IMG/VR virus record: IMGVR_UViG_3300031576_000002
Location: 62,001 to 126,000 of that record
Length of the DNA stretch: 64,000 nucleotides
Direction: 5' to 3' (one strand)
Shown here: piece by piece, positions 1 to 64,000 of the stretch
How the letters are laid out: every line of letters starts with the position of its first letter
Numbering within the stretch: position 1 is the stretch's first letter
Position numbers and translations under genes: made by a program
The notes under the pieces: model-generated
The model's database searches: none
What the model was told of the DNA's origin: nothing
Seen by the model: the letters and a program-made list of their open reading frames with translations, nothing else

Positions 1-1
1 A

Positions 2-757
2 GCTCATCTCAAAAATCTTGATATTCGACTTTGACTGATTAAAGACATGGTCTGCCAAAGGAGCTAGGCCGATGTCAAAATCGCAAAGGGCTAGGGTCGT
101 GTAATAGTCCACCCACTGAACCCAGTGAACCTGGTAGGCGCCTTTGAAGTCGGGAAACTGGAAGAGCTTGATCGCGGCCTCTCCCGAGTCTCGAAGCGTT
201 TCTAGCGCGGGCTGTACTCGCGCAAAATCCATCTTGTGCGTACCGCTGCCTGTCCATCCTACGACAGGCTTGCGGTTGTTGCGAGGTCGCTGGGGAATCT
301 GGTCGGGATCGAACGAGTTGGGTAGTACATAGACATGCTTGTTGTGCTGACCGTACACCTTGGCTAGATGCTCGGTCGATACGAAGATCGCGTCGCACTC
401 TTCCAGGAAGTAGGTAAAGTTCTGCCGAATGTCGGGGTGAGTGAAAAGTTCGTGGCTTGGATTCCACTCCGGCAAACTGAAGAAGTCATCATCCGCTTCG
501 TAGATCACGCGCGTCTTGGCGTTCTTGCGCCCAGTCAGGGCGTTGGCGAAGCTGCGGCCGTCTACCTGCCTTTGGAGGATGATGGCGCGACTTGCTTCGA
601 TGTCCTCGGGCTTCATCTGGTACGTGATCTTGATTCGATACTGGTCGGGATGATGGGTTGCGATTGCGTTAAGGGGGAAGAAAAGCCGGTAGCCGTAGCA
701 AGCTCCAAAATCGGCCTGATACGCCGTGATCCGAATGGGCTTAGCTTTTGTGTTCAT
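2..757 (-). CDS. GT-B glycosyltransferase, partial (runs off the window edge; not in the ORF track)
   Basis: Hand translation from ATG 757 (ATGA overlap with the upstream stop): GACYGYRLFFP, VIYEADDD, VSTEHL, VLPNS, VGWTGSGTH, DIGLAPLADHVFNQSKSNIK; motifs typical of phage GT4-like enzymes. Confidence 0.85.
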   Translation of the reverse strand, partial: MNTKAKPIRITAYQADFGACYGYRLFFPLNAIATHHPDQYRIKITYQMKPEDIEASRAIILQRQVDGRSFANALTGRKNAKTRVIYEADDDFFSLPEWNPSHELFTHPDIRQNFTYFLEECDAIFVSTEHLAKVYGQHNKHVYVLPNSFDPDQIPQRPRNNRKPVVGWTGSGTHKMDFARVQPALETLRDSGEAAIKLFQFPDFKGAYQVHWVQWVDYYTTLALCDFDIGLAPLADHVFNQSKSNIKIFEMS

Positions 758-1143
758 GTAGGCCCAGGCTTTCCGACTAGCAGGGGGATCGGCTCTTCGG
801 GAAGGATGGGCAGCTCTTCCGGGAATAGAATGGGTGTAAGAACACGAATCTGTTCGACAGTTGTGATGACTTTTTTGCTAAAAAGAATGTCAACAAGAGT
901 ACGGAACGCCCCTAGCAGACCAGCATCAGCATCTTCGAGGGCAGAGATTCGCCCTTCATGGTCAAGTAGAGTAGGATCGACGTAGGTCGATCGCCACTCT
1001 TCTAGTATAGCGACCCGTGTCTGAAGGTCAGCGACATCGGCTTGGAGTGCAGTAATCGCGTTCTCGGCCGTAGTCATGCGATCTCCAAGATCGTTGATCT
1101 GATCTTGAAGATCGTCGCAAGTAGTCTGGTCGCAAGCAGCCAT
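754..1143 (-). CDS. Coiled-coil virion/fibre-associated protein
   Basis: Heptad repeats (LQDQINDL..ITALQADVADLQTRV..RISALE); located after the fibre genes. Confidence 0.5.
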   Translation of the reverse strand: MAACDQTTCDDLQDQINDLGDRMTTAENAITALQADVADLQTRVAILEEWRSTYVDPTLLDHEGRISALEDADAGLLGAFRTLVDILFSKKVITTVEQIRVLTPILFPEELPILPEEPIPLLVGKPGPT

Positions 1144-1149
1144 AGACTT

Positions 1150-3243
1150 TTACTTCAGCAGGTTGAGCACTTCCTGTAGCATGTCCGCCGTCTCCATCGG
1201 AGACCGCTCTTCGTCGCAGCTTTGCGCCAGTTCGTTCAAGCGCTGCTCTGTCTTGGACTTGTCCCGGTGGAACTCCCGGGGGTAGACAAAGATGAGAACG
1301 GATTCTCCAGGAGAAGGAACCTGAGTTTGTGTCACTGTATACTCCCCAAAAACTTCCCCAAACGGGCCAAAACTTATAATAATTGGTATTGTAGCTACTA
1401 TCGTAGTTCCTGATTCTGTGTTTGTGAGGAACGTAGATAGCGGACGATCTGCAACAGTTGGGTCGCCAGGAGCCGTTCCCGCCATGAACTTGTTCTGGCT
1501 GATGGTAAAGCCGTTCAAACTCTCCGATTCAATGACAAAAAAGTAGTAAAGGTGGTGGGTATCAATGAAAAATGGAAGGCGCTGCGATCTCATGAACTCT
1601 ACTACATTTGAGACCGGATGCCCGATCGAGCCTCCCCCGTTAATTATAATCTCGTTAGAGAGGTGCGCGAGAAGTTCATCGGGTAGCAGAACCTCGGGAT
1701 TCGTCCTCAAGTCGATCGGTGTCACAGCCTGGTATGGATAGGTCTTGCTGTCTGGTGCTTCCGGATCTCGGGTAAAAGGCCGCAAGACCCGAAGCTCTTG
1801 CAGGTACAGAAGCAGTTCTCGATTAGGCACAAGAAGAAGCCAGACTGGAAAATCTTCTTCTAGTACCTCATTCTGAATACGCGGAATATCAGTCAGAGGC
1901 ACGGCTTCTGGAAAGCGCCGCTCAAAGATCGCGGTACGCTCTTTCCTGCCGTCAGGAATTGGCTTTTCAGGGTCATACCACAAATAGCGCCCCTGTTGAT
2001 CGACATTGAGAATGAGAGTCGTCTTTCTTGTTACGGGGTCGAACAGGCTGCCCTTGGTACCAATTCCGAAAGGGTCGAGTAAGTCGAAGGTTGGTACATT
2101 GAACAGATCTACATTGGGATTCGTCAGAGTGCCCTCTTCTAGCGCAGGTAGTACATAGCGATCGTCGCCCAGAATCGTCCGTCCGTCAAAGGTTTTCCGA
2201 AACGCACTCTTGATGACGATTTCTTCATCTAAGGTTACGAGATCCGTCGGGAAAAAGGATGCGTCCACTTCTACTGTCAGTGAGACCTCTTTAACGGATG
2301 TCTCTCCATTTGCAGGATTGACAACGTCACGGACATTCAAGAGCACGAAAGTACAAGTTCCAAGATCGGGGCTCTTGACTTCTACGGGAAGCCCAAATTC
2401 CACCGCTTCAGGTGGCTTCCACGCCAGAAAAAAAACGCTAGTACCGTGGCTGACAACGCGCGTCCAGCGGATCATTCCATTCCTGCCCTCTTGGTCGGAG
2501 GAATTCGTATTGTTCGAGGCTTCGACTACTTTGACGATTCCAGCAATGTTCTCGGTAACTTTGCGCGCCGATACGCTGTTGTTAATGGGAAACGCGCCAA
2601 CGACGTAGCCTTCATTCGTTGGCTTGGATACAGTAACTTCGACGCTTGGTACGACAACAACCAGTGCATCGGTAGCATCTACTCCAAGGCGTTCCAGGTT
2701 GACATCTTGCCCGAGAACGATAGTGGTCCGCTCCACGACAAGAACAGAGAGCGGCTTTGGTGGATTATCCTCAATCGCGGTCGGATCCTTTACCTCGATC
2801 ACAAGGAGATCGCGCGCAGTTGGAGCCTGCGGTGTTACGGGATGGAACGGATTGACTTCTGCTGGCGCAGATTCTTGTTTGACGAGTGCTGCATCGAGGA
2901 TGACAACATCCTTCTCGACTCCCTTCTCTTTGTACTTGGCGGTGTGATTGGCGAGAGGGCTGATGAAGGGTGTTACTGGCGGAGTAATAGATGAATCGCT
3001 AATCTCAGTCAGCACAGATTGCGATACGACCCGTAGGACTCGCGGCGACTTCTCGCTGACGATGTTGGAGAAGACTTCGACCAGGCTGACCTCTGCCGGA
3101 TCGTAGCGCTCCCGAGAGAGGATCTCGGTATCGGTCGGGATCAGCGCGCCGGGCAGAAGCTCGGCAAGACGAAACGCTTTGGTAGCAAGGACACGAGCTG
3201 TTGCCAGCTCGTAGAAAACTCGAACTCTCGGAAGAATCGCCAC
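1150..3243 (-). CDS. Hypothetical protein, probably virion structural
   Basis: 697-aa ORF in the tail operon. Confidence 0.5.
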   Translation of the reverse strand: MAILPRVRVFYELATARVLATKAFRLAELLPGALIPTDTEILSRERYDPAEVSLVEVFSNIVSEKSPRVLRVVSQSVLTEISDSSITPPVTPFISPLANHTAKYKEKGVEKDVVILDAALVKQESAPAEVNPFHPVTPQAPTARDLLVIEVKDPTAIEDNPPKPLSVLVVERTTIVLGQDVNLERLGVDATDALVVVVPSVEVTVSKPTNEGYVVGAFPINNSVSARKVTENIAGIVKVVEASNNTNSSDQEGRNGMIRWTRVVSHGTSVFFLAWKPPEAVEFGLPVEVKSPDLGTCTFVLLNVRDVVNPANGETSVKEVSLTVEVDASFFPTDLVTLDEEIVIKSAFRKTFDGRTILGDDRYVLPALEEGTLTNPNVDLFNVPTFDLLDPFGIGTKGSLFDPVTRKTTLILNVDQQGRYLWYDPEKPIPDGRKERTAIFERRFPEAVPLTDIPRIQNEVLEEDFPVWLLLVPNRELLLYLQELRVLRPFTRDPEAPDSKTYPYQAVTPIDLRTNPEVLLPDELLAHLSNEIIINGGGSIGHPVSNVVEFMRSQRLPFFIDTHHLYYFFVIESESLNGFTISQNKFMAGTAPGDPTVADRPLSTFLTNTESGTTIVATIPIIISFGPFGEVFGEYTVTQTQVPSPGESVLIFVYPREFHRDKSKTEQRLNELAQSCDEERSPMETADMLQEVLNLLK

Positions 3244-3269
3244 TTAAGTCTTAGCCCGAAGGGCTTAGA

Positions 3270-6200
3270 TTATGGCTTCTTTACGCGGATAAGTCCAGTG
3301 TTGATCTGGCCGTCGCTGTTAAGGCTGGCGTCCGTAATTGTAACACTTTGAACTCCCGCTCCACTAGGCGCGGTAACTCGTAGTTTCAGAATTCTACTTG
3401 TCGTAGGAGCTTCGCTGTTATGAGGGGTCCCCCCAAAAGGAATTACTACAAATTTTGTAACAACATTGGCTGCACTAACTCCCCTAACTTTTGCTCGAAA
3501 GCTGGGATCGCCTGAAGCACCGACAGACAACGGAATGTTATTCAAGCGAAGTTGAAAAATTGCTTCATCGTTGGTATCCGAAATTACGATCGCTTGAAAT
3601 GCTACAGAGCCGCTAATCTGACTCCTGTCATTTGGCTGCGTCCAAGACACAAGATCCATTGTATAAACACTGCCATTTGTTAGTATTCCACCGTCCCAGT
3701 TCTTAGTAGAGCCTATGCTATCAAACCCGCCCGCATCTCCAGTCTCCAGCTCAACCAGAGCCGTCTGATCCCCGAGGTCCGTAACCTCGAAATCGTCACT
3801 CTTGAAGCGTAGCCGCGCCGTCGGTTTTACGACGGATACGCCTGTTGTCGCATCACCCTCTTGGGTATCCAACAGGGGTCCGACAGTTCCGAGCGCTTCA
3901 ATGTTAGCCGCCGTTCTCGGATTCGGACCCGCCTGCACTCGGAAGAAGATGAAGTGCGAATCACCATCCGACAGCCCCAGCCCGGAAGCAGCAGGCAACA
4001 GGCTGGTGGAAATCGAGCTGAACCCCACCATGAAGACGCCGTCTTTGGACTCATCGTCGAGCCACCAGAACGGAGGCTGCGAGTCCACTGTAGAGGTGTG
4101 ATGGCAGTTCCACCACCAGCCTCCTGCGGCATCCGGATCCGTCGAGAACGGGAACGCGGGGTCGATACCGCTGCGCTGGAATACGCCCCGCACCTGCGCA
4201 TCATCGAGGTAACGGCGATCGACGATGGTAGAGACAACGCCCGGGAACGAGCGCCGATCCTCCGCGTACTCAAGTGTGGTACTCGCCACCTGGACGTAAC
4301 AAATCGCCAAAAGCGCCAGCCGCCTTCCGCTGAGCGTTTGACGAACGTCCGCTGAGCTAAGAACGACCTCGCCAGATTCGTTGACGTAGAGATAGCGGCG
4401 CCGGTTGCTCGAAGAGTTGACAACTGTATTGGTCGCAGTCCCTGCCTCGATCGTGTAGCGATTGCCGCCCACGTCCACGACACCGCCCGTCCAGGAAATG
4501 TCCGAGCCGGTAAAGCTGAGATCAAGGCCCCGGATCACCCCGTCCGAGCGGGTCTCGGAATGGTACTCGTCGTGAATCCGCTTCGAGAAGTCGAGCGCGT
4601 CGGATCCAAGCGACCGCCGACCCACGGTTCCGAACCGGCGCTTGTCGATGATGCGGATGATCTCGCTCGAACCGTCGTAAGAGATTCGGGCAAGCTCCAG
4701 GCTCTCGTTTAGGTCGAGGGGCGCCAGAACCGTGAACGTAGCCGTCGCATCTGCCGTAGGAGCGACAATAGTGCCGATTCGAGTAATCTCGATCCAGTTG
4801 ACTCCGTCACCGGCGTACAGGCGCCAAGTCTCCCCATCTTGCGTCGGATCCGTTACTACAGGATCGCCGACTCCATCAAATGTCACAAAAAAGGTGTGGA
4901 ATCCGGTGGTCGGGAAATTGACCACAATGTCAAGAGTTGGGGAACCCGCAGGCCAATCGTTTGAAATGGTCGAGATCACATAGCCAGGAATCAGCTTGTT
5001 CTGTGCATCCTGGTCCTCTCGGACTCGAACGTGGTTTTTGAGCCGAGCAAACTCGTCCACGTAGAGTTGATGAACTGACGCAACAGACTCCGGCCCGGTG
5101 CCGTCATCGTTCGTATCATTCGCGTAATCAAAGTCGGGCGGATCGTTCTCGGGGTCCGAGTTATCCACGACCTCGGTATGCTCACGGCCGTCCACGTAGA
5201 AGAACGTGGTCGCCGCATCCGGCTGCTGAACTGTTACCAAAGAGTTGGGACTTGCTAGCTCGACCAGCAGCGCATTCGGATCCGTGTCGAGAACGGAATC
5301 GTGCTCGTGATGAGTCGAGATGCCGTTGTCGAGCAGCCGGTTCCGGTCATCCTTGACTCGGTGAGCCAGCGTGGGAGAAGTTCCCCGAGTCTCGGTAACA
5401 TCCAGCTCCAGCGCTGCCACACGCCGGTCATTGTCCGCGGTAGCGAATCGGCGCAGGTCGAAGTCCGAGGGAAAGCTGCAATCCGTCTGATCCCACAGGA
5501 CCATGCAGAGCGGTAAAGTGTTTTCGATGTTGACGACATTGGCGTCGAGTAGAACCGTGACCGTCATGTTGACGGTCGTACCCGTCGTAATCAGTTCGGT
5601 CAGGTCGAGGCCAATTCGCAGGATGTCGCCATTAGCCGACACCAGGCGCATGTCTGCCTTGGCTTCTTGCGCTACACCAAACCCGTTCTCTCCCGCCGAG
5701 TCATCTCCGGGGGCTCGCCAACGGAACGTCTGATCGGCGGGGTTGTATCTCAGCGTGCCGGGAACCGTGCCATCGTTCGGCGCCAGCGTGTTGTAGATGT
5801 CCAGAATCCGCAGGTGAGGCGCAGTCGGAAGCGTCTCCTCCGTCACGACTCCGGTCAGGAGCGGCAACGCAGCCGCCCGGATCGCGGTCAGGATGCCGTC
5901 CGCGTCCACGTAGACCAGGTAGTAGCCGGTCGGGTTGAGGGCGTTGAAGACGACCTGGGGAGGATCGGGCAGAAGGTCATTGAAGCTGACGCCTTGGATC
6001 AGGTAGACGTCCGCCGCCGAAAGTGGCGGCTGGGCCTGAATCGCGTCATCCCCGCCCGCAGTGGTCACTTCACTGCACTCTAGGAAGTCGGATGCAGCGT
6101 CCACCGAAATTCCGTTGATATGGAAGCGATTTTGGTGCGTCTCGAAGGGGTTGTCCCCCGTCGATTCGGCGATGTCCCCGAACGACGTCCCGTGCGGGTT

Positions 6201-7496
6201 CCGGGGCGTAGGCGTGCCCGAGCCCACGTAACTGCGGTGGAGGATGTCGTCAGCGGTTTGAACCGCTACCAGCAGGTCGTAGAGGCCCCTGACGTCAATC
6301 TCATCCGTGAACACGGTCAGTCCCGTGTCCGGATTGAGTCCGATCGGAAGCTGAGTCTCCGAGACGAAGACCGAAGCGAACAGGGCGGTCGCCGCCGAGC
6401 GGAGGATGAACGGTCCCCCTCCTGAAACGTCCAGTCCCGTGCCTGCTGTGTCGCCCGGCGCTGCCCAGCTCATCAGCTTCGTCGCCGAGTCGTAGGTCAG
6501 AGTGCCCGTGCCCGTCGAGGTATTGGTCGAGAGACGCCGGATCACAGCTCCGGTCACTACAACGGGCTGGCTGGCCTGGGGAAAAGTCAGAGCCAGTCGG
6601 GTAACGACGCTGATCGCCTCTCGCGTGTCGATCAGCGGCAGAGAGGCTTTGACCACGTCTACGACAATCGTGAATGTAGAAGTAGCGGACTGAATCGCAA
6701 TGACCCCGTTCGGGTCAGGTACGGCAACTCCCGCGCCCTCTCCAGAATCGGAAGGCGCCTGCCAGGACAGCGAAGCGCTCCCCTCGCTGATGCGCAAGCG
6801 GAGAAATCCTGTTCCGGGCGGCGTGTTCGAGGATACGTTGACGATACGAACGCCAGTGAGCGTCACCGGCTGCGTAACGCCTGGATCGACGCCCTGGATG
6901 TCTGCCTGCGTCAGCGGGATCGACGGACCCTTGGTCGTTACAATCGCCAGCAAGATGCGAAACTGGCGGGACGGAAACGGATCCGTAGTCGGAAACGGAG
7001 CCCCGGGAACGTCGATCGCATCGCTGCTGGTCAGTGCCTCGAACTCTGCTTCTTCCAGAACCTCGATCTCGAAAGAGCCCGTGACAATGGTGTTGTGCTG
7101 GACAGGCAAGAAACGCTCAACCAGCGGGTGCTGGGAGCGCTCGGTGTAGCGCAACATGACATAGTTGCGAGCGTTCAGGGTATAGTCGCCCTCACCTCGA
7201 ACCGCAACTGGAAAGACCTCCGCCGTCAGGGCGAGAGAGGTAGAAACATCGAGGCGGAGACCTACGATGTTCTCATTCAGCCTGACCCGTTCCCCGTTCG
7301 GGGTGTAGCCCTGCCCTGGACTGATGTCGATTCGAGTGGCATCCAGTGCGTTGACGGTGACGCGCAAGCCCCTCCGCACGCCTCGGGTATTGCCATCCTT
7401 AAATCGCTCCAAGGTCTCCTCGACCTGAGCGGATTCAGAATTTGTAAATACCTGCTCGTCCGGATGGATGTCGTTAAAGAAAAGAGACCTTCGCAT
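3270..7496 (-). CDS. Large baseplate/tail fibre protein with repeated W-x-APGD beta domains
   Basis: 1408 aa; N-terminal GLRV..RIDISPGQGYTPNGER motif; 3-4 repeat domains; NPHG motif; follows the baseplate genes. Confidence 0.7.
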   Translation of the reverse strand: MRRSLFFNDIHPDEQVFTNSESAQVEETLERFKDGNTRGVRRGLRVTVNALDATRIDISPGQGYTPNGERVRLNENIVGLRLDVSTSLALTAEVFPVAVRGEGDYTLNARNYVMLRYTERSQHPLVERFLPVQHNTIVTGSFEIEVLEEAEFEALTSSDAIDVPGAPFPTTDPFPSRQFRILLAIVTTKGPSIPLTQADIQGVDPGVTQPVTLTGVRIVNVSSNTPPGTGFLRLRISEGSASLSWQAPSDSGEGAGVAVPDPNGVIAIQSATSTFTIVVDVVKASLPLIDTREAISVVTRLALTFPQASQPVVVTGAVIRRLSTNTSTGTGTLTYDSATKLMSWAAPGDTAGTGLDVSGGGPFILRSAATALFASVFVSETQLPIGLNPDTGLTVFTDEIDVRGLYDLLVAVQTADDILHRSYVGSGTPTPRNPHGTSFGDIAESTGDNPFETHQNRFHINGISVDAASDFLECSEVTTAGGDDAIQAQPPLSAADVYLIQGVSFNDLLPDPPQVVFNALNPTGYYLVYVDADGILTAIRAAALPLLTGVVTEETLPTAPHLRILDIYNTLAPNDGTVPGTLRYNPADQTFRWRAPGDDSAGENGFGVAQEAKADMRLVSANGDILRIGLDLTELITTGTTVNMTVTVLLDANVVNIENTLPLCMVLWDQTDCSFPSDFDLRRFATADNDRRVAALELDVTETRGTSPTLAHRVKDDRNRLLDNGISTHHEHDSVLDTDPNALLVELASPNSLVTVQQPDAATTFFYVDGREHTEVVDNSDPENDPPDFDYANDTNDDGTGPESVASVHQLYVDEFARLKNHVRVREDQDAQNKLIPGYVISTISNDWPAGSPTLDIVVNFPTTGFHTFFVTFDGVGDPVVTDPTQDGETWRLYAGDGVNWIEITRIGTIVAPTADATATFTVLAPLDLNESLELARISYDGSSEIIRIIDKRRFGTVGRRSLGSDALDFSKRIHDEYHSETRSDGVIRGLDLSFTGSDISWTGGVVDVGGNRYTIEAGTATNTVVNSSSNRRRYLYVNESGEVVLSSADVRQTLSGRRLALLAICYVQVASTTLEYAEDRRSFPGVVSTIVDRRYLDDAQVRGVFQRSGIDPAFPFSTDPDAAGGWWWNCHHTSTVDSQPPFWWLDDESKDGVFMVGFSSISTSLLPAASGLGLSDGDSHFIFFRVQAGPNPRTAANIEALGTVGPLLDTQEGDATTGVSVVKPTARLRFKSDDFEVTDLGDQTALVELETGDAGGFDSIGSTKNWDGGILTNGSVYTMDLVSWTQPNDRSQISGSVAFQAIVISDTNDEAIFQLRLNNIPLSVGASGDPSFRAKVRGVSAANVVTKFVVIPFGGTPHNSEAPTTSRILKLRVTAPSGAGVQSVTITDASLNSDGQINTGLIRVKKP

Positions 7497-7510
7497 GAAT
7501 TGGCCCTCCG

Positions 7511-10180
7511 TCAGGGAGGTAGGAACGCCTCGAAGCCAGGTACGAGAAAGCCTTCCGGGATGTTACGCGGAGATGAAACCGTGGTCAAGAAGCCGTCCAC
7601 CCCTCCCAGCACCATGCCCATGTCGGTGATGAGATTGCACTCTGCGTCGAAGCCTAGCGTGACCCAACGGTAGAAGTCGTCGAAGATGAGACAACGCGGC
7701 GGAATTGGCTGCACGGACCTGCGCAGCGCGATTCCCAGAAACTCGTAATCCGCAGGAGTTGGATTTGATTCGTGATCGGGGCGATCCTCAATAGTGATTC
7801 GGAACTGGATGTAAGGATTGGTCAGCGTGAGGCGGTCGTACGGCGCGATTTCGGTAAAGTCCTCGCCAAGCGGGTCGTAGGAAGGATCGTCTTCGTCCGG
7901 TGAGTTTCCAAGGCGGTATGCAAATTGTCGCCCGACATTCTCACTGTAGATCCGGTCAAGCAGACTGCACTCAACGGCGGTTGCACTCAAGCCCGCCAAA
8001 AGAACAGGAACGGTTCTCAGCTCGGCCGTCCGAACTCGAAGCCTTTCGAGTACAGTCGCGGTCGGAAGCTGGTTGGCGAGTACGCGCACACGGAGACGGT
8101 AGAGCGAATTTCCAGAAGTAATCTGGAAGTCACCCCCATCTGTAATCAAAACCGGCGCCGTTATAGTGACAAGAGACGACGTGGCTAGGGTAGGGACAAA
8201 GTCCAAATCTACTTCAATTGTCAAGCGAGCGCCCGAATTGGCAGTAACTATATGCGCTCCCGATTCTTCGATGTCCGTCTCGGCTCCAGGAGGAGTTTCT
8301 CCAGGCGCCAGCCAGGAGAGCTTCGCCGGGTTTCCACCTGATGCGGGAGTGTAGCTCAACGTACCGTCGCCAGGACGGGTGTTCGCGGAGGCTGCAACCA
8401 CCAACATGCCCGCGTGAGGATTGGTCACTGTAAGTCCGTCCGTGAGCGGAAGGATCCCACCAGGCAGGGAAGCCGTAAAGATGAATATGAGAAGCTCGCG
8501 CGTCACCGTGGAGGAGCGCAGGCGTAGCTGTCCTCCAGGCGTCGCAGGAATAGCCAGTGGGGTTCCAGGGCTCACATCTCCTGGAGCCTGCCACGTCATT
8601 GTCTGTGCGACCGGATCGTAGGTCAGCAGTCCCACACCGTTCGGCGTGTCCTCCAGTACGCTAACAACGGTCACACCCGTAATCAGAAATGGCGCCGAAA
8701 CCGTAGGTGCCTCTATGGTAATTTGCGCTCCACTCCCCAACGGATCGAGGCCGAAAGGCGCGGAAGGATCGGGAGCCTGCCACAGCAGCGTTCCGCTCGG
8801 TTCATCAAAATTGAGAACTCCGACTCCGCTCAGCGTATCTGCCGAGATTTCTGTGATGAGCAGGCCGGTCAATTCTTCTGGGCTGCTGACGAGATTGTCT
8901 TGTACCCTCCAGTGGAAGGTTGGCCCTAGCTCAAAGTTCTCTGCAAAAGCATTTTCATAGTCGTGGAAGCGCTCCTTGATAACGATGAAGGGTCCGCACA
9001 AATCAGGGACCGAGGTCGTATCCACTCCAGTTGCGTAGAGCGAGAATGCGGAACCCTCTGCGGGAAAGGCAGAGCTGTACGCACGAACTTGCAGATCCCC
9101 AAAGACCGGAATCTGTGGGGGAAACGCCGACGCAAATAGAACCGTTTCCGGTGTACACCAGATCGGCCCCAGCGTGTCCTCGACGTTGAGAAGCCCTGGC
9201 TCCTCCAGCGGGTACTGCGCGATTCCGACAGGAGGATGGTCCGCTGTCCGCTTCAACAGCTCGATCATTTCATCTCGGGTAACCTCCGAGATGCGGCTAA
9301 CGCCTAGCGTTTCCGCTACCAGTCCGTGCGTCAGGCTGTAAGCGCTTGGAAGCCACGCCTGCTCATCACAGCAGATGTCTGGCATCGGCAAAATATGCAC
9401 GGAGAAAGATGCCGCCGACGCCGATGCAGAAGCGCTGAACGCGGTCGTGTCCACGCTGGCGTAGACGTTGTAGAGCTTGCTGTAGGACCTCACAAAGTAC
9501 CGGCCACTGAGAAGCACTTCGACGGGATCTCCCGCAACGGGATCTCCAGGTGCTTGCCAGGACAGTTGGACAGGAGGGCCAGGATCGACCGTCAGCGTTC
9601 CGATTCCGGGAAGAGTTTCGCCCGACGCACTTGTAAGCTGGACGCCGCTTTGTGGAATGGCGGGGACCAGGATCGAGGCTCCCGTGAGCCGCGACACGCC
9701 CATGATCCAGTACCCGGGAAACTGATCCGTGCGCGTCACGAACGCGGGAACGCCGGTATAGGCGCCGAGGATCCGGTGGTAGGACTTGAGGGCACCGCCT
9801 TCTACGTTGGCGAGGAAAACGTCTTGGAGCCGGTTTCGGTAGGCTTCGAGCGAAAGATCAATGGCTCGCACGCCCAGCATGTCGGCGAAACGTCGCAGCT
9901 CCTTGGAACGCTTCAAGTACCACTGCCGGCGGATGTCGCTGACGCCGACTTCGGCCTGCGCGAAAAGGCGACTCTGAAAGGCTTGGACTACCGCGGCGAC
10001 ACGAGTAACTTCCGGGCTGACTTCCCAGAACTCCGGATCCATGATCTCTTCGAGATAGAGAGGATCGGCAGTTCCAGCGGAAGGCGCTCCCCTCTCGTCA
10101 AAGCGTAGCTCTGTCTCTGTCGTAACGCGACTCTCGATCGCGCCGACGTCAGGGCGGCTCTTGTCAAACCCGTGAGCCAT
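7511..10180 (-). CDS. Baseplate wedge-type protein with four W-x-APGD repeat domains
   Basis: EAYRNRL..GGALKSY..ILGAYTG resembles P2 gpI/Mu gp48-type wedge N-termini; lies two genes after baseplate J. Confidence 0.6.
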   Translation of the reverse strand: MAHGFDKSRPDVGAIESRVTTETELRFDERGAPSAGTADPLYLEEIMDPEFWEVSPEVTRVAAVVQAFQSRLFAQAEVGVSDIRRQWYLKRSKELRRFADMLGVRAIDLSLEAYRNRLQDVFLANVEGGALKSYHRILGAYTGVPAFVTRTDQFPGYWIMGVSRLTGASILVPAIPQSGVQLTSASGETLPGIGTLTVDPGPPVQLSWQAPGDPVAGDPVEVLLSGRYFVRSYSKLYNVYASVDTTAFSASASASAASFSVHILPMPDICCDEQAWLPSAYSLTHGLVAETLGVSRISEVTRDEMIELLKRTADHPPVGIAQYPLEEPGLLNVEDTLGPIWCTPETVLFASAFPPQIPVFGDLQVRAYSSAFPAEGSAFSLYATGVDTTSVPDLCGPFIVIKERFHDYENAFAENFELGPTFHWRVQDNLVSSPEELTGLLITEISADTLSGVGVLNFDEPSGTLLWQAPDPSAPFGLDPLGSGAQITIEAPTVSAPFLITGVTVVSVLEDTPNGVGLLTYDPVAQTMTWQAPGDVSPGTPLAIPATPGGQLRLRSSTVTRELLIFIFTASLPGGILPLTDGLTVTNPHAGMLVVAASANTRPGDGTLSYTPASGGNPAKLSWLAPGETPPGAETDIEESGAHIVTANSGARLTIEVDLDFVPTLATSSLVTITAPVLITDGGDFQITSGNSLYRLRVRVLANQLPTATVLERLRVRTAELRTVPVLLAGLSATAVECSLLDRIYSENVGRQFAYRLGNSPDEDDPSYDPLGEDFTEIAPYDRLTLTNPYIQFRITIEDRPDHESNPTPADYEFLGIALRRSVQPIPPRCLIFDDFYRWVTLGFDAECNLITDMGMVLGGVDGFLTTVSSPRNIPEGFLVPGFEAFLPP

Positions 10181-11493
10181 CAGATGTCCGTTCCAGTGTT
10201 GACGAGCTGGCTGATGAACTCTAGCGAGAAGTCTCGACCGGCGTCATCCGGCGCGACAAAGCGCGGGTTGAACTGGTAGATAGATCCACCGGTTTCTACG
10301 TGTTCGGCAAAGGAGCCTTCTACGTCGAATAGCTCTCCGCTGAGGTCATACGTGTTGATGTAATCCACGTCGAGTGAAACATTGCCCGTCGTCTTGTAGC
10401 CGGTCACGAGCCGGCTCAAAGCGATGTTACGTAGCACGATCCGGATTGCGTCCGAGGTCGCGGGCTCAGCCCAAATACCGATTCCGACTCGGTCGGCGGT
10501 GATGTTCAGCCACGTCGCGCTCAAGCCAAGCAGAGAGGATCGAATTCCTGCATCTGCCCGGTACGCGAGTATGCTCTGGAGTCTCGCATCCTGCGCGCCG
10601 ATGATGCGGTAGCCGGCCGTCTGGGTTCGGTAGGCTTCTCCCTGGTCGTGTCCGGAGCGCACGACAAAGACCCTGGAATTCTTGAGAACGAGGTTGACGC
10701 CATTGGCGAGGCCGAAGGCGCCGATGCCCGCGGCAAAATCTTGTCCTTCTCCGGCCTGCCCGTGAGTGAAGATTTCTCGCACGACACAGTTCGAGATTCG
10801 AGCTACGTCCGGTGTAGGAGCCGAGACCTCGATTCCCGTCAGGATTCCGGCGACGTTGGCGTTCACGCCGCTGACGGTCGTGACGCGAGTATCCAAGATC
10901 GAGCACGTTCCCGTGTTCTCCACGCGGATGCCGTAGAGGGAGCCCCCCGCGACCGCGCTCGTACCCGGAGAAAAGGTACAGGCTAGCCCTCTGACATCCG
11001 TCCGCTGGATCTTGACCAGGTCGCAGTCAGACGCAAAGATCCCCGTGACTCTCAGGCTGGAGCGTACTTCGTTGATCGCCCAGAACTCGCAGATCGTGTC
11101 CGTGACGAGATTTCCCTCGCCGCCCGTAATTGCGACAACTGATGTGAAGTTGAAGGCGTCGGGAGTTCCATTGGGAAGCAGTACGCTACTAGGGGGTTCG
11201 ATAATCAGGCCGTCCAGCACGTACTGGCGGCAGTCCTCCAGTGTGATGAGTCCCGGCTCATCTTCTAGCGTCTCGAAGATGATCTTGACTTCGCCGCGAT
11301 CCAGCGCCTTGCACTGGCCCTGGATGACGCCGCGAACGGCTAGAGGGGAGGGCTCGACGTAGTCGCCCGCCTCGATCAGAATGCGGTCACCATTGCCCTG
11401 CTCGGCAACGGCCTTGCGAACGGTCTGGAACGGCGCAGTCCGGGATCCGTCTGCGCTGTCGCTTCCAGTTGGGGAAACGTAAAAGTCACGCAC
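10180..11493 (-). CDS. Right-handed beta-helix (pectin lyase-like) protein
   Basis: N-terminal FYVSPTGSDSADGSRTAPFQTV..GDRILIEAGDY; beta-helix periodicity; C-terminal NPRFV..DFSL. Confidence 0.8.
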   Translation of the reverse strand: MRDFYVSPTGSDSADGSRTAPFQTVRKAVAEQGNGDRILIEAGDYVEPSPLAVRGVIQGQCKALDRGEVKIIFETLEDEPGLITLEDCRQYVLDGLIIEPPSSVLLPNGTPDAFNFTSVVAITGGEGNLVTDTICEFWAINEVRSSLRVTGIFASDCDLVKIQRTDVRGLACTFSPGTSAVAGGSLYGIRVENTGTCSILDTRVTTVSGVNANVAGILTGIEVSAPTPDVARISNCVVREIFTHGQAGEGQDFAAGIGAFGLANGVNLVLKNSRVFVVRSGHDQGEAYRTQTAGYRIIGAQDARLQSILAYRADAGIRSSLLGLSATWLNITADRVGIGIWAEPATSDAIRIVLRNIALSRLVTGYKTTGNVSLDVDYINTYDLSGELFDVEGSFAEHVETGGSIYQFNPRFVAPDDAGRDFSLEFISQLVNTGTDI

Positions 11494-11506
11494 TTTCTAA
11501 CTTTTC

Positions 11507-12985
11507 TCACGAGACCGTCGAGATTGCGATGGACTCGAACCGAGCGTATTCCTTTTCGCTGAATTCGATCATCTCCCCTGCGGGATCGTCTGTGATCCTG
11601 CGGATGTTTCCAAACTCATCTGTTGCAGTGATCTCTCGAATAATGACTTGATCGACGGACTGCACACGCACGCCTGAGACTCCAGTCTGGATGACGACGA
11701 TAACGTCCGATACCTGAATGGGGTCTCCCAGGCGGAACAGATCGAAGAAGAGGCTCAGCGCGAGCCGGATCTTCTCGCTCTCAACTTCGATGTCCACGCC
11801 GCCGAAGAAGGTGACAGCCGCGCGCATTTCCACGCCAAACCGGATCCCGCGCTTTACGAGTGGATTCGCAGTCAGGATCTGGTTCTCGGGCGTATCAATG
11901 TCGATCTGCGCTCTGGAGACCTCGCTCGCAAACGAGTAGGTCACCGTGAATACTTCCCCTTCACTCAGAGCGACGTGTCCCGCAGGTAGAATTCGTAAGC
12001 GCTCCAAGGCCCGCATAGAAAAGCGCAAGATCGAAGTCGAATCGCGCTCGACTTCGTAGTGCGTACCTTCCGACAGTGTTCCTGCGGCTTCTCCCCGCAC
12101 GATCAGTACCGCAAGCATAGGCTTGGCGACACGACTTCGTTCTACTTGTGCGCCCAAGCCGTACACATCGAGCGTTGGATCGTGGATGAAGGTCTGCGTA
12201 ATCTCTGCCAAGGAGTCGTCAATGACGAAGGCATCAATCCCGTTGGCGCGTTCGCTTTGAGTATCGTCCGTCCGAAGCACACGCGCGTCGAAGAAGTCGA
12301 AGTTATTGACAAGGTAGGATTCGAGGCCCCTGCGAATGTTTCTTTCTCGTCCTCGGGCTCGCCGCAGAACCCGCTCTCGCAGGACTTGGTCGGACTCCCG
12401 ATCCGTTCCGCCGGTAACTGCGTCCGGGTTGTAGACGCCCTCGATTCCAGCAACTGCGCCTTGTACGGATGAGATCCTCGCTTCGCCGATGTTTCCCTTC
12501 GTACCAATCTCAACGGCCTCGATCGGAACCGGATCCGTTTCGTAGCGCTGCGTATCGGAATGGAAGAAGGGTGTCGCCCCAATCCCACCTGGCATGGTAC
12601 GGGTTGCGACCGTCCGGTAGGTTACCTGCTGGGTCAGGTTGAAGGTCACGGTTGAGACCAATGTACCTGCCGGGATTTCGAGATCCGCTGTGGGAGCCGT
12701 GGAGGTGAAGAAGACCGCGGAGCCCCGCGATCTCCGCCCGGACTTTCTCGTCAGCGCGTAGTTCCCAGCCTCTTCGTCCAGGTCTTCGCCCGTGAGCGTA
12801 GAGATGACTTGCAGCTCTTGAACTATATCGAGCTGACTGAAGATCAGCTTGCCGGAGATCGACGCCGGAAAGAGAACTAGGTTCGACACGACGCTGTTGG
12901 GCGACGTATCAATATCGGGCCGTACGTTCCGGAGAAAGCGCCGGACTTCCGACAGGAGTTGGATCTCGTCCTTGATCTCGGCCAT
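11507..12985 (-). CDS. Baseplate J/gp47-like protein
   Basis: GEDLD..LTRK, IPAGTLV, EAVEIGTKGNI, NPDAVTGGTDRESDQVLRER motifs. Confidence 0.9.
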   Translation of the reverse strand: MAEIKDEIQLLSEVRRFLRNVRPDIDTSPNSVVSNLVLFPASISGKLIFSQLDIVQELQVISTLTGEDLDEEAGNYALTRKSGRRSRGSAVFFTSTAPTADLEIPAGTLVSTVTFNLTQQVTYRTVATRTMPGGIGATPFFHSDTQRYETDPVPIEAVEIGTKGNIGEARISSVQGAVAGIEGVYNPDAVTGGTDRESDQVLRERVLRRARGRERNIRRGLESYLVNNFDFFDARVLRTDDTQSERANGIDAFVIDDSLAEITQTFIHDPTLDVYGLGAQVERSRVAKPMLAVLIVRGEAAGTLSEGTHYEVERDSTSILRFSMRALERLRILPAGHVALSEGEVFTVTYSFASEVSRAQIDIDTPENQILTANPLVKRGIRFGVEMRAAVTFFGGVDIEVESEKIRLALSLFFDLFRLGDPIQVSDVIVVIQTGVSGVRVQSVDQVIIREITATDEFGNIRRITDDPAGEMIEFSEKEYARFESIAISTVS

Positions 12986-12989
12986 GGCG

Positions 12990-13748
12990 CTATACGAAGT
13001 TCAATCCCTGCCGAATCGGGGTGGGAGTCGTAATGTTGATCTGCTCACCTTCCAGGGTACGCACCTTCATCCGGATCATCGCGTTCCGCGGATCTTCAGG
13101 ATTTTCCACCACAGTTACGTCCTCTACTCCAAGCAAGATTTCGCCACGGGTGAAGGTCCGGTTCGAGGAGAAGAAGAAGGTGATCGCCTTGCGCTCCGGA
13201 AACACGGTGAAGTTCTGCCGGATGTCGAAGGTGCCGCCAGAGACGGGTGGCGTGATTTCAACGATCTCGACAGATACTCCACGGTCGTTGAACCGCCGAC
13301 TCCTGCGGTCGATCCGATAGGTTTCCAGCCGGCCCGGCCGTACTGCGGTATCGACAAAACTCTGGACGATCGGATCCTGGTTCAGCTTGACGAACTGATT
13401 CGTGCGCAGGTCGAGCTTGTAGATGTCCCAGCCTTGAAGATCGGTATCGTTCTCAGACACGAACGACATCTGGTTCTGCTTGAAGCTCTCAATCGCGGCA
13501 AGTATCACAGCACGGTATTCCTGCGCGCGGAAGATTTTGAGGAAGGACGCCGTGCGACGATTCACAATGGCAAAAGTAAGCTGTTGCGCCAGCTTGAGCT
13601 TGTCGGTAACCCGGCCGCACCTTCCAAGAGGATCCACGAGAATGTCGAACTTGAAGCTCGTCTCCTGGTTCTGAATGATCTGCACGGGCTGGCTCATGCC
13701 CTCCCGTATGACCGTATTGATCTCAACTGCGATGTCGTAGGTCGCCAT
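12990..13748 (-). CDS. Putative baseplate wedge/sheath-initiator (gp25-like) protein
   Basis: Immediately upstream of baseplate J; DILVD..KLAQQ and DPRNAMIRMKV segments. Confidence 0.45.
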   Translation of the reverse strand: MATYDIAVEINTVIREGMSQPVQIIQNQETSFKFDILVDPLGRCGRVTDKLKLAQQLTFAIVNRRTASFLKIFRAQEYRAVILAAIESFKQNQMSFVSENDTDLQGWDIYKLDLRTNQFVKLNQDPIVQSFVDTAVRPGRLETYRIDRRSRRFNDRGVSVEIVEITPPVSGGTFDIRQNFTVFPERKAITFFFSSNRTFTRGEILLGVEDVTVVENPEDPRNAMIRMKVRTLEGEQINITTPTPIRQGLNFV

Positions 13749-13749
13749 C

Positions 13750-14349
13750 TTAGCCTTGCGCCGCGTCGAGAATTTGCTGGAGGAGAGCTTCGGGATCAGG
13801 ACCGGGTGGAATCTGAAGGGAGCCGACTGCGCCGATACAGTTCTGGAGGCTGTCCCAAATCTCTTTGATTTCGTCCAGGTCTTTGATTACCCCGCCCAGA
13901 AAAGTAGATCCCTGGATCTGATTGAAGATCGCGTTCATGATCTTGGAGCTGCCCGCTTCAATCCCTTCCAGCAGCTTCTGCTTGCGGTAGGCAGCACTCG
14001 TGATCGCTGCCTGAATCTCAGCAATGGGGGCTACGATACCTGAAATCATTTCGGCCGCTGCGGCACACGTTGCAAAGGGCAGGATGATGTTGGTGAGTAC
14101 GGTCAAGACATTGAAGAGGGGCTGAAGGAGAAGGAGTACAGCGGCAATTTGTTCGTCGATGAGTTCGATCAGGATTTGGACGTACTTGTCCAGATTTAAC
14201 GATAGGAAGGCTTCGGCTTCTGCGATTTTCGATAGAACATCCAGGGCGTCGTTCAGTATCTGCCGCACGTCGTCTGGGAGGAATGATAGAAATTGCAGTA
14301 AGCATTGCGGGTTACCCAGCGAATTCAAGTACTCCGAGCAGGATGCCAT
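13750..14349 (-). CDS. Hypothetical helical protein
   Basis: 199-aa ORF tightly coupled within the baseplate operon. Confidence 0.5.
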   Translation of the reverse strand: MASCSEYLNSLGNPQCLLQFLSFLPDDVRQILNDALDVLSKIAEAEAFLSLNLDKYVQILIELIDEQIAAVLLLLQPLFNVLTVLTNIILPFATCAAAAEMISGIVAPIAEIQAAITSAAYRKQKLLEGIEAGSSKIMNAIFNQIQGSTFLGGVIKDLDEIKEIWDSLQNCIGAVGSLQIPPGPDPEALLQQILDAAQG

Positions 14350-14350
14350 G

Positions 14351-15439
14351 TCAAGGTGAAATCTTGATGGTCTGAGATAAGACAGTAGGCGGCGCAGGTG
14401 TAACTGGCGTACTCGAAGGAAGTACTCCGGCTGGAGCTTGCGGGACTATATGCGTATGCGAATTATATGCAGCAAGAAAAGCATTTCCCAGAATGGGGGA
14501 CTCTGAAGGATTAGCGCCAATCTCTACTAGCGGGGCTTTCACCGAAGCTATTGCCGTACCAATAAGCTCTGCATTGGTAGCAATAACCCGAACAAGCACT
14601 TTTGCGCCAAGCTCCATCTGCCCCGTCTCGGTCATGTGAACGTACGCTATGGGACTCAAGCCCCCCACAAGCGGAAAAATCTCCAGCACGCCACGTAGCG
14701 TATCCCCTAGACTTTTGCTAGCTTCTATTACTCCACGATCGTCAATCACTCCTGTCCCAAGTGAAATCCTAGCGGCCCGGCTAACTTCAGTGCCCGGGGG
14801 CGGAACGGGAATAAAGGGTACGTTGATTGTGAACTCATTATGGTTAAATCCGGGGTTTAAGATATTTGTGACAGGCTCGTCTGGGGCAGGAATAAGTGGT
14901 ATTCCCGTTTTGGGGTAGCGCCGGACAACTCCAAGCATCATTCGGCCTGCATTGGACATCACTTCCCACAGGTCAGGGGCTAGAGCCCTCACCCTTTGCG
15001 TGGGAATGACTTCAAAGCCCTCGTCACGATTCGTCAGGAGTTGGACGGATCCATCGTTGCGGAAGTGGAGGCGCTGGCCGAATCGTTTGGCGGTCCAGAG
15101 GCGTTCGCCGTGAAGGGCCTCGGGAATCTGGAACCCGTCTAGGCGTTCATCAAAGTTAAGTTCACAGAAGCCTATAACCATAGGCTGCTTGGCCCCGTCA
15201 ATAACGCAGATGACGACATCGCCAGACTCGGGGAGGGAGTAATTTCCCACGTCTGACCAAATCTTGAGATCAGTTCCTGTCCCTAAATGATTATTCCACT
15301 CTACACGGACGGTGCGTGTTTTTGTGTCTACTCCACGCACTGTAGCACGTTCTACAACGCGCAAATCTCCTGGAGATGCCGCTTTCATTTTGGGGAAACC
15401 CCCAAATGGTTTTTCGTATGCCGTTTCTGTACGTGCCAT
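14351..15439 (-). CDS. Baseplate central spike (gpV/gp45-like)
   Basis: OB-fold-like N-terminus (LPESGDVV) and C-terminal metal-binding NSHTH motif. Confidence 0.75.
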   Translation of the reverse strand: MARTETAYEKPFGGFPKMKAASPGDLRVVERATVRGVDTKTRTVRVEWNNHLGTGTDLKIWSDVGNYSLPESGDVVICVIDGAKQPMVIGFCELNFDERLDGFQIPEALHGERLWTAKRFGQRLHFRNDGSVQLLTNRDEGFEVIPTQRVRALAPDLWEVMSNAGRMMLGVVRRYPKTGIPLIPAPDEPVTNILNPGFNHNEFTINVPFIPVPPPGTEVSRAARISLGTGVIDDRGVIEASKSLGDTLRGVLEIFPLVGGLSPIAYVHMTETGQMELGAKVLVRVIATNAELIGTAIASVKAPLVEIGANPSESPILGNAFLAAYNSHTHIVPQAPAGVLPSSTPVTPAPPTVLSQTIKISP

Positions 15440-17574
15440 TAGGGACCTGTTAAGCCGGCTGTTACTTGCGCGGCACCTGTAATATCTGCAACTTCGGTTG
15501 CGAATCCAAGAAGATCCTGCGTCCCTTTAGAAGCAGCTCTGAGAAGATCCGCCACTGTAGGGTTCAAAAGAACAGCGCCAGGAGACTGTGCAGACCCTAT
15601 CAGACTGGTGCTGGTGGTACGTTTAAGTCCGCTTGCGATAGTAAAAAGCGTAATCAAAGCATCAATTTCTTGCTGAGTAATGGTAATGGTCGTGTTGCGT
15701 TGGATCAAAAACTCCGTAAAATCAATCGGTAGTGCATCCGTCTTTCTGACGTAGGATACGCCAAGACCCGTTGTGGGATCCCCGCCTACGGGAAAGTTGT
15801 GGTCAATGCTGATTATGTAACCAATGTCTCTGCGTTCAGGGAAATAGACTGGACGCGCAACTTCCAGCTCTGGACGAAATACGATTGTCACTTGCGCTGA
15901 ATAGAGATCCTTGTTGAGGTAGGCCAATCGGGCAAGAGCGTATAGCCCCAGCAAGCTATTGTACGTTTTCGTTTTGGCGTCTTTTGTGTCCTTTCCGGTC
16001 TGGCTTGAGCCAGCATTCACGAGCTGTTCTTGCTGCTCTCTAACCCAAAATCCATAGCGTAGCCCGAGTTCTTGAGCAACTGCTACTGTGCGGTGGCCAA
16101 ATACACTAAGAAGGGGAATTGTTGAACCAAAAATGGCTGGCTCCCCCTGAAACAAAAGCACAGTAGCTATTTCTTCGTCTGATATGGTAAAGCTGGATGA
16201 ACGCATCTCATCGTATGAGACTACATAAGCGCTAGTAAGTTTGGATGCAGCAAAATCTGGAATATCTGTTCCGTTAACGCGCGCCACAGTGTTGAGGAAT
16301 AGCATTGCATGACGGTATGGATGTGCTTGATAATGCCCGCAAGCATCTGCGTAAAACTCAGTCATTGTGCGTTTAGAAATTTCCTGGACTGCCTCCAAGC
16401 GATTGATAAAATCACTACCGAAAAATGTAGGCACGCGGGCAGGCAAAATCGCACGATACGGGTTTATGTCGTCTAGCCCCCAAAAAAATAGTTTCGGGGA
16501 CATGACGCTAGACCTACGAAGATCGCGAATACGAGGCGCAAGAAGATCCGGGTTTTCGCCAGCGTACGAGATTTTACGCCTAGCCTCGTAAATGCCAAAA
16601 TCTGATGGTTCGTCCGCAAGCTGATAGTCTAAAACCGCAAAAGGCGGCTGCCCTACAACACTGCCCAGATTTGATCCAAGAATGATGTAACTGTACACCT
16701 CCTTCATAGTTCGGCCCGAAAGAGGATGATTGGTAACAGCCGTGCTGTTACCCACAATGTTTTGAATGTTTGCATCTGCCGTAGGAGCTAGTGCCGGATT
16801 CACCCGCATCATCGTTTTGTGGAGAGGCTTGAGAGCATCTTCACATACTACTTCTAGGCTCTCATAACCCTGCTGGTTTGAGCGCGTCACATGATTTATC
16901 AATCCGGTAAATACCGGGTAGTAGTTTGCAGGGTCCAGACGTCCTCGACCGTAGATGTATACCCATGTCATAGGCGTTAAGAGTTGATCTAGCACTGTGA
17001 ACTCGCCAGTTTCCGCGGGAACGAAAAAGTGGTTCCAGAATAGAAGGGTATCAATCTGGAACTCGGGCTCTTTTCCTGGAGTAAAAAGCCCCGAACGCCT
17101 CGACATTGTCGGAAATGTAATCGAAACTGTGGCCGTACTCGGACCTGTCGAAGTCCGTCGCACGGACACATTCGAGATAAAGTGGCGAACAGCCTGATTG
17201 AGAAAGTCCTGCTTAGCTTCGGCGCTAGCAGCTATTGGTAGCTGACTTCCAGACAAAAAAGGAATTGAACGGTCAAAACCGAAAGCCTGTGCAAAATCTC
17301 GAAAAATCTTGTAGTAATACTCAACCCTTTGAATAGCGCGATCCGTCGCGAACGTGTCATTGACAACTTGGTTGAGGAGTTTACCACTTTTTAGTTCCTG
17401 CGGAGTCGCTGTTACGCGCCGTACAAAATCAAAATATACCCATATATCAGGCTGGTAGTGGTTATCTGGAACAGTAAAAGTTTCCGCGTTCATAGCACTA
17501 CGGATAATCCCATCGGGGATCGGGCGCTCCCGTGAGAGAAGGATCTGGAAGGGATTGACGGGGCCAGGTGGCAT
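15439..17574 (-). CDS. Baseplate hub protein
   Basis: VFTGLI, EFYADACG, RYG, RPELEVARPV..GYIISIDH motifs; lies between the tape measure region and the spike. Confidence 0.7.
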   Translation of the reverse strand: MPPGPVNPFQILLSRERPIPDGIIRSAMNAETFTVPDNHYQPDIWVYFDFVRRVTATPQELKSGKLLNQVVNDTFATDRAIQRVEYYYKIFRDFAQAFGFDRSIPFLSGSQLPIAASAEAKQDFLNQAVRHFISNVSVRRTSTGPSTATVSITFPTMSRRSGLFTPGKEPEFQIDTLLFWNHFFVPAETGEFTVLDQLLTPMTWVYIYGRGRLDPANYYPVFTGLINHVTRSNQQGYESLEVVCEDALKPLHKTMMRVNPALAPTADANIQNIVGNSTAVTNHPLSGRTMKEVYSYIILGSNLGSVVGQPPFAVLDYQLADEPSDFGIYEARRKISYAGENPDLLAPRIRDLRRSSVMSPKLFFWGLDDINPYRAILPARVPTFFGSDFINRLEAVQEISKRTMTEFYADACGHYQAHPYRHAMLFLNTVARVNGTDIPDFAASKLTSAYVVSYDEMRSSSFTISDEEIATVLLFQGEPAIFGSTIPLLSVFGHRTVAVAQELGLRYGFWVREQQEQLVNAGSSQTGKDTKDAKTKTYNSLLGLYALARLAYLNKDLYSAQVTIVFRPELEVARPVYFPERRDIGYIISIDHNFPVGGDPTTGLGVSYVRKTDALPIDFTEFLIQRNTTITITQQEIDALITLFTIASGLKRTTSTSLIGSAQSPGAVLLNPTVADLLRAASKGTQDLLGFATEVADITGAAQVTAGLTGP

Positions 17575-17576
17575 TC

Positions 17577-18419
17577 TTAGATCCGGTCGAAGAGGCCGCC
17601 CAGGGATTCGTCGAAGAACTGGACAATGCCGTTTTCAGGTATTTTTAGGTCTTCCAGAGCGCCATTAGCCCTAAGTAGCCGACCAGTGTCAAATGTGTCG
17701 AGGGTGCCGCCAATAAGAGACTCTAGCCCCTGGACCACTACAAAATCGGCTCCAAATTTCCAATTCCACGGGTTGTTCGCATCAACAGTAAAAGTCCAGT
17801 TAGTCAGGTAGCCGCGAAATATGCCTCGGCTAAAAGTCATCAGGAGGATGTCATTATTCGCATCAAACTCGTGGTACAGAATGTAGAACTCCAGAAAGGT
17901 TAAGAATCGTGGAGAAGCTAGCAAAAGGCCGGTATACGGGTACCCGCCTGCGAGACCGGTTGTTACTTCGGGCGTTCCGCTTGCGTTTAGGTTAAGGTAT
18001 CCTTGTGTATCAAAGTTGACAACTTGCGGAACACTTTGAAAAGCGTTTATACCTCCCGTAAAAGGTGCCGGTACAATAGGAGCGGGCAGAGGGGCGCTTC
18101 TGTAAGGCAGCATATTTCCTGTCTGCATCTTGAGGGACACCGTTGTTAGATCCGGTCCCCAGTCCTGAACAACGTAACGCCCGCGTGAAAGAGTTCTAGT
18201 CTTTTGAACTTCTTTTGGTGTCGCAAAAGTTACTTCATACGGATTGATTAACAGTTCTACCGCATTCAAATCCGGCCCGAGTACAATTTTCTCGCCTGTG
18301 CCTAGCCCCGCAGTAGCCGGTACAGCGCTCCGGATCTGATCGACCGTAAGCTCAGCAACAGCCTCCTTCCGGAATTTCCGGAAGATGATTGCTTCGTGGG
18401 ATCCGATAGAAGACGCCAT
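17577..18419 (-). CDS. Tail tube initiator/baseplate organiser-like protein
   Basis: LINP..TLSRG.YVVQDWG and FRGY..FTVDANNPW motifs; directly after the tape measure. Confidence 0.6.
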   Translation of the reverse strand: MASSIGSHEAIIFRKFRKEAVAELTVDQIRSAVPATAGLGTGEKIVLGPDLNAVELLINPYEVTFATPKEVQKTRTLSRGRYVVQDWGPDLTTVSLKMQTGNMLPYRSAPLPAPIVPAPFTGGINAFQSVPQVVNFDTQGYLNLNASGTPEVTTGLAGGYPYTGLLLASPRFLTFLEFYILYHEFDANNDILLMTFSRGIFRGYLTNWTFTVDANNPWNWKFGADFVVVQGLESLIGGTLDTFDTGRLLRANGALEDLKIPENGIVQFFDESLGGLFDRI

Positions 18420-18422
18420 GGT

Positions 18423-18470
18423 TCAAGTACCTGTCTGGAAGATGGCTTCGTGCTGGCCGATGGATGCCAT
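18423..18470 (-). pseudogene. 15-aa remnant duplicating the N-terminus of the next gene
   Basis: MASIGQHEAIFQTGT* versus MASSIGSHEAIIFRK. Confidence 0.6.
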
Positions 18471-18472
18471 GA

Positions 18473-21202
18473 CTAGGCGTTTGGATCATGTACACGCGGC
18501 GCCACAGGGGGCGGCGTAGGGGGCTTAGCCGCCTGCTCCATTCTACGGGCTACCATTTCAGCAGCTCTGTCGATTAGATCTATGTACGCATCTGCTTTCT
18601 CTGAATCCAGACCTTTACTTTTAGGCCCCATATAGAACTTACGCAGGCCCTCCTCAAGAGTTCCTGAGCTTTCCAACATTTTGGCCAGATAGCCCACACC
18701 AGTCCGTAATCCTGCTTCAATAGATGTAGGAGAAGCTCCTAGCTCTAAGTTAAGCTCTTTACGCATTAATTCGAATGTACCTTCTATAGGCTGCATTAGC
18801 CCGGTAGCGGTACTCGTAGGAGCTTTTGCAGTAGGATCAAATCCTGACTCAACTTGAATAATGGGCAGTAGATCTTTCGCAGTAGCGCCTACCTTCTTAA
18901 ATACATTTGCAAACTCGTCATAAGCCTCAATAGCTTTTTGTGCAATCTTTTCTCTCTGCTCCTGTGGTATTTCTTCACCCGCGTGCCTTCCCCACGGGTA
19001 AGTCTTCGGAACGCCAGAAAGAACAGTTTCAAAATCGCCATTACGGAGAACTTCAGCAGGTCTCTGCCTTCTGTTAGACACCAGTGTAAATCCAGGAGAC
19101 ATTCTGCCAACAGGTTCGCCAGTTGGACTGCCAGAAATTAACGGGACTTCGGGGCGGGCTTCCCTATTCTTGTACTTTTCAAGCCATTCAGTAATCTTCT
19201 GCACCATTACTTTGGGGTCACCTTTAGCCTCTTCCTTTGCCTGTGCGAGCACTCTGCTAATACCAAAAGGACTTAAACCTGAGCCTTTGATAGCAGCGCC
19301 CCTACTTGCTAGAACGCCTTTTCCCCATGGACCCTCATTATGCAATTCATCCAGGACCCCTTCTAATTCAGGAGTCAGGTCAAATTGCGTCAATCCTAGT
19401 TCCTGTAGCTGACCTTTGCGTTCCTCTCCCAGTGTCGCCAATGTCTCTTTTGCTCCAAAACCTACACCGGCCGCGATTAGCTTTGTCCATCCTGCTATCT
19501 GAGTGGTCCAGTTGACGATGTCCGCCGTATTCTGTTCAATGTTCTTGTCCGTCGTTTTTGGCAGAGTCCCAGTCTTGATAAACTCGTTGTACGCCTCCTC
19601 TGTAATCTGGCCCTGATCCTTCATCTCAGTCAATACCTTTTCCTGAGCATTCTTGAAAATCTCACCCATTTTTACGGGGTCGCGGAGAACTGCGTCTCCT
19701 CCCTGCACTGTCTCGGCGATGCTACGAGCGATGCGCGCTATCACCTGTGGATCAGTACCAGGAGCTACTCCTGCGGATTTAGCTAGTTCTGCTCCTAGTG
19801 CGGCCAAAGCTCCTTCCGACAAATCCGGCATGGATTCCGACAACATCTTCATAAGATTAGCCATAGGCCCAAGAGTAAGGTCAAGCGTGAGCTTGGCCCC
19901 TTTAGGTCCCGAAGCTGCTAGCAAGCCTTCATTGATCTTCTGAATGATCTCCAAAGTCTCGTTAAGACTGGTGCCAGGTTTTGCCAGCGCCACCGCCATC
20001 AGCTTAGACTCGAAGCTTGCACCTTGTAGACCTAAAGCGGCATCACCGATTGACTTGACCATGTCCTGCGTCATACCGCGAGCTTTAGCGAGTCCAAGTG
20101 TAGCCAGCCCCGCAGCGGTGTAGAGGAGCATGAACTGCTTGGGCAAAGTAGAAGCATCAAATTTTAGGCCACTTGTCTGTTTGACGAGTTTGCTAATACC
20201 TTCCAGGGCTTCTTCAGGCGAGAGATTACGGATTTCCTGCCCGAGAATCGCGGCCTCCCGAATCATATTCTTGGTGAGCCGCATACCGTCCGACAGGGAA
20301 CCCCCAAAGTTTCCAGCCTCCCGCGTAATCTGCTTGTAGAGCCTGACCTGCACTTCAAGGGGAACATTGAGAGCAGTCTGAGTTTGAAACATGCTCTTCG
20401 AGATGTGGGCTAACTCATCAGCTTTGATCCCTGCTGCTCCTATCTGTCCTACAAAAGACGCAGCTTCCTCGACGCTCAAATTTCCTGCAAACGCTACCTC
20501 TCTGAGAGCCCTGCGTACATTCTGTGTTTGGTCAGTTACCAGCGACATGTGGCTGGCTACTTTTAGAACTTGTCCTTTAACATCCGCCATCTCCTGAGCA
20601 ATTTTTCCTGCGGCTACAGCAAGTCCGAGACTTAGCCCGCCAACAGTTCCAATTCCGCGCGTCAAGCTAGATACGATTCCACCCAGCTCTGGACTGACCC
20701 TCCCAAGAACGTCTCCTACCATTCCCCCGGCTTCGGCGACTTTTCCCAGTCCCTTCAAGGGCATCGTCGCAAGAGCTTCTTTGAGTGCTCTCGCTTTCCG
20801 ATCCGCCTCCTCGAACTGCTCGGGCAAATTTTTGGCTTCCAGTGCGGCGACAAAATCGTCGAAGGACTTTCCCGCTCCGTAGGTATCCTTCTGGAGTTTA
20901 ATAACTTCGTCCTTGAGTCGCGTCACTTCCGCTTTTGCCGCTTCACTTGCAGCCTTCAGCTTCACTACGCCGTCACCGCTTCGCAGAGCGGCAGAGTTCA
21001 TCTGAGAGAATAGGCGCAAAGAGCTGCCCAACGAATTGCCGAGCAGCGCGATATTGCGTGAAGCCTGCCCGCTTACATTAGCCGTTCCACGAAGCTGTTG
21101 ATTGATAGCCCCCAGCGCACGCTCCATAGCGGTAAACGCCTGAAGCGTGTTAGGCCCTATCGACAGAGTCGGGGCACCAGGAGCGGTAGTCGGCGGGGGC
21201 AT
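18473..21202 (-). CDS. Tape measure protein with C-terminal lytic transglycosylase (SLT) domain
   Basis: Ala/Gly-rich helical 909 aa; IIQVESGFDPTA..ATGLMQ SLT motif; follows the chaperones. Confidence 0.9.
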   Translation of the reverse strand: MPPPTTAPGAPTLSIGPNTLQAFTAMERALGAINQQLRGTANVSGQASRNIALLGNSLGSSLRLFSQMNSAALRSGDGVVKLKAASEAAKAEVTRLKDEVIKLQKDTYGAGKSFDDFVAALEAKNLPEQFEEADRKARALKEALATMPLKGLGKVAEAGGMVGDVLGRVSPELGGIVSSLTRGIGTVGGLSLGLAVAAGKIAQEMADVKGQVLKVASHMSLVTDQTQNVRRALREVAFAGNLSVEEAASFVGQIGAAGIKADELAHISKSMFQTQTALNVPLEVQVRLYKQITREAGNFGGSLSDGMRLTKNMIREAAILGQEIRNLSPEEALEGISKLVKQTSGLKFDASTLPKQFMLLYTAAGLATLGLAKARGMTQDMVKSIGDAALGLQGASFESKLMAVALAKPGTSLNETLEIIQKINEGLLAASGPKGAKLTLDLTLGPMANLMKMLSESMPDLSEGALAALGAELAKSAGVAPGTDPQVIARIARSIAETVQGGDAVLRDPVKMGEIFKNAQEKVLTEMKDQGQITEEAYNEFIKTGTLPKTTDKNIEQNTADIVNWTTQIAGWTKLIAAGVGFGAKETLATLGEERKGQLQELGLTQFDLTPELEGVLDELHNEGPWGKGVLASRGAAIKGSGLSPFGISRVLAQAKEEAKGDPKVMVQKITEWLEKYKNREARPEVPLISGSPTGEPVGRMSPGFTLVSNRRQRPAEVLRNGDFETVLSGVPKTYPWGRHAGEEIPQEQREKIAQKAIEAYDEFANVFKKVGATAKDLLPIIQVESGFDPTAKAPTSTATGLMQPIEGTFELMRKELNLELGASPTSIEAGLRTGVGYLAKMLESSGTLEEGLRKFYMGPKSKGLDSEKADAYIDLIDRAAEMVARRMEQAAKPPTPPPVAPRVHDPNA

Positions 21203-21849
21203 CAGTCTACCTTCAGATTCTTCAACACGTCGGCCAGCACGCCAAAGCTACCGCCCTGCCCTGACTTCTCCAAAGCGATCTTTTGCGCGCGACGAACCAA
21301 GTCGAGATCGGCCGCTTTCGGAGCTTCCACACCTGCGTCAGTTGGCATTGCGGGCATTCCTTGGCTCCGACTCCGAGACACCATACTACGCGCGACTGAC
21401 TCGAACTGCTTGTACCGTGGGTCAGCTTCCCGCATGATCCGAGAACCCTCTCCCACCTTCCGGGCCAGCTCGATCTCTTCCGCAGTCGGGACGTACCGAC
21501 CTTCTGCGTCCACACGCCGTCCCTGCTCCTCGTACAAAGCATTCTCGCGGACGAAGCCGAAGAAGCCGCCTTCCTCGTGGCGCATGCCGCTGTCTTCGGC
21601 CTGCTTCTTGTTCTTTTCCTCGTCCTGGACCTTCTTCCACAGCTCAGGATTGAGCCAAGGCTTGACCGAATCCAACACCATCTTGATGGTGTCGTGCTTC
21701 TCCCGCTCTTCCTCGAAGATAGAGTAGAGCAGAGCATGCTTTTGGTGGGGCGCTAGACGGAGGAACCGCTCGTCGGTGGGGAGGACGTTGAATCTTCGGC
21801 AGATGTTGAGATCCCACCACCAAGCCCCGCCGCGTTCGGACTTTTTTTT
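21202..21849 (-). CDS. Tail assembly chaperone, -1 frameshift extension (gpGT-like)
   Basis: Reached by a -1 shift at the A8G run; abuts the tape measure start. Confidence 0.75.
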   Translation of the reverse strand, partial: KKKSERGGAWWWDLNICRRFNVLPTDERFLRLAPHQKHALLYSIFEEEREKHDTIKMVLDSVKPWLNPELWKKVQDEEKNKKQAEDSGMRHEEGGFFGFVRENALYEEQGRRVDAEGRYVPTAEEIELARKVGEGSRIMREADPRYKQFESVARSMVSRSRSQGMPAMPTDAGVEAPKAADLDLVRRAQKIALEKSGQGGSFGVLADVLKNLKVD

Positions 21850-22229
21850 ACAGCCTCTAGGTCCTTGAAATACTGGTCCATCCACTGCCCAGCGGCTACG
21901 TCGAGCATTTGTATGGTGTGGATCATGAAGCGGTCCTGCAACAGCAGCGAGGCTTCCTCCACCGAGGTCAATTCGGCCCTGTTCAAGCGCTTTTTGACCG
22001 CGTCGCGCTCGCTCGGATCCAAGACAAGAGAACCACCGTCGATGGTGACGATGGTACGAGCCAGCGACTCAATCTGATTGGAAAGGGCTTTAGCCGAGGG
22101 AGACTGGTACTTGTGAGAGGTCTCCCAGACCTCTAGCCACTCACCGGGAGTGAGGACCTTGAAGACGACCTTGTGGCCGTCTACGTCAATGGGCTGACTA
22201 CGAGCGTTCGGATTGAGAAAGTCGAGCAT
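21753..22229 (-). CDS. Tail assembly chaperone (gpG-like)
   Basis: Between tube and tape measure; contains the slippery site. Confidence 0.8.
   Translation of the reverse strand: MLDFLNPNARSQPIDVDGHKVVFKVLTPGEWLEVWETSHKYQSPSAKALSNQIESLARTIVTIDGGSLVLDPSERDAVKKRLNRAELTSVEEASLLLQDRFMIHTIQMLDVAAGQWMDQYFKDLEAVKKSPNAAGLGGGISTSAEDSTSSPPTSGSSV
21841..21850 (-). other. Programmed -1 frameshift slippery site TAAAAAAAAG
   Basis: GTA AAA AAA AGT (frame 0) versus AAA AAA AAG TCC (frame -1). Confidence 0.8.
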
Positions 22230-22250
22230 GGTCCCTCACGGGACCATGAA

Positions 22251-22694
22251 CTACGCCGGGGTAACCGTCGCAATCAGCACCGTGGCCCGTTCCATGACGA
22301 ACGTGGTACCCACGCTGATGGTAGTGCCGTACTCGGTAAAGAGGCAGTTCCGGTATGCGGTGCGGACGGGTGCAGCTCCGGCGGGTCGGTTCATGGTCTC
22401 AAGGATGTCAAACGGCTGGTTGAAGTCTTCGATGGTACGCACGTCGGTTCCGATGGACTGCATCAGGTTCAAGGAAAAGAGGCGGATTCGTTCCATCGTC
22501 GCCGAGATGTCGCAAATGCCCGGCACGATGTCAACAACCTTGGGGCCGCTGTCGAAGAGGATTTCGCGGACTCGATCGACAGTCTTGGAGAAGGTCGGAT
22601 TGAAGGACTGGAGGTTGCCGATGGGCTGATTGTTTACACTCAGAGTATAGGCCCACCAAATGCTACTACGTACATTTGCGGGGAGTGTGGACAC
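22251..22694 (-). CDS. Tail tube protein
   Basis: 147 aa; IGNLQSFNP..EIL..IVPG motifs; perfect SD AAGGAGGT; position after the sheath. Confidence 0.8.
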   Translation of the reverse strand: MSTLPANVRSSIWWAYTLSVNNQPIGNLQSFNPTFSKTVDRVREILFDSGPKVVDIVPGICDISATMERIRLFSLNLMQSIGTDVRTIEDFNQPFDILETMNRPAGAAPVRTAYRNCLFTEYGTTISVGTTFVMERATVLIATVTPA

Positions 22695-22737
22695 TTGTGC
22701 TACCTCCTTCTATGGCATTGGCCGCTTTTCTGCGGCG

Positions 22738-23703
22738 TTACAGGACAAGCGTAACTTCACGAGGGGCTACAGTATCAGCCGTTGTTGCAGCAAACTCCAC
22801 GGCTGGATCAAAGCGCTCCCACGCCTTTCTGATTTTCCAGTAGCGCCTGAAGTATTCTATCCATTTCGGCCTGTTGTGGTTTGTAGCCATGTGGCACGCA
22901 ACGCACGAAGAGATAAGATTTCGGCTGAGGCCCTTACCCGTCTTACCGTAGTTATGATGCTTGTCGTAGTCCACATGGTGTACACTCAGTTTGACCTTAC
23001 AGCCCTTCTGGTGAATTCCGCAGATCTGGCAAGTGTACCAGTCCCGCTTTCTAATCCTTCGTCGAAGCCGTTTGCTGAATTCAGGAGGGTGTGGAAGAAA
23101 CGATGTTCCGCCTTTCCAGTTATAGTGGTTTGGACCTGAGAATCGTTCGATCATCTCAGGACGATTGAAGGTCTTTTTCAGACTGGCTGTGATCTTAGCC
23201 TGATGCTCTGGCGTCTTCTTTCTACCTTTGTTCCAACTCCCCCAGCCAGGTGGAGGCTTCCAAGGATTCGCAGCTCGCGCCGCTCGAATCTTCTGGCGTG
23301 TCTCTTCCGAGAGGTGGCGCCCTTTGAAGTAAGAAGTAGCCCTGCCACGAGTGTGCGCTAGCTTCTGCACTTCAATTTGGCTACGCCTTTTTATTCCGTG
23401 AATCTTCAGCCATCTGGATACAGGAGTAACGCTGCATCCGATTTCTTCGGCAATCTCTGCAACCGACATCTCTGCGTACTTTGCTTTCATCCAGCTCTTA
23501 TCTTTGAGGGTGGCGTAGGGAAGGCGTAGCTTTACAGTCGAAGGCATTCCCATCGGACGTACTGGAATTTTGGCCTTCCGCAAGCTTCTTAGAACTAGGG
23601 GCTTACTTACGCCGAGGCGGTCTGCCACTGCCTGCGCTGGCAGGCACTCCACCACATATAGTTGCTTCAAGGCTAGCGGGTCGAGATTGATGCGAGCCGG
23701 CAT
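22738..23703 (-). CDS. HNH homing endonuclease with HTH/NUMOD3-like repeats (intact)
   Basis: HLSEETRQKI, WNKG, NWKGG, RD.YTCQIC, VHHVDYDK..NL..C..CH. Confidence 0.9.
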   Translation of the reverse strand: MPARINLDPLALKQLYVVECLPAQAVADRLGVSKPLVLRSLRKAKIPVRPMGMPSTVKLRLPYATLKDKSWMKAKYAEMSVAEIAEEIGCSVTPVSRWLKIHGIKRRSQIEVQKLAHTRGRATSYFKGRHLSEETRQKIRAARAANPWKPPPGWGSWNKGRKKTPEHQAKITASLKKTFNRPEMIERFSGPNHYNWKGGTSFLPHPPEFSKRLRRRIRKRDWYTCQICGIHQKGCKVKLSVHHVDYDKHHNYGKTGKGLSRNLISSCVACHMATNHNRPKWIEYFRRYWKIRKAWERFDPAVEFAATTADTVAPREVTLVL

Positions 23704-23748
23704 AGAACTTCCTACGACCTGGGACTAGCCCAGATCGTAGCAGTTCTA
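23703..23748 (-). promoter_or_regulatory. Hairpin covering the RBS of the HNH gene, containing an extended -10-like TGCTACGAT
   Basis: TAGAACT-GCTACGATCTGGG...CCCAGGTCGTAGG-AAGTTCTA directly before the ATG. Confidence 0.55.
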
Positions 23749-23759
23749 GGCCAAAACGT

Positions 23760-24629
23760 CTATTCGAAGGAGGCGGCTGTTGCAGCAAATTCCACGGCAG
23801 GGTTGAAGTGTTCCCAGGCTGTCCTAATCTTCCAGTAACGCCTGAAGTATTTGACCCACTTTTTTCTATCCGTGTTGGTTCGGACGTGGCAAGGTATACA
23901 CAGTGTTGTAAGATTCTCGGGCACGTTATTATGCTTATCGTAATCTACACGGTGAACGCTCAGGCGTGCCTTACAGTCTTTCTGCTGCACACAACATATC
24001 TGGCATATCTGCCCATCCCGTGCCCGAATTTCTCGCCGTAACTCTGCGCTAAAAGTTCTCGGATATGGGTACTTTGCAATTCCGCCCTGCCAATTGTGAT
24101 TGAGCGGACCCGATATATCAGGACGAAATTTTCCCTTACCCTGTGCAACTCGACCTTGCTTAAAAGTTAAGCGGACAGCCTCGCTCCGGCTACGAAGGGG
24201 TATCCCAAATTTTTGAAATGACGCTACTACAACGCTCTGGGTACAGCCGAGCTTTGTAGCAATATCAGAAGTTGCTAAAGTCTTGTACTGCTCACGCAAC
24301 CACGCGGGATCTTGAAGCTCTGGGTACTGCGTTGGACCGTAGATTGTAGCTTTATGGAATTTGAGAACTCGCACGATAGTGGGACGGGTTACTCCAATCT
24401 TCTGTGCAACTTGTTCAGCAGAATGGCATTTCTCGTAAAGGTGTAGGATCCGATCGTGGTCCAGACTGTTCCAGATACTTGTAGGATGCCGCTCGATGCC
24501 CGAGCTAACCATAAACGTCCAGACTTTGTACTTCGAGACGCCCAAGTTTTTGGCGATCTGAAGGCACGTCATGCCCTGCTTTCGCAGGTGCTTGACGCGC
24601 TCTGGGTCGAGGTCTATACGCGCTGGCAT
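23760..24629 (-). CDS. HNH endonuclease paralog with catalytic His-to-Arg change
   Basis: Start reassigned to MPARID (matches paralog MPARIN); VHRVDYDK instead of VHHVDYDK. Confidence 0.85.
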   Translation of the reverse strand: MPARIDLDPERVKHLRKQGMTCLQIAKNLGVSKYKVWTFMVSSGIERHPTSIWNSLDHDRILHLYEKCHSAEQVAQKIGVTRPTIVRVLKFHKATIYGPTQYPELQDPAWLREQYKTLATSDIATKLGCTQSVVVASFQKFGIPLRSRSEAVRLTFKQGRVAQGKGKFRPDISGPLNHNWQGGIAKYPYPRTFSAELRREIRARDGQICQICCVQQKDCKARLSVHRVDYDKHNNVPENLTTLCIPCHVRTNTDRKKWVKYFRRYWKIRTAWEHFNPAVEFAATAASFE

Positions 24630-24661
24630 GCTACAGTTCGAGGCGGGCTCAGACTGTAGCA
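24630..24661 (-). promoter_or_regulatory. Hairpin/extended -10-like element (TGCTACAGT) before the HNH start
   Basis: GCTACAGT...ACTGTAGC inverted repeat abutting the ATG. Confidence 0.45.
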
Positions 24662-24686
24662 CACTCCAACTAGCCACGCCAGCAGC

Positions 24687-26318
24687 TTACTCGAACGAAG
24701 CCACAAATGCGAAATTCACGTCCAGGAAACGAAGCGGGAATGCAGGCTTGACTCTCGCCCGCACAAAGATCCTGCGCGGCTCGATCGTGTCCTGCTGCGC
24801 CTGCACGTCCCGGAACTCCGCCAGGATTCGATCCTGGACAAGAGTCTGAAGAATGGACGTGACCGAGGTCTCGATCGCACCTTCGGTGTCTGCCGTGATC
24901 TTGGTATTTCGGTAGAGATCGAACAGGCGCAGGCGCACGAACTGCCGGAGATAGTCCGCCGTGTCCTGAACGCTCAGGTCTTCCGTGAACACATTGGTCG
25001 TGTCCACGGTAATCGGAATCGCCATGATCGTGCCGAGGTTGGCGATATCGGCACGGCGCCGCTTGAAGGGAATGACGCCGTTTCGCCGAAGCTCTCGGGC
25101 CTCGTCGAGGATCCAGCTATCGTAAAGCGTGACGCCCGAAATGGGGGCGAAGTTGTTCGGCGCTCCGATGAACGATCCCGCCAGGAGTCCGCCGGTTGCA
25201 GCCATCAAGAAGTTCACGTTCTGATTGCTACCCAGCGTAGTCGCTGAAGCCGTCGAGCCCGAGATCGTACCTACCTGGATCGCTACCGCAGATCGCACGG
25301 TATGGCCGTCCAGATCGCCCGGAGGACCCTTCACGCCGGGAAGTGCGATTCGGTTTCCGGCGGTCTGGTTCTCATCGAACGGATTCGCCTGCTCCTTGAA
25401 CGACTCGGCAATCGCCGTCATCAAGGTAAGATCCGTACCTCTGGGGTAGCTGCCCAGCAGGGTACGCTCCCGGCCCTCGTCAGGGGCAGAAGCGGACAGG
25501 GCGTGGATGAAGAACCGGCTATTGTTGTCCTCGCCGAAAGTCCAGTCAGCTCTGTCCGGGTCACTGCCGGGATCCATGGGCACCAGCCAGAGCTTGAACT
25601 CCTCCACCTTGTTGATCTTCTGCACGGCAATGTCGTAGCTGGGCTCCATCTCTAGTGTCCCGCCTATGGGAGGAACAGTAGTAGGGTTAAGCGGATCCCC
25701 CCAGTCCAGTGCGGTCACGCCCGGCAAAGAACCATTGCCGGTAACGGAAGGATGGAAGTCGAGCTGGAGAATGACCACACCAGGCGCGTTGTTCTTGAAC
25801 GCCAACCGGCCCGCCGCCACCAGCGGATTGACCTCGCGGTCGTCAGCGAGAACCGAGGAGAAGAACAGCTCGCTGCCCCGCTCTCGAATCATCAACTGCT
25901 CGTCGAGATACAGCAGCGGCTCGAACGCGCTTGCGGGAATCTCCACGGTGTAGTTGAGGAAATACTTGGTTCCTACCGGGGGCTCTGCACCTCCCGGTGC
26001 CCATTCGACCCGTGCGGGAACGGTCGAGCTGGGAGAAGGCGTGATGGTGTAGTCCGTGCCCTCGGAGAACTGCGTCGCTCCCGGCGCTCTGCCGACACCC
26101 CAGACAGTCACGACAGGGCTGGTACTCGGCTCCGCGCGCAGATCGTCGTAAGAAGTCGTGGAGCTACGGGTCAGGCCGAGATTGCGTTCCTTGATGACCT
26201 CGTAGTCGCCCCGGCCAATAATGGCGGGAAAACGCTCGAAACCCGCGGGCGCGATGATGCCCTGGTTCTCGATCGTCACTACGATGCCAGGAAGACGTTC
26301 GCCAGTAGAGAGCGGCAT
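24687..26318 (-). CDS. Contractile tail sheath protein
   Basis: N-terminal LPGIVV; C-terminal LSVQDTADYLR..DTIEPRRIFV..PAFPLRFL sheath domain. Confidence 0.9.
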   Translation of the reverse strand: MPLSTGERLPGIVVTIENQGIIAPAGFERFPAIIGRGDYEVIKERNLGLTRSSTTSYDDLRAEPSTSPVVTVWGVGRAPGATQFSEGTDYTITPSPSSTVPARVEWAPGGAEPPVGTKYFLNYTVEIPASAFEPLLYLDEQLMIRERGSELFFSSVLADDREVNPLVAAGRLAFKNNAPGVVILQLDFHPSVTGNGSLPGVTALDWGDPLNPTTVPPIGGTLEMEPSYDIAVQKINKVEEFKLWLVPMDPGSDPDRADWTFGEDNNSRFFIHALSASAPDEGRERTLLGSYPRGTDLTLMTAIAESFKEQANPFDENQTAGNRIALPGVKGPPGDLDGHTVRSAVAIQVGTISGSTASATTLGSNQNVNFLMAATGGLLAGSFIGAPNNFAPISGVTLYDSWILDEARELRRNGVIPFKRRRADIANLGTIMAIPITVDTTNVFTEDLSVQDTADYLRQFVRLRLFDLYRNTKITADTEGAIETSVTSILQTLVQDRILAEFRDVQAQQDTIEPRRIFVRARVKPAFPLRFLDVNFAFVASFE

Positions 26319-26394
26319 TTTTGTGCCTCCGAATTGCTAAGGGACTTTCGCAATCTTCGCACCCTCAACGCTTCCGCATGAAAGCGCGATTGCA

Positions 26395-27126
26395 TCAAGG
26401 GTCGTAGAGAGTTGCAGAAAAGAACGCGGCTTCGATCTCATCCAGGCGGACGAGACGATCTTCCCACTCGCCTCTCACCGGAATCGTAAGCTCGGTCTGG
26501 TAGAGACGAAAGTCGGTTGCTACATCCTCTGTCGAGGACTGCGAGCCAAAGCTGGGAGCGTCTGTAATCACGAAGCCGTACTTCTTCATCAGGAGCGCTT
26601 TGAATACGGGATGCGCGGTAAAGTACCCCGCCATGTCCGCTAGATTGTCCGCTTCTTCTCTGGTTCTAGCGACCGCGGTAAAGCTCAGCACGAACTCCGC
26701 CGCACCTCCGAAAACAGCTTCATTGGGGTCAAGAGATTCGTCGATCTCCATGAAGCCGCCGAACGATCCACTGCCGAGCATGGAGCGGATCTCGTTGCCG
26801 TCTGGATTGGTCGGAATCCTGGGAGCTTGTACAGTGGTGAAGCTCAACTCTTTCATCGGCCCCGTAACGGCATTGATGAGCACGCAGGGATACTCCCGGT
26901 TCCTGAGATCAATCCCTGCCAGCCCTCTTGTCTGCCCCGTAGCTTGGTCGAGTCCGGCTGCTCTCGCTTCCCACTCTTCGTAGGTTCTGGCAGTCGGCTT
27001 TCGTGAGAACTTGATCGCTTCTCTGCCATCCGAGAGACGAATCACATCTCGATCAACCAGGTCGAAGAGGCGCCGAAAGTAATCGACGAATCCGTGCTTG
27101 ATTCCGCGTGTGAGCCGAAAGTACAT
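26395..27126 (-). CDS. Putative tail terminator/completion protein
   Basis: Upstream of the sheath; YPCVLI and ARTREEADNLAD motifs. Confidence 0.55.
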   Translation of the reverse strand: MYFRLTRGIKHGFVDYFRRLFDLVDRDVIRLSDGREAIKFSRKPTARTYEEWEARAAGLDQATGQTRGLAGIDLRNREYPCVLINAVTGPMKELSFTTVQAPRIPTNPDGNEIRSMLGSGSFGGFMEIDESLDPNEAVFGGAAEFVLSFTAVARTREEADNLADMAGYFTAHPVFKALLMKKYGFVITDAPSFGSQSSTEDVATDFRLYQTELTIPVRGEWEDRLVRLDEIEAAFFSATLYDP

Positions 27127-27488
27127 CAGCCTTTCCTTTCAACCAGCAGTGCTTCTGTCCAGGCTCTCACACCTGGAAGAGGCTCGGCAATCCGCATGTA
27201 GATTCGGGGGGCTCTTCCTGTCTGCTTTGCCATATCTCGTGCGATGCGGATGACAGTGGGAATGTTCTCCGGAGTCTCTTTCGTGCCCTTTTCCTTGAGC
27301 GCGATTCTACCCTGGCCGCCTCTTGCCGTCGCTTCCAGCCGATTGATGAAGTCTACGTCGCCTGCTTCCGCCGCTTGCATCACGGCTTCGGTGTAGCCCT
27401 GCCGTACAAAGGCGTTCGTCTGCTCCGCCGGCAGTGCCTTCAAGTAATTCTGGAACTGCTGAATGGCTCTGGTATCTACATTAAACAT
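27126..27488 (-). CDS. Hypothetical protein
   Basis: Translationally coupled ORF. Confidence 0.5.
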   Translation of the reverse strand: MFNVDTRAIQQFQNYLKALPAEQTNAFVRQGYTEAVMQAAEAGDVDFINRLEATARGGQGRIALKEKGTKETPENIPTVIRIARDMAKQTGRAPRIYMRIAEPLPGVRAWTEALLVERKG

Positions 27489-27771
27489 GATTCGAGTACA
27501 CCTTTGCGCCGAGAAGATCGCTCAGCGCCGCGATTGGCTCTTCCGATTCTACGCGAAGCAGCAAAGCTTTGCGGTTCCGAAAGCACACTTTTTCTCCGGC
27601 CAGAAGCGCAGATGAAAAGGGATGCGGGACTCGCAACACGATCGGGCTAGTGGGAGTTTCGGTAGCAGGAGAGATTCGTACTTCGACCGTGCTGTCGGGA
27701 TCCCATCCTGCCGTTACTTCCGACACAACTCCTAAGAGTTCATCCGGGCAGGCAGAGTGCCAGGCGTACAT
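27481..27771 (-). CDS. Hypothetical protein
   Basis: Translationally coupled ORF. Confidence 0.45.
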   Translation of the reverse strand: MYAWHSACPDELLGVVSEVTAGWDPDSTVEVRISPATETPTSPIVLRVPHPFSSALLAGEKVCFRNRKALLLRVESEEPIAALSDLLGAKVYSNHV

Positions 27772-28265
27772 CAGAATGCCCAGCCTGCGGAAAATACAAC
27801 GGAGTTGATCCCGCCATTCGGTGCATCAAGGCCGGCATTCGATAGATGGTGGATTCGAGTTCCAAGCTCCAGTTCCTCGATTACACGCACGCTCGCGCCG
27901 GCTTGCAGCAGGAACATGACCTTGTCCGCCTGCCCACGCGCCCCATCGAAATCCGTATAGCCCGCGCCTGCATCTGCTCTTGCTGTAAAGCGGCTGTACT
28001 GGACACGACCTCCGCCGTACAGGAACGCGCCCCAGCCGTGGTACGGCGCATAGACACCCAAACCTTGAAGGCCGATCGCGCCCTTGAGGTACTCGAAAAG
28101 TACAGGAGTTCGACTCTCTACTTCGACCAGACCGAGGCGTGAATCAACCAGGTTCCCGTTTCGCGTACCGCCCAAGGGAACGCCGAATCCCCAGCCTGCT
28201 TCGATAGAAGGCTGCGCTTGCGCCGCAGTTGCAAGCAGCAGGAGGAAGGCCAGCGTTCGCATCAC
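27771..28265 (-). CDS. pagL: PagL-like lipid A 3-O-deacylase (outer-membrane beta-barrel)
   Basis: Signal peptide (..ATAAQA), amphipathic strands, HHLSNAGLDAPNGGINS catalytic motif, terminal Phe. Confidence 0.8.
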   Translation of the reverse strand: MMRTLAFLLLLATAAQAQPSIEAGWGFGVPLGGTRNGNLVDSRLGLVEVESRTPVLFEYLKGAIGLQGLGVYAPYHGWGAFLYGGGRVQYSRFTARADAGAGYTDFDGARGQADKVMFLLQAGASVRVIEELELGTRIHHLSNAGLDAPNGGINSVVFSAGWAF

Positions 28266-29155
28266 GTTCGCACGACTGGAATCTTAGTTCTCGGATCGTT
28301 CTCTTCTAGCAGGACTGCCGTGAATTTCTGGCTTTTCAAGCGGGACTGGCCGTTGGCGAATCCAAGCCCCCAGTCCAGCTCGTTCATCACGACTTCGTAG
28401 TATGCGTTGTTCGCAGCGCGAACGAGCAGATCGTGTTCGAGGATCACGGGCGTGAAAGGCGGCACGGAGGTCCACCATTCGATTCTACTTGCGCGCGTCA
28501 TACCCGCAGGCTGCACGGAGAGATCACCGGGTTCGGCAGGAAGCGCCAGTGGAATGATGTGCGGCGCGGTAACGCCGCGGAAGAGGCGCTTGGGGTCCAG
28601 GAATTGCCGGTAGCCTCGCAGACTCGTCTCCTTAGAGGGGAAGTTGTCTACGACCGGCTGACGGCTGTGGAAGTCAGTAGCAGGAGAAATCCAACGGTAC
28701 AGGACGTGAACGGGGTCCGTGCCGTTGTGGGGCGGAGCATTGAGGATGAGGTAGACCACTCCTGGCAGGGGGTTATCACTCGCGTCTACACGCCTTGCTT
28801 GAAAGTCGAGAGAGAACTGAGCTGCATTCGGTGAGAAGGTATCCTTGTCCTGAATCTGAGTTAGCTCGATCGCACCGAAGCTGGTCGTGAGCGTCGCCTC
28901 GAACCCTTCCGAGTCGGGGAATTCTTCCGGCGGATCTCGCTCTTCGTGCCAGATGACGGTACGCGGCAATCTTACGTCAGGGTCGAGATCATAGTTTCCG
29001 AGCGTCTTCACCACTCGATCGGAGTCGTAGCGCCGCTGGAGAAGATAGAACGGCTCGCCTCCAAACTGGAGGTACTCGTCCTGGTGCGCGATGACAATGT
29101 CAAGCGCACCCGTGGCGTCAAGGACGTGCCAGGGTTCGACCCAGAAGCGACTCAT
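28262..29155 (-). CDS. Putative neck/head-closure protein
   Basis: GGEPFYLLQR and PVILEHDLLV..YEV motifs; position upstream of the tail genes. Confidence 0.45.
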   Translation of the reverse strand: MSRFWVEPWHVLDATGALDIVIAHQDEYLQFGGEPFYLLQRRYDSDRVVKTLGNYDLDPDVRLPRTVIWHEERDPPEEFPDSEGFEATLTTSFGAIELTQIQDKDTFSPNAAQFSLDFQARRVDASDNPLPGVVYLILNAPPHNGTDPVHVLYRWISPATDFHSRQPVVDNFPSKETSLRGYRQFLDPKRLFRGVTAPHIIPLALPAEPGDLSVQPAGMTRASRIEWWTSVPPFTPVILEHDLLVRAANNAYYEVVMNELDWGLGFANGQSRLKSQKFTAVLLEENDPRTKIPVVRT

Positions 29156-29439
29156 GCTGTAGGTGAAGGTAAGAGTGGAGCTGCGGGCGGTGCAGCCGGC
29201 GGAACTTCGGCTGGGGGAGTAGGCGGCTTACGCGCAGCAAGCGGAGGGCGCATGGCAAAGTACGCGCCCACAACGGTCATGACCAAAGCGCTAAACTGAT
29301 CGTTCGGAAGATCAATCGCAACTCCCAGAAGAGGACCACAAGCCCTGAGAGTTACAAGTCCGAGGTAGGTCCAGACCACGGAAAGCGTGATGATGGCTCG
29401 AATGCTGCCCTCTGGAAGATTAAGGCTCCCGCGTTTCAT
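29152..29439 (-). CDS. Two-TM membrane protein (holin-like)
   Basis: LNLPEGSIRAII plus two hydrophobic segments. Confidence 0.5.
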   Translation of the reverse strand: MKRGSLNLPEGSIRAIITLSVVWTYLGLVTLRACGPLLGVAIDLPNDQFSALVMTVVGAYFAMRPPLAARKPPTPPAEVPPAAPPAAPLLPSPTA

Positions 29440-29810
29440 GGACGCAGTGTCCCACGGCCAAAGCGCGGTACTTTGACGAGTTGTGGCTGCTCACCTTTCG
29501 GCTTGATGAGCACCGCTTCCTGCCCGTAGCGGCGTCCGTAATCAAGGGCCTGGCTGAGGGGCATGTTCTCAACGCGAATATCGAGTTCCTTCTGCCCCCG
29601 CCAGTTACCCGGCTCTACCCGAAGCCGGGGAAAGCGCTCCTTCAATTCGTCGAGAAGCTGCCAGTGCCGTTCTAGGTTCTTTGCTTCTGGCGCACCAGGG
29701 TTGAAGGCGGAGACGACCGCGTACTCCCAATGTTGAGCGTTCCGGCCCAGCCCGTAGTCGAGAACTTCGCGGACTGGATTCAGGAAGCGCCTGCGCTTAG
29801 GCGAGCCCAT
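29436..29810 (-). CDS. DUF3293-like protein
   Basis: VSAFNPG..N..L..EL..G.W...E..ALDYGRRYGQEAV. Confidence 0.6.
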   Translation of the reverse strand: MGSPKRRRFLNPVREVLDYGLGRNAQHWEYAVVSAFNPGAPEAKNLERHWQLLDELKERFPRLRVEPGNWRGQKELDIRVENMPLSQALDYGRRYGQEAVLIKPKGEQPQLVKVPRFGRGTLRP

Positions 29811-30090
29811 GGGAAAGGTCGATCAGGCGGTCCATGAAGACCTCGGCGAACTGCTCGGCCGCGAACTCGGGATCCTCTTCAGCACCTACCTGGTCGCGGT
29901 AGCGCGCTTCAAAAAGGCGGTCCGCGTACAGCTTGAGGTCGCCCGAGTTGACTGCGACCTGTGCGTTCTGGCGGTCTTCCAACCACGTCTTCTCGGCTGC
30001 CTCTTCCGCAAGCTCTCGAAGGTCGAGAGCGCTGGACGCCAGCTTAGAGATGGCGCCATGAAGAGCGGATCGGGCAAATTTTTGTCTCAC
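29797..30090 (-). CDS. Hypothetical protein
   Basis: Coupled ORF, acidic C-terminus. Confidence 0.5.
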   Translation of the reverse strand: MRQKFARSALHGAISKLASSALDLRELAEEAAEKTWLEDRQNAQVAVNSGDLKLYADRLFEARYRDQVGAEEDPEFAAEQFAEVFMDRLIDLSHGLA

Positions 30091-30093
30091 CGC

Positions 30094-30279
30094 CTACCCC
30101 TCTCGCTTTCCGTGAACGGCGCGGTAGCTGACGCTTTGCATCATCGGGCTCCGCGGATCCAGTCCTACCGGATCCAGCTTCCACAGCGGCACTACAGAGG
30201 CAGTCGTCTGCTTGCCGACTCTTGCAGCGCGTTGCTTGCGGGCACGCTTGGTATTCTTGCGGACTTGCTTAGATGTCAT
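30094..30279 (-). CDS. Small basic protein
   Basis: SD GAGGA; fills the gene gap. Confidence 0.45.
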   Translation of the reverse strand: MTSKQVRKNTKRARKQRAARVGKQTTASVVPLWKLDPVGLDPRSPMMQSVSYRAVHGKREG

Positions 30280-30288
30280 GGAGTCCTC

Positions 30289-30420
30289 TCAGGTGTATGG
30301 ATTTTTCCAGAGTACCGTTACGATGCCCGCCAAGAGTAGCACGATCCAGGCGCGTACGATACCGGCTACGAGCAAGGCGACGAAATTGATTCCTGCCAAA
30401 GTTCGAGCCGCAAAGTCCAC
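30289..30420 (-). CDS. 43-aa membrane peptide (not in the ORF track)
   Basis: AAGGAGG-N5-GTG; MDFAARTLAGINFVALLVAGIVRAWIVLLLAGIVTVLWKNPYT. Confidence 0.55.
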   Translation of the reverse strand: MDFAARTLAGINFVALLVAGIVRAWIVLLLAGIVTVLWKNPYT

Positions 30421-30471
30421 GGTGCCCTCCTTGCCGGAAGCATCTTAGCCGCTTGCAAGGAAGGAGCTACA

Positions 30472-30900
30472 TCATCTTTTGCGCCGGTAGCCGTGGCGGG
30501 CGGCGTGAGCGTCCAGCACTCGCCCGACTTCTGCACGGGCCTTGTCGTTCCAGGAGCCCCAAGGCATCTCGTCTTCCAGCACTTCGCGGCTGGCCTCGAT
30601 GCCGCAGTCGTAGGAAGAGGACAACGACTTGGTCGCTTCCAGGCAGCTCTCGAAGTGCATGACCATGGCCGCAATCCCACGCTGCATTCTCTTGGCCGCC
30701 GCTTCGACCCCGGGCTCGTCTACCCGAAGCCCCCACGCTGCGGGCGTCACGGGAATGTTGTAACGCTGAATATATTTTCCAAGTCGCTTCCGCTCTTCCG
30801 CCTTCTTGGCAATACGCGGCATCAAATCAACAACCTGGGCGGGCTCGGTAGGAGGGCTCTTGATAAAGCCTAGCTCTTTGCGCAATCGCGGAGTTCTCAT
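30472..30900 (-). CDS. Hypothetical protein
   Basis: Start MRTPRL with ATGA overlap. Confidence 0.5.
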   Translation of the reverse strand: MRTPRLRKELGFIKSPPTEPAQVVDLMPRIAKKAEERKRLGKYIQRYNIPVTPAAWGLRVDEPGVEAAAKRMQRGIAAMVMHFESCLEATKSLSSSYDCGIEASREVLEDEMPWGSWNDKARAEVGRVLDAHAARHGYRRKR

Positions 30901-31091
30901 TTTGAACAGACTACCGCTCGCAATTCTTTGTCTAGGTGCTGCCCGCAACGCTTGCAACTGATTGGTTCTTCTTCGACGGTCTTCCAGAGCCGCCCCAGTC
31001 GCCCCCACTTTCCGCAGAACATCGTCACGATTTCGTCGCGCCCCTGGACAACATGTACAGTCCCACTGGGAGTGTAGCGGGCCAGGTTCAC
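30897..31091 (-). CDS. Small Zn-finger protein
   Basis: GTGA overlap; H..FCG..CKRC. Confidence 0.45.
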   Translation of the reverse strand: MNLARYTPSGTVHVVQGRDEIVTMFCGKWGRLGRLWKTVEEEPISCKRCGQHLDKELRAVVCSK

Positions 31092-31375
31092 GCCGATGCG
31101 AACTCGGGGAGAGGCAGCCACCGCGATCGATCCTCGGGCGGATCGAGAACGACCCGTACCCACATCGGGTTGATGTATCCCGTCAAGTTCTCCAAGTTGA
31201 TCTCTGAAACCAGGAGATCGTCTGCGTCTTGATAGATCGTAGTCAGGTAGCCCACGTAGGCACGGGCAGCGTCCTCGCAGGAGAATACGGGAATCCACAC
31301 GCAACGGCTCTCGCAGAATGGATGGATCATGAACGGCGCATGTCCTTCTTCACGGACGATGAAAAAGACTTGCAC
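31088..31375 (-). CDS. Hypothetical protein
   Basis: Coupled ORF. Confidence 0.45.
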   Translation of the reverse strand: MQVFFIVREEGHAPFMIHPFCESRCVWIPVFSCEDAARAYVGYLTTIYQDADDLLVSEINLENLTGYINPMWVRVVLDPPEDRSRWLPLPEFASA

Positions 31376-31376
31376 G

Positions 31377-31985
31377 TTAGATTCTCAGGAAGTAACGGAA
31401 CTCTTCGCACATTCGCGGACTGCCAAACTCATAACCTTCGTAGTAAAAGTGTTCTCCATAGCAGTGGTAGGGCCATACAATCTTTAGGCGGTCCGAGTGG
31501 TACTCCACGGCGGCTTTGAGTTTTACCCCGTGCTCTAACTTCAGCCAATCTGCAAACTCGTATATGACCTCGTGAAAGACTTGAGTGTTTACAGGGAGTT
31601 CGTACTCCTGCGTGAACTTTTTGCCATCAAACACCATCAGCTTGCAAATACTGATGTCGCCGGCAACGGTCCGGCAGAGAGCGTCCAACCTGCGGCGCAA
31701 AAGGGCAAAGCTCGAAGCTGGCTCTGCGTAGGGCTCTTCTTTAGAAGGTCGCGACGTAGGGCGCTCTGGTCGCGGAAGCGTTCGGAATCCTGACTTTGCC
31801 AGGATTCGATACGCTTCGTTGATCGCCTTCATCCGTTCCTCGGCCATGTCCCGGAACTGCTTGGGCGCACGGTCAGGGTGATAGGCGAGACTCAGAAAGC
31901 GATAGACCTTCTTGATGTCCGCTTTGTCCGCGGACATGGAAACACCTAGCACCTGACAAGCTTCTTGGGGCGTGGAAAGCGGCAT
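31377..31985 (-). CDS. J-domain (DnaJ-like) protein
   Basis: VLGVS..IKKVYR..YHPDR..AEERMKAINEAYRIL. Confidence 0.9.
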   Translation of the reverse strand: MPLSTPQEACQVLGVSMSADKADIKKVYRFLSLAYHPDRAPKQFRDMAEERMKAINEAYRILAKSGFRTLPRPERPTSRPSKEEPYAEPASSFALLRRRLDALCRTVAGDISICKLMVFDGKKFTQEYELPVNTQVFHEVIYEFADWLKLEHGVKLKAAVEYHSDRLKIVWPYHCYGEHFYYEGYEFGSPRMCEEFRYFLRI

Positions 31986-31986
31986 A

Positions 31987-32568
31987 CTACCGCCGTGACA
32001 ATGGATACGCGATATGCACGGCCCTAGAAGCGGCCAGAACCGCCTCTTTCCACCTATCGTACTCGCGCAGCCCTTCCCGCCAAGCGGCTGGACTCAAATC
32101 TCTCGGATCGAGCGAAGTAAACGCTTCGTCGATGCGTTCGGCGTCATTCGAGAAGAAGACGGAGCGCCACCCTTCAGGCGGCCCTTGTCCCCGGCCAAAG
32201 CCTGAGAATCCGGACTCCTTGGCGTACTGCTGGAAAGACACAATCTGATCGTCCATCACGTTGAAGCTGGAGTCTGAGTGCTCGATCTCATGCCGAAGGC
32301 GTTTGACTAGATCATCTCGGGTGCTGAGGTCAAGATCATTGCGCTCCGCCTGGAACTTCTTGAGCACGGCTAGGAGTCCCTGCTCTTCCCAGGTATTCCA
32401 GAACTCACCAATTCCCGGACGCTGAAAGCCAGGATCCTCGGACATGATGTCCTGGACTTTTTCGAGCGTGTCTTGAACGGTCTTGCGCTGCTTCTGGATA
32501 CGGCGTTCGCCGAGGTCGATGACATCGGCCTGAGAGAAGCGTTGAAGTACAGCCTGGAGGCGTTTCAT
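31987..32568 (-). CDS. Hypothetical protein with amphipathic leader
   Basis: ATGA-coupled start MKRLQAVLQRFSQA. Confidence 0.55.
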   Translation of the reverse strand: MKRLQAVLQRFSQADVIDLGERRIQKQRKTVQDTLEKVQDIMSEDPGFQRPGIGEFWNTWEEQGLLAVLKKFQAERNDLDLSTRDDLVKRLRHEIEHSDSSFNVMDDQIVSFQQYAKESGFSGFGRGQGPPEGWRSVFFSNDAERIDEAFTSLDPRDLSPAAWREGLREYDRWKEAVLAASRAVHIAYPLSRR

Positions 32569-32798
32569 TTTGATCTCGGCCCGAACTGAGTCTTGACCCA
32601 TTCCAGAGAGCTTGCTCTACCGTCTCCGAACTGATTCCAGAAAGCGTGAAAGGTTCCCTCGGGGTAAGGAAAGAGGGCTTGGTAGAGGTAGAGCTTGTCC
32701 CTGATGTTGTCTTTGTCGTGGATCCGTTGAATCTTGGACTCGTAGGGCTCCTGGACAGGAGCAGAGAAGCGGTGGAGGATGGAGGTGAGGGGGCTCAT
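32565..32798 (-). CDS. Hypothetical protein with MSPLT leader
   Basis: MSPLTSILHRFSA. Confidence 0.5.
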   Translation of the reverse strand: MSPLTSILHRFSAPVQEPYESKIQRIHDKDNIRDKLYLYQALFPYPEGTFHAFWNQFGDGRASSLEWVKTQFGPRSK

Positions 32799-32803
32799 TG
32801 TGC

Positions 32804-33160
32804 TCACGCGAATGTAAGATACTCCGGTGAAGCAAAGATGTTTCGCCGTTTCAAGGGCTCCGGAGATTCTGCTTCGCACCAGCGTTTCGTCCACGGCAGT
32901 GAATCAATGTCGGGGAACAGATAGAAAGGGGCTCTCATACCTCCGACCGCAGAGGTCCATGCAGGGGGCTTCTGCCCCTTCCGAAGGGCGAGTAGCTCGA
33001 TGATGGCGGCAGCTAGGGCTAGTTCTTCTGAACTTCCCAGGCAGGGTCTTTCTACCTCCCCGAGGTTATCGACAGAGCGCAGAAGCTCCATCGTCCACGC
33101 ACGCACGTAAAAATCGTTCTGTGCGTGCGCAGCAACTGCAATCTTTTCAAGTAGGCTCAT
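32804..33160 (-). CDS. Probable antitoxin-like partner of the nucleotidyltransferase
   Basis: ALAAAIIELLA..PPAW..PFY..ESPEPLKRRNIF, a pattern I associate with DUF6036 neighbours. Confidence 0.55.
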   Translation of the reverse strand: MSLLEKIAVAAHAQNDFYVRAWTMELLRSVDNLGEVERPCLGSSEELALAAAIIELLALRKGQKPPAWTSAVGGMRAPFYLFPDIDSLPWTKRWCEAESPEPLKRRNIFASPEYLTFA

Positions 33161-33734
33161 GAAGCCTTCCCCACAAATCGTCAAAGGCATACTGCATTTT
33201 AAGCTCTCGGCCTTTTTGAAGAAAGGGCTGCAAACTTTCCCAGACACTCTCTTTGCTCGCATCTTCTGCCAAAGCCTTGAGCAGTTCCGTAGCGTCTCCG
33301 TAGTCACCCGCTCCACGCCAAGCCCCCAGCTTCAGAGCTAGCAACTGTTCTGTAGAGGGCTGAGAAGCTGTGATCCCTTCTGATTGTACCAGAACAGGAC
33401 CCTCGGATAGAACATCGACATAGCCCTTGGCCGCATCATTGAGCCAGTCACGGGGCCAGTTGTTCTCTGCGGCTACCGCCTCTGCCCATTTCCGCACGAG
33501 CTGTGCATTGGGCGATAGAATGACGACGTCAACATCTTTGGTGGACTCTCGGGTGCGGTAGCCAAGAACCATAGCAGCGCCACCAAGAACGACCAAATGG
33601 ATCTGTTGACCATCGGCATGGGCAAGTTCGCCGAGTCGGGTAAGGCCGGATTGAATATCGGAAAAGTTGAAGGAGGAGTCTGCGGGAGACGCGGAAAGGC
33701 AGAGGCGACGGAGGATAGCTGTGAGGGGGCTCAT
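33147..33734 (-). CDS. DUF6036/AbiEii-like nucleotidyltransferase
   Basis: LVVLGGAAM..RESTKDVD..WLND..LLALKLGA.R..DYGD. Confidence 0.8.
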   Translation of the reverse strand: MSPLTAILRRLCLSASPADSSFNFSDIQSGLTRLGELAHADGQQIHLVVLGGAAMVLGYRTRESTKDVDVVILSPNAQLVRKWAEAVAAENNWPRDWLNDAAKGYVDVLSEGPVLVQSEGITASQPSTEQLLALKLGAWRGAGDYGDATELLKALAEDASKESVWESLQPFLQKGRELKMQYAFDDLWGRLHEPT

Positions 33735-34936
33735 GCTGCGGCCTGGACGAGACGGGGTATGCCGAGGAAGGTGCGGAGGCGCTTGCGGACTAGCTTGCGG
33801 CCTTCCTTGGACTTCAGTTCGCACTCCCACACAATGAGCAATTTCCATCCTGCATCAGCTAGAGCTTCTGCCTTTGCTTTATCACGTAGTACGGCGGCGA
33901 TCTGCGGAACGTACTTAGGAGTGTACGGCTGATGCCATTCATTACCAACAGCGTGTGCATGCCAAAAGCATCCATTGCACTCTATCGCTACTTTAGTTTG
34001 TAAGAGCGCGATGTCGAGGGCTCGCTTCTTACCACGCTGGTAGCGATGGTCAAAAGTGTAATCAGTTTGAAACTCTACCCCCAGTTTGCGCAAAATTCTC
34101 TGGACACGGCGTTCAGGTAGCGAATCCTTGACTGGCTGGCAACGGCGTAACGGAATACCGAACTTCTTCACTCGGTCGGCTATGGTACTCGTGGTGCAAT
34201 GAAAGCATCGAGCAATTTCCGGAATTGTCAGCTTTTGAGCTGTATAGAGCCCTTCTAGCGACTCTTTTGTAATATCGGGCCTTCGCTCACGATCCGGCCA
34301 GTTACCAGCTTCGATTGTTCTTTTAGCCCAAATCTTCGTCGCCGTTACTGTATCGCGCCTTTTTACCCCACTTCTTTCCAGGCGGTCAATAATAGTAGTT
34401 GTATCAACTTTAAGTTCTGCTGCAAGACTCGAAGCGCTCCTGCCGTCCTTGTATTGAACGACTATGTACGCATCATCAAGCTCTTTAGCCGCAAAACTCT
34501 TCCTAACGCTTACCCCTTGTGCAGACATGTAACTGCGTACGGTAAGACCGTCAAGCCCGGTACGGTTAGCTATCTCTCTGATACTATGCCCTGCCTTGTA
34601 GAGAGACACTATTTCAGAAGACTTTTCTGCGTACTTCCTCCATTCGTACTTGTAGACTCCCGCAAGAGTCAAACGATTTATTACGATTTTCTCTGTTGTT
34701 TCTACTTCGCGTGCAATCGCTCGCGGACCTTTTCCCGTCTGGTAGAGCTGTAAGATACGTTCAGCATCGACCTCAACTCTTCCAGGGCACTTTTCGATGA
34801 TAACCCCCGCTTCGCGCAGTCTGGACTTGACGAGCTTTCTGGAAACTCCTAAAGAAGCCGCCAAAGCGCTTAGGCTTTCCCGCGCCTTGTAGCGTGCAAC
34901 TAGCACGGCCGAGTTGAGATGGATTTGGCGTTTCAT
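33731..34936 (-). CDS. Free-standing Vsr/DUF559-type endonuclease with multiple HTH repeats
   Basis: Five LY..G.S..IA repeats; LDIA..VAIECNGCFWHAH..RD..GWKLLIVWECE; TATAAAAT upstream. Confidence 0.85.
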   Translation of the reverse strand: MKRQIHLNSAVLVARYKARESLSALAASLGVSRKLVKSRLREAGVIIEKCPGRVEVDAERILQLYQTGKGPRAIAREVETTEKIVINRLTLAGVYKYEWRKYAEKSSEIVSLYKAGHSIREIANRTGLDGLTVRSYMSAQGVSVRKSFAAKELDDAYIVVQYKDGRSASSLAAELKVDTTTIIDRLERSGVKRRDTVTATKIWAKRTIEAGNWPDRERRPDITKESLEGLYTAQKLTIPEIARCFHCTTSTIADRVKKFGIPLRRCQPVKDSLPERRVQRILRKLGVEFQTDYTFDHRYQRGKKRALDIALLQTKVAIECNGCFWHAHAVGNEWHQPYTPKYVPQIAAVLRDKAKAEALADAGWKLLIVWECELKSKEGRKLVRKRLRTFLGIPRLVQAAA

Positions 34937-34970
34937 GCAGCGGGCAATTTTATAGCAACTGCGTAGAACA

Positions 34971-36812
34971 TCAAGGCGTAAATCCGCTTCCTGCAAGTAC
35001 CCCGCTAGGCCCGCCGACCGACAAGCCGTACCTACTGAAAAACCCCGACGGAACACTACTATTACAGCACATGATCCCGTCCGCTACAAAGTTCTCGAAC
35101 CTGCTCCCAGGCACAGAAATATCGTACATACGTGGGCTCTTCATAGGCTCGATAGATACGATCTTAGCGCGACAGACTTCGGTATCCAAGAGATGCCCTT
35201 GCGCCCTTGGAGGAGCTACGACAATCTCATCTCCCACTTGAAGGTCTCGACCTTTTACCCGTAGAAGGCTGTTCAAGCCGAACCGAAATACCGAGTGGTC
35301 TCCCGTGAGAGAAATCGATGTCCTGCTTGACAGACGCACCCGATAGCAGTCCTTTCCCGCGCAATCATGAGAGAGCCACGCCTGGACTTTTTTCCAGGCA
35401 GGACGCCCCGTCTTTGTATCGACCGCAAGCACTTCGGGAGATTTGACTTCAGCGGCAAAATCGCCAATTGGAACTGTCTGGATCTTTCCGCCGTCCCTCA
35501 CAATCAACTCGTGTTCCGCGCCAACAGAAAAGAAGCGGCCAATCGAGTTGTGAGCCATGACGCCCGAAGCCACGAAGTTCTCTACTCCAGGCACGGACAG
35601 GTCGTACATCTTAGCTACGTGAACAGGTTCTACTGCCTTGACACGGTCAATCCGTGAAGTGCTGGTTTCCAGACGGTGCCGAAGATCGCAAGTGACAATC
35701 TCACTACCTTCTTTCAGGGCTCTTCCTTGTACCGGCTCCAGCCGGTTTCCCTGCACCTCAAACAAGGAGTGATCCCCTGTAATCGTAATGGACTTTCCAC
35801 CGGCTGTCTTGATCTTGTAGCAGTCTTTGGCAGAAGTGTCGTGCTCCCACCACTGGGTAACCGGATGCCATCCTACCTCACCGCTAGCGGGATGGATCGC
35901 CAAGACTTCAGAGCCTTCTCGTGGGTTCGCACAAGCCTCTCCAATCGTAACCGGATAGGTTCGTTTACCCTCCCGTATAAGTAATTCTTCTTCAGTAGAT
36001 ATACTGAAGGAATACTGCATCTGGACTAACACCGATCCTTGACTTCTAAACTGCTGCTTGAACCGGATCAGCCAGTCTTTGAAGTCCGCGAACAGGGGAA
36101 GTCCGCTCACCTGAGCAATCTTGCTCAGGTGGTCAATGGTGAGCGCGTTGCCGCCGAGGCTGTAGACGTAGTCCGTGTCCACGGCGTAGATGCCCTGGCT
36201 CTCCAGGGCTACCAGGGTAGCGGCCTGGATGAGAACCCAGAGATGCTGGTCTGGGAAGTTGCCGACCCCGAACCCGGTATAGGGCGGCACCATGTTGATG
36301 ACGCCCGCTCCGAGGTCGAGGTAGACGGACATCATCGCGTCGGAGTAGCCGTAGGTGACGCCTCCCCGCGACGTAATGTTGGTGGACGTGAGGCTCTTGC
36401 GGCTCTTGTCCACCATCAGCCGCAGGATGGGGATGTACTTGAAGTATTTGATCGGGGCTACGCGGATCAGGTGCTGCTTCCGGATCTCCCTGGCGTTTCC
36501 AGTCCGGAAGCGGTAGAAGGCCAGGTACGTGGGGCTCTGAAGCAATGCTGAGTCAAAACCGTACTTGTACGTGCCCAATCCAAGCCGCTGGACAGCACCA
36601 CTGCCTGCCTCTGGAAACAGCAGCGTCTCGATCGCGGTCCCGCCGTCGTCCACTAGCTCGATCTTTCCCGCTTCGGGGTCGGTCGTGATGAGCTGCTCGG
36701 GAGTCGCGTTCCTGTCGAGTGGCTCGGTCGCCGCAATGAGAATGTCCTCGGCAGTGCCTTGCCTGAGCAGGACAAGCTCTTGATCGCTTCTGAGAGGCTG
36801 TGGCTGGCTCAT
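34971..36812 (-). CDS. Putative head-tail/neck protein interrupted by two mini-inteins
   Basis: Two Hint domains; predicted spliced product of about 304 aa; host-protein function inferred from context only. Confidence 0.6.
   Translation of the reverse strand: MSQPQPLRSDQELVLLRQGTAEDILIAATEPLDRNATPEQLITTDPEAGKIELVDDGGTAIETLLFPEAGSGAVQRLGLGTYKYGFDSALLQSPTYLAFYRFRTGNAREIRKQHLIRVAPIKYFKYIPILRLMVDKSRKSLTSTNITSRGGVTYGYSDAMMSVYLDLGAGVINMVPPYTGFGVGNFPDQHLWVLIQAATLVALESQGIYAVDTDYVYSLGGNALTIDHLSKIAQVSGLPLFADFKDWLIRFKQQFRSQGSVLVQMQYSFSISTEEELLIREGKRTYPVTIGEACANPREGSEVLAIHPASGEVGWHPVTQWWEHDTSAKDCYKIKTAGGKSITITGDHSLFEVQGNRLEPVQGRALKEGSEIVTCDLRHRLETSTSRIDRVKAVEPVHVAKMYDLSVPGVENFVASGVMAHNSIGRFFSVGAEHELIVRDGGKIQTVPIGDFAAEVKSPEVLAVDTKTGRPAWKKVQAWLSHDCAGKDCYRVRLSSRTSISLTGDHSVFRFGLNSLLRVKGRDLQVGDEIVVAPPRAQGHLLDTEVCRAKIVSIEPMKSPRMYDISVPGSRFENFVADGIMCCNSSVPSGFFSRYGLSVGGPSGVLAGSGFTP
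35061..35528 (-). mobile_element. Mini-intein 2 (156 aa, ends CCN)
   Basis: SVGAEHEL..LTGDHSVF..MYDISV..ENFVADGIMCCN|S. Confidence 0.85.
35547..36005 (-). mobile_element. Mini-intein 1 (153 aa)
   Basis: SISTEEEL..ITGDHSLF..MYDLSVPGVENFVASGVMAHN|S. Confidence 0.9.
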
Positions 36813-37834
36813 AGCGGGGCTTCCGGTGCGGGCTGATAGCCCTTGTGGAGAGGCTTCAGCTCATCGTAGAGAGCGTTCAAGAAATTCCACCGCGGATTTT
36901 CCCCGAGAGCCTCATCTTGAGCCTCTTGTTCCAACTTATACCAGTCTGCTTCTGCACGCTGAAACTCTTCATCACTCTCGAAGTCTTCTTCGCGGGGCAT
37001 GGAGGGTAGGCCGTAGTTAGCGTCGTAGGAGTGCCATTCTTCCCAGAACTTGTCCTGCTCTGCGTCGCGTATGACTGCGAGTTCCGCTACGGTACCACTC
37101 GCTTCAGCAAGCTCTACAAAGGCTTCCGCAACGTCTTGAACGTCGCGCGCCCGGTGGTACTTTCCGACAAGCTCTAACGCCCTACCTACGAGATGCTCCC
37201 AAACGTGACCACTTAGGTCGGGCATTACCCCATAGTCGGAGGAACCCCATTCTCTGCCTACGACTTGGTCAAAACTCCAGTCGTCAGCTTCTCCAAGCTT
37301 GGGGTGGTCAAGTGCCTGGAACCATTCCTTGAGGAGCGCCTTGTAAGGCTTCGAGGGCTCTGAGTTTGACTTTCCCTTGATCTGCGCAATGCGCGGGTTT
37401 TTGGTAGAATGTGGCGTGCTCATTTCAATCGTGACATGTGGTTGATTCTGTGGGTCGCGTAACGAATAAATGTATGAATCCTCTGCATACACCGCTTGAC
37501 AGTAGGACCCGATGCAATGTTTCATCTTGGCGCCCTCGACTTCCAGATCATTCTTGGACTTGACCTGTTGAATCGTCCATCCACTGTCCAGGCTGTAGAC
37601 GACATTCTTTTCTTCGTACTCTTCCGGCTCTTGTGTTCCTATCTCCCGGTCCCACTCACGGACCGCGTCTAGTACCTGTTCCGAGGTCATGGGCATGATG
37701 TTAGGACGTTTCTCTCTAAACCAGTCGCCAATGTGGTCAATTACTTCGGCGTCTATAGGAGGAAGATCTCGCTCCTGGATGTAGTCGTTGAACGTGGTCC
37801 ACAGCCTTTCCCGTTGTAGTTCCCGAACACCCAA
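36809..37834 (-). CDS. PcfJ-like domain protein (possibly the frameshifted C-terminus of the upstream gene)
   Basis: LEVEGAKMKHCIGSY..IYSLRD..PHVTIE..QIKGKSN. Confidence 0.75.
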   Translation of the reverse strand: MGVRELQRERLWTTFNDYIQERDLPPIDAEVIDHIGDWFREKRPNIMPMTSEQVLDAVREWDREIGTQEPEEYEEKNVVYSLDSGWTIQQVKSKNDLEVEGAKMKHCIGSYCQAVYAEDSYIYSLRDPQNQPHVTIEMSTPHSTKNPRIAQIKGKSNSEPSKPYKALLKEWFQALDHPKLGEADDWSFDQVVGREWGSSDYGVMPDLSGHVWEHLVGRALELVGKYHRARDVQDVAEAFVELAEASGTVAELAVIRDAEQDKFWEEWHSYDANYGLPSMPREEDFESDEEFQRAEADWYKLEQEAQDEALGENPRWNFLNALYDELKPLHKGYQPAPEAPL

Positions 37835-39615
37835 GAAATGAGCTTTTCGTCGCGCTCGCGTACATTATCCTTCACCCACTGAATGTTGGACCTAGACCGT
37901 TCATCCTGATTCTCTGGACGACTTTGCAAGTGCTTGATTCTTGTATCCTTGTCCGCCTGCCGGAAGATCCTGAGCACGCCTTGGAGCGGCAGATCTATCT
38001 GCCTTGGATCGCGCTCTGGCGCAAACAGTGGAAAGCTGGAATAAACAGGAACTTCATAGCCTTCCGCTTTCATCCATTCGATGAAGTTCTTGATCGTCTC
38101 TTCATTCAATTCTGCCGAAATCTTCTCCAGTATCTTCTCTCGGCCTTCTACAAGGCGGTCGATAAACTCACCCTCAGCTTTCATCTCTAGCTCGGAACGA
38201 TACTCGCTTTGGTACCAATCATCTACGTCCAACTCATCCAAAACGGTATAAGCCTCTTCCTGCTCTTCAGGATCATCCGTAGTAATTTCGATAATGCCGC
38301 CCTTGGCAGTGAGATGGGGAACCGAGTCTTCGAGCCACTCTATAAAGGTTCTCTCTACATCGATCTCTTTTATCAGATCGGCCAGGTCAAGACTGTAAGG
38401 ATCTTCGGATAGTTTTTTCCACTCTGCTTCATAATCTTTAAAGTCGATGTAGTCGATAAAGAGTCCGATAGCCAAAGGCGGTATGTTCTCCTCCATCCAG
38501 TGTCCTAGCATCCTGCGTGGGTACTCCTCGTCTACTAAGATTTCCTGCTCTGGCCTGAGCTTTCTATGCTCCTCTTCCCACTTCAGATCCTGCTCGATCC
38601 ACTCCTGCGTCCGCTCTATCGCGGACTCTTTGAGATCATCTATTTCATAGTGGTCGGCGTACTCATGGCGTAAGTTCACACCAAGACTATTGGTCAACTT
38701 TTCGAGCGTGTACGCGCCAATGCCTATGAGAGGTCTTCGGATCTCGTCGATAACTTTTTCGCCTACTTCCCGATCACGAACGTCTTTGTACTGACGAGAT
38801 TCTGGATGTGCCAGCACGTACTTCTCGCCGTTTTTCAGGATGAGGTAGAGCGGACCGTCTTTCAGGTAGTCCTTTGAGAACCGTGGATCCTTCACGCACC
38901 AGTCTGTGCCGTGACAGAGTGCCGCAGAAGACTCAGGCGTCGTAATCTTCAGTACCTGGTACGTGCCGTCGTCATAGACTTGCTGCGCACCTTCTACTTC
39001 CTTGACGCGGACCTTCTCCTTCTTGCTTTCCTGGCCAGTTGCGCTGTCGATCGCATCCGCAAGATCGCCGTAGCTTCTGTACTGGCCGATGTCTTTGGGA
39101 GCCTGGAAGCGTGGACTGTTCTTGAGCCGTTCAAACTTGGAGAGCGCTTCGTGGACTTTCTCGGTATCTTCTGGAAACCGGATCTGCTCCGCCTGCACCT
39201 GACGGACGATCCAGGACAGATACTTCTTGGCAAGCGATGGATCGGCTTCCGCCGCTTCTCGGATCTCGGCTTCACCGAACTGCGGAAATGCTTTGAGCAG
39301 GCCGGGTAGCCTCTCTTCAAGCCCTGCTTGAATGAGACGGGCTAGGACTCTTTTCAGCGCGGCCGGAGCCCAGGCACCTCCCTGCTCCTGACTTCTCGTA
39401 CCTCGTTGAAAGTTTCCGCGCGTATCTATGAAGCCAGTGTCCTGAATGTCGTCCCATGCTAGCGAATTGCTCAACACGATCTCGACGTGAGGCTGGTCAA
39501 ACTCTCCCACGATGACCTCGCCGTCGGTAAGGAGAATCGCCGGGCGGCGCTTTACGAACTCTGCGTGCAGCAATTCATTGGCTAGCAGCAGGGTAGTCGC
39601 AGTCAAGGGGCTCAC
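37753..39615 (-). CDS. Multidomain protein with repeated leader motifs
   Basis: GTGA-coupled start MSPLT; ADPS..KYLSW, KDIGQY, GTDWCV domain; acidic C-terminal half. Confidence 0.6.
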   Translation of the reverse strand: MSPLTATTLLLANELLHAEFVKRRPAILLTDGEVIVGEFDQPHVEIVLSNSLAWDDIQDTGFIDTRGNFQRGTRSQEQGGAWAPAALKRVLARLIQAGLEERLPGLLKAFPQFGEAEIREAAEADPSLAKKYLSWIVRQVQAEQIRFPEDTEKVHEALSKFERLKNSPRFQAPKDIGQYRSYGDLADAIDSATGQESKKEKVRVKEVEGAQQVYDDGTYQVLKITTPESSAALCHGTDWCVKDPRFSKDYLKDGPLYLILKNGEKYVLAHPESRQYKDVRDREVGEKVIDEIRRPLIGIGAYTLEKLTNSLGVNLRHEYADHYEIDDLKESAIERTQEWIEQDLKWEEEHRKLRPEQEILVDEEYPRRMLGHWMEENIPPLAIGLFIDYIDFKDYEAEWKKLSEDPYSLDLADLIKEIDVERTFIEWLEDSVPHLTAKGGIIEITTDDPEEQEEAYTVLDELDVDDWYQSEYRSELEMKAEGEFIDRLVEGREKILEKISAELNEETIKNFIEWMKAEGYEVPVYSSFPLFAPERDPRQIDLPLQGVLRIFRQADKDTRIKHLQSRPENQDERSRSNIQWVKDNVRERDEKLISWVFGNYNGKGCGPRSTTTSRSEIFLL

Positions 39616-40088
39616 GAATTCCCCCGCCGTGCGCGTTCGGTTTGAAGCATTTCGTAGACCGCGTTGCTCGTCAGGTTCTGGTAAGTACCGGCCGCATCTC
39701 GCCACCATCGAGCTTCGGCCTGGTTTGGGCCTCGGGAGCGTACATCAAGGTGTAGCCCGGAATTTGCCCAAAGAGGGTAGAGACCTATTCCGCCCCAGCC
39801 GAATCTTTCCGCCTGAATCCAGGAATCAATGAGACTGAGACCTTGAACGTGGCAATCCACGGCTTCCCCGCGGTAATGAGCGGAGTCCGCAGCATGCCCG
39901 TCGGCTGCCCACGCGGCATGGATGAGAACAGGCTTGCCGACAAAAGCTCGGAAGATGTCGAGACGGAAAAGGAGTTCTTGCTCGATTTGATTGGGGTCTC
40001 CCCACGCATTGACGCCTGGACGCCCAAAGGCTTGCTCTTCTCTTTTGAAGAACTTGAGCGTCTTCCAGAACGCTGCATCAGCTTTCAT
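39612..40088 (-). CDS. Peptidase M15 endolysin
   Basis: SAHYRGEAVD..GGIGLY..LHLDVR Zn-peptidase motif. Confidence 0.85.
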   Translation of the reverse strand: MKADAAFWKTLKFFKREEQAFGRPGVNAWGDPNQIEQELLFRLDIFRAFVGKPVLIHAAWAADGHAADSAHYRGEAVDCHVQGLSLIDSWIQAERFGWGGIGLYPLWANSGLHLDVRSRGPNQAEARWWRDAAGTYQNLTSNAVYEMLQTERARRGNS

Positions 40089-40094
40089 TTTCGG

Positions 40095-40412
40095 CTAGTC
40101 CCGCCGAGGATGGGGGCGCTGCCCTAGCTGGAGCTTTCTTCCAATCTGGCGAGCTACTTCCTCCCAGGAAAAGCCTGCGGAGTCTCCAGTCTCGACAATA
40201 CTGCGAACTCGTGAATCTTGTCCGAACCTGCGCTCTAGCTCCTGCCCAAGGTTAACCCAATCAGGTTCCGGGTCTCCCCACTCACCAATCGCTTTTGTTA
40301 CAAGATCCCCGACCGGCCAGAAATCCTGATTGTACTGAAATAGTTTCACGACTGCATCGACCGTACTGTTGCTGTCCGCCAAGAGGTGTAGTGCGTTTCT
40401 TAGGTGTTTCAT
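40095..40412 (-). CDS. Hypothetical protein with amphipathic leader
   Basis: MKHLRNALHLLA. Confidence 0.5.
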   Translation of the reverse strand: MKHLRNALHLLADSNSTVDAVVKLFQYNQDFWPVGDLVTKAIGEWGDPEPDWVNLGQELERRFGQDSRVRSIVETGDSAGFSWEEVARQIGRKLQLGQRPHPRRD

Positions 40413-40422
40413 CAGAGTCCCT

Positions 40423-40908
40423 CTACTCCGGCAAGATACCGATTCCACGTCGAACGGTTTGCACCACCGACTTCTCAGGATCTACGTCAAACGCCTTGAA
40501 CAGAATATCTGTGGCTTTCTCGACATCGAACTCCTTACAGGAAAAGAAATCGGCTGATAGATAAGAACGCTGCGGCCAGGTATGAACGGAGAGATGAGAT
40601 TCCGCGATTATGACAATTCCGGAAACTCCCGACTCCCCCCACGCACGTTCTTCGAGATGCCGTTCCATATCTCGAACTACAGTTTCTGCGTGAGACGGTA
40701 ACGGAGCAACTCCACCACGGAGCTGCTCTACAAAACGCTGAAGCTCGCTCGCTGCATGCGGGAAACGTACGCAAAGCGGTGGCACTACGACACACATATC
40801 TAGGTGCGCCGGCATCTCTGCAAGTACGTGATAAACGGTCTCTAAACTCGCTAGAGCCCCGGGGCTCCTAACCCGGCAATCAAAAAGTAGGTGCAACCCA
40901 GTCTGCAT
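40423..40908 (-). CDS. speD: S-adenosylmethionine decarboxylase proenzyme
   Basis: [31 protein letters not shown]; GGAGG SD before the ATG at 40908. Confidence 0.9.
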
Positions 40909-40910
40909 GG

Positions 40911-41516
40911 CTACGCTGCCTCCAGTTTTTCCAGTAACAGCGCTTCTACTTGGTGAGGGCACATGCCGGGATTTTCTAAGTTGAAGGCTTTTCCCGCATT
41001 ACAGTTGTAGCACAAAGTTTGGTACTTAGTCGGATCATTCTCTACTATCATACGCTGCCACATTTTCCGCAAGCCGCAGAGCTTCCGGTCTCTATTTCCG
41101 CCGCCTTTAATACGGTCAATTACTAAAAACTGTAAGCGAGCTTCTCCGCAGCAAGTACACGCATAGCCGTAAAGGTCAAAAAGCCTAAAGCGTAGGCGCA
41201 TCCTCGAATTGTAAAACTTCCTTCTTATCTTGTCTGGATGCTTTTTCTGATAGCGTCGCTCTCGCTCTTTACGTCTTGGATCAACTTTGTGAGATTTATA
41301 GTAGTCGGCATTCCGCTGCTTTATGTATTCTCGCCTCTTTGCGTTCCGCAAACGGTCGGCCTCCCTCAAAGATTCTATATGCTCAAGTCGCCACTTTCTG
41401 TTTTTAGCCAGTAATGTAGCCTTATTTTTCTGGTAGAAGGCTCGCTTCTTCTCCAAAATTTCTTGCCGGTTAGTCTGATAATACTCCTGCCTTTTCTTTA
41501 GTTCTAGGCTAGACAC
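40911..41516 (-). CDS. HNH endonuclease paralog with catalytic His-to-Arg change
   Basis: [26 protein letters not shown]. Confidence 0.8.
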
Positions 41517-41519
41517 AAT

Positions 41520-42140
41520 TTAGGCCGCCTTGTCCAACTCCATAGTCCGCCTTTCTACCTCGTGCGGACAAATACCAGGATACTCAAAATTATTCACTTT
41601 TCCAGCGTTACAGTTCCAGCACAGTGTCTGGTACTTGGCCGGATCTTTCTCAACAATCATACGTTTCCACATGCTCCGGCTGTTTCCGGAATTTTTCAAA
41701 TCTCGGTTTCCTCCGCCATTTATATGGTCTATCGCGAGAAATGGAAGACGGTGTTCACCGCAACAGGCACAGCATAGACCGTAAATTGTTAAAACTCTGT
41801 AGCGAACTGCGGCCCACTGCTTGCGACCTCTCGCATTCAACTCTTCCCGTCTACGTTTATAGGCTTGGTGTAGCCGCTCTTTATACTGTGGATCATTTTT
41901 ATGAGCCTGGCGCCACGCTGTACTCTGCGCATTATGCTTTTCTTTATTAGCTTTGTAGTAAGCGCGCTGGTACGCGCGCGAGCGCTCACTGTTAGCAGCC
42001 CGCCACTTTCTATTACGCGCTACAACTTTTTCCTTATTCAAGGCGTAGCGCGCCCGGATCTTATCAATGTTCTTCCAGTAATACCTCCGACCTCTCGCCC
42101 GCTCTTTTACTAAGTCAACTTCCTTGCGATCAACAGCCAT
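41520..42140 (-). CDS. HNH endonuclease (intact)
   Basis: CACCGE..FLAIDHINGGG..YQTLCWNCN. Confidence 0.85.
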   Translation of the reverse strand: MAVDRKEVDLVKERARGRRYYWKNIDKIRARYALNKEKVVARNRKWRAANSERSRAYQRAYYKANKEKHNAQSTAWRQAHKNDPQYKERLHQAYKRRREELNARGRKQWAAVRYRVLTIYGLCCACCGEHRLPFLAIDHINGGGNRDLKNSGNSRSMWKRMIVEKDPAKYQTLCWNCNAGKVNNFEYPGICPHEVERRTMELDKAA

Positions 42141-42155
42141 AGCCGTAACCCACCG

Positions 42156-42296
42156 TTACCACTCCTGCCTGACCATCGCTGTCATGCTGATTTCTGCGGG
42201 CAAGTTTTCGAGCAGGTGGTAGACGGTCGGGAGGCTAGCTATCGCTCCTGCCGTGCGTGTACGGCAGTCGAAGAGGAGATGGATTCCTGTTTCCAA
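42156..42296 (-). pseudogene. Truncated duplicate of the speD N-terminus
   Basis: LETGIHLLFDCRTRTAGAIASLPTVYHLLENLPAEISMTAMVRQEW*; 24 of 42 residues identical to speD. Confidence 0.85.
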
Positions 42297-42311
42297 TTCA
42301 CAAAACCTTCC

Positions 42312-42680
42312 TTACGGAGCAGTAGAAGCGTCCGTGATTCTCAGCCGCAGCAAGTCGAGCAGCTTCAGCCCGTCCTCGTGCGGAAGCGCTTCGTAGACCT
42401 CGATCGCTAGAACTGGCCCCGCCTCGAACAAGGCGTTGACAACATCTTCGAGGTTTCCGTTAATCCAGGTCTCGGCCAACTCTTGTGCCTCGTTGAGACC
42501 CTCCTCACCACCTAGCCCTTTCGTAGAATCTTCCATGGACTCTTCCATGGACTCTTCCATGGACTCTTCCGTGGACTCTTCCATGGACTCTTCCATGGAC
42601 TCTTCCGTGGACTCTTCCATGGACTCTTCCACGTCGTCTTCCGCGCCGATAGCGCGGATGATTCTACTGAGGCGCTGCAT
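42312..42680 (-). CDS. Acidic protein with (M/T)EES repeats and amphipathic leader
   Basis: MQRLSRIIRAIGA; GGAG SD. Confidence 0.6.
   Translation of the reverse strand: MQRLSRIIRAIGAEDDVEESMEESTEESMEESMEESTEESMEESMEESMEDSTKGLGGEEGLNEAQELAETWINGNLEDVVNALFEAGPVLAIEVYEALPHEDGLKLLDLLRLRITDASTAP
42526..42633. repeat. 12-bp tandem repeat, about 9 copies (GGACTCTTCCAT)
   Basis: Directly visible in the sequence. Confidence 0.9.
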
Positions 42681-42695
42681 GGGAGGCTCCTTGCG

Positions 42696-43202
42696 CTACG
42701 GCAGCGCGTTGGTAATCGTGGTCAGAAGGTCCAGCGTGCTGTCGCGGAACTCGACGTAGGGCGCTGGACGGGCGGCAGCCACGGGCTCGTTGCGAGTACG
42801 GGGCTGACTCACCTTCTTCTGCTCGATCGCGGTACGAACTGTGTCCACGTCCGCAATCACAGCTCCATTACCCTGCGCAGCAGCGATGTCCGTGAGAAGA
42901 CCGAGGATTTCGTCGCGAAAAGAGCGCCGATTGATCGGAGCCTCGAACTCAACGCCGCGTACGAACACGTCCGAAACCTTGTTGACGCGATAGCCAGCGA
43001 TACGCGCCAGGAGCGCGGTCACAGTTGCAGAAGGCGCCAGAAGGTCGAGAACCGCCTCGCCTACGTCCAGGGTGGTATCCCGGAAGTTACGAAAGGCGTA
43101 CACTCCGACCTGCTCAGAGCCGGTCACGAATGCGCCCGAAACCAAGCGGTTCTCGATGTTGTCCAGCTCTGCCAGGATCTCTGCCTTTGTGCTTAGGGCC
43201 AT
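42696..43202 (-). CDS. Putative virion protein (paralog of 44786-45331)
   Basis: MALSTKAEIL; FV(T/R)G motifs; GGAGG SD. Confidence 0.55.
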   Translation of the reverse strand: MALSTKAEILAELDNIENRLVSGAFVTGSEQVGVYAFRNFRDTTLDVGEAVLDLLAPSATVTALLARIAGYRVNKVSDVFVRGVEFEAPINRRSFRDEILGLLTDIAAAQGNGAVIADVDTVRTAIEQKKVSQPRTRNEPVAAARPAPYVEFRDSTLDLLTTITNALP

Positions 43203-43265
43203 GACGTTTCCTCCGTGCCGTTAGTATCTATACGAATCACGGTTCAATTTCGTTCAGCGTTGTGC

Positions 43266-44423
43266 CTAGTCGCAAACACAGGCAAGTTCTAGGTCAACTG
43301 CGGCGCTAAAAGTAGAAAACAGACTCGCCACATTCACGCCAAGAGCGTCGGGAGAGTTGGTGCAGGTTGGTCCCGAATGAGTCGTCACGCCTGCCGGGTA
43401 GATCGTCAGTCCAGTTCCCCCGCTAGTGTTCCACTCAAGCTTAGCAGTGTCTGCCGCGTCTATGTTACAGACCCGGCAAGACCGAATGTTTCCGGCACAG
43501 GACGCTGGCAAAGTAACGGACTGGTCGGATCCATTGGGAGAAGCTGTGGTCGTGTTGACTTCTCCGCCGTTCTGAGAGACGCCGTTCACACGAAGACCGT
43601 AAACTCCATCTCCAGGGAGTTGGTACAAATCGCCCACCGCGTCGCGCAAGCCAACTGCAAGCGCGCCCGTAGGCGCGTCGGCGCCGTGGATTGCAGCAAG
43701 CTGCTCCACCACTGCATTGGCAGCGTCCTTCGCCGCGATTACTGGAGCACCTGTAGTGCTCGTCAACAGGCGTCTTGCATTTCCATCTTGAGACGTGCCT
43801 CCCACGTTGAGAAGTCCTGTGGGAACGGGGGAGTCGTGAGTACCGACAAAATTCGAGATTGCTGTTCCATCAATCTTATCCAAGTCTACTACAAAGGTAC
43901 CAGACCCGTAGTCAACTGTGAGCGATGATCCACCGTCCGATACATGCAGATTACCGCTCGAAGAATTCAAAATGCTGATGTACCCGGCCACGTTATCAAA
44001 CGCTAGCGGCATGTTGAGCAAAGCACTAGGGGTGGGCAGCAGAGGATCAAACGGCGCCGTAACGCTGCTGAGAATTCCCAGAGCCGTTGGCGTTACGCCC
44101 TCCAGTCCGTAAGTCAAAGACGGCATCGGATTCGCCGTCGATACAGCGGCTCCAGCCACGACCATAAAAGTGGGTAGTGGATTTGCAATTCCTACGGGAG
44201 TTCCAGCAATCTGCGTGATGTTTACGGGCTGCTCTCCTGCGCCAGGAGTGGTCGTAATCGATCCTGTCACGGGGACAGGAACCAGAGCCGAGACGGGGGA
44301 GAACGTGCCGCTACCGTCTTGAACGTACAGCACGCTCGGATTTGGAGCGGCTGTATAAACCGTTTGGGCAGCAGCAGAGCCTACCCACAAAAGAAGGAGA
44401 AATGGTATGTTCCGAATTTTCAT
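43266..44423 (-). CDS. Signal-peptide protein with fibre-like low-complexity repeats
   Basis: MKIRNIPFLLLLWVGSAAA; V..ANP(L/M)P repeats. Confidence 0.55.
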   Translation of the reverse strand: MKIRNIPFLLLLWVGSAAAQTVYTAAPNPSVLYVQDGSGTFSPVSALVPVPVTGSITTTPGAGEQPVNITQIAGTPVGIANPLPTFMVVAGAAVSTANPMPSLTYGLEGVTPTALGILSSVTAPFDPLLPTPSALLNMPLAFDNVAGYISILNSSSGNLHVSDGGSSLTVDYGSGTFVVDLDKIDGTAISNFVGTHDSPVPTGLLNVGGTSQDGNARRLLTSTTGAPVIAAKDAANAVVEQLAAIHGADAPTGALAVGLRDAVGDLYQLPGDGVYGLRVNGVSQNGGEVNTTTASPNGSDQSVTLPASCAGNIRSCRVCNIDAADTAKLEWNTSGGTGLTIYPAGVTTHSGPTCTNSPDALGVNVASLFSTFSAAVDLELACVCD

Positions 44424-44758
44424 GGCGGCGTCTCCTTCTTGTCAGTATGACCTACCCCGCTTTTTTCCTTTTCGTCGGTGTTTTTGTCGGCCCGTTCTTT
44501 AGCAGGGACAGGAGACTTGCACTCCAACCCTCTAAGGTTTTTGTAGACTCCGTCCACGGGCGCGCAACATGGAATGCACCCTGGCGTGGGAAGATTTCCG
44601 CAGCAGGGAAGGCATTGGCCGCCTTGTAGCGTATCAAGGTCAATCCAGCGGCCACGACTTGCGTCTACCCACCGACTTGTATCAACCCAGTGGGGTGGGG
44701 GCATAGGCGCCGTACAAGCGCTGCTCAGCAGAAAAACAAACAGAAATAGTGATTTCAT
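44420..44758 (-). CDS. Cys-rich lipoprotein
   Basis: Lipobox LSSAC after a hydrophobic core. Confidence 0.55.
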   Translation of the reverse strand: MKSLFLFVFLLSSACTAPMPPPHWVDTSRWVDASRGRWIDLDTLQGGQCLPCCGNLPTPGCIPCCAPVDGVYKNLRGLECKSPVPAKERADKNTDEKEKSGVGHTDKKETPP

Positions 44759-44785
44759 TTTGGTTGTCAGGAGTTTGGATCCCTG

Positions 44786-45331
44786 TCAGGGATAAGCGGC
44801 CACAGCATCCCGAAAAATAGGAAACATTAAGACCGCGATCTCGTCTAGCGTCGCGCAACGATGGATAGGCACACCTCTCACGTATGAGCTTCCTATGAGC
44901 TTATTCAGGACCAATTCTTCCGCTTTCAGCGCAGCACTGAGAGCAGATGGATATCCATTTGCTAGATCAGACAACGTGCCTGCTGCGATGGTGATAGAGA
45001 TGATGCCTGCGTCGTCAGGCACCAACCCACGAAGTAGGGGGCGCCCGATTGGCCTTGGTTGCGGCTTTCCCCGCACTATGATGCCGATGTCAAGACTCGC
45101 GCGAGTCTCTTCCACAAAGGCGATGACCGCCGCTCGAACGAATGCAGTGAGGGGGTCACTTGTCGGAGTAATGAGTGCAGTGCCCTCCAAAATGTCAAGC
45201 CCTGTAGTTATGAGGGTGGCATCACTGAGAGCACTGGATTGTTCTTGTCCCCGAACAAACACCCCTGAGTGATTCAGCGCAGTGGCGCCGTCAATCACTC
45301 GCAAAATTTCTGCTTTGGTCGAAAGAGTCAT
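44786..45331 (-). CDS. Putative virion protein (paralog of 42696-43202)
   Basis: MTLSTKAEIL; SGVFVRGQEQ. Confidence 0.55.
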   Translation of the reverse strand: MTLSTKAEILRVIDGATALNHSGVFVRGQEQSSALSDATLITTGLDILEGTALITPTSDPLTAFVRAAVIAFVEETRASLDIGIIVRGKPQPRPIGRPLLRGLVPDDAGIISITIAAGTLSDLANGYPSALSAALKAEELVLNKLIGSSYVRGVPIHRCATLDEIAVLMFPIFRDAVAAYP

Positions 45332-45510
45332 GGCACGTCAGGGCAGCAGCCGGCGCTGCGGTGCAGTTCGCGCCTACGCCGCAGATCATCCGCGTCCTGC
45401 GGATGGGCCATCAAGCGTGCCATCAACTCATCGTGCAGTGTGGGATCCTGCTGCTTCAGCTTTCTGAAGACGCTGCCCACAAGATCAAACTCTTGTGAGT
45501 TTGGCTTCAC
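45328..45510 (-). CDS. Hypothetical protein
   Basis: Coupled ORF. Confidence 0.45.
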   Translation of the reverse strand: MKPNSQEFDLVGSVFRKLKQQDPTLHDELMARLMAHPQDADDLRRRRELHRSAGCCPDVP

Positions 45511-45752
45511 GATTCCCGCGCGAGTACGATCTGGCCCAGCTCGTACGTCACCAGAGCCAATTGCTTTACGACCTTCCGCAAGTCCGCCACGTTGCCGGTG
45601 TTGGCGTCGATGTAGGCTTCGATCGCGGGCCGTGTCATCTGGAGGAAGGGCTTGGGCTCGGTCGCGGCCAACTTTTCGGCCTTGACGTTCTTCTTACCCG
45701 TCTCGCGCTTCTGCGCCACGGGATCGATGACGGGTTGGATCGTCTGGGCCAT
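45507..45752 (-). CDS. Hypothetical protein
   Basis: Coupled ORF. Confidence 0.5.
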   Translation of the reverse strand: MAQTIQPVIDPVAQKRETGKKNVKAEKLAATEPKPFLQMTRPAIEAYIDANTGNVADLRKVVKQLALVTYELGQIVLARES

Positions 45753-45753
45753 C

Positions 45754-46023
45754 TCAGTTCTTCCTCACATGTAGGGTGTAGCCCTGTCCGATATCGAAGG
45801 ATACCAGTTCGTCGTTCTCACTAAGTAGGTGTGTTTCCCCCACCCGCTCTACACTTGATAGGTGCTGTTGTACAAAGACATTGGCCGCTTCCAATGGATC
45901 GTTTGCCTCAACCACAACCTGCGGATATGCAGAATCGTACCCCCGTTCAGAATCCCAGCGGTTCAACTGAACTTGATACGAGCGTGCAGTAAGGATACGA
46001 ATGGCACGGATTAGCGCGTACAT
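45754..46023 (-). CDS. Hypothetical protein with amphipathic leader
   Basis: MYALIRAIRILTA. Confidence 0.5.
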   Translation of the reverse strand: MYALIRAIRILTARSYQVQLNRWDSERGYDSAYPQVVVEANDPLEAANVFVQQHLSSVERVGETHLLSENDELVSFDIGQGYTLHVRKN

Positions 46024-46032
46024 ATGAATCTC

Positions 46033-46446
46033 CTACACCACTTGCAACCAGTTGACCGTCGTCTGGTCCAGATCCGTCGCGTTGGTCGGCAGGACAAACC
46101 ACGCAAGGGTCGCGAGCTTGACCCAAGGGGCGACAGGCGAACCGTGGGCCTGGATGTTGTTCTTGATGAGGCTGGCATCCAACAAGATGCCGCAGACCCC
46201 CACGTCGTTTGCATCGGTCGAGGGATTGTGCAGCAGGTAGACCAGCACGTCCTTGGGCAGCACCAGGTCAGGAGTGAAGTCAAGTACCTCTTGGGCGAAG
46301 CTGTAGGTCACGAGATCGCCACTGGCATCGGGCTCAATCCAGTCGCCCGCCGAAATGGTCAACTGGAGTGCCCCCGTCTGGGCCACCTGGATGCTGCTGG
46401 ACGAGCCGGAAGCAGCGCCATCGACAAGGTGTTGGACGAGCGCCAT
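46033..46446 (-). CDS. Putative small virion protein
   Basis: GGAGGAG SD; structural-gene codon style. Confidence 0.5.
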   Translation of the reverse strand: MALVQHLVDGAASGSSSSIQVAQTGALQLTISAGDWIEPDASGDLVTYSFAQEVLDFTPDLVLPKDVLVYLLHNPSTDANDVGVCGILLDASLIKNNIQAHGSPVAPWVKLATLAWFVLPTNATDLDQTTVNWLQVV

Positions 46447-46448
46447 GG

Positions 46449-46706
46449 CTACTCCTCCACCGCCATGATGTCAACCGACTCGACATCGGTCGCGGTACCA
46501 CCAAAATGATACCGGAGTCCCGTCTTGGTCAGGTTCGTGATGCTCCCGGCCTTCGGGTTGTTCCCCGTGATCTTGTCACCCTGGCTGATCTTCGGAACTT
46601 TGGCGAACGCTTTGGAGAACACAACGTCCGCAAATCCCTGGCCCCCTGATGGGTTCTGAACCGTGAACGACTGAAGGTTGACCCCAACGGCATAATGTTT
46701 TGGCAT
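46449..46706 (-). CDS. Small beta protein (H-type lectin-like?)
   Basis: VVFSKAFAKVPKI..ITNLTKTG..IMAVE. Confidence 0.4.
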   Translation of the reverse strand: MPKHYAVGVNLQSFTVQNPSGGQGFADVVFSKAFAKVPKISQGDKITGNNPKAGSITNLTKTGLRYHFGGTATDVESVDIMAVEE

Positions 46707-46708
46707 CG

Positions 46709-47008
46709 TTACACCAGATCCGTATCTATCAGTCCAAAGGCGGTGACCCGCAACTTCCAGAGGGCTCCGTTAGGACTCCGCAAATACAAAGGCTCCTCGG
46801 GGTAAGGGCTCGGATGGGCCGCGATCACGTTGGTAAGGGCGGTCTGCTCTGCTCCAGTCAGCGTGTCCGCCATCACGACGATCCCATTTGGATCAGCGTA
46901 GTCGATCCGCACGACGGAAGGCGCGATCCCAGGGTAGGCATTGATCTCGATGTGGAGCTTACCAGCCCGCACACCGGATTTAGAAAACAGATAGTTGGTT
47001 TCGGGCAT
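46709..47008 (-). CDS. Putative small virion protein
   Basis: LRSPNGALWKLRV..G motif common in phage fibre proteins. Confidence 0.45.
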   Translation of the reverse strand: MPETNYLFSKSGVRAGKLHIEINAYPGIAPSVVRIDYADPNGIVVMADTLTGAEQTALTNVIAAHPSPYPEEPLYLRSPNGALWKLRVTAFGLIDTDLV

Positions 47009-47009
47009 G

Positions 47010-47834
47010 TTAGTTCACCTTCACGACCGTAAGGGTTCGTTGGTGCGTTGTGCCGGTACCACCCGATACTCTCCACCGGATCTCAATTGCTTGACCCCCC
47101 GTTACACCCGTTACGTAGGCGTGGGTTGCGACTGGATACGGATTGTTGGCCTGTCCTTTGGACGGTCGCTCCGTATGGGCCACCTGGACGCCCCCCACGT
47201 AAATCGAAATCGTGGTGCTCTGGGCACCCGAAGTATTCTCCAGCGTAGTGGTGAACCAGATAAGGTAGCCGCCCGCCCCCGGCGTAAGGGTCATGCCAGA
47301 CAAGAGCCCGTCAGTGGGGGATATTGTGGTGGTGTCGCCCGTGGCCGAAACTTGCGCCGGGGTCCCGATGGTGCCGGCAAGACCGCTAACCGATTTGATC
47401 TTGGCCTGGTTGCTAGCATCAATCTCCAGCGTCACGTTATCGGTCTTGACCGCGAGGAACCCGGCATCTGCTGCCGCAGCTCCAGTACCATCCGAGTTCC
47501 TATCCTTGACGATCCCACCGTACTGTTGCGCGAGTGCCGCGACCGCGACATCCGACGAGATAGTGCCGCCAGACTTCCCAATCCCGTCGCCCGCCGACAG
47601 GTACGTGAGGCCATCAACGTAACTTTTGGAGGTTGCGGCAGGAGCACTGGACGGGGTGGTCGGCACCACGACATCGCCTGATCCGTCCCGCTGCACGATG
47701 TTGCCCGCGGTTGCGGCGGTGCCGAACGCCTTCTCCGCCAAGGCACTCGACTCTGTACCCAGCAACGTCCCGTTGGTACCGGGCGCGTGGTTCTCCGCGT
47801 TACTGATCGCGTGCTGTTTCTTGTGGATCGCCAT
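47010..47834 (-). CDS. Fibre/whisker-like protein
   Basis: AATSKSYVD, AGDGI, BclA-C-like C-terminal domain. Confidence 0.55.
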   Translation of the reverse strand: MAIHKKQHAISNAENHAPGTNGTLLGTESSALAEKAFGTAATAGNIVQRDGSGDVVVPTTPSSAPAATSKSYVDGLTYLSAGDGIGKSGGTISSDVAVAALAQQYGGIVKDRNSDGTGAAAADAGFLAVKTDNVTLEIDASNQAKIKSVSGLAGTIGTPAQVSATGDTTTISPTDGLLSGMTLTPGAGGYLIWFTTTLENTSGAQSTTISIYVGGVQVAHTERPSKGQANNPYPVATHAYVTGVTGGQAIEIRWRVSGGTGTTHQRTLTVVKVN

Positions 47835-47836
47835 TT

Positions 47837-49045
47837 TCAGCTATCCATCTCGACCAACGCGAAGTCGTCGATTGTGCCGGCCGCAACACTGCGGCGGAAC
47901 GCCAAGTACGTGGAATCGGTCGCGCCCTTCTTGAAGAAAGCCCATTGGTTCACAGCCGTCAGTTGGTCCAGCTCTCCCGTGAAGACGGGATCTGCCCCTG
48001 CGTAGCTGAAGGCCCCCTGGAACAGCACAGCGTTCGACCCCGCCTTGAGCCGAAGCTGATTTGAAGGATCGACCTCCAGGGTTGTGTTGTCGGTCTTGAC
48101 CGCAAGAAATCCTGCATCGGCCGCTGCCACGCCTGTACCGGCAGAATTCCGATCCTTGACAACGCCACCGTACTGCTGCGCAAGAATGGCGGTCGCGACG
48201 TCAGCAGCCAGGGGAGTACCAGAGCCTCCCCCGAGTCCATCGCCGGCTGCTCCTGCGGCAATCCGGACCTGATTGGACCCGTCAATCTCTAGTGTTAAAA
48301 AATCGGTCTTGGCCGCAGCGTACCCCAGGTCTGCTCCCGCGATCCCAGATCCATCGGCAGTGCGACGAACATCAAGACCGCCGTACTGTTGTGGCGCCGC
48401 CGCTACCGCAGGGGCTACCCGTAGGACGTTGACGGCTTTGTCGAGACCGTCACCTGCTTCAAGCTGCGCCGCAGTAAAAGGACTCCACGGCAAAGGATCG
48501 GTATCAACAATATCGGTGCCGAAGGGTGCAGTACATACCCACGAGGTATTGATATTGACTGTACCTTCCAACACCGAGATGATAAACACGCCGCTGGCCG
48601 AATTCCCCGTCACCAAATCGGAGGAACGGACAGGAGCGCCCGCGAGCTGGACGTCGTATACCCCATTCTGGGTCGCGGACACTTGGTTCTTGATTAGGAT
48701 GCGGTCCCCCGTCACGAGCAATACGCCGTCAATCGTGTCGCCATTCTCAAAATCGGTCGCGAGGGTACCGGCCACCACGGTGGCGGCCCGGGCAGCTTCG
48801 TGGGGTTGCAGCCCTGAAGCCGCGGCATCAACGTACGCCTTGGACGCCGCATCATTCGATTCGAAGGGAACCAGCGGAACATTGATCTGATCGCCGTCTC
48901 GTTGAACCAGAGCATCCGACGTCACCATAGGGCTAAACACAATCTCGGCGAGCAATCCTCCACTATCCGTCCCGATAACCGTCTCGGCGGTCCCGGGGTC
49001 GTGGTCTCCGGTGGAGGCCAGCTCGTGGTTTTGCCGGTGGCTCAT
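47837..49045 (-). CDS. Fibre/head-decoration-like protein
   Basis: AASKAYVD..TIDGVLLVTGDRILIKNQ..NGVY domain; AGDGL repeats; ATGA-coupled start. Confidence 0.65.
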   Translation of the reverse strand: MSHRQNHELASTGDHDPGTAETVIGTDSGGLLAEIVFSPMVTSDALVQRDGDQINVPLVPFESNDAASKAYVDAAASGLQPHEAARAATVVAGTLATDFENGDTIDGVLLVTGDRILIKNQVSATQNGVYDVQLAGAPVRSSDLVTGNSASGVFIISVLEGTVNINTSWVCTAPFGTDIVDTDPLPWSPFTAAQLEAGDGLDKAVNVLRVAPAVAAAPQQYGGLDVRRTADGSGIAGADLGYAAAKTDFLTLEIDGSNQVRIAAGAAGDGLGGGSGTPLAADVATAILAQQYGGVVKDRNSAGTGVAAADAGFLAVKTDNTTLEVDPSNQLRLKAGSNAVLFQGAFSYAGADPVFTGELDQLTAVNQWAFFKKGATDSTYLAFRRSVAAGTIDDFALVEMDS

Positions 49046-49713
49046 GGGGGCGTCGTCAGTTCCACGGCATACAGCGTACCGCTCACGTTCAAGACCTGGA
49101 ACGAGGTCAAGTTGACGGTGTCGAACCAAAAGCCCCATGTACTCGTGGGGATCTGGACTGTCGCGGGGGCCGCGGGCTGAGAGAAAATCCCGCGGTACGC
49201 ATGGGCCACGCTGGCGGCAACGTGTGCATCGAGCGTTGCGCCATCGACCGAAACATCGCGCCCGTCGAAAGTTCCGGGAGTCGTGAAGTTTCCGAGATCG
49301 TCAAGAATCGCGAGACTGTTCTGGATGATTTTTCCAGTAATTCCGTCAAACCGAGTAACGGCGTTGTCGGTCGAAACCGCAGGGCCGTCAACATCGCCCA
49401 GTGCCCCCGCATTGATATTTGAAAATGCTTCTTCGGCATCACTCGGATTCCCGATATTGGGGTAGCTGCCTTCTACGATTACGTTCGAGGCTGTAATCTG
49501 CCCAGAAGAGATAAGAGTTAGGGCTTCAATCACATCCCGGATTTCAACGCCCCGTGCTCGCGGCTCCTTAGCAATTCCCTCTTCCCGTAAAAGCTTGTCA
49601 AGAAGATAAGGATTAGGAGCACCCGGTTGCTCACGACCTCGAACAAATACGCCCGTGCCGTAACCACCGACAATTCGCCGAAAGAAATCTGATACGACAG
49701 AAATAGCTGCCAT
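49042..49713 (-). CDS. Fibre-like virion protein
   Basis: GDVDGP..STDNAV.RFDG.TGKIIQNS and DGRDVSVDG motifs. Confidence 0.6.
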   Translation of the reverse strand: MAAISVVSDFFRRIVGGYGTGVFVRGREQPGAPNPYLLDKLLREEGIAKEPRARGVEIRDVIEALTLISSGQITASNVIVEGSYPNIGNPSDAEEAFSNINAGALGDVDGPAVSTDNAVTRFDGITGKIIQNSLAILDDLGNFTTPGTFDGRDVSVDGATLDAHVAASVAHAYRGIFSQPAAPATVQIPTSTWGFWFDTVNLTSFQVLNVSGTLYAVELTTPP

Positions 49714-49723
49714 GGTAGTTGGC

Positions 49724-50230
49724 TTAGTTCACGCCAGTCCGTGAAGACGTACCATTCGGTTTCAGACCCAGCAACGCTTCAACTTTGCCCTTGTCTCGTA
49801 GAACTTGTTCAAGAGCCCGCTTGAGCACTAAAACTTCTTGAAGGTGTGAGTCAATCTTTTGCTGACGCTCTTGAATATCACTCACAGCATGCTCGATCCT
49901 ATCAATTCCTTCTTTTGTTGCACGAGCAATGGCGAGAGAGTCTCCTTCTTTGAAGACGCCGGCTAGAGCTTCGAGCCTCCCCATTCGCCCTGCTAGTTGA
50001 TCTATGTCTTGCTGTAGCAACGCCAAGTGTTGAGCCGCGTCAACCACTTTCGGGGACTCTAGCGACACAAGCGCATTTCGCCGTTTCGGTGGCGCGCTTT
50101 GGGGCTTAGGAGCATCTTCGGTGGGTACGACCTCTAAGCCTTTAGAAACTGGTCCCACCTGCTCATTGCCGCGCACGAATACTCCTGTCCCGCGCCTGCG
50201 GACAAGCAAACGACCGGCGTAAACGGGCAT
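49724..50230 (-). CDS. Coiled-coil protein with GTGVFVRG motif
   Basis: Translated ORF. Confidence 0.5.
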   Translation of the reverse strand: MPVYAGRLLVRRRGTGVFVRGNEQVGPVSKGLEVVPTEDAPKPQSAPPKRRNALVSLESPKVVDAAQHLALLQQDIDQLAGRMGRLEALAGVFKEGDSLAIARATKEGIDRIEHAVSDIQERQQKIDSHLQEVLVLKRALEQVLRDKGKVEALLGLKPNGTSSRTGVN

Positions 50231-50288
50231 GTTACAAGTCTAGCCGGGCACCGTCGCCCGGTAGCAGCGCGTGTTGTCAGACCGACAG

Positions 50289-50588
50289 CTAGCCGCCAAA
50301 GACCGACTTCTTGATCGCGCCAATGATTCCGTCGAACCGAGCAAACTGCGAATTGGGGTAGGTCATCCGAAGATGGCTGAGAACGTCGAATCCCGCTTTC
50401 GGATTTTCAGGATTGGGGTTCCTGAAAAAAACCTCGAAGGCTCGGCCGTCTTTCCGCGCAGATGCCATCTCCATACCGGAGATAATGAGAAACGCGGCAA
50501 GGCCCAGGTCGCCAACCTTGTAGAAACCTTCCGGCGTAGGGCCAAAGTTCATAGGCCGGAACTCGTGGATAGTCGCAGTCGCGGGCAT
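50289..50588 (-). CDS. DUF5659-like protein
   Basis: DLGLAAFL..G..FEVFF. Confidence 0.45.
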   Translation of the reverse strand: MPATATIHEFRPMNFGPTPEGFYKVGDLGLAAFLIISGMEMASARKDGRAFEVFFRNPNPENPKAGFDVLSHLRMTYPNSQFARFDGIIGAIKKSVFGG

Positions 50589-50589
50589 G

Positions 50590-50820
50590 TCAGCCTACTT
50601 TCAAAATGCGAATCGCACGCTGGAGAGAACTCTGCCGCGGACGCAGAACTCCTTCTGCTACATCTGCCGCTTCATCGGTTCCGGTAGCGCCCGTGTTCAA
50701 CTCGTGCGCCGTGTTGGAGGCTACTTGGTAGCTCTCGTCCTGTATGACGCGCTTGCCGGTCTGGGTGTCCACTACATCCCAGTTTCCGTCTGCCGTGGGC
50801 TTGGTTTGGTATCGCATCAT
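50590..50820 (-). CDS. Hypothetical protein
   Basis: Coupled ORF; C-terminal LQRAIRILK. Confidence 0.5.
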   Translation of the reverse strand: MMRYQTKPTADGNWDVVDTQTGKRVIQDESYQVASNTAHELNTGATGTDEAADVAEGVLRPRQSSLQRAIRILKVG

Positions 50821-51374
50821 GCCGCCAGGATCTGCCGAAGCTCGGAGGCAACTTTACGGAGATTCTCGTGAACCTCCTGCATCGTCGCCTTGGCCTGCGG
50901 CAAGATCAGAAGGTGGTAGGACTCGTACAGCTTGAAGCCGAGGTCGGGAACGCGGGCGTTAACGTAGGTTACCAGGTACTCCTCATCCGCGTCGTCAACG
51001 CCTTCCAGCCTCAAAACCCGCACGTATTCGCTTGGAGTACACCCAAGCTTGAAGTACCAGTGCTTGTCGTTAGGCTCGGCAGCATGCTCCTCCGCAATCT
51101 TCTGGAGGTAGGCCGCGAACGACTTGGGCTTGGCCTGAGCCGTCTTTTCGAACGACGTCCCAGGCCAGACCCAAAATAGAAAACGGTGAAGAGCCGCTGC
51201 GAAGTTCAGCGGGTCTTTCATCTTGACGGCTTCGGCGTACTTCATGACTTCCTGCAAGTCGCCATCCGAAGCACGCCAAAATTCTTCCCACTGGTTCCGA
51301 TTCGCCTCGGAAAACTGATACTGCCCGTACGGACGCCAACGATTTGTCCGGTACCGAGCGGTTAGCTGGGGCAT
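50817..51374 (-). CDS. Hypothetical protein
   Basis: GGAGG SD. Confidence 0.55.
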   Translation of the reverse strand: MPQLTARYRTNRWRPYGQYQFSEANRNQWEEFWRASDGDLQEVMKYAEAVKMKDPLNFAAALHRFLFWVWPGTSFEKTAQAKPKSFAAYLQKIAEEHAAEPNDKHWYFKLGCTPSEYVRVLRLEGVDDADEEYLVTYVNARVPDLGFKLYESYHLLILPQAKATMQEVHENLRKVASELRQILAA

Positions 51375-51404
51375 GGCGTAGCGCCTCCGTGCAGAAGTAG
51401 GAGG

Positions 51405-52178
51405 CTATTCTCCGTCTTCCATGTGACGCCGCATCGCCTTCTCTTTCGCTCGTTCCAGAGCGCTCTCGAATCCGGCAGAGCCAGGAACTGCGCTCACCGA
51501 AATCTCATCTTCCTCGACTGAGCGCTTCCGCGGCCGGCGAACCGGCTCCTCGGCTTCGTCAGGACGGACGATTCGGGGCTTCGTCTGGAGCGGGGGAGGG
51601 GCCTCACCCGAGCGCGTGTTCAGCACTTCCTGCGCCCACTCGCAAACTTCAAAGTTACGAGCGGCCGAGTGGAGGTACTCCAAGTCGCTATCAGTGAAAC
51701 CGCTCTCCATGGGCAACAGCATGTTGAGTGCCGCCTCCGCGGTCAAGCGCCGATCGTGCAGCTCCTCGACCACATGCAGGACGCGCGGATTGACGAAGTC
51801 CTCCAGCGAGCCGGATTCGTACTTCACCTTGAGACGGGGATCGGCGGTACGTGCCCGCAGGGAAAGCTCGGCGATCTTGTTCTTGACGGCATCCACCCGT
51901 TCGGGATGCTTTGCCAGGTGGCTCCGCGCCTCCTCGGGCTCCCACAGCTTGAGAATTCCGCGACCGATTGCGACACGCAGATCCTGACAGTCGCGAAGCT
52001 GCCGGTTATCCAGCAGTGCGGTCAGGTTGATCGGATCGTGCCCAATCGGCAGGGGCGGAATCTTGAGATCCTTGTTGGGATGGTTCAGTACGAACACTCC
52101 CGGCGGCTGCCCCTTGATCCCGGGGAAGCTGACGTAGATTTCCTCGTTCGAGCTGAATACTTCGTGCAGCGTTGTCAT
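51405..52178 (-). CDS. Hypothetical head-module protein
   Basis: AAGGAG SD; downstream of the major capsid gene. Confidence 0.55.
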   Translation of the reverse strand: MTTLHEVFSSNEEIYVSFPGIKGQPPGVFVLNHPNKDLKIPPLPIGHDPINLTALLDNRQLRDCQDLRVAIGRGILKLWEPEEARSHLAKHPERVDAVKNKIAELSLRARTADPRLKVKYESGSLEDFVNPRVLHVVEELHDRRLTAEAALNMLLPMESGFTDSDLEYLHSAARNFEVCEWAQEVLNTRSGEAPPPLQTKPRIVRPDEAEEPVRRPRKRSVEEDEISVSAVPGSAGFESALERAKEKAMRRHMEDGE

Positions 52179-52190
52179 GACGTTTCTCCT

Positions 52191-52595
52191 TTAGTCCTCG
52201 TCCATGGGTTCTGCTTCGTCCCGTTCATCCAAGTGGCGGTCCACGAAATGTACTAGCTGGTGGATCGGCACAAGGCCCCTTACGACTTTCACGTCCTTGC
52301 CTGTCATCAGTACCGCGCCTAGATCCAGCTTCTCTCCATCGGGCGCCCAGATCCTTCCGGAAACCTGGTAGCCCTCCGACGTCTTGCCCTCGTCTACGGA
52401 GAGCCGGAATCCCTCTCCGTACAACTCGTCGATGATGTCGAAAAGTTCTTCCGCGAAGGGCGGAAAGAAGTGGACGCCGCGAAAGACGGCGTCCTCTCTC
52501 CGCATCCGGATCGTGTCAGAAACAAGCCGCGAAAGGGGGTATTCGTCACCCCCCTGCGCGGCCAGTTCCCATTCTACAAGCGGGTCCACGCCCAC
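52191..52595 (-). CDS. Hypothetical protein
   Basis: ORF in the head operon. Confidence 0.5.
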   Translation of the reverse strand: MGVDPLVEWELAAQGGDEYPLSRLVSDTIRMRREDAVFRGVHFFPPFAEELFDIIDELYGEGFRLSVDEGKTSEGYQVSGRIWAPDGEKLDLGAVLMTGKDVKVVRGLVPIHQLVHFVDRHLDERDEAEPMDED

Positions 52596-52602
52596 CCGCA
52601 GT

Positions 52603-53049
52603 TCAGCTCAGAAAGCGGTCGAGCGCCAGATGCCGTGCCTTCTTGACATCGCGCTCGCTGAAACCCAGACGAGCCATCCGGGCCTCTCGCAGACTTGCAC
52701 TCTTGTTGCCCTTGCCGATGTCGGGCATGCCCTTCTCGCGCCGATGCTCCTTGTAGGAAGCGTCGGCGTCGCCCTTGTCCCAGCCCTCCAGCGGCCGGCG
52801 GCGAGCCACAGGACGACGCTCTGCTGCCTTGCGGCTGCTCTTGCGCGACTCCATGCGCTCGAACGCGGCGTCGATCTTCACCAGCTCTTCACGCACCTTG
52901 TCCTCGGCTTCGGGGCCAAAGACGTAGAGCGCCTCGTGACATTCATCCACGCGATCCGCGAGCCCTCGGTAGCCGCTCTTCTCGATCTCCAGCGCGGCGC
53001 GATCCAGCTCGTCGAGCGCGTCCTCCCTTGCCTTTCTCGACAGTGCCAT
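52603..53049 (-). CDS. Putative prohead core/internal protein
   Basis: ELDRAALEIEKSG..LADRVD helix; LREARMxRL shared with the scaffold. Confidence 0.5.
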   Translation of the reverse strand: MALSRKAREDALDELDRAALEIEKSGYRGLADRVDECHEALYVFGPEAEDKVREELVKIDAAFERMESRKSSRKAAERRPVARRRPLEGWDKGDADASYKEHRREKGMPDIGKGNKSASLREARMARLGFSERDVKKARHLALDRFLS

Positions 53050-53071
53050 TTTTTTCTCCCTTTGCTCGGAA

Positions 53072-53105
53072 AGGAGGGGCCTTGCGACCCCTCCTCCGTT
53101 TTTTT
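53072..53105. terminator. Intrinsic terminator-like hairpin after the major capsid gene
   Basis: Minus strand AGGAGGGGTC-GCAA-GGCCCCTCCT followed by a short T run; T7 run on the plus strand. Confidence 0.6.
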
Positions 53106-53115
53106 CGCGCTGCGC

Positions 53116-54297
53116 TTAGGTCGTCTTGAGACCCTTCGACACGCCGGCCTTGGTAATGATGAGTTCGTCGATCAGCTCCCACCAGAACCAGCCCCGCACC
53201 GGCTTGCCGGCCTGGAACTGATTCGTCGGCTCGCTGAACAACTCGACCCACACCGGGAAGCCGCCGAGGTACTCAGGAGCGGTCACGCAGAAGATTTCAC
53301 CAGGACGGATGACCTCGAAGTCGTTCGGACGGCGACCGGCCGAAACGATCACGGGGACGCTGAGGATCATCCCGATGAAGCCTGCCATGACCAGCTCGCG
53401 CTGCGTCACGTTGTCCACTTCCTGGCTCATCACCGTCACGAAGTCGGAAATCTCGCGGCGGTTGACCAGAAACTTGTCGGCCACGAGCCGATTCTTCTCC
53501 ACCTGGTAGCGAATCGCTTCCATGGTGGCGAGGTTGGCGGTGGCAAAGAACACGAGGTCGTTCACCGCAGTTGCTGCGGCGTCGAGCCGGCTACGCAGGA
53601 TGCTGTCCTCCTGCTTCTCGATCGCCTGCCGAGCACGATCCTGGATGCGGCTCAGGATGTCGTAGCCCGCCTGGTACACGTCAGCCAGGTTGATGGTCGG
53701 GTACGCGGACACCACACGCGGGACCGGGAACACGTACCGGCCACCCAGACGGGTTTCCGGGGTCTGTGCGTCCACGCCCACATCGAACGCCGTCGCGAAA
53801 ACGTCCTTGTCGTACCGGACGGTTTCGCCCTGCCTCACCAATCTCACGGGCAGGATCCGACGGCTGAACCCGTCGTAGTCGAGCGTCTCCTTGACGGGAT
53901 TGACGAGCTGCTGGCCAAGAATTTCGAACGCCTCTCCGCGGGGATTCGCCAGCGCCTCGCGGATCATTCCTTCCTCTTCCGCAGCCGTGACGTTGATGCC
54001 TGCGCTTGCGGTGCGATCCCAGGTCGGGACAGCATCGACCTCGCCCTCCGCCATGCTGTCGATCACATGCTTGATCTGGAACAGGACGTCGCGCTGGTCG
54101 TAGGCGTTGATCTCACCCTGACGGTCGAAGACCATCTCCCGCGAACGCTGCTTGGTACCAGCGCGGGTCAGACCGCCGAAAGCGGGAAGGTTGGCGGGCT
54201 CGCCAGTGCGGCGATCCCGGTAGGTCAGACCGGCAGGCGCGAGCGGCTTCTTGCCCCCCGTGGCTGCGGCGCCCAGTTGAAGATACGGGTTAGACAT
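53116..54297 (-). CDS. Major capsid protein (HK97-like)
   Basis: About 393 aa; AAGGAG SD; NPVKETLDYDGFSRRIL..YDKD..ARQAIEKQED motifs; strong codon bias; follows protease, scaffold and decoration genes. Confidence 0.85.
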   Translation of the reverse strand: MSNPYLQLGAAATGGKKPLAPAGLTYRDRRTGEPANLPAFGGLTRAGTKQRSREMVFDRQGEINAYDQRDVLFQIKHVIDSMAEGEVDAVPTWDRTASAGINVTAAEEEGMIREALANPRGEAFEILGQQLVNPVKETLDYDGFSRRILPVRLVRQGETVRYDKDVFATAFDVGVDAQTPETRLGGRYVFPVPRVVSAYPTINLADVYQAGYDILSRIQDRARQAIEKQEDSILRSRLDAAATAVNDLVFFATANLATMEAIRYQVEKNRLVADKFLVNRREISDFVTVMSQEVDNVTQRELVMAGFIGMILSVPVIVSAGRRPNDFEVIRPGEIFCVTAPEYLGGFPVWVELFSEPTNQFQAGKPVRGWFWWELIDELIITKAGVSKGLKTT

Positions 54298-54365
54298 TTT
54301 CATCTCCTTTTGGAAGGGGCGGAGGAATTTCCTCCTCCACTCCGGATTTCAGTTCGTCTTTGTCA

Positions 54366-55088
54366 TCAGGCCGGGAGCAGAGTCCCGAACTCGACCTCCA
54401 GCATCTCGTTGGACGCATTCGGCGGAGTAATCACTCGGCCGAACACTCGCGTTCCCACCACTGTCGTCACGCGCCCCACCGCGTTCACGTACAGGGCATC
54501 GTTGACTGCGTAGTCCTGCGCGGTGTCGTACATCGACGTGTAGACCTGAGTGTCCGCCTGAAGGACGGTCGCCAGGCCGTTGCCTAGGGTGTCGTCAGGC
54601 TGCCGATCGTAGTTGATGCCCAGGGTCAGCAGCTCGGCCACGGTGATGTTGCGCCGGTAGCGAATCGTGATCGTTCCGCCAGCAGGAATCGGGTTCGCGC
54701 CCGCGCCGGTACGGGTGATCCCGCCGCCCGCCGTCAGGGTGTACTCGCCCGTCGCGACCGAGATGTCGGTACCGTCCTCCAGCTCGCCGAAATCCGAGCC
54801 GGCCTCGACCGAGGTGCCGCGAAGCTGGATCGGACCGTTGGTCGGAGCGCCGGTACCATCGACGAACGTGATGGTCTCGATCTCGACCTTGGTAACGGTT
54901 GTGGTCTTGTCACCCCAGAACATTCCGATCGGGGTCTCGGCCGTTCCGCCGGTCGCCAGAGTCACGATGGTAGCGCCCGAGCTGTCCGAGGTAAGAGCTG
55001 CGATGTTGCCCGCCTCCCAGTTCGCACTGGGATCAGCGGTGTAAGAGCGCCGCTTGTCGATGAAGAGCTGCGACTTGTCGATAGCCAT
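54366..55088 (-). CDS. Capsid decoration/cement protein
   Basis: DDTLGNG..TSMYDT..YAVNDALYV..G; lies between scaffold and capsid. Confidence 0.65.
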   Translation of the reverse strand: MAIDKSQLFIDKRRSYTADPSANWEAGNIAALTSDSSGATIVTLATGGTAETPIGMFWGDKTTTVTKVEIETITFVDGTGAPTNGPIQLRGTSVEAGSDFGELEDGTDISVATGEYTLTAGGGITRTGAGANPIPAGGTITIRYRRNITVAELLTLGINYDRQPDDTLGNGLATVLQADTQVYTSMYDTAQDYAVNDALYVNAVGRVTTVVGTRVFGRVITPPNASNEMLEVEFGTLLPA

Positions 55089-55114
55089 TGGAAGTTCTCC
55101 TTGATGCCAGTGCC

Positions 55115-56758
55115 TTACCGGCGTGCGTTGAACATGGCAGCGAGCTTACGGCGGTTCTCCAGACCCGCAGGCTTCGGCACGATGGCCGCAAACCGTGCAG
55201 CAAGATCGCTCCCTCTCTCGTCCATTCCGTCCCCGTCCGTTGATGGCACTGCGCTTCCAGCCGCAGCCCGCAGACGCATCGAACGCGCCTCCACGCTGCG
55301 CGCTGCAATCTCTTCTTCCTCGGGCTCGGGCGGCATGAGCGTGTTGGCCCGCCGCACCGTCCGCTCCCACTCTGCCAAGCTCTGATCTTCCATCCCCATC
55401 CACTCGTTCGCCTGCTCCATCAGGCTCTCGCCGTACTTCTCACCGGCCAGGCGGAACGCCCGCTCGATCACGGCGATCGGGTTGTTGATCCCGACCTTTT
55501 CCAGTACGTCATGGAAAGCGACCTTGAGCGGATTCGCGGTCAGGTTGCGGTTGGCGGCCAGGATCGCGATCTGGAACGTCCGCTTGAAACGCTCCATGTG
55601 ATCCGCAGCCGCTCGCTTGGCGACAGCCGTGATCTCTGCCTTGGAGGCGTAGACCGCTTCCTTGGGAGCCTTCGGGCACTTGGGGCAGTCTTCCATGTCG
55701 TGATCGGCACAGCGCGTTGCCGCTACCTTCTCCTCGGCAGGAGCAGGAGTCGGAGCCGTTGCCGGAGCCTCGGGGGCCTTTGCAGCTTCCGCCTCCGGAG
55801 CCACGTCCACGGGAGTCGCCTGAAGGCTGTCCATCGCGTCGGCGAAGCCCTTCTTGTGGATGGCTTTCAGGATGCGCATGCCGTACTCACGCTTGGCGTA
55901 CTCGGACGGATCCACGCCCTCGGGCCGATCGATCCGAGCGATCTTCTGGTTGGTGTCGGTACGGACCACATGCCAGGCGCGCTTGCCGGTCTCGCCCACC
56001 AACTGCACAGAAAGGCTGGACTTGGCCGCACCCTTGGGATTGAAGGTGTCCTTCCACATGGGAGGAGTCTTGCCGCGCTCTTCCTTGGTCCGCTTCTCGA
56101 TCTCGCTCGCCGGATTGAAGTTCTCCACAGAACCCGCATCCGACTTGAGATCGTCGCGCTGCTCTTCGGAGCGCCAGTGATCGCGCAGGGTCGTGTCCGG
56201 TCCCTCCGGAACGTCGTGGCTCTGCGCCTTCTTCTCCTTCTCAGCCAATCGGCGCATACGCGCCTCACGTAGATTTCCCATGGGGTAGCTCCTTGTCGCC
56301 TTTCTCGCTCCGTAGAACGTCTGGGAGAGGCCGTATTCTTCGCCCGTGACCGTGTCGTCGTCAGTCAACTCGTCTTTGCGCTCGCGGACTTCCTCATCGA
56401 TCTCGGCAGGAGAGGCTTCATCCATCTTGATCTCGTGCAAGATCTCCTCGTGAGATCGCAGCACGTCCGAGATTTCTTCCAGGCTGTCCTCGATGCCGCG
56501 AAGCTGATCGTCAATACCGCTGTCCTCGCCCGCGGGGGCCGGTGCGGGAGCTGCCATCTCCTCTTCGGGCTCTTCGGGGGGCAGCAGATCCTCCACCGGC
56601 TCTCCGTCTCCGACCTCTTCCTCGTCTTCTGTCTCTTCCTGTGCAAGACGATCCATCCGATGGCGCAGAGAATCGCGCTCGATCGGATCGACTTCCTCTT
56701 CGAGGCGCTGCTCGTACTGTCGCAGCTTCTGTGCAAGGATTGCGTGCATTCGCCTCAC
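55115..56758 (-). CDS. Scaffold/prohead core protein
   Basis: Highly charged, helical, low complexity; directly after the protease. Confidence 0.7.
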   Translation of the reverse strand: MRRMHAILAQKLRQYEQRLEEEVDPIERDSLRHRMDRLAQEETEDEEEVGDGEPVEDLLPPEEPEEEMAAPAPAPAGEDSGIDDQLRGIEDSLEEISDVLRSHEEILHEIKMDEASPAEIDEEVRERKDELTDDDTVTGEEYGLSQTFYGARKATRSYPMGNLREARMRRLAEKEKKAQSHDVPEGPDTTLRDHWRSEEQRDDLKSDAGSVENFNPASEIEKRTKEERGKTPPMWKDTFNPKGAAKSSLSVQLVGETGKRAWHVVRTDTNQKIARIDRPEGVDPSEYAKREYGMRILKAIHKKGFADAMDSLQATPVDVAPEAEAAKAPEAPATAPTPAPAEEKVAATRCADHDMEDCPKCPKAPKEAVYASKAEITAVAKRAAADHMERFKRTFQIAILAANRNLTANPLKVAFHDVLEKVGINNPIAVIERAFRLAGEKYGESLMEQANEWMGMEDQSLAEWERTVRRANTLMPPEPEEEEIAARSVEARSMRLRAAAGSAVPSTDGDGMDERGSDLAARFAAIVPKPAGLENRRKLAAMFNARR

Positions 56759-57624
56759 CCGAACAAGTGCGCGCCGAGGCGTGCCATGCCCTCGGGAAGA
56801 CGGTTTACGTTGGCCTTGAAGTAGCGCAGAATCTCATCACGATCGTCCCGGTCCAGATCGAGACTTTCGATCAGGGGAACGGCTCGTGAAGCGGCCTTGG
56901 CGATCGGCGTGGGAGCGTTCTGGGCCAACTTGCCCAGCATCGCAATCGTCCGCGCCTTCTTGTCGGCAGGATCGGGAACGTCGGAAAGCTCTGTGAAGGA
57001 TACGCCAAAGCAGTTCTCGTAGCAGAGCTTTCCCGCCACATGCTGCATCTTCTGACTACGCAGATGAAAGCACAGATCATCTTCGGTACTTGCGTACTTC
57101 TGACAGATCGAGCATTGGACTTTAGCCGCCAAGCAGCCCATGCTGCACGAATCTCTCCTACCTGTCTCGTAATCTTGGGCTAACCGAGTATCTTTCGCGC
57201 GATCAATGGCTACCAACGCTTCGATGAATTTTTCTTGCGCACTCTCCCGATTGAAGTGGCAATCAGGAATAAAGCCTCTAGCCTGGGTACGATCCGCTGC
57301 CTGATGATTTACATGAAACGGAACATTCTGAAACGTCTGGTAGACTTGACAATTACGCGAAGCATCGAACCGGCGAAGCTCCGGCTCTGAGAACATATCG
57401 CCGTTTGAATTTGGCGTGTCTGCCGTAACCGCTCGTACTACAACGAAGAGGTAGTCTTTGGGATCGTTCGAGATGTTGTAAATCTCGGAAACGGCATTGA
57501 AAATATCCGAGCTGAGGATGTTCTCACGTTCACCGAAAACGGTGAAGCGGGCTTTCTTTTGAAAGCCGCCTTTGGGCGCGTCCAGGACGCGCAAGACGCG
57601 AGCTTCGGCAGTAAGAGCAAACAT
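56755..57624 (-). CDS. Prohead (capsid maturation) protease with Zn-finger insert
   Basis: PNSNGDMF..EL, FHVNH, SMGC..CSIC..C.H, ELSDV.DPAD. Confidence 0.8.
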   Translation of the reverse strand: MFALTAEARVLRVLDAPKGGFQKKARFTVFGERENILSSDIFNAVSEIYNISNDPKDYLFVVVRAVTADTPNSNGDMFSEPELRRFDASRNCQVYQTFQNVPFHVNHQAADRTQARGFIPDCHFNRESAQEKFIEALVAIDRAKDTRLAQDYETGRRDSCSMGCLAAKVQCSICQKYASTEDDLCFHLRSQKMQHVAGKLCYENCFGVSFTELSDVPDPADKKARTIAMLGKLAQNAPTPIAKAASRAVPLIESLDLDRDDRDEILRYFKANVNRLPEGMARLGAHLFG

Positions 57625-57648
57625 GGCTTTGGGTTTGACCCAAAGCCA
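57624..57648 (-). promoter_or_regulatory. Perfect 11-bp hairpin including the A of the protease ATG
   Basis: TGGCTTTGGGT-CAA-ACCCAAAGCCA(TG). Confidence 0.55.
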
Positions 57649-57689
57649 GTGTAAAAGCCGGTCAACTACTCAAAATAAAGGGGCGTTTC

Positions 57690-57836
57690 CTACTTTGCGG
57701 GAGGAGGGGGAGCTGGTTCCGCTTTAGAGGGCGCGTGCGGGTTCTGACAGCGCTCGCCAGGCTTATTGAGCGCGCCGCACTGCGGACACGGAACGAGCAC
57801 GGACTGAACAGGGGCATCTCCGGTCTTGTAAAACAT
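57690..57836 (-). CDS. 48-aa Zn-ribbon protein (not in the ORF track)
   Basis: GAGGAG-N5-ATG; CPQCG..C. Confidence 0.55.
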   Translation of the reverse strand: MFYKTGDAPVQSVLVPCPQCGALNKPGERCQNPHAPSKAEPAPPPPAK

Positions 57837-57845
57837 GGTCGCTCC

Positions 57846-58271
57846 TCAATCGCGTAGGACGCTGATGACCTTCCCATCTCGCACGACAAAACGCTTATCG
57901 CCCACGCGAATCGTAGAAGTGGACAGGTTCAAGATGTTCTCGATTCTGCCATGAAGCATGTGTCGGACTTCCTCACGCACAGAGTCTACATCGAGACTCT
58001 TGTAGAGCGCAAGGTACTGGAGCGCGGCGTGATCGCTTACCTCTAAGAAGGGGTCCGCGCCATTTCCGTTTGGAGCCTTCTCTCGCAGCTTCTTGGCTTC
58101 GGCGATCTTCTGCTGGACAAGGTGGAGTTCGTCCGCCTTGGCAATCCTTCTCTTTTTGAGGTCTTCCTCCGTCTGCCGAGCTTCTTCGTACTCGGCGCGG
58201 AGCAGGTCCTGCTTTTCCTGCAAGGACTTGAGCCATGCTCCCAGGTCCCGGTACGGGTTCGGCGCCGCCAC
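57846..58271 (-). CDS. Coiled-coil hypothetical protein
   Basis: Coiled-coil N-terminus plus VSDHA..Y domain. Confidence 0.55.
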   Translation of the reverse strand: MAAPNPYRDLGAWLKSLQEKQDLLRAEYEEARQTEEDLKKRRIAKADELHLVQQKIAEAKKLREKAPNGNGADPFLEVSDHAALQYLALYKSLDVDSVREEVRHMLHGRIENILNLSTSTIRVGDKRFVVRDGKVISVLRD

Positions 58272-58275
58272 GTTT

Positions 58276-58515
58276 TTAGCTAGGAACGGTTGGCGGCCAG
58301 CTCACCCAAATTCCCCGCGCTAGCTTGCGCGGGCGCCCTTTGAAATCGTACGAGGGACCTACCAGAACCGTCTCGTAGATTCCCGTGTAGGGACTCAAAT
58401 CTCTGGAGGCTTTGATGGTGACATCCAGGAGCCAGGAAAGGTTGTCCCGTCTGTAGCGCTTGAGCTTCTTGTCGAGCGTCGCGAGAAAGTCAGACTGCTT
58501 GACGTTTAGCGCCAC
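58276..58515 (-). CDS. Hypothetical protein
   Basis: GGAGG SD. Confidence 0.45.
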   Translation of the reverse strand: MALNVKQSDFLATLDKKLKRYRRDNLSWLLDVTIKASRDLSPYTGIYETVLVGPSYDFKGRPRKLARGIWVSWPPTVPS

Positions 58516-58909
58516 GAGATCCTCCGGCTAGGACAAGCAGGTCGGGCTTTTCCGCAGGTCCTACGTGCTGCTCGTAAATCGCGGTAACCGTACTATTTAG
58601 CTCTCCGTTTGCGATACCGGGGGGCAGTAGTTTGCTATTCCACTCAGCCAGGACAGATTTTCCAAGTTCCGTCAGCTTGTAGTATTCCGCCCTAAGATCG
58701 TCTTTGGAGCGCTGAAGGATAATATATTCCTTGTCTTTCAACTTTTGCAGGAGTCCACTAACGTGGGCGTGATGGAGCTTCAAGAGTTCCGCCAGCCTGC
58801 AAGTTCTCTCGCAGTGCCAGTTCAGCAAGAGCAGGATAGCGTGCAGAGTCGGGATACGCCTTCCCAGCAGTGCAGCGGCTATCAGCAATTCGTCCACGTA
58901 GTCCCCCAA
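58490..58909 (-). CDS. MarR-like winged-helix regulator
   Basis: LAELL..VSGLLQKL..YI..DDLR..LTELG. Confidence 0.7.
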   Translation of the reverse strand: MGDYVDELLIAAALLGRRIPTLHAILLLLNWHCERTCRLAELLKLHHAHVSGLLQKLKDKEYIILQRSKDDLRAEYYKLTELGKSVLAEWNSKLLPPGIANGELNSTVTAIYEQHVGPAEKPDLLVLAGGSRGAKRQAV

Positions 58910-58939
58910 GGCTACACCCGAAAGCCAAAAAATCGAGAC

Positions 58940-59182
58940 CTAGTTTCCGAAAACCGCATCGAGCGGCACTTGCAGCGCTTTGGCAATCAGGCGGGCGTTG
59001 CTGACCCGGGGCTCTCTGCGGCCAGAGCAGTATTTCCAGATCTCTTGCGGGCTGATCCCGGACGTTCCCGGCGCCGCTGTTCGAGTCAGGCGGGACAGCT
59101 CGCGCTGGTTGATACCCTTCTCCCGCAAGATCCGCCTTAGAGTATCGGCGGTCGCAGACTTCTTCGTCTTCGGTCTTCCCAT
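58940..59182 (-). CDS. XRE-family HTH regulator
   Basis: LREKGINQRELS..YCSGRREP..IAKALQVPLDAVF. Confidence 0.8.
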   Translation of the reverse strand: MGRPKTKKSATADTLRRILREKGINQRELSRLTRTAAPGTSGISPQEIWKYCSGRREPRVSNARLIAKALQVPLDAVFGN

Positions 59183-59188
59183 GCACGT

Positions 59189-59196
59189 ACTATACA
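59189..59196 (-). promoter_or_regulatory. -10-like TGTATAGT 6 nt before the ATG (possible leaderless mRNA)
   Basis: The same element recurs at 60427-60434. Confidence 0.45.
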
Positions 59197-59765
59197 CCAG
59201 CTCGCTCGGAGAGAACGCTCACAAAGGGCTCGATCGCAGGCTTGACTTCTACGAGTTCGGATGCCGCCTCGACCGTCTGCATCATGGGCTCCCTTCCTGC
59301 CCGCGGACCTGACTGCAAGTCGTGCAGCTTGAACTCGACCCGCCAGCGTTCGCCGTCGTGCTTCATGTCGTAGATGAGCTGGGCATGGGGTGCTTCCTCC
59401 CAGACGGTCTCCTTGACCATCTTCGGCGTACCGTCCTCGTTTTTGAGCAGACCCCGCAAGACGTGGTTGTCTTGCACCTCCCTTACGATACCGGACTTCC
59501 GGTAGAAAGACATGATGCCCTGGACATAGGTAAGCCCGTCCCAGGCTTGCACGCGCGCGTTCAGACTCCAGTACAGCCGTCCAAAATTGACACGTCCAGC
59601 CAGAGGAGAGTTCGACATGCGCTCCAGCAGGTACTCGCGGAACGCAATAGCTTCTCGGACACGGTCTTCCACCGCATCCGCTGCTCGAACTCGTATCGTC
59701 ATTGTTACTTTGAGCGGCGCTTGCTGGGATTCTTCTTCAGCCACTCCGAGTAGAGCGCCTGACAT
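59190..59765 (-). CDS. Hypothetical protein
   Basis: Translated ORF. Confidence 0.5.
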   Translation of the reverse strand: MSGALLGVAEEESQQAPLKVTMTIRVRAADAVEDRVREAIAFREYLLERMSNSPLAGRVNFGRLYWSLNARVQAWDGLTYVQGIMSFYRKSGIVREVQDNHVLRGLLKNEDGTPKMVKETVWEEAPHAQLIYDMKHDGERWRVEFKLHDLQSGPRAGREPMMQTVEAASELVEVKPAIEPFVSVLSERAGV

Positions 59766-59995
59766 AGAGCGGCAGGATCGTCCACGGAGTCGTTCTCACT
59801 CAGTTTTTCCATGCACTCGGTTCGCGGATGCTCAGCTTTCGAGAATCGACCGAACCAGTAGTCTTTCAACTGCGGAGGCACGTTCGTCTTGGCAAGCCTG
59901 CGCTTCATGCAAGGCGGACAGTCGTCGATACCTTCGAGGGGAGGAAGGCCCAGGGAATCGTTCAAAGACGCAATTACGCTTCGTAGCATGTCCAT
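59705..59995 (-). CDS. Hypothetical Cys-containing protein
   Basis: GAGGGGG SD. Confidence 0.5.
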   Translation of the reverse strand: MDMLRSVIASLNDSLGLPPLEGIDDCPPCMKRRLAKTNVPPQLKDYWFGRFSKAEHPRTECMEKLSENDSVDDPAALCQALYSEWLKKNPSKRRSK

Positions 59996-59999
59996 GACG

Positions 60000-60419
60000 C
60001 TACCCCCTCAAATTAAGAATATGCGTAGAGCGCTCTGCCTTGGAAGCAAGCTGGTGCAAGCGCGGAATCTGCTCGTCGATCTTGTTCACGGATACATGCT
60101 CGTATCGCTCAGGGTCCATCCGAAGATCGAGAAGGGCGTGGTACACGCGCAGGATTCTCGTGACATCCCCAATATCTACTTCTAGTTGTGTGAGCATGTC
60201 CTCCCAGCTTTCGTAGTCTGGAAGGTAGCGCTTCTCATCTCTGAGAAGCGTCATTAGCTTTGCGATCTCGGGCCACGTCGAGCGCATGAGCGTGTGGAGA
60301 TAGGCGCGCTGGATTCCCTTCCTACCGCCTTGCGCAATCTGATCGCAAGCAGAGACGGCAAGATCGAGGCAGTCGTCTTCGTCAAACTCTTCTAGGGGGG
60401 GATCGTCGGCGTCGTGCAT
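60000..60419 (-). CDS. Hypothetical protein
   Basis: Translated ORF; preceded by a -10-like element. Confidence 0.5.
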   Translation of the reverse strand: MHDADDPPLEEFDEDDCLDLAVSACDQIAQGGRKGIQRAYLHTLMRSTWPEIAKLMTLLRDEKRYLPDYESWEDMLTQLEVDIGDVTRILRVYHALLDLRMDPERYEHVSVNKIDEQIPRLHQLASKAERSTHILNLRG

Positions 60420-60437
60420 GACAACTACTATACAACT

Positions 60438-60743
60438 TCAACGCCGTCTTTCCGACACTTCCTGCGCCTTCAGGAGCATGCCCCAGACTTTATCGTTGAC
60501 ACTCGCAAGGACAGACTTCAGCCGCTCTTCCTCTGAATGGTGTAACTCGTCACGGCGTTCAAGCTCGGCTGTCCAGAAGGTATCCCGATCGACAAGCTCT
60601 TTTCTATGCTCCTGCTCTCGCCGGTCGTACCGTTGCTCGTAGTGTCTCCAGAGAGCGATAAGGCCGAGGAGGAAGACGGTCGCAACTCCCCAACCGCCTT
60701 CCTTGAAAAGCGCGAGAATCCATTCACCCGTCGTCTCCACCAT
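60438..60743 (-). CDS. Single-TM protein (holin/spanin-like)
   Basis: GGWGVATVFLLGLIALW followed by a coiled coil. Confidence 0.5.
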   Translation of the reverse strand: MVETTGEWILALFKEGGWGVATVFLLGLIALWRHYEQRYDRREQEHRKELVDRDTFWTAELERRDELHHSEEERLKSVLASVNDKVWGMLLKAQEVSERRR

Positions 60744-60991
60744 GGACCTCGTGCCGGTTCAGGCTCCGTCGCAGGATAACAGGGCTTCGGTAGCTCAGGC
60801 CGTTTCTGCGCGACAGCCGCCCGGGATGCTTGAACCGTCTGCTTGAGATCAGCCAGCTCCTTCGGCCCGATCGCGGCGTGAATTCCATCAACCAGGCTCT
60901 GGATGATGATTTCCGTGCCGCCGTCTACTGCTTCCTCCGTCTCCGGACGGGGGACGCGCCGATGCTCCCTGTCCAGCATGACAGCCTCCAT
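60518..60991 (-). CDS. Hypothetical protein (3' part overlaps the next gene)
   Basis: GAGGA SD. Confidence 0.35.
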   Translation of the reverse strand: MEAVMLDREHRRVPRPETEEAVDGGTEIIIQSLVDGIHAAIGPKELADLKQTVQASRAAVAQKRPELPKPCYPATEPEPARGPWWRRRVNGFSRFSRKAVGELRPSSSSALSLSGDTTSNGTTGESRSIEKSLSIGIPSGQPSLNAVTSYTIQRKSG

Positions 60992-61011
60992 CGTTCCTCG
61001 CAGTCCTTGCT

Positions 61012-62421
61012 TTAGGGACGGTACTTAGCCAGGGCTTCGAGCGCACGCAGGTTGTTTCCTGTGGGATCTTGCGACAGGTCGCCACTGGGGCCGTCGAGCA
61101 TGTTGATCTCCAGGTGGTACGGAGACTTTGCAGCCCATGCACACAGAGCGTCCATGTTGTACTTTTCCGTGCCCCGGCCGTCGGTCGAATAGCCGGTGGA
61201 CACATGACTGTACATCTCCGCCAGCTTGTCCCGGCAAGCATTCGGGCCTGGCTCTTCCGGGTTGGGGTGCTCCTGCCAAGGATGCAGCCACCACACCCCA
61301 GCCGATCCCTGGCCGTCATTGCCGTCGCGCCAGCTCGTATTGTGCGGTCCTTCGGGGCGGTGAGGCGTCGTGCAGGAAAGGAGCGACCATCCGAAAGGCG
61401 TGATCTGATCGCGGTACTCATCGATTCCATGCGCCCACTCAGCCCCCATCCACGACTCGTTCGGAGGCGGCTCATTGACGAGTTCCGGCAGCATCGCCTT
61501 CTTGAGCCGTGCATCAATCTTGCCGTAGTAGCGCTGTGCCAGGGAGGCAAACGTGGTGTCAGACGGACGCTTTCCGTTAAAGGCGCTCTCCGACTCGGGC
61601 AAATTCATCGGAGGCTTGGTATTCCGGTCGGGCTCGTCAAGGCTGACCAGCATGACCGCCACTCCCCGCTTGGCGCCCTCGTCAAGCATCGCGGCTAGAC
61701 GCTGGTCCCACTCTGCCCCGTTCGACCAGGGTGACACGTAGAGTTCACGCTTGGGCGGATTGTTGGGCGGGTTGCGGTACAAGGCCGTCATGACACGGAC
61801 CATGTTGCAGTTGTACTGCGCGGCGATCTGCACGATCCTTCGCGGATCGTAGTCCCGACGGCAAAGCCAGGGCAACGCCGCGAATCCCCACAACCTGACC
61901 GGCTTACCTTCACCGTCGAGGAGTTGGTTGGTGTTCCGCGGGCGGTTCCACTTCGTCACGTCCAGCGTAGAAGGCGGTGGATCCGGAGGCTCGGGCTGAT
62001 TGACCTGTTCGACCGCGGTCTTGAACGCCTCGGTCCGGCTCTTCACCTCTGAAGGAGACAGATCGTGACGCGGAACGTAAGCGGCTAGCACCTCTGGATC
62101 GGTGTAGCCCAGCACATCCACTTGCACCTTGTTGATGGTACTGCCGCGCTCCGCGCTCTTCGCCAGATCGATTGCGATTTCGGTAGGGGTAAAGTCGCTG
62201 AGCTGGTACGCCCTCTGCCCTTCCGGGTCTGCCTCGCGCCCTAGCACTTCAAGGTACGCATCCTTCACACGACGGATGCGCTCCTCTGAGCCTTTCAGGA
62301 TCAGCGTGAGCTTGTCTTCGGGAGTCTCGGCGTAGTATTCGATCGCACCGGGATCCGGCTCTCGCCCAAGAATGGCGAGAAAGTATCGGCGAACCTTGCC
62401 CGCTTGCTCGTTCGTTACCAC
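61012..62421 (-). CDS. DUF4214-like repeats fused to a clan GH-A (GH5-like) glycoside hydrolase
   Basis: LGREPD.G..Y repeats, Pro-rich linker, NMVRV, ELVNEP. Confidence 0.55.
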   Translation of the reverse strand: MVTNEQAGKVRRYFLAILGREPDPGAIEYYAETPEDKLTLILKGSEERIRRVKDAYLEVLGREADPEGQRAYQLSDFTPTEIAIDLAKSAERGSTINKVQVDVLGYTDPEVLAAYVPRHDLSPSEVKSRTEAFKTAVEQVNQPEPPDPPPSTLDVTKWNRPRNTNQLLDGEGKPVRLWGFAALPWLCRRDYDPRRIVQIAAQYNCNMVRVMTALYRNPPNNPPKRELYVSPWSNGAEWDQRLAAMLDEGAKRGVAVMLVSLDEPDRNTKPPMNLPESESAFNGKRPSDTTFASLAQRYYGKIDARLKKAMLPELVNEPPPNESWMGAEWAHGIDEYRDQITPFGWSLLSCTTPHRPEGPHNTSWRDGNDGQGSAGVWWLHPWQEHPNPEEPGPNACRDKLAEMYSHVSTGYSTDGRGTEKYNMDALCAWAAKSPYHLEINMLDGPSGDLSQDPTGNNLRALEALAKYRP

Positions 62422-62738
62422 GTTGAGTTCCCTTTCTGCTGCTCGACCCGAACCCGTTCAAGGAGTGCGTAAACGGATCCCGGATCCTCTCTAGCGAGTA
62501 GGACGAGAACGGAGTGCAGAACCTCACGGATCTGCGCGATGTTGACACCATACTTCTTGCCTTCCAGTCTCGCAACTTCCAGAGCTAGATCAGTACGATC
62601 AATTCGACGCGCTTCGAGTGAAAAGTAGTCAAGCCTCTGGCGAACCTGGATGAGGGAGTAGAGAACAACCCCAAACCCGCCAAGAGCGCAGGAAAGCATT
62701 GCCAGAAAGACAACTACCTGTCCGGGCGTGAGCGTCAC
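62415..62738 (-). CDS. Single-TM membrane protein
   Basis: N-terminal hydrophobic helix. Confidence 0.5.
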   Translation of the reverse strand: MTLTPGQVVVFLAMLSCALGGFGVVLYSLIQVRQRLDYFSLEARRIDRTDLALEVARLEGKKYGVNIAQIREVLHSVLVLLAREDPGSVYALLERVRVEQQKGNSTW

Positions 62739-62771
62739 CCCTCAAACGTAGCCTGCAACGAGGCTTGCGAA

Positions 62772-63512
62772 TCAGCCTTCGTTGCGGATGCAGGCCAGGA
62801 AGGCTTTGGCGCTCTTTCGCCGCAGGAACTCGTCCGGGTCTTTTCCTTCGGGAAGGTCGATTCCGGCCACTTGGAGGGAGGCTCTTTCCAACTCGATCCG
62901 CGCTTTCTTCGTCGCCGCCTGACCGGCTTTATCAGAGTCCAAGGCCAGGACCGCATTCTCCGTGTAGCGCGCTAAGACGATTCCGTGGAGCGGTGTCACC
63001 GCAGTTCCCATCGTAGCCACTACGTTTCGGATGCCTCGTAGATAGCAGCGGATCGCGTCAAAGTACCCCTCGACCAAAAACACACGGCCCTCTTCCCGAA
63101 TCGCGTCTTTGGCGTGGTGCAGGCCGTAGAGCAGCAGTTTCTTGGAAAAGATGGAGCTTGTGGGCGAGTTCCGGTACTTTGGCTCTTCGCTGCCTAGAGC
63201 CCTTCCTGAGAATCCGACAACTCGGCCGACTGCGTCTTGAATGGGAAAGACCAGCCTGCCCTGGATCAGCCTGCTCAGGTTGGGGTGGATTCTGTCGAGG
63301 GCGTAGCAGTGCTCGCCGTAGCCGATTCGGTAGGGAGCCAGCTCATCGAGATCGTACTCGCGTCCATCAAGGTACTGTCTCGCCGTCCTCCCCTGCTTCT
63401 GGCGCAGGGCTCTCTCCATGAACTGCGTCGCTATCTCGTGATCCCTCAGCAGCCTGTGATTCCGCTTGAGCGCTGGCGATCTCTGCAAGGCGTTTTCCGA
63501 TCGAATTGTCAA
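62772..63512 (-). CDS. DnaG-type DNA primase (catalytic core/TOPRIM only)
   Basis: RLVFPI..VVGFSGR, KYRNSP, VEGYFD, MGTA, DSDKAG, KDPDE. Confidence 0.9.
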   Translation of the reverse strand: MTIRSENALQRSPALKRNHRLLRDHEIATQFMERALRQKQGRTARQYLDGREYDLDELAPYRIGYGEHCYALDRIHPNLSRLIQGRLVFPIQDAVGRVVGFSGRALGSEEPKYRNSPTSSIFSKKLLLYGLHHAKDAIREEGRVFLVEGYFDAIRCYLRGIRNVVATMGTAVTPLHGIVLARYTENAVLALDSDKAGQAATKKARIELERASLQVAGIDLPEGKDPDEFLRRKSAKAFLACIRNEG

Positions 63513-63735
63513 GGTGTTCGCGGACCTGGTTCAGAATCGCTTCCCAGGACGTACCCACGATTCCGACTACGGTCGCGTTCCTGACTATGTGCATAATACC
63601 ATCCACCGGAATCCTTCCTCCCGTCTCTCCGACGAACCCGCCACAGAAGATAAAGGCTCCGCCCAGTTTGCTCCCTTTGGGGTAGTGGCCCTGTACCAGG
63701 TCATCCACTGTGACTGTCCATGCGCGCTCTTCCAA
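63367..63735 (-). CDS. Hypothetical protein
   Basis: GAGGAG SD; overlaps the primase 5' end. Confidence 0.35.
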   Translation of the reverse strand: MEERAWTVTVDDLVQGHYPKGSKLGGAFIFCGGFVGETGGRIPVDGIMHIVRNATVVGIVGTSWEAILNQVREHLDNSIGKRLAEIASAQAESQAAEGSRDSDAVHGESPAPEAGEDGETVP

Positions 63736-64000
63736 GCTGTTCTCCTCGGTAGGCTTTCAACCAGGTTTCTGGGTCTTGAACAGGAATACCTTCTTCTACT
63801 AGGGGAACTTCATAAGAATCTGCCAGCGCGCGAATCCGTTTTTCTCCCAGAGCCTTTTTTCGACGGTACAGGCTCTTCTCCAGCGTTACCTTGAATTCAA
63901 TCACACTCAGGGTAACAGCGGAGGGAAGAAGCTGCCGCAGGCCCTCTAGCTCTTTGCGCCAGTGCTCTCGTATGGACTGGGTCAGGTTGTAGTCGTCGAG
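63701..64000 (-). CDS. Hypothetical protein, partial (open to the window edge)
   Basis: Frame is open from 64000 (LDDYNLTQSIRE..) into the 63904 ORF. Confidence 0.5.
   Translation of the reverse strand, partial: LDDYNLTQSIREHWRKELEGLRQLLPSAVTLSVIEFKVTLEKSLYRRKKALGEKRIRALADSYEVPLVEEGIPVQDPETWLKAYRGEQLGRARMDSHSG

What the first reader, a model, noticed from the sequence alone, without database searches (positions are those of the whole stretch)
22738..42140. Two independent tandem HNH pairs, each with one intact and one His-to-Arg copy
Seen: pair A has VHHVDYDK (22738-23703) versus VHRVDYDK (23760-24629; CGT at 23949-23951). Pair B, a different HNH subfamily, has IDHING (41520-42140) versus IDRIKG (40911-41516; CGT at 41112-41114). 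Both are CAT versus CGT at the position of the HNH general-base His, while the Zn ligands and reading frames are intact. Inference: either a recurring nuclease plus pseudo-nuclease module (inhibitor, repressor, or heterodimer that turns a cutter into a nickase) or parallel domestication of toxic duplicates.
Basis: partly seen in the sequence, partly recalled or inferred. Interest (0 to 1): 0.72.

Follow-up and report, generated by a model that had tools for sequence, protein, structure and literature searches.

The report
Two HNH nuclease pairs, one copy disarmed
A 205-kb phage genome from a cave metagenome carries two unrelated pairs of selfish HNH nuclease genes, and one copy in each pair has lost its catalytic histidine to arginine through the same single-base change; the change is real, but no other genome searched shows the pairing, so it does not look like a conserved two-part system.

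Summary
Pair A is 22738-23703 (HH) and 23760-24629 (HR). Pair B is 41520-42140 (DH) and 40911-41516 (DR). All four are intact HNH genes on the minus strand, and in both pairs the difference is CAT versus CGT at the general-base position. The Arg codons appear in two independent assemblies, and the pair-B codon also appears in a second sequencing run.

The "recurring nuclease plus pseudo-nuclease module" reading is not supported. Among relatives, family A keeps His in about 93 of 94 domains, with no Arg. Family B has one other Arg in roughly 450 domains, including 143 fused two-HNH-domain proteins that almost all keep both His.

Tandem or fused HNH copies are common in both families. The Arg copies show no decay: their profile scores and relative rates match their His partners, and dS between partners is saturated.

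These are free-standing homing-endonuclease genes. Pair B sits inside a partial duplication of the speD 5' end. Pair A sits between tail sheath and putative tube, with low GC3.

Most likely this is lineage-specific, selected silencing of one nuclease per duplicated pair. The silenced proteins probably still bind zinc and DNA. A B1:B2 dimer is predicted, so a half-dead nickase remains possible but untested.

The parts
24687..26318 (-). Tail sheath gene, upstream neighbour of pair A
   Evidence: phrog_279 tail sheath (E 5.9e-9) and Phage_sheath_1C. GC3 is 0.74.
24628..24662 (-). Stable hairpin between the sheath stop and the A2 start. It pairs the AU of the A2 AUG, and no Shine-Dalgarno sequence is visible.
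   Evidence: Fold energy -23.4 kcal/mol, z -4.5. Inverted repeat I9.
23760..24629 (-). A2, the Arg copy of pair A (289 aa): three HTH modules plus a C-terminal HNH domain reading VHRVDYDK
   Evidence: AF2 model pLDDT 82.5. Foldseek hits are to McrA, Cap5, Cas5-HNH and GVE2 HNH. It scores 106.7 bits against the family-A profile built from other phages.
23949..23951 (-). CGT (Arg227) at the general-base position of A2
23712..23740 (-). Second hairpin, between A2 and A1. The outer stem is shared with the first hairpin; the inner stem differs by paired changes. A free GGAAG lies ahead of the A1 ATG.
   Evidence: Fold energy -21.8 kcal/mol, z -3.3. Alignment.
22738..23703 (-). A1, the His copy of pair A (321 aa): HTH modules, NUMOD3, and an HNH domain reading VHHVDYDK (CAT at 22975-22977)
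   Evidence: PF01844 match of 20.5 bits.
22251..22694 (-). Putative tail tube gene, downstream neighbour of pair A
   Evidence: Assigned by position after the sheath only; no family hit. GC3 is 0.74.
42156..42296 (-). 46-codon remnant copy of the speD 5' end, with its own TTG start and GGAAGG, directly upstream of B1
   Evidence: 60% identical over 42 aa to the N-terminus of the full speD downstream, E 3e-18. DNA alignment; translation.
41520..42140 (-). B1, the His copy of pair B (206 aa): long helical N-terminal part plus an endonuclease-VII-like HNH domain reading IDHING (CAT at 41724-41726)
   Evidence: It scores 92.8 bits against the family-B profile.
40911..41516 (-). B2, the Arg copy of pair B (201 aa, GTG start). 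It lies in the same frame as B1, separated by TAA plus one codon.
   Evidence: AF2 model pLDDT 93.8. Every interpretable structural match is an HNH nuclease domain, though all are weak, with best Z 4.2. It scores 86.1 bits against the family-B profile.
41112..41114 (-). CGT (Arg135) at the general-base position of B2
   Evidence: Confirmed in a second run's contig.
40423..40908 (-). Full-length speD (S-adenosylmethionine decarboxylase), starting 2 nt after the B2 stop; probable target gene of the pair-B element
   Evidence: PF02675 with E 1.1e-19. Sequence.

Best explanation
These are free-standing HNH homing-endonuclease genes of two unrelated families. Each family has been duplicated in tandem at one insertion site of a phage genome rich in mobile elements. 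Pair A lies between tail sheath and putative tube. Pair B lies inside a partly duplicated 5' end of speD. In one copy of each pair, a single A-to-G transition changed the general-base His codon CAT to CGT. That residue activates the attacking water in His-Me-finger nucleases, so the Arg copies are most likely unable to cut. They keep the zinc knuckle, the metal-binding residues and the DNA-binding modules, so they probably still fold and bind DNA. The His/Arg pairing is specific to this phage lineage and is not a conserved module. I read it as selected silencing of one nuclease per duplicated pair. Missense would be favoured over truncation because the genes sit inside late or essential operons, and because the protein can still pair with its partner. 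Shown here: the genes, the codons, their reality, their rarity among relatives, the lack of decay and the mobile-element context. Inferred: loss of catalysis, retained DNA binding, and selection as the cause.
For: - **Identity and position:** searches give the genes and codons. map the Arg to the general-base position.
- **Role of the His:** PMC5714182 states that the His is the general base and that members lacking it, such as Smad MH1, lose catalysis but keep DNA binding.
- **Reality of the change:** two assemblies and a second run agree.
- **Rarity:** 0 Arg in 94 family-A domains. In family B the counts are 291 His, 2 Arg, 1 Lys, 1 Tyr in 295 domains, with one of the Arg being this gene. 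There are no Arg in 84 further domains or in 70 viral loci.
- **No decay:** A2 scores 106.7 bits versus 98.3 for A1, and B2 scores 86.1 versus 92.8 for B1. In the relative-rate test the Arg copy departs from the family consensus at 9 sites versus 6 for the His copy in pair A, and 3 versus 2 in pair B, both not significant.
- **Age of the pairs:** pS between partners is 0.68-0.90, which is saturated, and dN is 0.47-0.54. Both copies were therefore kept as coding genes over a long divergence.
- **Mobile-element context:** the speD 5' remnant, GC3 of 0.50-0.56 against 0.74 for sheath and tube, and further selfish elements nearby, namely an intein and a multi-HTH Vsr-like nuclease.
- **Tandem copies are normal in these families:** 143 of the top 150 family-B hits are two-domain fusions. 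Multi-copy clusters occur in at least 10 of 79 family-A loci.
- **A late change is mildly favoured:** both Arg codons are CGT, one step from CAT, while CGT is only 18% of Arg codons here.
Against: - No ortholog of either pair exists in 5.8 billion proteins, IMG/VR, the phage records or the JGI metagenomes. The age of the two changes and lineage-specific dN/dS therefore cannot be measured.
- Loss of catalysis is inferred, not tested.
- "Selection" rests on my own probability argument. This finding was picked out of a scan of many windows, which weakens that argument.
- If only silencing mattered, many other lesions would have served. Hitting the same residue with the same replacement twice hints that the dead protein has a use, which is the rival reading.
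- The gene order differs between pairs: the Arg copy comes first in A and second in B.
Confidence: 0.55

Rival explanations
1. Functional pseudo-nuclease partner. The Arg copy is kept because it works with the His copy. It could form a heterodimer that has only one active site, turning a double-strand cutter into a nickase or damping it. Alternatively it could act as a site-specific DNA binder that shields the phage's own target-like sites or represses the element.
For: - The B1:B2 complex model scores ipSAE 0.68 against a best control of 0.15. That mark was reached by 58 of 80 solved complexes and 2 of 110 mismatched pairs. The interface is symmetric through equivalent residues.
- Family B very often joins two HNH domains in one protein, so two domains probably act together.
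- The Arg copies show no decay.
- The same precise lesion occurs twice, although truncations or Zn-ligand changes would also silence the gene.
- Nuclease-dead His-Me fingers that keep DNA binding are known, for example Smad MH1 and DotN.
Against: - The His/Arg state is absent from relatives. Fused two-domain relatives keep both His in at least 133 of 143 cases, and only 3 lack a His in one domain.
- Paralogs of a dimeric family are expected to be predicted as heterodimers regardless.
- A1 and A2 have different DNA-binding module sets: HTH plus NUMOD3 versus three HTH modules. A shared target is therefore doubtful, and no complex was modelled for pair A.
- The other catalytic-only residues are untouched, and the CGT codons are one step from CAT. 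Both fit a recent change better than an old, settled role.
Confidence: 0.25
2. Coincidence. These are two unrelated, recent, effectively neutral or mildly deleterious point mutations in homing-endonuclease genes that have entered the decay phase of their life cycle. They were noticed because a large scan looks at many windows.
For: - Homing-endonuclease genes are expected to decay once fixed (established knowledge: the Goddard-Burt cycle).
- CAT to CGT is a transition, the commonest class of change.
- Non-His variants occur sporadically in the family at about 1%.
- No relative shares either change.
Against: - Under neutrality, the first visible change landing on this one base in both genes is very unlikely. 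My estimate is about 1e-3 per gene.
- There is no excess of other departures from the family consensus, no frameshift and no stop. No decayed fragments of either family were found elsewhere in the genome.
Confidence: 0.13
3. The Arg copies are still active nucleases. Either Arg or a neighbouring residue takes over the general-base role, or the proteins act by an altered mechanism.
For: - PacI lacks the His and uses a Tyr, so the superfamily tolerates alternative chemistry.
- All other active-site residues are intact.
Against: - His at this column is 99-100% conserved in both families.
- No compensating change is visible near the motif.
- No Arg-based His-Me-finger nuclease is described in the classification paper read.
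Confidence: 0.05
4. Sequencing or assembly artefact.
For: The genome is assembled from a metagenome of a single sample.
Against: - Two assemblers give identical Arg proteins.
- Word depth is about 22 in run X1, and a contig from run X2 agrees at the pair-B codon.
- The pair-A codon was checked only through the two assemblies, not through X2.
Confidence: 0.02

Closest known systems
Free-standing HNH homing endonuclease genes of phages (T4 Mob genes, I-HmuI-type enzymes; His-Me finger groups with NUMOD/HTH modules)
   Same: An HNH catalytic domain is joined to modular HTH and NUMOD3 DNA-binding units. The genes are inserted between or inside conserved phage genes. Their composition differs from the neighbours. 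A flank of the target gene is duplicated next to the element. Clusters of several copies are common in relatives.
   Different: One copy of each pair lacks the general-base His. No cleavage site or homing event is known for either family. Family B has no Pfam or NCBIfam model.
T4 endonuclease VII / Hpy99I (Pfam PF02945, His-Me finger group 13)
   Same: Family B shares the layout CxxC ... D-H ... CxxC-N, and a dimer is predicted. Some relatives reach the PF02945 cut-off: P0007 scores 25.0 bits against 23.6.
   Different: The window's own proteins do not reach the cut-off. They have a roughly 115-aa helical N-terminal part instead of the endonuclease VII swap domain. Structural matches are weak, with best Z 4.2.
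Nuclease-dead His-Me finger proteins: Smad MH1, ENPP nuclease-like domain, Legionella DotN/IcmJ
   Same: The zinc-stabilised fold is kept without the catalytic His. DNA or partner binding is retained. DotN appears among the sequence and fold matches of family A.
   Different: Those are old families with several active-site losses and settled new roles. Here a single codon differs, every other catalytic residue is intact, and no relative shares the change.
Nickases made of one live and one dead nuclease unit (Cas9 H840A; heterodimeric or engineered nicking restriction enzymes, reviewed in PMC3017599)
   Same: If B1 and B2 pair, the dimer would have one working HNH site and would nick rather than cut. 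This is the same logic as those enzymes.
   Different: This is entirely inferred. No biochemical evidence exists. In natural fused two-domain relatives both sites are kept. I listed PMC3017599 from the search results but did not read it; what I say of those enzymes is from general knowledge.

Membership tests
HNH / His-Me finger nucleases | Beta-beta-alpha-metal fold | tested here: met
   AF2 models have pLDDT 93.8 (B2) and 82.5 (A2). For A2, Foldseek probabilities of 0.97-1.0 go to the HNH domains of McrA, Cap5, Cas5-HNH and GVE2. For B2 the matches are weak (E at least 0.37, Z at most 4.2), but nearly all are HNH domains.
HNH / His-Me finger nucleases | Two CxxC pairs that hold the structural zinc | tested here: met
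   A2 has C209, C212, C244, C247. B2 has C120, C123, C169, C172. These are invariant in the pair alignments and in the alignments with relatives.
HNH / His-Me finger nucleases | General-base His (the second residue of the DH/HH motif) | tested here: not met
   It is met in A1, B1 and the third B paralog. It is not met in A2 (Arg227) or B2 (Arg135). The Arg copies are therefore members by descent and fold, but not by the catalytic criterion.
HNH / His-Me finger nucleases | Metal-binding residues: the D/H before the base, the Asn, and the last H/N | tested here: met
   A2 has H226, N239, H248. B2 has D134 and N173, plus the conserved Asn-containing stretch.
Free-standing homing endonuclease gene | Present or absent between conserved genes when related genomes are compared | not testable with these tools
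   No related phage was found. Searches with the sheath returned only the genome itself or remote hits.
Free-standing homing endonuclease gene | Signs of insertion: foreign composition and duplicated or converted flank of a target gene | tested here: met
   GC3 is 0.50-0.56 against 0.74 for the neighbours. Pair B has a speD 5' remnant upstream, E 3e-18. For pair A, the suspected duplication of the sheath 3' end was not significant.
Free-standing homing endonuclease gene | Site-specific cleavage of the element-free allele, followed by homing | not testable with these tools
   This needs biochemistry and phage crosses.
Recombination endonuclease VII family (PF02945) | Score above the Pfam gathering cut-off | tested here: not met
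   B1, B2 and the third B paralog give no PF02945 hit at E up to 1. One relative, P0007, passes with 25.0 bits against 23.6.
   Family A has 0 Arg in 94 domains, including multi-copy loci. In family B, 3 of 143 fused pairs lack His in one domain, and only one of these is Arg. That one (P0068) has no close relatives.
   The pair-B model scores 0.68 against a best control of 0.15; that mark was reached by 58 of 80 solved complexes and 2 of 110 mismatched pairs. Paralogs of a dimeric family pass such a test anyway. Pair A was not modelled.

The most novel reading that the evidence does not exclude
In one phage, two unrelated HNH homing-endonuclease families have independently converted a tandem duplicate into a nuclease-dead but otherwise fully conserved DNA-binding paralog, by the same His-to-Arg change at the general base. 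The dead copy would work with the live one, either as a half-dead heterodimer that nicks instead of cutting or as a protector or regulator of target-like sites. This would be a natural, convergent way of taming a selfish nuclease.
Probability: 0.22. Interest if true: 0.7.

Novelty: new member of a known kind. Interest (0 to 1): 0.33.

Why it matters
If the two Arg copies turn out to be working partners of the live nucleases, this would be a natural example of a selfish nuclease being tamed by its own dead duplicate, arising twice in one genome. It could also be a source of natural site-specific nickases or DNA binders. As the evidence stands, it is a well-documented curiosity in an orphan phage. 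The genes are ordinary homing-endonuclease genes, and tandem copies are common in both families. The only unusual point is the twice-repeated precise loss of the catalytic His. A by-product may be more useful: family B is a very large HNH family (25,666 cluster representatives) without a Pfam or NCBIfam model, and many members carry two HNH domains in one chain.

Tried and rejected
- **Orthologs for dN/dS on the Arg lineages.** Protein word searches with A2 and B2 returned only the genes themselves. Megablast and tblastn against phage records gave only remote hits. Sheath searches of IMG/VR and the JGI metagenomes returned only the genome itself. The test was therefore impossible.
- **Paralog dN/dS.** dS is saturated, so only a bound could be obtained.
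- **PDB sequence search with small profiles.** This gave nothing useful. A deeper family-A profile gave the IscB, GVE2 and DotN alignments.
- **Duplication of the sheath 3' end at the ends of A2 and A1.** I suspected that both C-termini read ...ASFE because of such a duplication, marking the insertion site. The local alignment was not better than shuffles (p 0.15). It reached p 0.0125 only in a window I chose after seeing the data, so I rejected it as evidence.
- **P0068, the only other Arg-bearing family-B protein.** I tested whether it belongs to a clade with a conserved DR. Its nearest relative is 41% identical and has DH, so this was rejected.
- **Literature searches for tandem, double or inactive HNH pairs in phages.** These found nothing on point.
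- **A read-through B1-B2 fusion.** The two genes are in frame across TAA plus one codon. I considered a fusion, but 11 of 143 fused relatives have linkers of 80 aa or more, and nothing shows read-through here, so I left it as an observation.


Full report
**What is there**

The window is bases 62001-126000 of a single 205,227-bp viral contig. It is an IMG/VR record with linear ends and a CheckV completeness of 85%, assembled from a cave metagenome. Nearly all genes run on the minus strand.

| Gene | Coordinates | Length | Motif | Codon at general base |
|---|---|---|---|---|
| A1 | 22738-23703 | 321 aa | VHHVDYDK | CAT, 22975-22977 |
| A2 | 23760-24629 | 289 aa | VHRVDYDK | CGT, 23949-23951 |
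| B1 | 41520-42140 | 206 aa | IDHING | CAT, 41724-41726 |
| B2 | 40911-41516 | 201 aa | IDRIKG | CGT, 41112-41114 |

The codons were read directly.

- A1 and A2 are 35% identical (E 3e-58). B1 and B2 are 45% identical (E 8e-53).
- Both A genes match phrog_8446 (HNH endonuclease, E about 1e-28). Both B genes match phrog_2255.
- The two families are unrelated at the BLAST level. They align only profile to profile, at E 0.0011.
- A third family-B paralog, with DH intact, lies outside the window at genome 145783-146316.
- A small canonical HNH gene lies at genome 170298-170432.

**Is the Arg at the catalytic position?**

- A profile of 45 family-A sequences aligns the HH pair with the DH of the phage GVE2 HNH nuclease (5h0m) and the AH of an IscB HNH domain (9k2z).
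- hhalign places family B's D-R on family A's H-R, and B's CxxC-N on A's CxxC-H.
[quoted passage not shown] It also states that the few groups lacking it are either inactive DNA binders or, in the case of PacI, use a Tyr (PMC5714182).
- The AF2 models are confident: pLDDT 93.8 for B2 and 82.5 for A2.
- For A2, Foldseek gives probabilities of 0.97-1.0 to McrA, Cap5, Cas5-HNH and GVE2 HNH. For B2 the matches are weak, with best Z 4.2, but nearly all are HNH domains.
- The four Cys, the residue before the base, the Asn and the last H/N are all kept in the Arg copies.

**Is it real?**

The JGI/IMG assembly and an independent Logan/ENA assembly (a 205,093-bp contig) encode identical Arg proteins, apart from how the GTG start is written. 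Laying the Logan contigs of two runs of the sample on 40800-42300 shows no differing letter. A 316-nt contig of the second run covers the pair-B Arg codon. For the pair-A codon the support comes from the two assemblies only.

**Is the His/Arg pairing a recurring module?**

No.

*Family A.* A scan of IMG/VR used patterns that allowed either H or R at the site. It returned 79 loci with 94 domains. All readable ones have HH. At least 10 of these loci hold two or three copies within a few kilobases.

*Family B.* An exhaustive profile search found 25,666 cluster representatives at E up to 0.001.

- Of the best 150, 143 carry two HNH domains in one chain. This list is biased towards double domains because their scores add.
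- Over the 295 domains, the general-base column reads H 291, R 2, K 1, Y 1. One of the two Arg is B2 itself.
- The other Arg, in domain 2 of P0068, belongs to a singleton whose nearest relative is 41% identical and has DH.
- A further 84 domains gave 83 DH and 1 NH.
- Seventy IMG/VR loci gave no DR. About 15 of them hold fused or nearby second copies.

So tandem or fused copies are ordinary in both families, and nearly all keep both active sites. Using these frequencies, two Arg among five copies in one genome has a probability of roughly 4e-5 under independence (my arithmetic). That figure must be discounted, because this finding was selected from a scan of many windows.

**Are the Arg copies decaying?**

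No.

- Against family profiles built only from other phages, A2 scores higher than A1 (106.7 versus 98.3 bits). B2 scores only about 7 bits below B1 (86.1 versus 92.8), and part of that loss must come from the mismatch at the invariant His column.
- I counted sites where the partners differ and the family consensus sides with one of them. The Arg copy departs at 9 sites versus 6 for the His copy in pair A, and at 3 versus 2 in pair B. Neither difference is significant.
- Synonymous differences between partners are saturated (pS 0.68-0.90), while dN is 0.47-0.54. Both copies of each pair have therefore been kept as coding genes through a long divergence.
- Both Arg codons are CGT, one transition from CAT, although CGT makes up only 18% of Arg codons here. 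This mildly favours a late change, with a likelihood ratio of about 4-7 by my estimate.
- Because no ortholog exists in any collection searched, the age of the changes and branch-specific selection cannot be measured.

**Context: these are mobile nuclease genes**

*Pair A* lies between the tail sheath gene (24687-26318; phrog_279, Phage_sheath_1C) and a putative tube gene (22251-22694).

*Pair B* is preceded by a 46-codon remnant (42296-42156) that is 60% identical to the N-terminus of the full speD gene, E 3e-18. The full speD starts two bases after the B2 stop (40908-40423; PF02675, E 1e-19). This is the footprint expected when a homing element enters a gene together with a diverged copy of its flank. 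It points to speD as the target gene.

- The four HNH genes have GC3 of 0.50-0.56 against 0.74 for sheath and tube.
- The neighbourhood holds other selfish elements: an intein in the 613-aa ORF 34971-36812, and a multi-HTH protein with a Vsr-like nuclease domain at 33731-35056. The HTH modules of that protein resemble those of A2.
- A1 and A2 differ in their DNA-binding parts. A1 has HTH plus NUMOD3. A2 has three HTH modules. They probably do not read the same DNA.

**Do the partners pair?**

For pair B, the complex model scores ipSAE 0.68 against a best control of 0.15. That mark was reached by 58 of 80 solved complexes and 2 of 110 mismatched pairs. The interface is symmetric, made of equivalent residues around the strand before the DH motif and the CxxCN helix. 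Together with the frequent fusion of two such domains in relatives, this suggests the family works as a pair of HNH domains, as endonuclease VII does (the endonuclease VII comparison is from established knowledge). It does not show that B2 has a role, because any paralog of a dimeric family would pass this test.

**Verdict**

The best explanation (confidence 0.55) is lineage-specific, selected silencing of one nuclease in each duplicated homing-endonuclease pair. This would leave proteins that cannot cut but still fold, bind zinc and probably bind DNA.

A genuine partner role for the dead copies, as a half-dead nicking dimer, a protector or a regulator, stays open at about 0.25. Coincidence is about 0.13, retained activity about 0.05, and artefact about 0.02.

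Noticed in passing
window 40911-42140; proteins P0005-P0151: Family B belongs to a very large HNH family: 25,666 cluster representatives at E up to 0.001, and 14,351 at 1e-10. It has no Pfam or NCBIfam model, only weak Endonuclease_7 hits. Many members carry two HNH domains in one chain. The typical layout is about 93 aa of N-terminal helices, an HNH domain, a linker of about 27 aa, and a second HNH domain.
   Followed up: partly
window 42156-42296 (-): A 46-codon remnant of the speD 5' end, with its own TTG start and ribosome-binding site, lies upstream of pair B. It is a diverged duplicate of the start of the full speD at 40423-40908.
   Followed up: yes
window 24628-24662 and 23712-23740 (-): Two stable hairpins (-23.4 and -21.8 kcal/mol) sit just upstream of A2 and A1. 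They share the outer stem, and the inner stem differs by paired changes. The first hairpin buries the A2 start codon and has no Shine-Dalgarno sequence. The second leaves GGAAG free ahead of A1. This may be translational control of the nuclease genes.
   Followed up: partly
window 41514-41522 (-): B1 and B2 are in the same reading frame, separated only by TAA and one codon (ATT) before the GTG start of B2. Eleven of 143 fused two-domain relatives have linkers of 80 aa or more, which would resemble a read-through product.
   Followed up: partly
window 33731-35056 (-): A 441-aa ORF has an array of HTH modules and a C-terminal Vsr-like / PD-(D/E)xK-type nuclease hit (PF03852, 25.7 bits, just under the cut-off). 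Its HTH part resembles that of A2. It is probably another free-standing homing nuclease gene.
   Followed up: partly
window 34971-36812 (-): A 613-aa ORF contains an intein (Intein_splicing E 3.9e-25, plus a Hint module) at about residues 288-422.
   Followed up: no
window 42506-42661, within ORF 42312-42680 (-): Nine head-to-tail copies of a 12-nt unit encode an acidic ESME/ESTE repeat in a 122-aa ORF just upstream of the speD remnant.
   Followed up: no
genome 145783-146316 (L001:1784-2317, minus) and genome 170298-170432 (L151): Two further HNH genes lie outside the window. One is a solitary third family-B paralog with DH intact (177 aa). The other is a small canonical PF01844 HNH (51 bits).
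   Followed up: partly
protein P0068 (a 4-kb ENA contig, not in the window): This is the only other family-B protein found with Arg at the general base. It is a fused two-domain protein with DH in domain 1 and DR in domain 2, and it has no close relatives.
   Followed up: yes
whole genome (G000): The phage is an orphan. Its tail sheath finds only remote matches in 50,697 phage records and nothing but itself in IMG/VR and the JGI metagenomes.
   Followed up: partly

What the first reader, a model, noticed from the sequence alone, without database searches (positions are those of the whole stretch)
27771..28265. Phage-encoded PagL-like lipid A deacylase inside the neck/tail operon
Seen: signal peptide, H-x-S-N-A..P-N-x-G-x-N motif and terminal Phe, translationally coupled between structural genes. 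Known: PagL removes the 3-O acyl chain of lipid A in the outer membrane. Inference: late remodelling of host LPS (superinfection exclusion, aid to lysis, or preventing progeny from binding cell debris); it also implies a diderm LPS host.
Basis: partly seen in the sequence, partly recalled or inferred. Interest (0 to 1): 0.6.

Follow-up and report, generated by a model that had tools for sequence, protein, structure and literature searches.

The report
Phage-borne PagL-like lipid A deacylase
A 205-kb uncultivated phage carries, inserted in its tail-gene block, a gene for an outer-membrane enzyme of the PagL family, which bacteria use to strip one fatty acid from lipopolysaccharide; related genes sit in about twenty other phage genomes, so some phages probably remodel their host's outer membrane.

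Summary
Window 27771..28262 (-) encodes a 163-aa protein with a Sec signal peptide (cut AQA|QP), the motif H-x-S-N-A-x4-P-N-x-G-I-N and a terminal W-A-F. It overlaps both neighbouring genes by one base.

It matches Pfam PagL (E 1.7e-13, 51 bits, cut-off 23). It folds with high confidence (pLDDT 92.7) into an 8-stranded barrel. The best solved match is P. aeruginosa PagL (Z 17.9), and all nearest ESM Atlas clusters are PagL (TM 0.80). The catalytic His and Ser and the conserved Asn are present. The Glu of the Pseudomonas triad is Asn here, as in most relatives.

The contig is a jumbo myovirus. The gene lies between the head module and the tail terminator and sheath genes.

New findings:
- The gene plus a 96-aa ORFan form a 773-bp insertion that related phages lack at the same junction.
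- Its nearest relatives lie on unrelated phage-like contigs and form a supported clade.
- A motif scan found 13 more PagL genes in IMG/VR, some in complete phage genomes.
- PHROG 15758 ("unknown function") is a PagL family.

Enzyme activity, expression timing, biological role and host are all inferred. This is a new member of a known family in an undescribed viral setting.

The parts
27771..28262 (-). CDS of the PagL-family outer-membrane barrel: 163 aa from ATG, with an alternative GTG start at 28265; the mature protein is 147 aa, about 15.5 kDa, pI 5.9
   Evidence: Pfam PF09411 E 1.7e-13. AF2 model pLDDT 92.7 with 8 strands. 2erv_A Z 17.9, rmsd 2.0 over 136 residues. Atlas PagL clusters TM 0.80. 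Coordinates and translation checked.
28215..28262 (-). Sec-type signal peptide MRTLAFLLLLATAAQA, predicted cleavage after AQA
   Evidence: Read directly from the sequence. Helix 2-15 precedes strand 1 in the model.
27804..27848 (-). Active-site motif H140-x-S142-N143-A-x4-P149-N150-x-G-I-N154 (numbering of P0001; ATG numbering is one less)
   Evidence: Aligned to HYSNAGLKQPNDGIE of PagL 2erv. H, S, A and N150 are invariant in 20 relatives. Pattern match.
27774..27797 (-). C-terminal strand end VFSAGWAF (aromatic-x-Phe), the usual end of barrels inserted by the BAM machinery
   Evidence: Read directly. It is the last strand, 153-163, in the model.
27481..27771 (-). 96-aa ORFan inserted together with the PagL gene; function unknown
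   Evidence: Only itself found among 5.8 billion proteins. No Pfam or PHROG match. Absent from relatives L011, L013 and L016.
27489..28261 (-). 773-bp insertion relative to related phages, holding PagL and most of the 96-aa ORF
   Evidence: In L013 and L016 the homologues of the flanking genes abut with a 4-nt overlap. In L011 and L012 a 48-aa single-TM ORF fills the slot.
28262..29155 (-). Conserved 297-aa gene directly upstream; function unknown; it marks the upstream edge of the insertion
   Evidence: Homologues of 54-60% identity on five other contigs in the same order with the tail genes. No family match. The AF2 model was unusable, pLDDT 39.
27126..27488 (-). Conserved 120-aa gene directly downstream of the insertion
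   Evidence: 32-34% identity to the 108-aa genes that follow the 298-aa gene in L011 and L013. L016 is similar by eye.
26395..27126 (-). Tail terminator / tail completion-like protein, 243 aa
   Evidence: Atlas structural matches TM 0.53-0.63 to Phage_tail_terminator_9 and SP10_terminator clusters. 39% identity to the L013 gene before the sheath.
24687..26318 (-). Contractile tail sheath, 543 aa
   Evidence: phrog_279 tail sheath E 5.9e-9 and Phage_sheath_1C. 48% identity to the L013 sheath.

Best explanation
The gene is an accessory gene of a jumbo myovirus. It encodes an enzyme that is made in the infected cell, not a virion part. The inferred pathway is as follows.
1. The Sec system exports the protein and its 16-residue signal peptide is removed.
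2. The host's BAM machinery inserts it into the outer membrane as an 8-stranded barrel.
3. His140 and Ser142 (end of strand 7), Asn154 (start of strand 8) and the conserved Asn150 of the loop between them then face the outer leaflet. There they hydrolyse an ester-linked acyl chain of lipid A, as bacterial PagL removes the 3-O chain.

The gene has no promoter or terminator of its own and overlaps its neighbours inside the neck/tail block. It is therefore most likely made late, together with the tail proteins.

The most likely consequence is a loosened, more curved and more permeable outer membrane at the end of infection, which would ease release of progeny. A changed cell surface or debris is a secondary possibility.

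Shown here: family membership, fold, motif, signal peptide, insertion status and recurrence in phages. Inferred: export route, activity, substrate, timing and benefit to the phage.
For: Family and fold:
- PF09411 at 51.3 bits (cut-off 23) is the only Pfam match at E<1.
- The best PDB sequence match is PagL 2erv, aligned through the active-site motif.
- The AF2 model (pLDDT 92.7, pTM 0.83) has a signal helix plus 8 strands.
- 2erv is the top match by Foldseek and by VIA (Z 17.9, rmsd 2.0, 136 of 150 residues).
- All nearest Atlas clusters are 100% PagL, TM 0.80.

Active site under selection:
- H140, S142, A144 and N150 are invariant, and N143, P149 and G152 nearly so, in 20 relatives sharing only 25-37% identity.
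- The same residues hold in 17 viral or phage-like members.
- His and Ser are the residues shown to be essential in Salmonella PagL (PMC4958258).

Operon position:
- Overlapping stop and start codons and no promoter or terminator nearby.
- Tail terminator-like protein and sheath lie 0.6-1.5 kb downstream. The head genes lie upstream on the same strand.

Accessory status: the gene is absent from the same junction in L013, L016, L011 and L012.

Benefit to phages in general:
- The nearest relatives (P0003, P0004, P0005) lie on phage-like contigs that share no other gene with this phage. They form a 98/95-supported clade with it.
- Thirteen more IMG/VR contigs carry PF09411 genes. These include complete genomes with terminal repeats (178.6 kb and 45.4 kb) and a 350-kb genome.

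Against: - No activity, localisation or expression data exist.
- The position of Glu140 of the Pseudomonas triad is Asn. An amide cannot act as a charge relay, so catalysis may be slower or may run as a Ser-His dyad. Asn does occupy this site in 16 of 20 relatives and Asp in 4, bacterial members included.
- The Pfam match covers only residues 87-162. NCBIfam has no match.
- By fold alone PagL is tied with OprF-N and OmpA (Z 16-17).
- Salmonella PagL raised vesiculation without an envelope stress response, and the permeability effect in Burkholderia was small. A strong lytic effect is therefore not established.
- The gene is not next to any recognisable lysis gene. No lysozyme or Amidase_2 family gene was found in the record.
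- In the other phages PagL sits in varied neighbourhoods.
Confidence: 0.55

Rival explanations
1. The enzyme is the same but the purpose differs. Deacylated lipid A alters LPS packing or surface display, so that superinfecting phages, or the phage's own progeny, no longer adsorb to the infected cell, its debris or its vesicles. This would be a receptor-spoiling function rather than a release function.
For: - In L005 the clade-mate P0005 lies directly upstream of a 477-aa protein with a GDSL/SGNH esterase domain and a tail-fibre PHROG match. That kind of protein edits surface polysaccharide receptors.
- The slot holding PagL here holds a small membrane protein in relatives L011 and L012. That fits a locus for envelope-directed accessory genes.
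- PagL-driven vesicles are enriched in deacylated lipid A.
Against: - Lipid A is buried and is not a usual phage receptor.
- Exclusion functions are normally early genes or prophage genes, whereas this gene sits in a late structural block with no promoter of its own.
- The receptor of this phage is unknown.
Confidence: 0.25
2. It is an outer-membrane esterase of the PagL fold with a different substrate. Candidates are another acyl position on lipid A, a phospholipid that has strayed into the outer leaflet, or a host-specific glycolipid.
For: - The N-terminal half (strands 1-4), which forms much of the barrel wall, lies outside the Pfam match.
- There is no NCBIfam equivalog match.
- The third triad residue differs from the one characterised structure.
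- The nearest cellular relatives are in Verrucomicrobiota and Acidobacteriota MAGs. To my knowledge their lipid A is poorly characterised.
Against: All residues known to matter in characterised PagLs, apart from the acid, are conserved in register. Every nearest structural cluster is PagL.
Confidence: 0.15
3. It is a non-catalytic outer-membrane barrel. It would act like phage Lom/Ail/OmpX-type proteins, as an adhesin, a shield or a plug for a receptor, and would keep only the PagL fold.
For: - Phages commonly encode 8-stranded outer-membrane barrels: 28 BFVD matches at E<=0.001.
- The fold scores for OmpA and OprF-N nearly equal that for PagL.
- Asn replaces the triad acid.
Against: - The His-x-Ser-Asn...Pro-Asn motif is invariant across phage and bacterial relatives that otherwise share about 30% identity. 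A mere scaffold would not be expected to keep it.
- No Ail_Lom, OmpA or OMP_b-brl match at E<1.
Confidence: 0.1
4. The gene is an artefact: either a bacterial gene joined to phage DNA by mis-assembly, or a dead passenger that is not expressed.
For: There is a single metagenomic record and no second copy of this exact gene anywhere. No read-level check was possible.
Against: - Both junctions are in-frame one-base overlaps with phage genes.
- GC (0.596) and GC3 (0.604) lie within the range of the neighbouring genes.
- The ORF is intact and folds at pLDDT 92.7.
- PagL genes occur in complete phage genomes with terminal repeats.
Confidence: 0.03

Closest known systems
PagL of Pseudomonas aeruginosa (PDB 2erv), lipid A 3-O-deacylase
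   Same: - An 8-stranded outer-membrane barrel of about 150 residues after signal-peptide removal.
- VIA Z 17.9, rmsd 2.0 over 136 residues.
- The motif H-x-S-N-A-G-L-x-x-P-N-x-G-I aligns residue for residue.
- It is the best PDB sequence match (E 0.018).
   Different: - Only 16-18% identity.
- Glu140 of the Ser-His-Glu triad is Asn154 here. The triad numbering is from my own knowledge of Rutten et al. 2006, PNAS 103:7071; the paper could not be fetched.
- It is encoded by a phage inside a tail-gene block, not by a bacterial chromosome.
PagL of Salmonella Typhimurium
   Same: His and Ser of an H-F-S-N-G motif are essential for activity. Its expression deacylates lipid A and increases vesicle formation (PMC4958258). 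That is the effect proposed here.
   Different: It is a PhoPQ-regulated bacterial gene used during infection of animals.
Uncharacterised phage PagL genes (phrog_15758 and 13 IMG/VR contigs, L040-L052)
   Same: - All are PF09411 members of 142-163 aa with a hydrophobic N-terminus, the same motif and mostly an aromatic C-terminus.
- phrog_15758 covers the PagL gene of the 350-kb phage G305 at E 2.8e-19 and weakly matches this protein.
   Different: - They belong to other clades. This protein groups instead with P0003, P0004, P0005 and P0009 at 98/95 support.
- None is annotated as PagL, and the PHROG is labelled 'unknown function'.
Phage outer-membrane barrels of the Lom / Ail / OmpX type (for example lambda Lom)
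   Same: Phage-encoded, Sec-exported 8-stranded barrels placed in the host outer membrane as accessory genes within or beside structural modules. The fold is shared, with Ail and OmpX at Z 11-12.
   Different: They have no catalytic motif, and this protein has no match to their Pfam families. They are typically expressed from prophages, whereas this gene has no promoter of its own.
Phage LPS-modifying enzymes acting on O-antigen (Gtr glucosyltransferases, Oac acetylases; from my own knowledge)
   Same: The phage alters host lipopolysaccharide through an accessory gene.
   Different: Those are inner-membrane enzymes of temperate phages that act on the O-antigen for exclusion. This one is an outer-membrane hydrolase aimed at the lipid A anchor.
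Spanins and disruptin-type outer-membrane lysis proteins (from my own knowledge)
   Same: The proposed end result is the same: weakening the outer membrane as the last barrier to release.
   Different: There is no sequence or structural relation. Those proteins act by membrane fusion or as peptides, not enzymatically. A lysis role for PagL is only inferred.

Membership tests
PagL (Pfam PF09411, lipid A 3-O-deacylase) | Sequence match to the family profile above the curated cut-off | tested here: met
   51.3 bits against a cut-off of 23, E 1.7e-13, residues 87-162 on profile positions 55-135 of 136. Confirmed by six-frame search of the record.
PagL (Pfam PF09411, lipid A 3-O-deacylase) | Eight-stranded antiparallel outer-membrane beta-barrel | tested here: met
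   AF2 model pLDDT 92.7 with 8 strands. 2erv is the top match by Foldseek and by VIA, Z 17.9. Atlas neighbours are all PagL, TM 0.80.
PagL (Pfam PF09411, lipid A 3-O-deacylase) | Catalytic His and Ser in an H-x-S-N motif at the end of strand 7 | tested here: met
   H140 and S142 align to the His and Ser of HYSNAG in 2erv. Both are invariant in the alignments. Strand 7 is residues 132-142.
PagL (Pfam PF09411, lipid A 3-O-deacylase) | Conserved Asn of the P-N motif (assigned to the oxyanion hole in PaPagL, from my own knowledge) | tested here: met
   P149-N150 is aligned to P-N of 2erv. N150 is invariant.
PagL (Pfam PF09411, lipid A 3-O-deacylase) | Acidic third member of the triad (Glu140 in PaPagL) on strand 8 | tested here: inconclusive
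   The aligned residue is Asn154. Of 20 relatives, 16 have Asn and 4 have Asp at this site, and none has Glu, bacterial members included. The site is therefore variable in the family. Whether Asn supports catalysis was not testable.
PagL (Pfam PF09411, lipid A 3-O-deacylase) | Export signal and C-terminal aromatic residue for outer-membrane insertion | tested here: met
   Signal peptide with an AQA cleavage site and terminal W-A-F, read directly.
PagL (Pfam PF09411, lipid A 3-O-deacylase) | Removes the 3-O-linked acyl chain of lipid A | not testable with these tools
   Needs expression and lipid A mass spectrometry.
Phage moron (autonomously expressed accessory gene) | Present in one phage and absent from the same locus in relatives | tested here: met
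   The 298-aa and 108-aa homologues abut in L013 and L016. A 48-aa ORF fills the slot in L011 and L012.
Phage moron (autonomously expressed accessory gene) | Own promoter and terminator flanking the gene | tested here: not met
   No minus-strand sigma-70-like promoter or terminator in 24000..33000. One-base overlaps with both neighbours. The scan covers sigma-70-type sites only. The gene is therefore filed as an accessory insertion, not as a classical moron.
Ail/Lom, OmpA, OmpX and OMP_b-brl barrel families | Match to their profiles | tested here: not met
   PagL was the only Pfam family at E<1.

The most novel reading that the evidence does not exclude
Enzymatic stripping of an acyl chain from lipid A is a recurrent and so far undescribed phage strategy. 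Several unrelated lineages of uncultivated phages, with genomes of 45 to 350 kb, have each kept a PagL-type deacylase. They would use it to soften or vesiculate the host outer membrane at the end of infection. This would be an enzymatic alternative or supplement to spanins, or a way to spoil the surface against re-adsorption.
Probability: 0.3. Interest if true: 0.75.

Novelty: new member of a known kind. Interest (0 to 1): 0.55.

Why it matters
Phages are known to edit the O-antigen of their hosts and to breach the outer membrane with spanins. Editing the lipid A anchor itself has not been described in any paper the searches found.

If these phage PagLs are active, they would add an enzymatic route to outer-membrane weakening or surface change. 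That would give a testable explanation for how some spanin-poor phages exit. It would also turn an 'unknown function' PHROG (15758) into an annotated family.

Small, self-inserting lipid A deacylases from phages could also serve as tools for making less endotoxic LPS or more vesicles in laboratory strains.

Tried and rejected
Searches for relatives that found nothing:
- The word-based protein search found only the protein itself.
- IMG/VR scans with P0001, alignment A2, P0003, P0011, P0004 and the 297-aa neighbour gave no confirmed relative.
- tblastn of six different PagL queries against 50,697 GenBank phage records gave nothing. blastn of 8 kb around the gene also gave nothing.
- NCBIfam had no match.

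- The first DNA-motif scan of IMG/VR is void. The corrected pattern was checked on the window and on the loci before the real scan.
- One search was one base too long and was resent.
No read coverage, expression or sample information was obtained, and read laying was not used.

Host:
- It was not identified. A genome scan with the conserved 147-aa protein found nothing.
- The nearest cellular PagLs are in Verrucomicrobiota and Acidobacteriota MAGs at no more than 44% local identity.
- Only 5 of 301 Verrucomicrobiota genomes matched at E<=0.001. This is too weak to name a host.
- Shine-Dalgarno use is low, 46 of 230 genes against a 13% background. I draw no conclusion from that.

Neighbours and lysis genes:
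- The function of the 297-aa neighbour was not resolved. It has no family match, the Atlas model was poor and AF2 on 6 sequences gave pLDDT 39.
- The lysis cassette was not located. There was no Phage_lysozyme or Amidase_2 match, and the only SLT domain is in the tape-measure-like protein.

Literature and other points:
- The PagL structure paper and the LpxR paper could not be fetched, and searches for the triad residues were unproductive. The Ser-His-Glu numbering therefore rests on my own knowledge.
- A virion-borne enzyme was considered and rejected. A cleavable signal peptide and a membrane barrel do not fit a soluble tail component.

Full report
**What is there.** The ORF at 27771..28265 (-) is real. 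The public gene call starts at the ATG one codon inside it, giving 163 aa and a CDS of 27771..28262. Below I use the numbering of P0001, which starts at the GTG; ATG numbering is one less.
- The minus strand reads GTGATG at the start, so the stop of the upstream 297-aa gene shares a base with the ATG. It reads TTCTGATG at the end, so the PagL stop shares a base with the next ATG.
- The genes from 29810 down to 26395 form an unbroken chain with overlaps of 1-8 nt.
- A consensus scan found no sigma-70-like promoter or intrinsic terminator on that strand between 24000 and 33000.
- The N-terminus MRTLAFLLLLATAAQA|QP is a textbook Sec signal. The protein ends in W-A-F.
- The mature protein is 147 aa, the size of mature P. 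aeruginosa PagL.

**Family and fold.**
- Pfam gives a single match, PF09411 PagL: E 1.7e-13, 51.3 bits against a cut-off of 23, over residues 87-162. NCBIfam gives none.
- The best sequence match among solved structures is PagL 2erv (E 0.018). HLSNAGLDAPNGGINSV aligns to HYSNAGLKQPNDGIESY.
- An exhaustive HMMER pass over 1.84 billion representatives found only 23 proteins at E<=0.001, the nearest at 40% identity.
- With 19 of them as the alignment, AlphaFold2 gave pLDDT 92.7 and pTM 0.83. The model has a signal helix at 2-15 and eight strands.
- Foldseek ranks 2erv first. VIA-align gives Z 17.9, rmsd 2.0 over 136 of 150 residues. OprF-N (17.2) and OmpA (16.4) are effectively tied, so the solved structures alone show only an 8-stranded outer-membrane barrel.
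- The shape search of the ESM Atlas is more specific. Its nearest models fall only into PagL clusters, TM 0.80.

**Active site.**
- In 20 relatives sharing 25-37% identity, H140, S142, A144, N150 and F118 are invariant. N143, P149 and G152 are nearly so.
- His and Ser sit at the end of strand 7, and N154 sits at the start of strand 8. That is the arrangement known for PagL.
- His and Ser are the residues whose mutation inactivates Salmonella PagL (PMC4958258).
- The one departure is the third triad residue. Glu in the Pseudomonas enzyme aligns with Asn154. The Ser-His-Glu assignment is from my own knowledge of Rutten et al. 2006.
- This is not a private defect. The site is Asn in 16 and Asp in 4 of the 20 relatives, including proteins on bacterial contigs.
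- I score this feature as inconclusive, not as failed.

**The phage and the gene's position.**
- The window is bases 62001-126000 of a 205,227-bp IMG/VR virus record, estimated 85% complete.
- On the same strand lie, in order of transcription:
  - a major head protein (53116..54303, phrog_2522, E 2e-47) and a head-decoration-like protein;
  - an intein-bearing protein, a PcfJ-like protein and a DnaJ-domain protein;
  - the PagL block;
  - a tail terminator-like protein (26395..27126; Atlas TM 0.53-0.63 to terminator families);
  - the tail sheath (24687..26318);
  - two HNH endonucleases;
  - a tape-measure-like protein with an SLT domain;
  - a baseplate wedge protein.
- Elsewhere the record encodes a PolA-UDG fusion, UvrD, Rad50, an intein-split RecA and a methyltransferase.
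- 'Inside the neck/tail operon' is therefore a fair description. The two immediate neighbours, however, have no assigned function.

**It is an insertion.**
- The 297-aa upstream gene has homologues of 54-60% identity on five other metagenomic contigs.
- In L013 the gene order is 298 aa, 108 aa, 239 aa, 502 aa, 148 aa. These correspond to window genes 28262..29155, 27126..27488, 26395..27126, the sheath and 22251..22694, at 34-68% identity.
- In L013 the 298-aa and 108-aa genes overlap by 4 nt, and the same holds in L016.
- In L011 and L012 the junction holds a 48-aa single-pass membrane ORF instead.
- In this phage, then, 773 bp (27489..28261) have been added. They hold the PagL gene and a 96-aa ORF with no relative anywhere.
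- The GC and GC3 of the PagL gene are like those of its neighbours. The insertion is therefore not recent.

**PagL genes recur in phages.**
- The four nearest relatives whose context could be read lie on contigs with phage-type content:
  - P0003 is on a 122-kb contig with many small ORFans, ribosomal protein S21, a Holliday-junction endonuclease, dNMP kinase, Amidase_3 and an intein.
  - P0004 lies beside PhoH, Rad52, a Clp-like ATPase and a DHH protein.
  - P0005 lies among ORFans, next to a GDSL-esterase protein with a tail-fibre PHROG match.
  - P0011 and P0014 lie among ORFans, one beside an ATP-dependent DNA ligase.
- These contigs share no other gene with this phage.
- P0007, by contrast, sits among ordinary bacterial genes.
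- In trees, this protein groups with P0003, P0004, P0005 and P0009 at 96/96 and 98/95 support. Branch lengths are near one change per site.
- A degenerate DNA pattern for the motif was validated on the window and on the loci. It then found 13 IMG/VR contigs.
- All 13 encode 142-163-aa proteins with a hydrophobic N-terminus and the motif near the C-terminus. All 11 non-redundant ones match PF09411.
- Their records include complete genomes with direct terminal repeats (178.6 kb and 45.4 kb) and a 350-kb genome that is 97% complete. Three of the five records tested have a terminase match.
- The tree resolves at least four viral groups.
- phrog_15758, labelled 'unknown function', covers the PagL gene of the 350-kb phage at E 2.8e-19 and weakly matches this protein.
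- No deposited GenBank phage matched by tblastn.
- No paper in the held library describes a phage PagL.

**How it most likely works.**
- The signal peptide and barrel imply export and insertion into the outer membrane of a diderm host.
- The conserved Ser-His site implies ester hydrolysis at the outer leaflet.
- The operon position implies late synthesis.
- PagL expression is known to raise vesiculation and permeability.
- I therefore favour a late loosening of the outer membrane that eases release. Surface spoiling against re-adsorption is the main rival, and the esterase tail-fibre neighbour in L005 points that way.
- No lysis gene was found nearby or recognised in the record. The role remains open.
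- The host was not identified.

**Verdict.** The protein is a divergent but genuine PagL-family member. What is new is the setting: an accessory insertion in a jumbo phage, belonging to a phage-associated clade of a family not previously noted in viruses. Activity and purpose need the bench.

Noticed in passing
window 29152..29439 (-): A 95-aa protein with two predicted membrane spans and a proline-rich tail lies two genes upstream of PagL. It is holin-like in size and topology. It has no family match and no homologue in the related contigs.
   Followed up: partly
L011:4458-4604 (+), also L012: In a related phage, the junction that holds PagL here holds a 48-aa single-pass membrane ORF instead. 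The slot looks like a hot spot for envelope-directed accessory genes.
   Followed up: partly
L005:6012-7445 (+): The PagL clade-mate P0005 is followed directly by a 477-aa protein with a GDSL/SGNH esterase domain and a tail-fibre PHROG match. This may link PagL to receptor-editing enzymes.
   Followed up: partly
window 22738..23703 and 23760..24677 (-); also 33731..35056 (-): Two tandem HNH homing endonucleases lie between the sheath and the conserved 147-aa (probable tube) gene. The relative L013 has one, placed after that gene. A third endonuclease-like ORF lies next to the intein-bearing gene.
   Followed up: partly
window 34971..36812 (-); G000:21112-24423; G000:49808-51688: Three intein-bearing genes: a 613-aa protein of unknown function, a 1103-aa protein with a LAGLIDADG domain, and RecA.
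   Followed up: no
window 29436..29810 (-): A 124-aa protein matches DUF3293 (E 8.7e-6) and, weakly, the S-adenosylmethionine lyase family. It may be an anti-restriction function.
   Followed up: no
window 31377..31985 (-): A phage-encoded 202-aa protein with an N-terminal DnaJ (J) domain.
   Followed up: no
G000:33365-34045 (-) and G000:138516-139391 (-): Two further candidate exported proteins. One is 226 aa with a twin-arginine-like N-terminus (RRTFGK followed by a hydrophobic stretch). The other is 291 aa with a lipoprotein-like LTASC box. Neither has a Pfam match.
   Followed up: partly
G000:133045-134928 (-): A 627-aa protein with GT2 and GT1-like glycosyltransferase domains. It is another possible surface-modifying gene in the same phage.
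   Followed up: no
G000:51685-54450 (-) and G000:146702-147874 (-): A family A DNA polymerase fused to an N-terminal uracil-DNA glycosylase domain, and a transposase gene (phrog_506, E 2.6e-106) inside the phage genome.
   Followed up: no
PHROG phrog_15758: This PHROG is labelled 'unknown function' but is a PagL-like family. It matches the PF09411 gene of a 350-kb phage at E 2.8e-19 and several PagL proteins at 1e-4 to 1e-8.
   Followed up: yes
G307:C1:19059-19370 and 20114-20704: In a 53-kb IMG/VR phage the PagL gene lies about 0.7 kb downstream of the large terminase gene on the same strand. This is another case of PagL inside a late or structural region.
   Followed up: no

What the first reader, a model, noticed from the sequence alone, without database searches (positions are those of the whole stretch)
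29797..50820. Shared amphipathic leader ending in Ala on unrelated proteins: candidate capsid-targeting/cargo-loading signal
Seen: after correcting starts (several by ATGA/GTGA coupling), unrelated ORFs begin with a similar basic amphipathic helix ending in Ala: MSPLTAILRRLCLSA (33734), MSPLTSILHRFSA (32798), MSPLTATTLLLA (39615), MKRLQAVLQRFSQA (32568), MKHLRNALHLLA (40412), MQRLSRIIRAIGA (42680), MYALIRAIRILTA (46023), and more loosely ..LHGAISKLA (30090). It also occurs internally (ALKRVLARLIQA, LQGVLRIFRQA) and at a C-terminus (LQRAIRILK, 50590). Two of the MSPLT leaders are also near-identical in DNA. Known: T4 internal proteins carry an N-terminal capsid-targeting sequence removed by the prohead protease. 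Inference: this is a portable tag that recruits foreign enzymes into the head for injection, with cleavage after Ala (compare DRTA in the capsid protein and RKA/RRLA in the scaffold).
Basis: partly seen in the sequence, partly recalled or inferred. Interest (0 to 1): 0.78.

Follow-up and report, generated by a model that had tools for sequence, protein, structure and literature searches.

The report
Shared terminal address tag on phage accessory proteins
An uncultivated 205-kb phage puts the same 13-residue basic amphipathic peptide at the start of at least 15 otherwise unrelated accessory proteins encoded among its head and tail genes; the peptide most likely loads them into the capsid for co-injection, as the phage T4 capsid-targeting sequence does, but this is not proven.

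Summary
After iteration, 15 proteins genome-wide carry M-x-x-L-x-x-[AIV]-[IL]-x-x-L-[AGST]-[AG] exactly at residue 1. About ten more are looser or offset, and two carry it at the extreme C-terminus.

Conservation is at the peptide level, because the conserved residues use many synonymous codons. The carriers are mutually unrelated; they include a NUDIX hydrolase, two kinds of nucleotidyltransferase and an acidic repeat protein. The nearest stand-alone NUDIX homologs begin exactly where the leader ends.

Carrier genes sit in gap-free operons inside the terminase-portal and head-tail modules. They are absent from syntenic loci of related phages (0/15 against 35/69 for untagged genes).

A T4-like capsid-targeting, cargo-loading tag is the best explanation (about 0.5). 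It rests on context only. Cleavage after Ala has only weak indirect support, and a complex prediction gave no answer. Rivals are a membrane or other docking helix.

Novelty: new variant of a known kind.

The parts
33696..33734 (-). 13-codon leader (MSPLTAILRRLCL) of a 195-aa DUF6036-type nucleotidyltransferase (gene 33147-33734). Its ATG overlaps the upstream stop (ATGA).
   Evidence: score 16.2; DNA repeat family D3
32760..32798 (-). Leader (MSPLTSILHRFSA) of a 77-aa ORFan (gene 32565-32798). It shares 28 of 34 bases with the 33734 leader.
   Evidence: score 15.8
32530..32568 (-). Leader (MKRLQAVLQRFSQ) of a 193-aa ORFan (gene 31987-32568), with ATGA overlap to the upstream stop.
   Evidence: score 15.0
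39577..39615 (-). Leader (GTG start, SPLTATTLLLAN) of a 620-aa protein (gene 37753-39615). Its residues 104-299 resemble a PA5oct virion structural protein.
   Evidence: (score 12.5)
39328..39366 (-). Internal leader-like copy (ALKRVLARLIQAG) in the 620-aa protein. It lies directly before the domain that is 52% identical to the N-terminal domain of the 584-aa protein encoded next to the terminase.
   Evidence: (score 5.8)
37957..37995 (-). Second internal leader-like copy (LQGVLRIFRQA) in the 620-aa protein.
   Evidence: (score 8.3)
40374..40412 (-). Leader (MKHLRNALHLLAD) of a 105-aa ORFan (gene 40095-40412), with a Shine-Dalgarno site upstream.
   Evidence: score 16.2
42642..42680 (-). Leader (MQRLSRIIRAIGA) of a 122-aa hyper-acidic protein with 12-nt tandem (MEES/TEES) repeats (gene 42312-42680).
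   Evidence: D1; score 12.3
45985..46023 (-). Leader (MYALIRAIRILTA) of an 89-aa ORFan (gene 45754-46023).
   Evidence: score 13.5
29797..30090 (-). 97-aa ORF with a loose leader copy (SALHGAISKLAS) offset 6-7 residues from its GTG start.
   Evidence: below the internal top scores, so only a loose member
59957..59995 (-). Loose leader (MDMLRSVIASLND) of a 96-aa ORFan upstream of the head genes.
   Evidence: score 3.5 with the seed-only matrix
50593..50631 (-). C-terminal copy of the motif (SSLQRAIRILKVG, one residue from the end) in a 76-aa protein (gene 50590-50820). The gene is inserted between two head-module genes that are adjacent in relative L010.
   Evidence: core score 9.0
53116..54297 (-). 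Major capsid protein (393 aa). It has a conserved [RK]-T-A-S at residues 94-98 within a variable stretch, which is a candidate maturation site.
   Evidence: (phrog_2522, E 2e-47)
55115..56749 (-). 544-aa highly charged, low-complexity protein encoded between the protease and capsid genes. It is a candidate scaffolding protein and therefore a candidate receptor for the leader.
   Evidence: homologs in 25 relatives' loci; the scaffold role is inferred from position and composition
56755..57624 (-). Head maturation protease (289 aa). Its N-terminus (MFALTAEARVL...) resembles the leader. Ala6 is invariant in 15 homologs, within a K-T-A motif.
   Evidence: (phrog_18299, E 8e-36)

Best explanation
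The 13-residue basic amphipathic helix, followed by a short flexible linker, is a portable address tag. It is usually at residue 1 and occasionally at the extreme C-terminus. The tag docks accessory proteins onto a component of the assembling prohead, either the scaffold core or the inner face of the capsid shell. The proteins are thereby enclosed in the head and delivered to the next host with the DNA. This is the logic of the T4 capsid-targeting sequence, the P1 DarB signal and the encapsulin or microcompartment cargo peptides. The prohead protease may then remove the tag near the small residue at positions 12-13.

Shown:
- The tag exists, is start-anchored, and is selected at the peptide level.
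- It is a discrete add-on to unrelated domains.
- It marks lineage-specific accessory genes inside the morphogenesis operons.

Inferred: binding to the prohead, packaging, injection and cleavage.
For: 1. Start-anchored enrichment holds on held-out genes and against the opposite strand.
2. Conserved Leu4, Leu11 and Ala12 use 4-6 different codons each, so the constraint is on the peptide.
3. The hydrophobic moment peaks at 100 degrees (0.47 against 0.29 for other N-termini, P = 7e-5), and net charge is +1.5. Residues 14-25 are enriched in linker-type residues.
4. Carriers are mutually unrelated apart from one paralog pair. They include a NUDIX hydrolase, DUF6036 and NTP_transf_2 nucleotidyltransferases, and an acidic repeat protein.
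5. Stand-alone NUDIX homologs at 54-56% identity begin exactly after the leader. AlphaFold2 gives pLDDT below 50 only for residues 1-13.
6. Carrier genes lie in a gap-free operon from the terminase towards the portal, in the head-tail interval, and beside a 1142-aa protein whose homolog follows the head genes in a relative.
7. Carriers are accessory: 0 of 15 have homologs in relatives' loci, against 35 of 69 untagged neighbours (Fisher P = 1e-4). T4 internal proteins are likewise a diverse set sharing only the targeting sequence (PMC3012670, PMC9026906).
8. There are indirect virion links. The PA5oct homolog of the 620-aa carrier is structural by mass spectrometry. The nearest NUDIX homolog lies in a polyvalent-type protein, and NUDIX domains are fused to portal proteins in other phages (PMC5512222).
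9. Two of the best non-N-terminal matches sit at the very C-terminus (P about 0.01). That fits a docking helix better than an N-terminus-specific signal.
10. The phage has a prohead protease and a scaffold-like protein.
Against: - There is no direct evidence that any carrier is in a virion. The phage is known only as a metagenome contig.
- The complex prediction of leader with capsid protein, protease and scaffold C-terminus gave no answer.
- Related phages at 40-64% capsid identity show no enrichment of the motif near their head or terminase genes. A conserved receptor would therefore have had to acquire a new ligand in this lineage alone.
- Most mature carriers are acidic, unlike the basic T4 internal proteins.
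- The residues before the leader's Ala (mostly L-L-A or L-x-A) do not match the [RK]-T-A context seen in the capsid protein and protease.
- For the 310-aa nucleotidyltransferase, structural matches to phage homologs begin at residues 1-7, so its first helix might belong to the fold.
Confidence: 0.5

Rival explanations
1. The leader is a membrane-targeting amphipathic helix, of the kind at the ends of MinD or FtsA. It holds the accessory enzymes at the inner membrane of the infected cell.
For: The leader is basic, amphipathic and 2-3 turns long. It often ends in Gly or Ala and works at either terminus. The comparison with MinD and FtsA rests on my own knowledge and was not tested here.
Against: The hydrophobic face is small (Leu, Ala, Ile/Leu, Leu, Ala) with few bulky aromatic residues. 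Carriers are confined to the morphogenesis modules and absent from the two roughly 56-kb blocks of replication/tail genes and of small genes. There is no obvious reason for NUDIX hydrolases and nucleotidyltransferases to act at the membrane.
Confidence: 0.15
2. The leader docks the carriers onto some other hub. Candidates are a phage or host chaperone (a DnaJ-domain protein is encoded next to three carriers), the phage tubulin, or a phage-built compartment. It could also act as a recognition tag for timed proteolysis.
For: A J-domain protein at 31377-31985 lies beside the carriers at 32568, 32798 and 33734. A tubulin-family gene follows the portal and a carrier gene. A Leu-rich core flanked by basic residues resembles what Hsp70 binds; this point rests on my own knowledge.
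Against: No specific evidence points to any of these hubs. Strict anchoring at residue 1 and the location in head operons are not explained. No microcompartment shell gene is present.
Confidence: 0.2
3. The leader has no targeting function. It is a remnant of how the genes were acquired, for example capture of cassettes by recombination at a shared 5' coding segment, or a favourable translation-initiation region for genes without a ribosome-binding site.
For: Two leaders share 28 of 34 bases, and a third is detectable as a DNA repeat. Homing-endonuclease genes and an intein lie in the same islands. Several carriers lack a Shine-Dalgarno site and start in ATGA overlaps.
Against: Across the 15 core members, mean nucleotide identity is only 39%. 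Identical residues use the same codon in only 27% of pairs, so what is kept is the peptide pattern and not the RNA or DNA. A neutral remnant would not keep helical periodicity. C-terminal copies cannot be initiation regions.
Confidence: 0.1
4. The similarity is chance, or comes from cherry-picked start codons.
Against: The held-out test gives 6 hits against 0.34 expected, and 0 of 2000 shuffles reach that. An independent gene caller that did not know the motif placed 12 regex hits at its called starts. The opposite-strand control gives 1 hit in 656 ORFs.
Confidence: 0.02

Closest known systems
Phage T4 capsid-targeting sequence (CTS) of internal proteins IPI-III, Alt and others (Mullaney & Black 1996; reviewed in PMC9026906, PMC3012670)
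   Same: Both are short N-terminal peptides (10-19 residues in T4, 13 here) that are the only thing shared by otherwise diverse proteins. The carriers are non-conserved accessory proteins that vary between relatives. Both phages have a scaffold core and a prohead protease.
   Different: - This phage is not known to be related to T4, and the tag was found by its own pattern, not by similarity to the T4 sequence.
- There are many more carriers here (15-25).
- Carriers here are mostly acidic enzymes and ORFans, not small basic proteins.
- The T4 tag ends at a Glu cleavage site; here the end is a small residue, and cleavage is unproven.
- Packaging has been demonstrated in T4 and not here.
- Relatives of this phage do not share the tag.
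Phage P1 DarB N-terminal capsid-targeting signal (PMC9024508)
   Same: An N-terminal segment (the first 30 residues suffice) directs an anti-restriction protein, and a reporter, into the capsid.
   Different: In P1 no consensus is shared among the Dar proteins. Here the consensus is the defining feature.
Encapsulin cargo-loading peptides and bacterial microcompartment encapsulation peptides
   Same: Both are short terminal amphipathic helices joined by a flexible linker to unrelated enzymes, usable at either terminus, and they bind the inside of a protein shell. Encapsulin shells have the same fold class as phage capsid proteins. This comparison rests on my own knowledge.
   Different: The phage has no microcompartment shell gene. 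The shell here would be a DNA-filled virus capsid. No binding was tested successfully.
Polyvalent proteins and MuF/portal-effector fusions of phages (PMC5512222)
   Same: The same kinds of effector domain (NUDIX, nucleotidyltransferase, acetyltransferase-like) are predicted to be delivered with the DNA. The nearest NUDIX homolog lies in such a protein.
   Different: There the effector is covalently fused to a head protein or forms part of a giant polypeptide. Here each effector is a separate small protein carrying a 13-residue tag.
Giant-phage head propeptides (phiKZ, SPN3US; PMC5694885)
   Same: Head and ejection proteins carry N-terminal propeptides that a prohead protease removes.
   Different: Those propeptides are mostly longer than 100 residues, are cut after Glu at A-X-E or S-X-E, and are not a shared short consensus.

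Membership tests
T4-type capsid-targeting sequence system | A short N-terminal peptide is the only similarity among otherwise unrelated proteins | tested here: met
   There are 15 start-anchored members, and they show no mutual similarity beyond the leader except one paralog pair.
T4-type capsid-targeting sequence system | Carriers are variable accessory proteins encoded with the head genes, in a phage that has a scaffold and a prohead protease | tested here: met
   (0/15 against 35/69 conserved). Protease: phrog_18299. Scaffold-like protein of 544 aa.
T4-type capsid-targeting sequence system | Carriers are physically inside the virion or prohead | not testable with these tools
   Only indirect evidence: the PA5oct homolog of one carrier is structural by mass spectrometry, and there is a polyvalent-protein homolog.
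T4-type capsid-targeting sequence system | The peptide ends at a prohead-protease site and is removed | tested here: inconclusive
   Positions 12-13 hold small residues. [RK]-T-A-S is conserved in the capsid protein, and the Ala of K-T-A is invariant in the protease. However, the preceding residues differ, and no cleavage data exist.
T4-type capsid-targeting sequence system | The peptide alone suffices to package a foreign protein | not testable with these tools
   This needs a reporter assay. The complex prediction gave no answer.
Microcompartment encapsulation peptide / encapsulin cargo peptide | Terminal amphipathic helix plus linker on unrelated enzymes | tested here: met
Microcompartment encapsulation peptide / encapsulin cargo peptide | A microcompartment shell protein (PF00936) is encoded alongside | tested here: not met
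   One search found no match in the 205-kb genome. The host genome is unknown.
Sec/Tat/lipoprotein signal peptide | An uninterrupted hydrophobic core of about 7-15 residues, a twin-arginine motif or a lipobox | tested here: not met
   Read directly from the aligned leaders. The hydrophobic residues are spaced i, i+3, i+4, i+7 with charged residues between them, and there is no lipobox Cys.
Membrane-targeting amphipathic helix (MinD/FtsA type) | A basic amphipathic terminal helix that binds the membrane | tested here: inconclusive
   The helix properties are met. Membrane binding cannot be tested here.
Polyvalent / MuF-portal fused effectors | The effector domain is covalently joined to a head protein or lies within a giant multidomain protein | tested here: not met
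   Carriers are stand-alone proteins of 58-620 aa. Only their homologs elsewhere are fused.

The most novel reading that the evidence does not exclude
The tag may not be a capsid signal. It could be a linear address label for another phage-organised structure in the infected cell. This phage encodes a tubulin next to its portal gene, so one option is a tubulin-organised assembly or replication zone, or a chaperone hub. That would be the first simple peptide zip-code for intracellular sorting of phage proteins. A nearer variant is that the tag is an independently evolved capsid-loading code serving more than 20 different cargo proteins at either terminus, which would be the largest such set known.
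Probability: 0.08. Interest if true: 0.9.

Novelty: new variant of a known kind. Interest (0 to 1): 0.66.

Why it matters
If the tag loads cargo into the head, up to about 9% of this phage's genes would encode proteins injected with the DNA. These include nucleotide-modifying enzymes of the kind used against host defences. That would show that modular cargo loading by a short peptide is not peculiar to T4-like phages and has arisen separately in an environmental phage lineage.

It would also give a sequence rule for predicting injected proteins from a genome alone. And it would supply a compact 13-residue tag that could be tried for packaging proteins into HK97-type capsids.

If the tag addresses something else, it would still be a rare case of a readable sorting signal in a phage proteome.

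Tried and rejected
- **Near-DNA search of the region against phages:** no match.
- **Capsid protein against viral contigs:** no relatives found.
- **Word-indexed homolog search with the 310-aa carrier:** found only itself.
- **tblastn of all 24 carriers against about 890 kb of relatives' loci:** no hit.
- **Matrix and regex scans of those loci:** no enrichment. One plausible single case (L028:12818) and otherwise noise equal to the opposite strand.
- **Degenerate DNA pattern of the MSPLT leader in viral contigs:** one chance hit in a 31-codon ORF.
- **Complex prediction (capsid protein + protease + scaffold C-terminus + leader):** 'no answer', so it is not evidence either way.
- **PDB sequence searches of protease and scaffold:** nothing useful.
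- **DNA- or RNA-level element:** rejected because of synonymous codon diversity.
- **Paralogy as the cause:** rejected.
- **Chance or start-codon picking:** rejected.
- **Secretion signal:** rejected by inspection.
- **Clustering statistic:** the mean nearest-neighbour distance is not significant for the strict set because of one outlier, but is significant for the looser set (P = 1e-4). I rely instead on the synteny comparison.


Full report
**Setting**

The window is bases 62001-126000 of a single 205,227-bp contig. The contig is the JGI metagenome record Ga0247727_10000083. It is classed as a linear virus record with an estimated completeness of 85%. My own gene caller finds about 278 genes, 277 of them on the minus strand, with GGAGG-type ribosome-binding sites. 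No phage in the GenBank collection is close at the DNA level.

The head genes lie at 50.8-57.6 kb of the window:
- The capsid protein is at 53116-54297 (phrog_2522, E 2e-47).
- A 544-aa highly charged scaffold-like protein is at 55115-56749.
- A head maturation protease is at 56755-57624 (phrog_18299, E 8e-36).

The large terminase and a 1078-aa portal protein lie upstream of the window, at genome 34.7-36.7 kb and 21.1-24.3 kb.

The moved starts are reasonable:
- 33734, 32568 and 39615 overlap the upstream stop as ATGA or GTGA.
- The DUF6036 domain of the 33734 protein needs the upstream start.

1. A loose regex with no start-codon requirement hits 12 of the 278 called starts, against 0.58 expected from the rate at internal positions.
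2. It gives six scores above 5. Shuffling residues 2-14 of each N-terminus gives 0.34 on average, and none of 2000 shuffles reaches six.
3. After iteration, 15 proteins carry the motif exactly at residue 1, with scores of 11.7-17.3. The best of about 55,000 internal positions scores 10.1.
4. On the coding strand 11 of 600 long ORFs match; on the opposite strand 1 of 656 does.

Further members begin the genes at window coordinates -28646, -31537, -40892, 74500, 75486, 77721, 78186 and 140031. Looser members are at -30995, -35716, -27338, 59995, 77364, 82403, 83802 and 141164.

**Anatomy of the leader**

The consensus is M-[SKQ]-[RP]-L-[QRT]-[AR]-[AIV]-[IL]-x-[LR]-L-[AGST]-[AG].
- The hydrophobic moment peaks at 100 degrees per residue, the period of an alpha helix. 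It is higher than in other N-termini (0.47 against 0.29, P = 7e-5). Net charge is about +1.5.
- The following twelve residues are enriched in Pro, Ser, Asp, Glu, Gly and similar linker-type residues (0.53 against 0.42, P = 0.006), and no similarity continues past position 13.
- The conserved residues use many synonymous codons. Leu4 uses CTC, CTA, CTT and TTG. Leu11 uses six codons. Ala12 uses three.
- Mean nucleotide identity among members is 39%, and identical residues share a codon in only 27% of pairs.

Selection therefore acts on the peptide, not on the DNA or RNA. The exception is the pair at 33734 and 32798, which share 28 of 34 bases. The leader at 32568 is a weaker third copy. This points to recent spread of the leader by recombination or duplication within one island.

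**The leader is a discrete add-on**

With the first 14 residues removed, the 24 candidate carriers show no mutual similarity, except for one paralog pair (the proteins starting at -35716 and 82403, 32% identity).

The recognisable domains are diverse:
- a NUDIX hydrolase (start 74500; domain from residue 34);
- DUF6036-type nucleotidyltransferases (33734, 82403, -35716);
- a phage-type NTP_transf_2 nucleotidyltransferase (-31537; atlas score 0.97, TM 0.75-0.77);
- a hyper-acidic repeat protein (42680);
- a possible acetyltransferase-like domain (75486; a lead only).

An exhaustive search with the NUDIX carrier found 5047 relatives, and none covers residues 1-8. The two closest stand-alone homologs (54-56% identity) begin with Met plus one residue, and then align from the residue that follows the 13-residue leader.

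An AlphaFold2 model built on that alignment is confident overall (mean pLDDT 87.8), and the only stretch below 50 is residues 1-13. NUDIX genes of other phages match only from about residue 50 onward.

One caveat concerns the 310-aa nucleotidyltransferase. Structural matches to phage homologs start at residues 1-7, so its first helix could belong to the fold.

**Terminal, not only N-terminal**

I scored the core of the motif at every position. Setting aside two probable alternative starts, two of the best non-N-terminal matches end within one residue of the C-terminus. The chance of two of the top six lying there is about 0.01.

Internal copies in the 620-aa protein are weaker (scores 5.8 and 8.3). 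The first is informative, however. It sits directly before a domain that is 52% identical to the N-terminal domain of the 584-aa protein encoded next to the terminase. That protein's reading frame continues upstream to a GTG and encodes its own leader-like segment in the same position. The same domain is the part that resembles PA5oct protein EST35_0205, annotated as a structural protein found by ESI-MS/MS.

**Where the carrier genes are**

They fall into four groups:
- six or seven between the terminase and the portal, plus one between the portal and a tubulin-family gene;
- seven beside a 1142-aa protein;
- two near the contig end.

None lies in the two blocks of about 56 kb that hold the replication and tail genes and the many small genes.

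From the terminase downstream, thirteen genes follow one another with gaps of at most about 10 bases, and they include the carriers. Co-expression with the packaging and head genes is therefore the default expectation.

I compared this with related phages (terminase 47-50% identical, capsid 61-64% identical). The conserved genes keep their order there, while the carriers are missing. In relative L010, the homolog of the 1142-aa protein directly follows the head genes. Across the intervals covered, 0 of 15 carriers have a homolog in the 84 related loci, against 35 of 69 untagged genes (Fisher P = 1e-4). The carriers are thus lineage-specific insertions into the morphogenesis modules. Homing-endonuclease genes and an intein share the same islands.

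**What the relatives say about the tag**

In about 890 kb around the capsid and terminase genes of relatives, the motif is no more frequent than on the non-coding strand. A few suggestive N-termini exist, for example L028:12818, L008:1928 and L014:13315. In the form seen here, the tag family is peculiar to this phage lineage. That weakens any model that needs an ancient conserved receptor, but it does not exclude recent recruitment.

**Cleavage**

The capsid alignment shows a conserved [RK]-[TQS]-A-[SG] in an otherwise variable stretch at residues 94-98. Cutting there would leave a mature protein of about 296 residues.

Protease homologs begin with a conserved x-F-x-K-T-A in which the Ala is invariant, followed by a second K-x-A. 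This fits a protease that cuts after Ala, and the protease's own N-terminus in this phage resembles the leader.

The residues before the leader's small residue are mostly Leu, not Lys, Arg or Thr, and there are no cleavage data. This part of the interpretation stays an inference.

**Mechanism**

The best-supported reading is a cargo-loading tag analogous to the T4 capsid-targeting sequence. In T4, 10-19-residue N-terminal propeptides give otherwise diverse internal proteins affinity for the scaffolding core, and the prohead protease then cuts them off. The first ten residues suffice to package foreign proteins, and the internal proteins vary between related phages (PMC9026906, PMC3012670). P1 DarB has an N-terminal signal with the same effect (PMC9024508).

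The enzyme types carried here are those predicted to be delivered with phage DNA, either as polyvalent proteins or as fusions to head proteins (PMC5512222). The nearest NUDIX homolog (65% identity) lies inside a 1411-aa ART-PolyVal/NUDIX protein. NUDIX domains fused to portal proteins occur in other phages.

I put this explanation at about 0.5. The rivals are:
- a membrane-targeting helix (0.15);
- docking to another hub such as a chaperone, the tubulin or a protease (0.2);
- a functionless remnant of gene capture (0.1);
- chance (0.02).

A complex prediction with the capsid protein, the protease, the scaffold C-terminus and a leader peptide returned no answer, and I do not use it as evidence.

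**Verdict**

The portable tag on foreign enzymes is shown, while capsid targeting and cleavage are plausible but untested. I rate it a new variant of a known kind, with interest about 0.66.

Noticed in passing
genome 19263-20423 (upstream of the window; locus L097): A tubulin-family gene (PF00091, 33.5 bits with its neighbours, over the cut-off) lies just downstream of the portal gene and one carrier gene. A relative has a TubZ-like gene in the same place. The small HK97-type capsid protein argues against a phiKZ-like nucleus-forming phage; this last point is my inference.
   Followed up: partly
window 34971-36812 (-); also L010:2932-5070 and proteins P0124, P0125: A 613-aa protein conserved in 23 relatives carries an intein (PF14890, E 4e-25). 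Relatives carry inteins or LAGLIDADG inserts in their protease and terminase genes.
   Followed up: no
window 33731-35056 (-) and genome 137903-138493: A multi-HTH protein with a Vsr/HNH-type endonuclease domain, and a separate HNH_3 endonuclease, sit inside the islands that hold the carrier genes. They are possible agents of gene turnover there.
   Followed up: no
window 42506-42661: A 12-nt tandem repeat with 9 registers encodes (M/T)EES repeats in the hyper-acidic carrier protein.
   Followed up: no
window 47406-47552, 48056-48202, 48269-48415: Three copies of a 147-nt direct repeat (61-73% identity) span two adjacent genes, one of which matches head-decoration and virion-structural PHROGs. 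These are probably repeated domains.
   Followed up: no
genome about 2750-3920, 146700-147870 and 160088-161260: Three roughly 390-aa genes have near-identical N-termini (MRRSYKFR.QPTKAQEINLQRLLD), and one of them is the only plus-strand gene. They look like copies of a transposon-associated gene (TnpB-like by my recollection); this was not checked against any family library.
   Followed up: no
window 40423-40908 (-) and 31377-31985 (-): An S-adenosylmethionine decarboxylase-like protein (PF02675, E 1e-19) and a DnaJ-domain protein (PF00226, E 4e-14) lie among the carrier genes.
   Followed up: no
loci L073, L082, L077, L086, L068: In several relatives the protease reading frame runs on for 871-1369 codons. 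This suggests protease-scaffold fusions or intein inserts.
   Followed up: no
genome 136488-137486 versus 140195-143623: The 332-aa carrier (start 75486) is a paralog of the C-terminal domain (residues 842-1094) of the neighbouring 1142-aa protein (E 1e-11). That large protein itself has three weak internal leader-like matches.
   Followed up: partly
window 87502 (outside the window proper; genome about 149502): A GTG 17 codons inside the called 419-aa gene would give an N-terminus VMILARALSLLGQG that fits the leader. This is a possible additional member, or a mis-called start.
   Followed up: no
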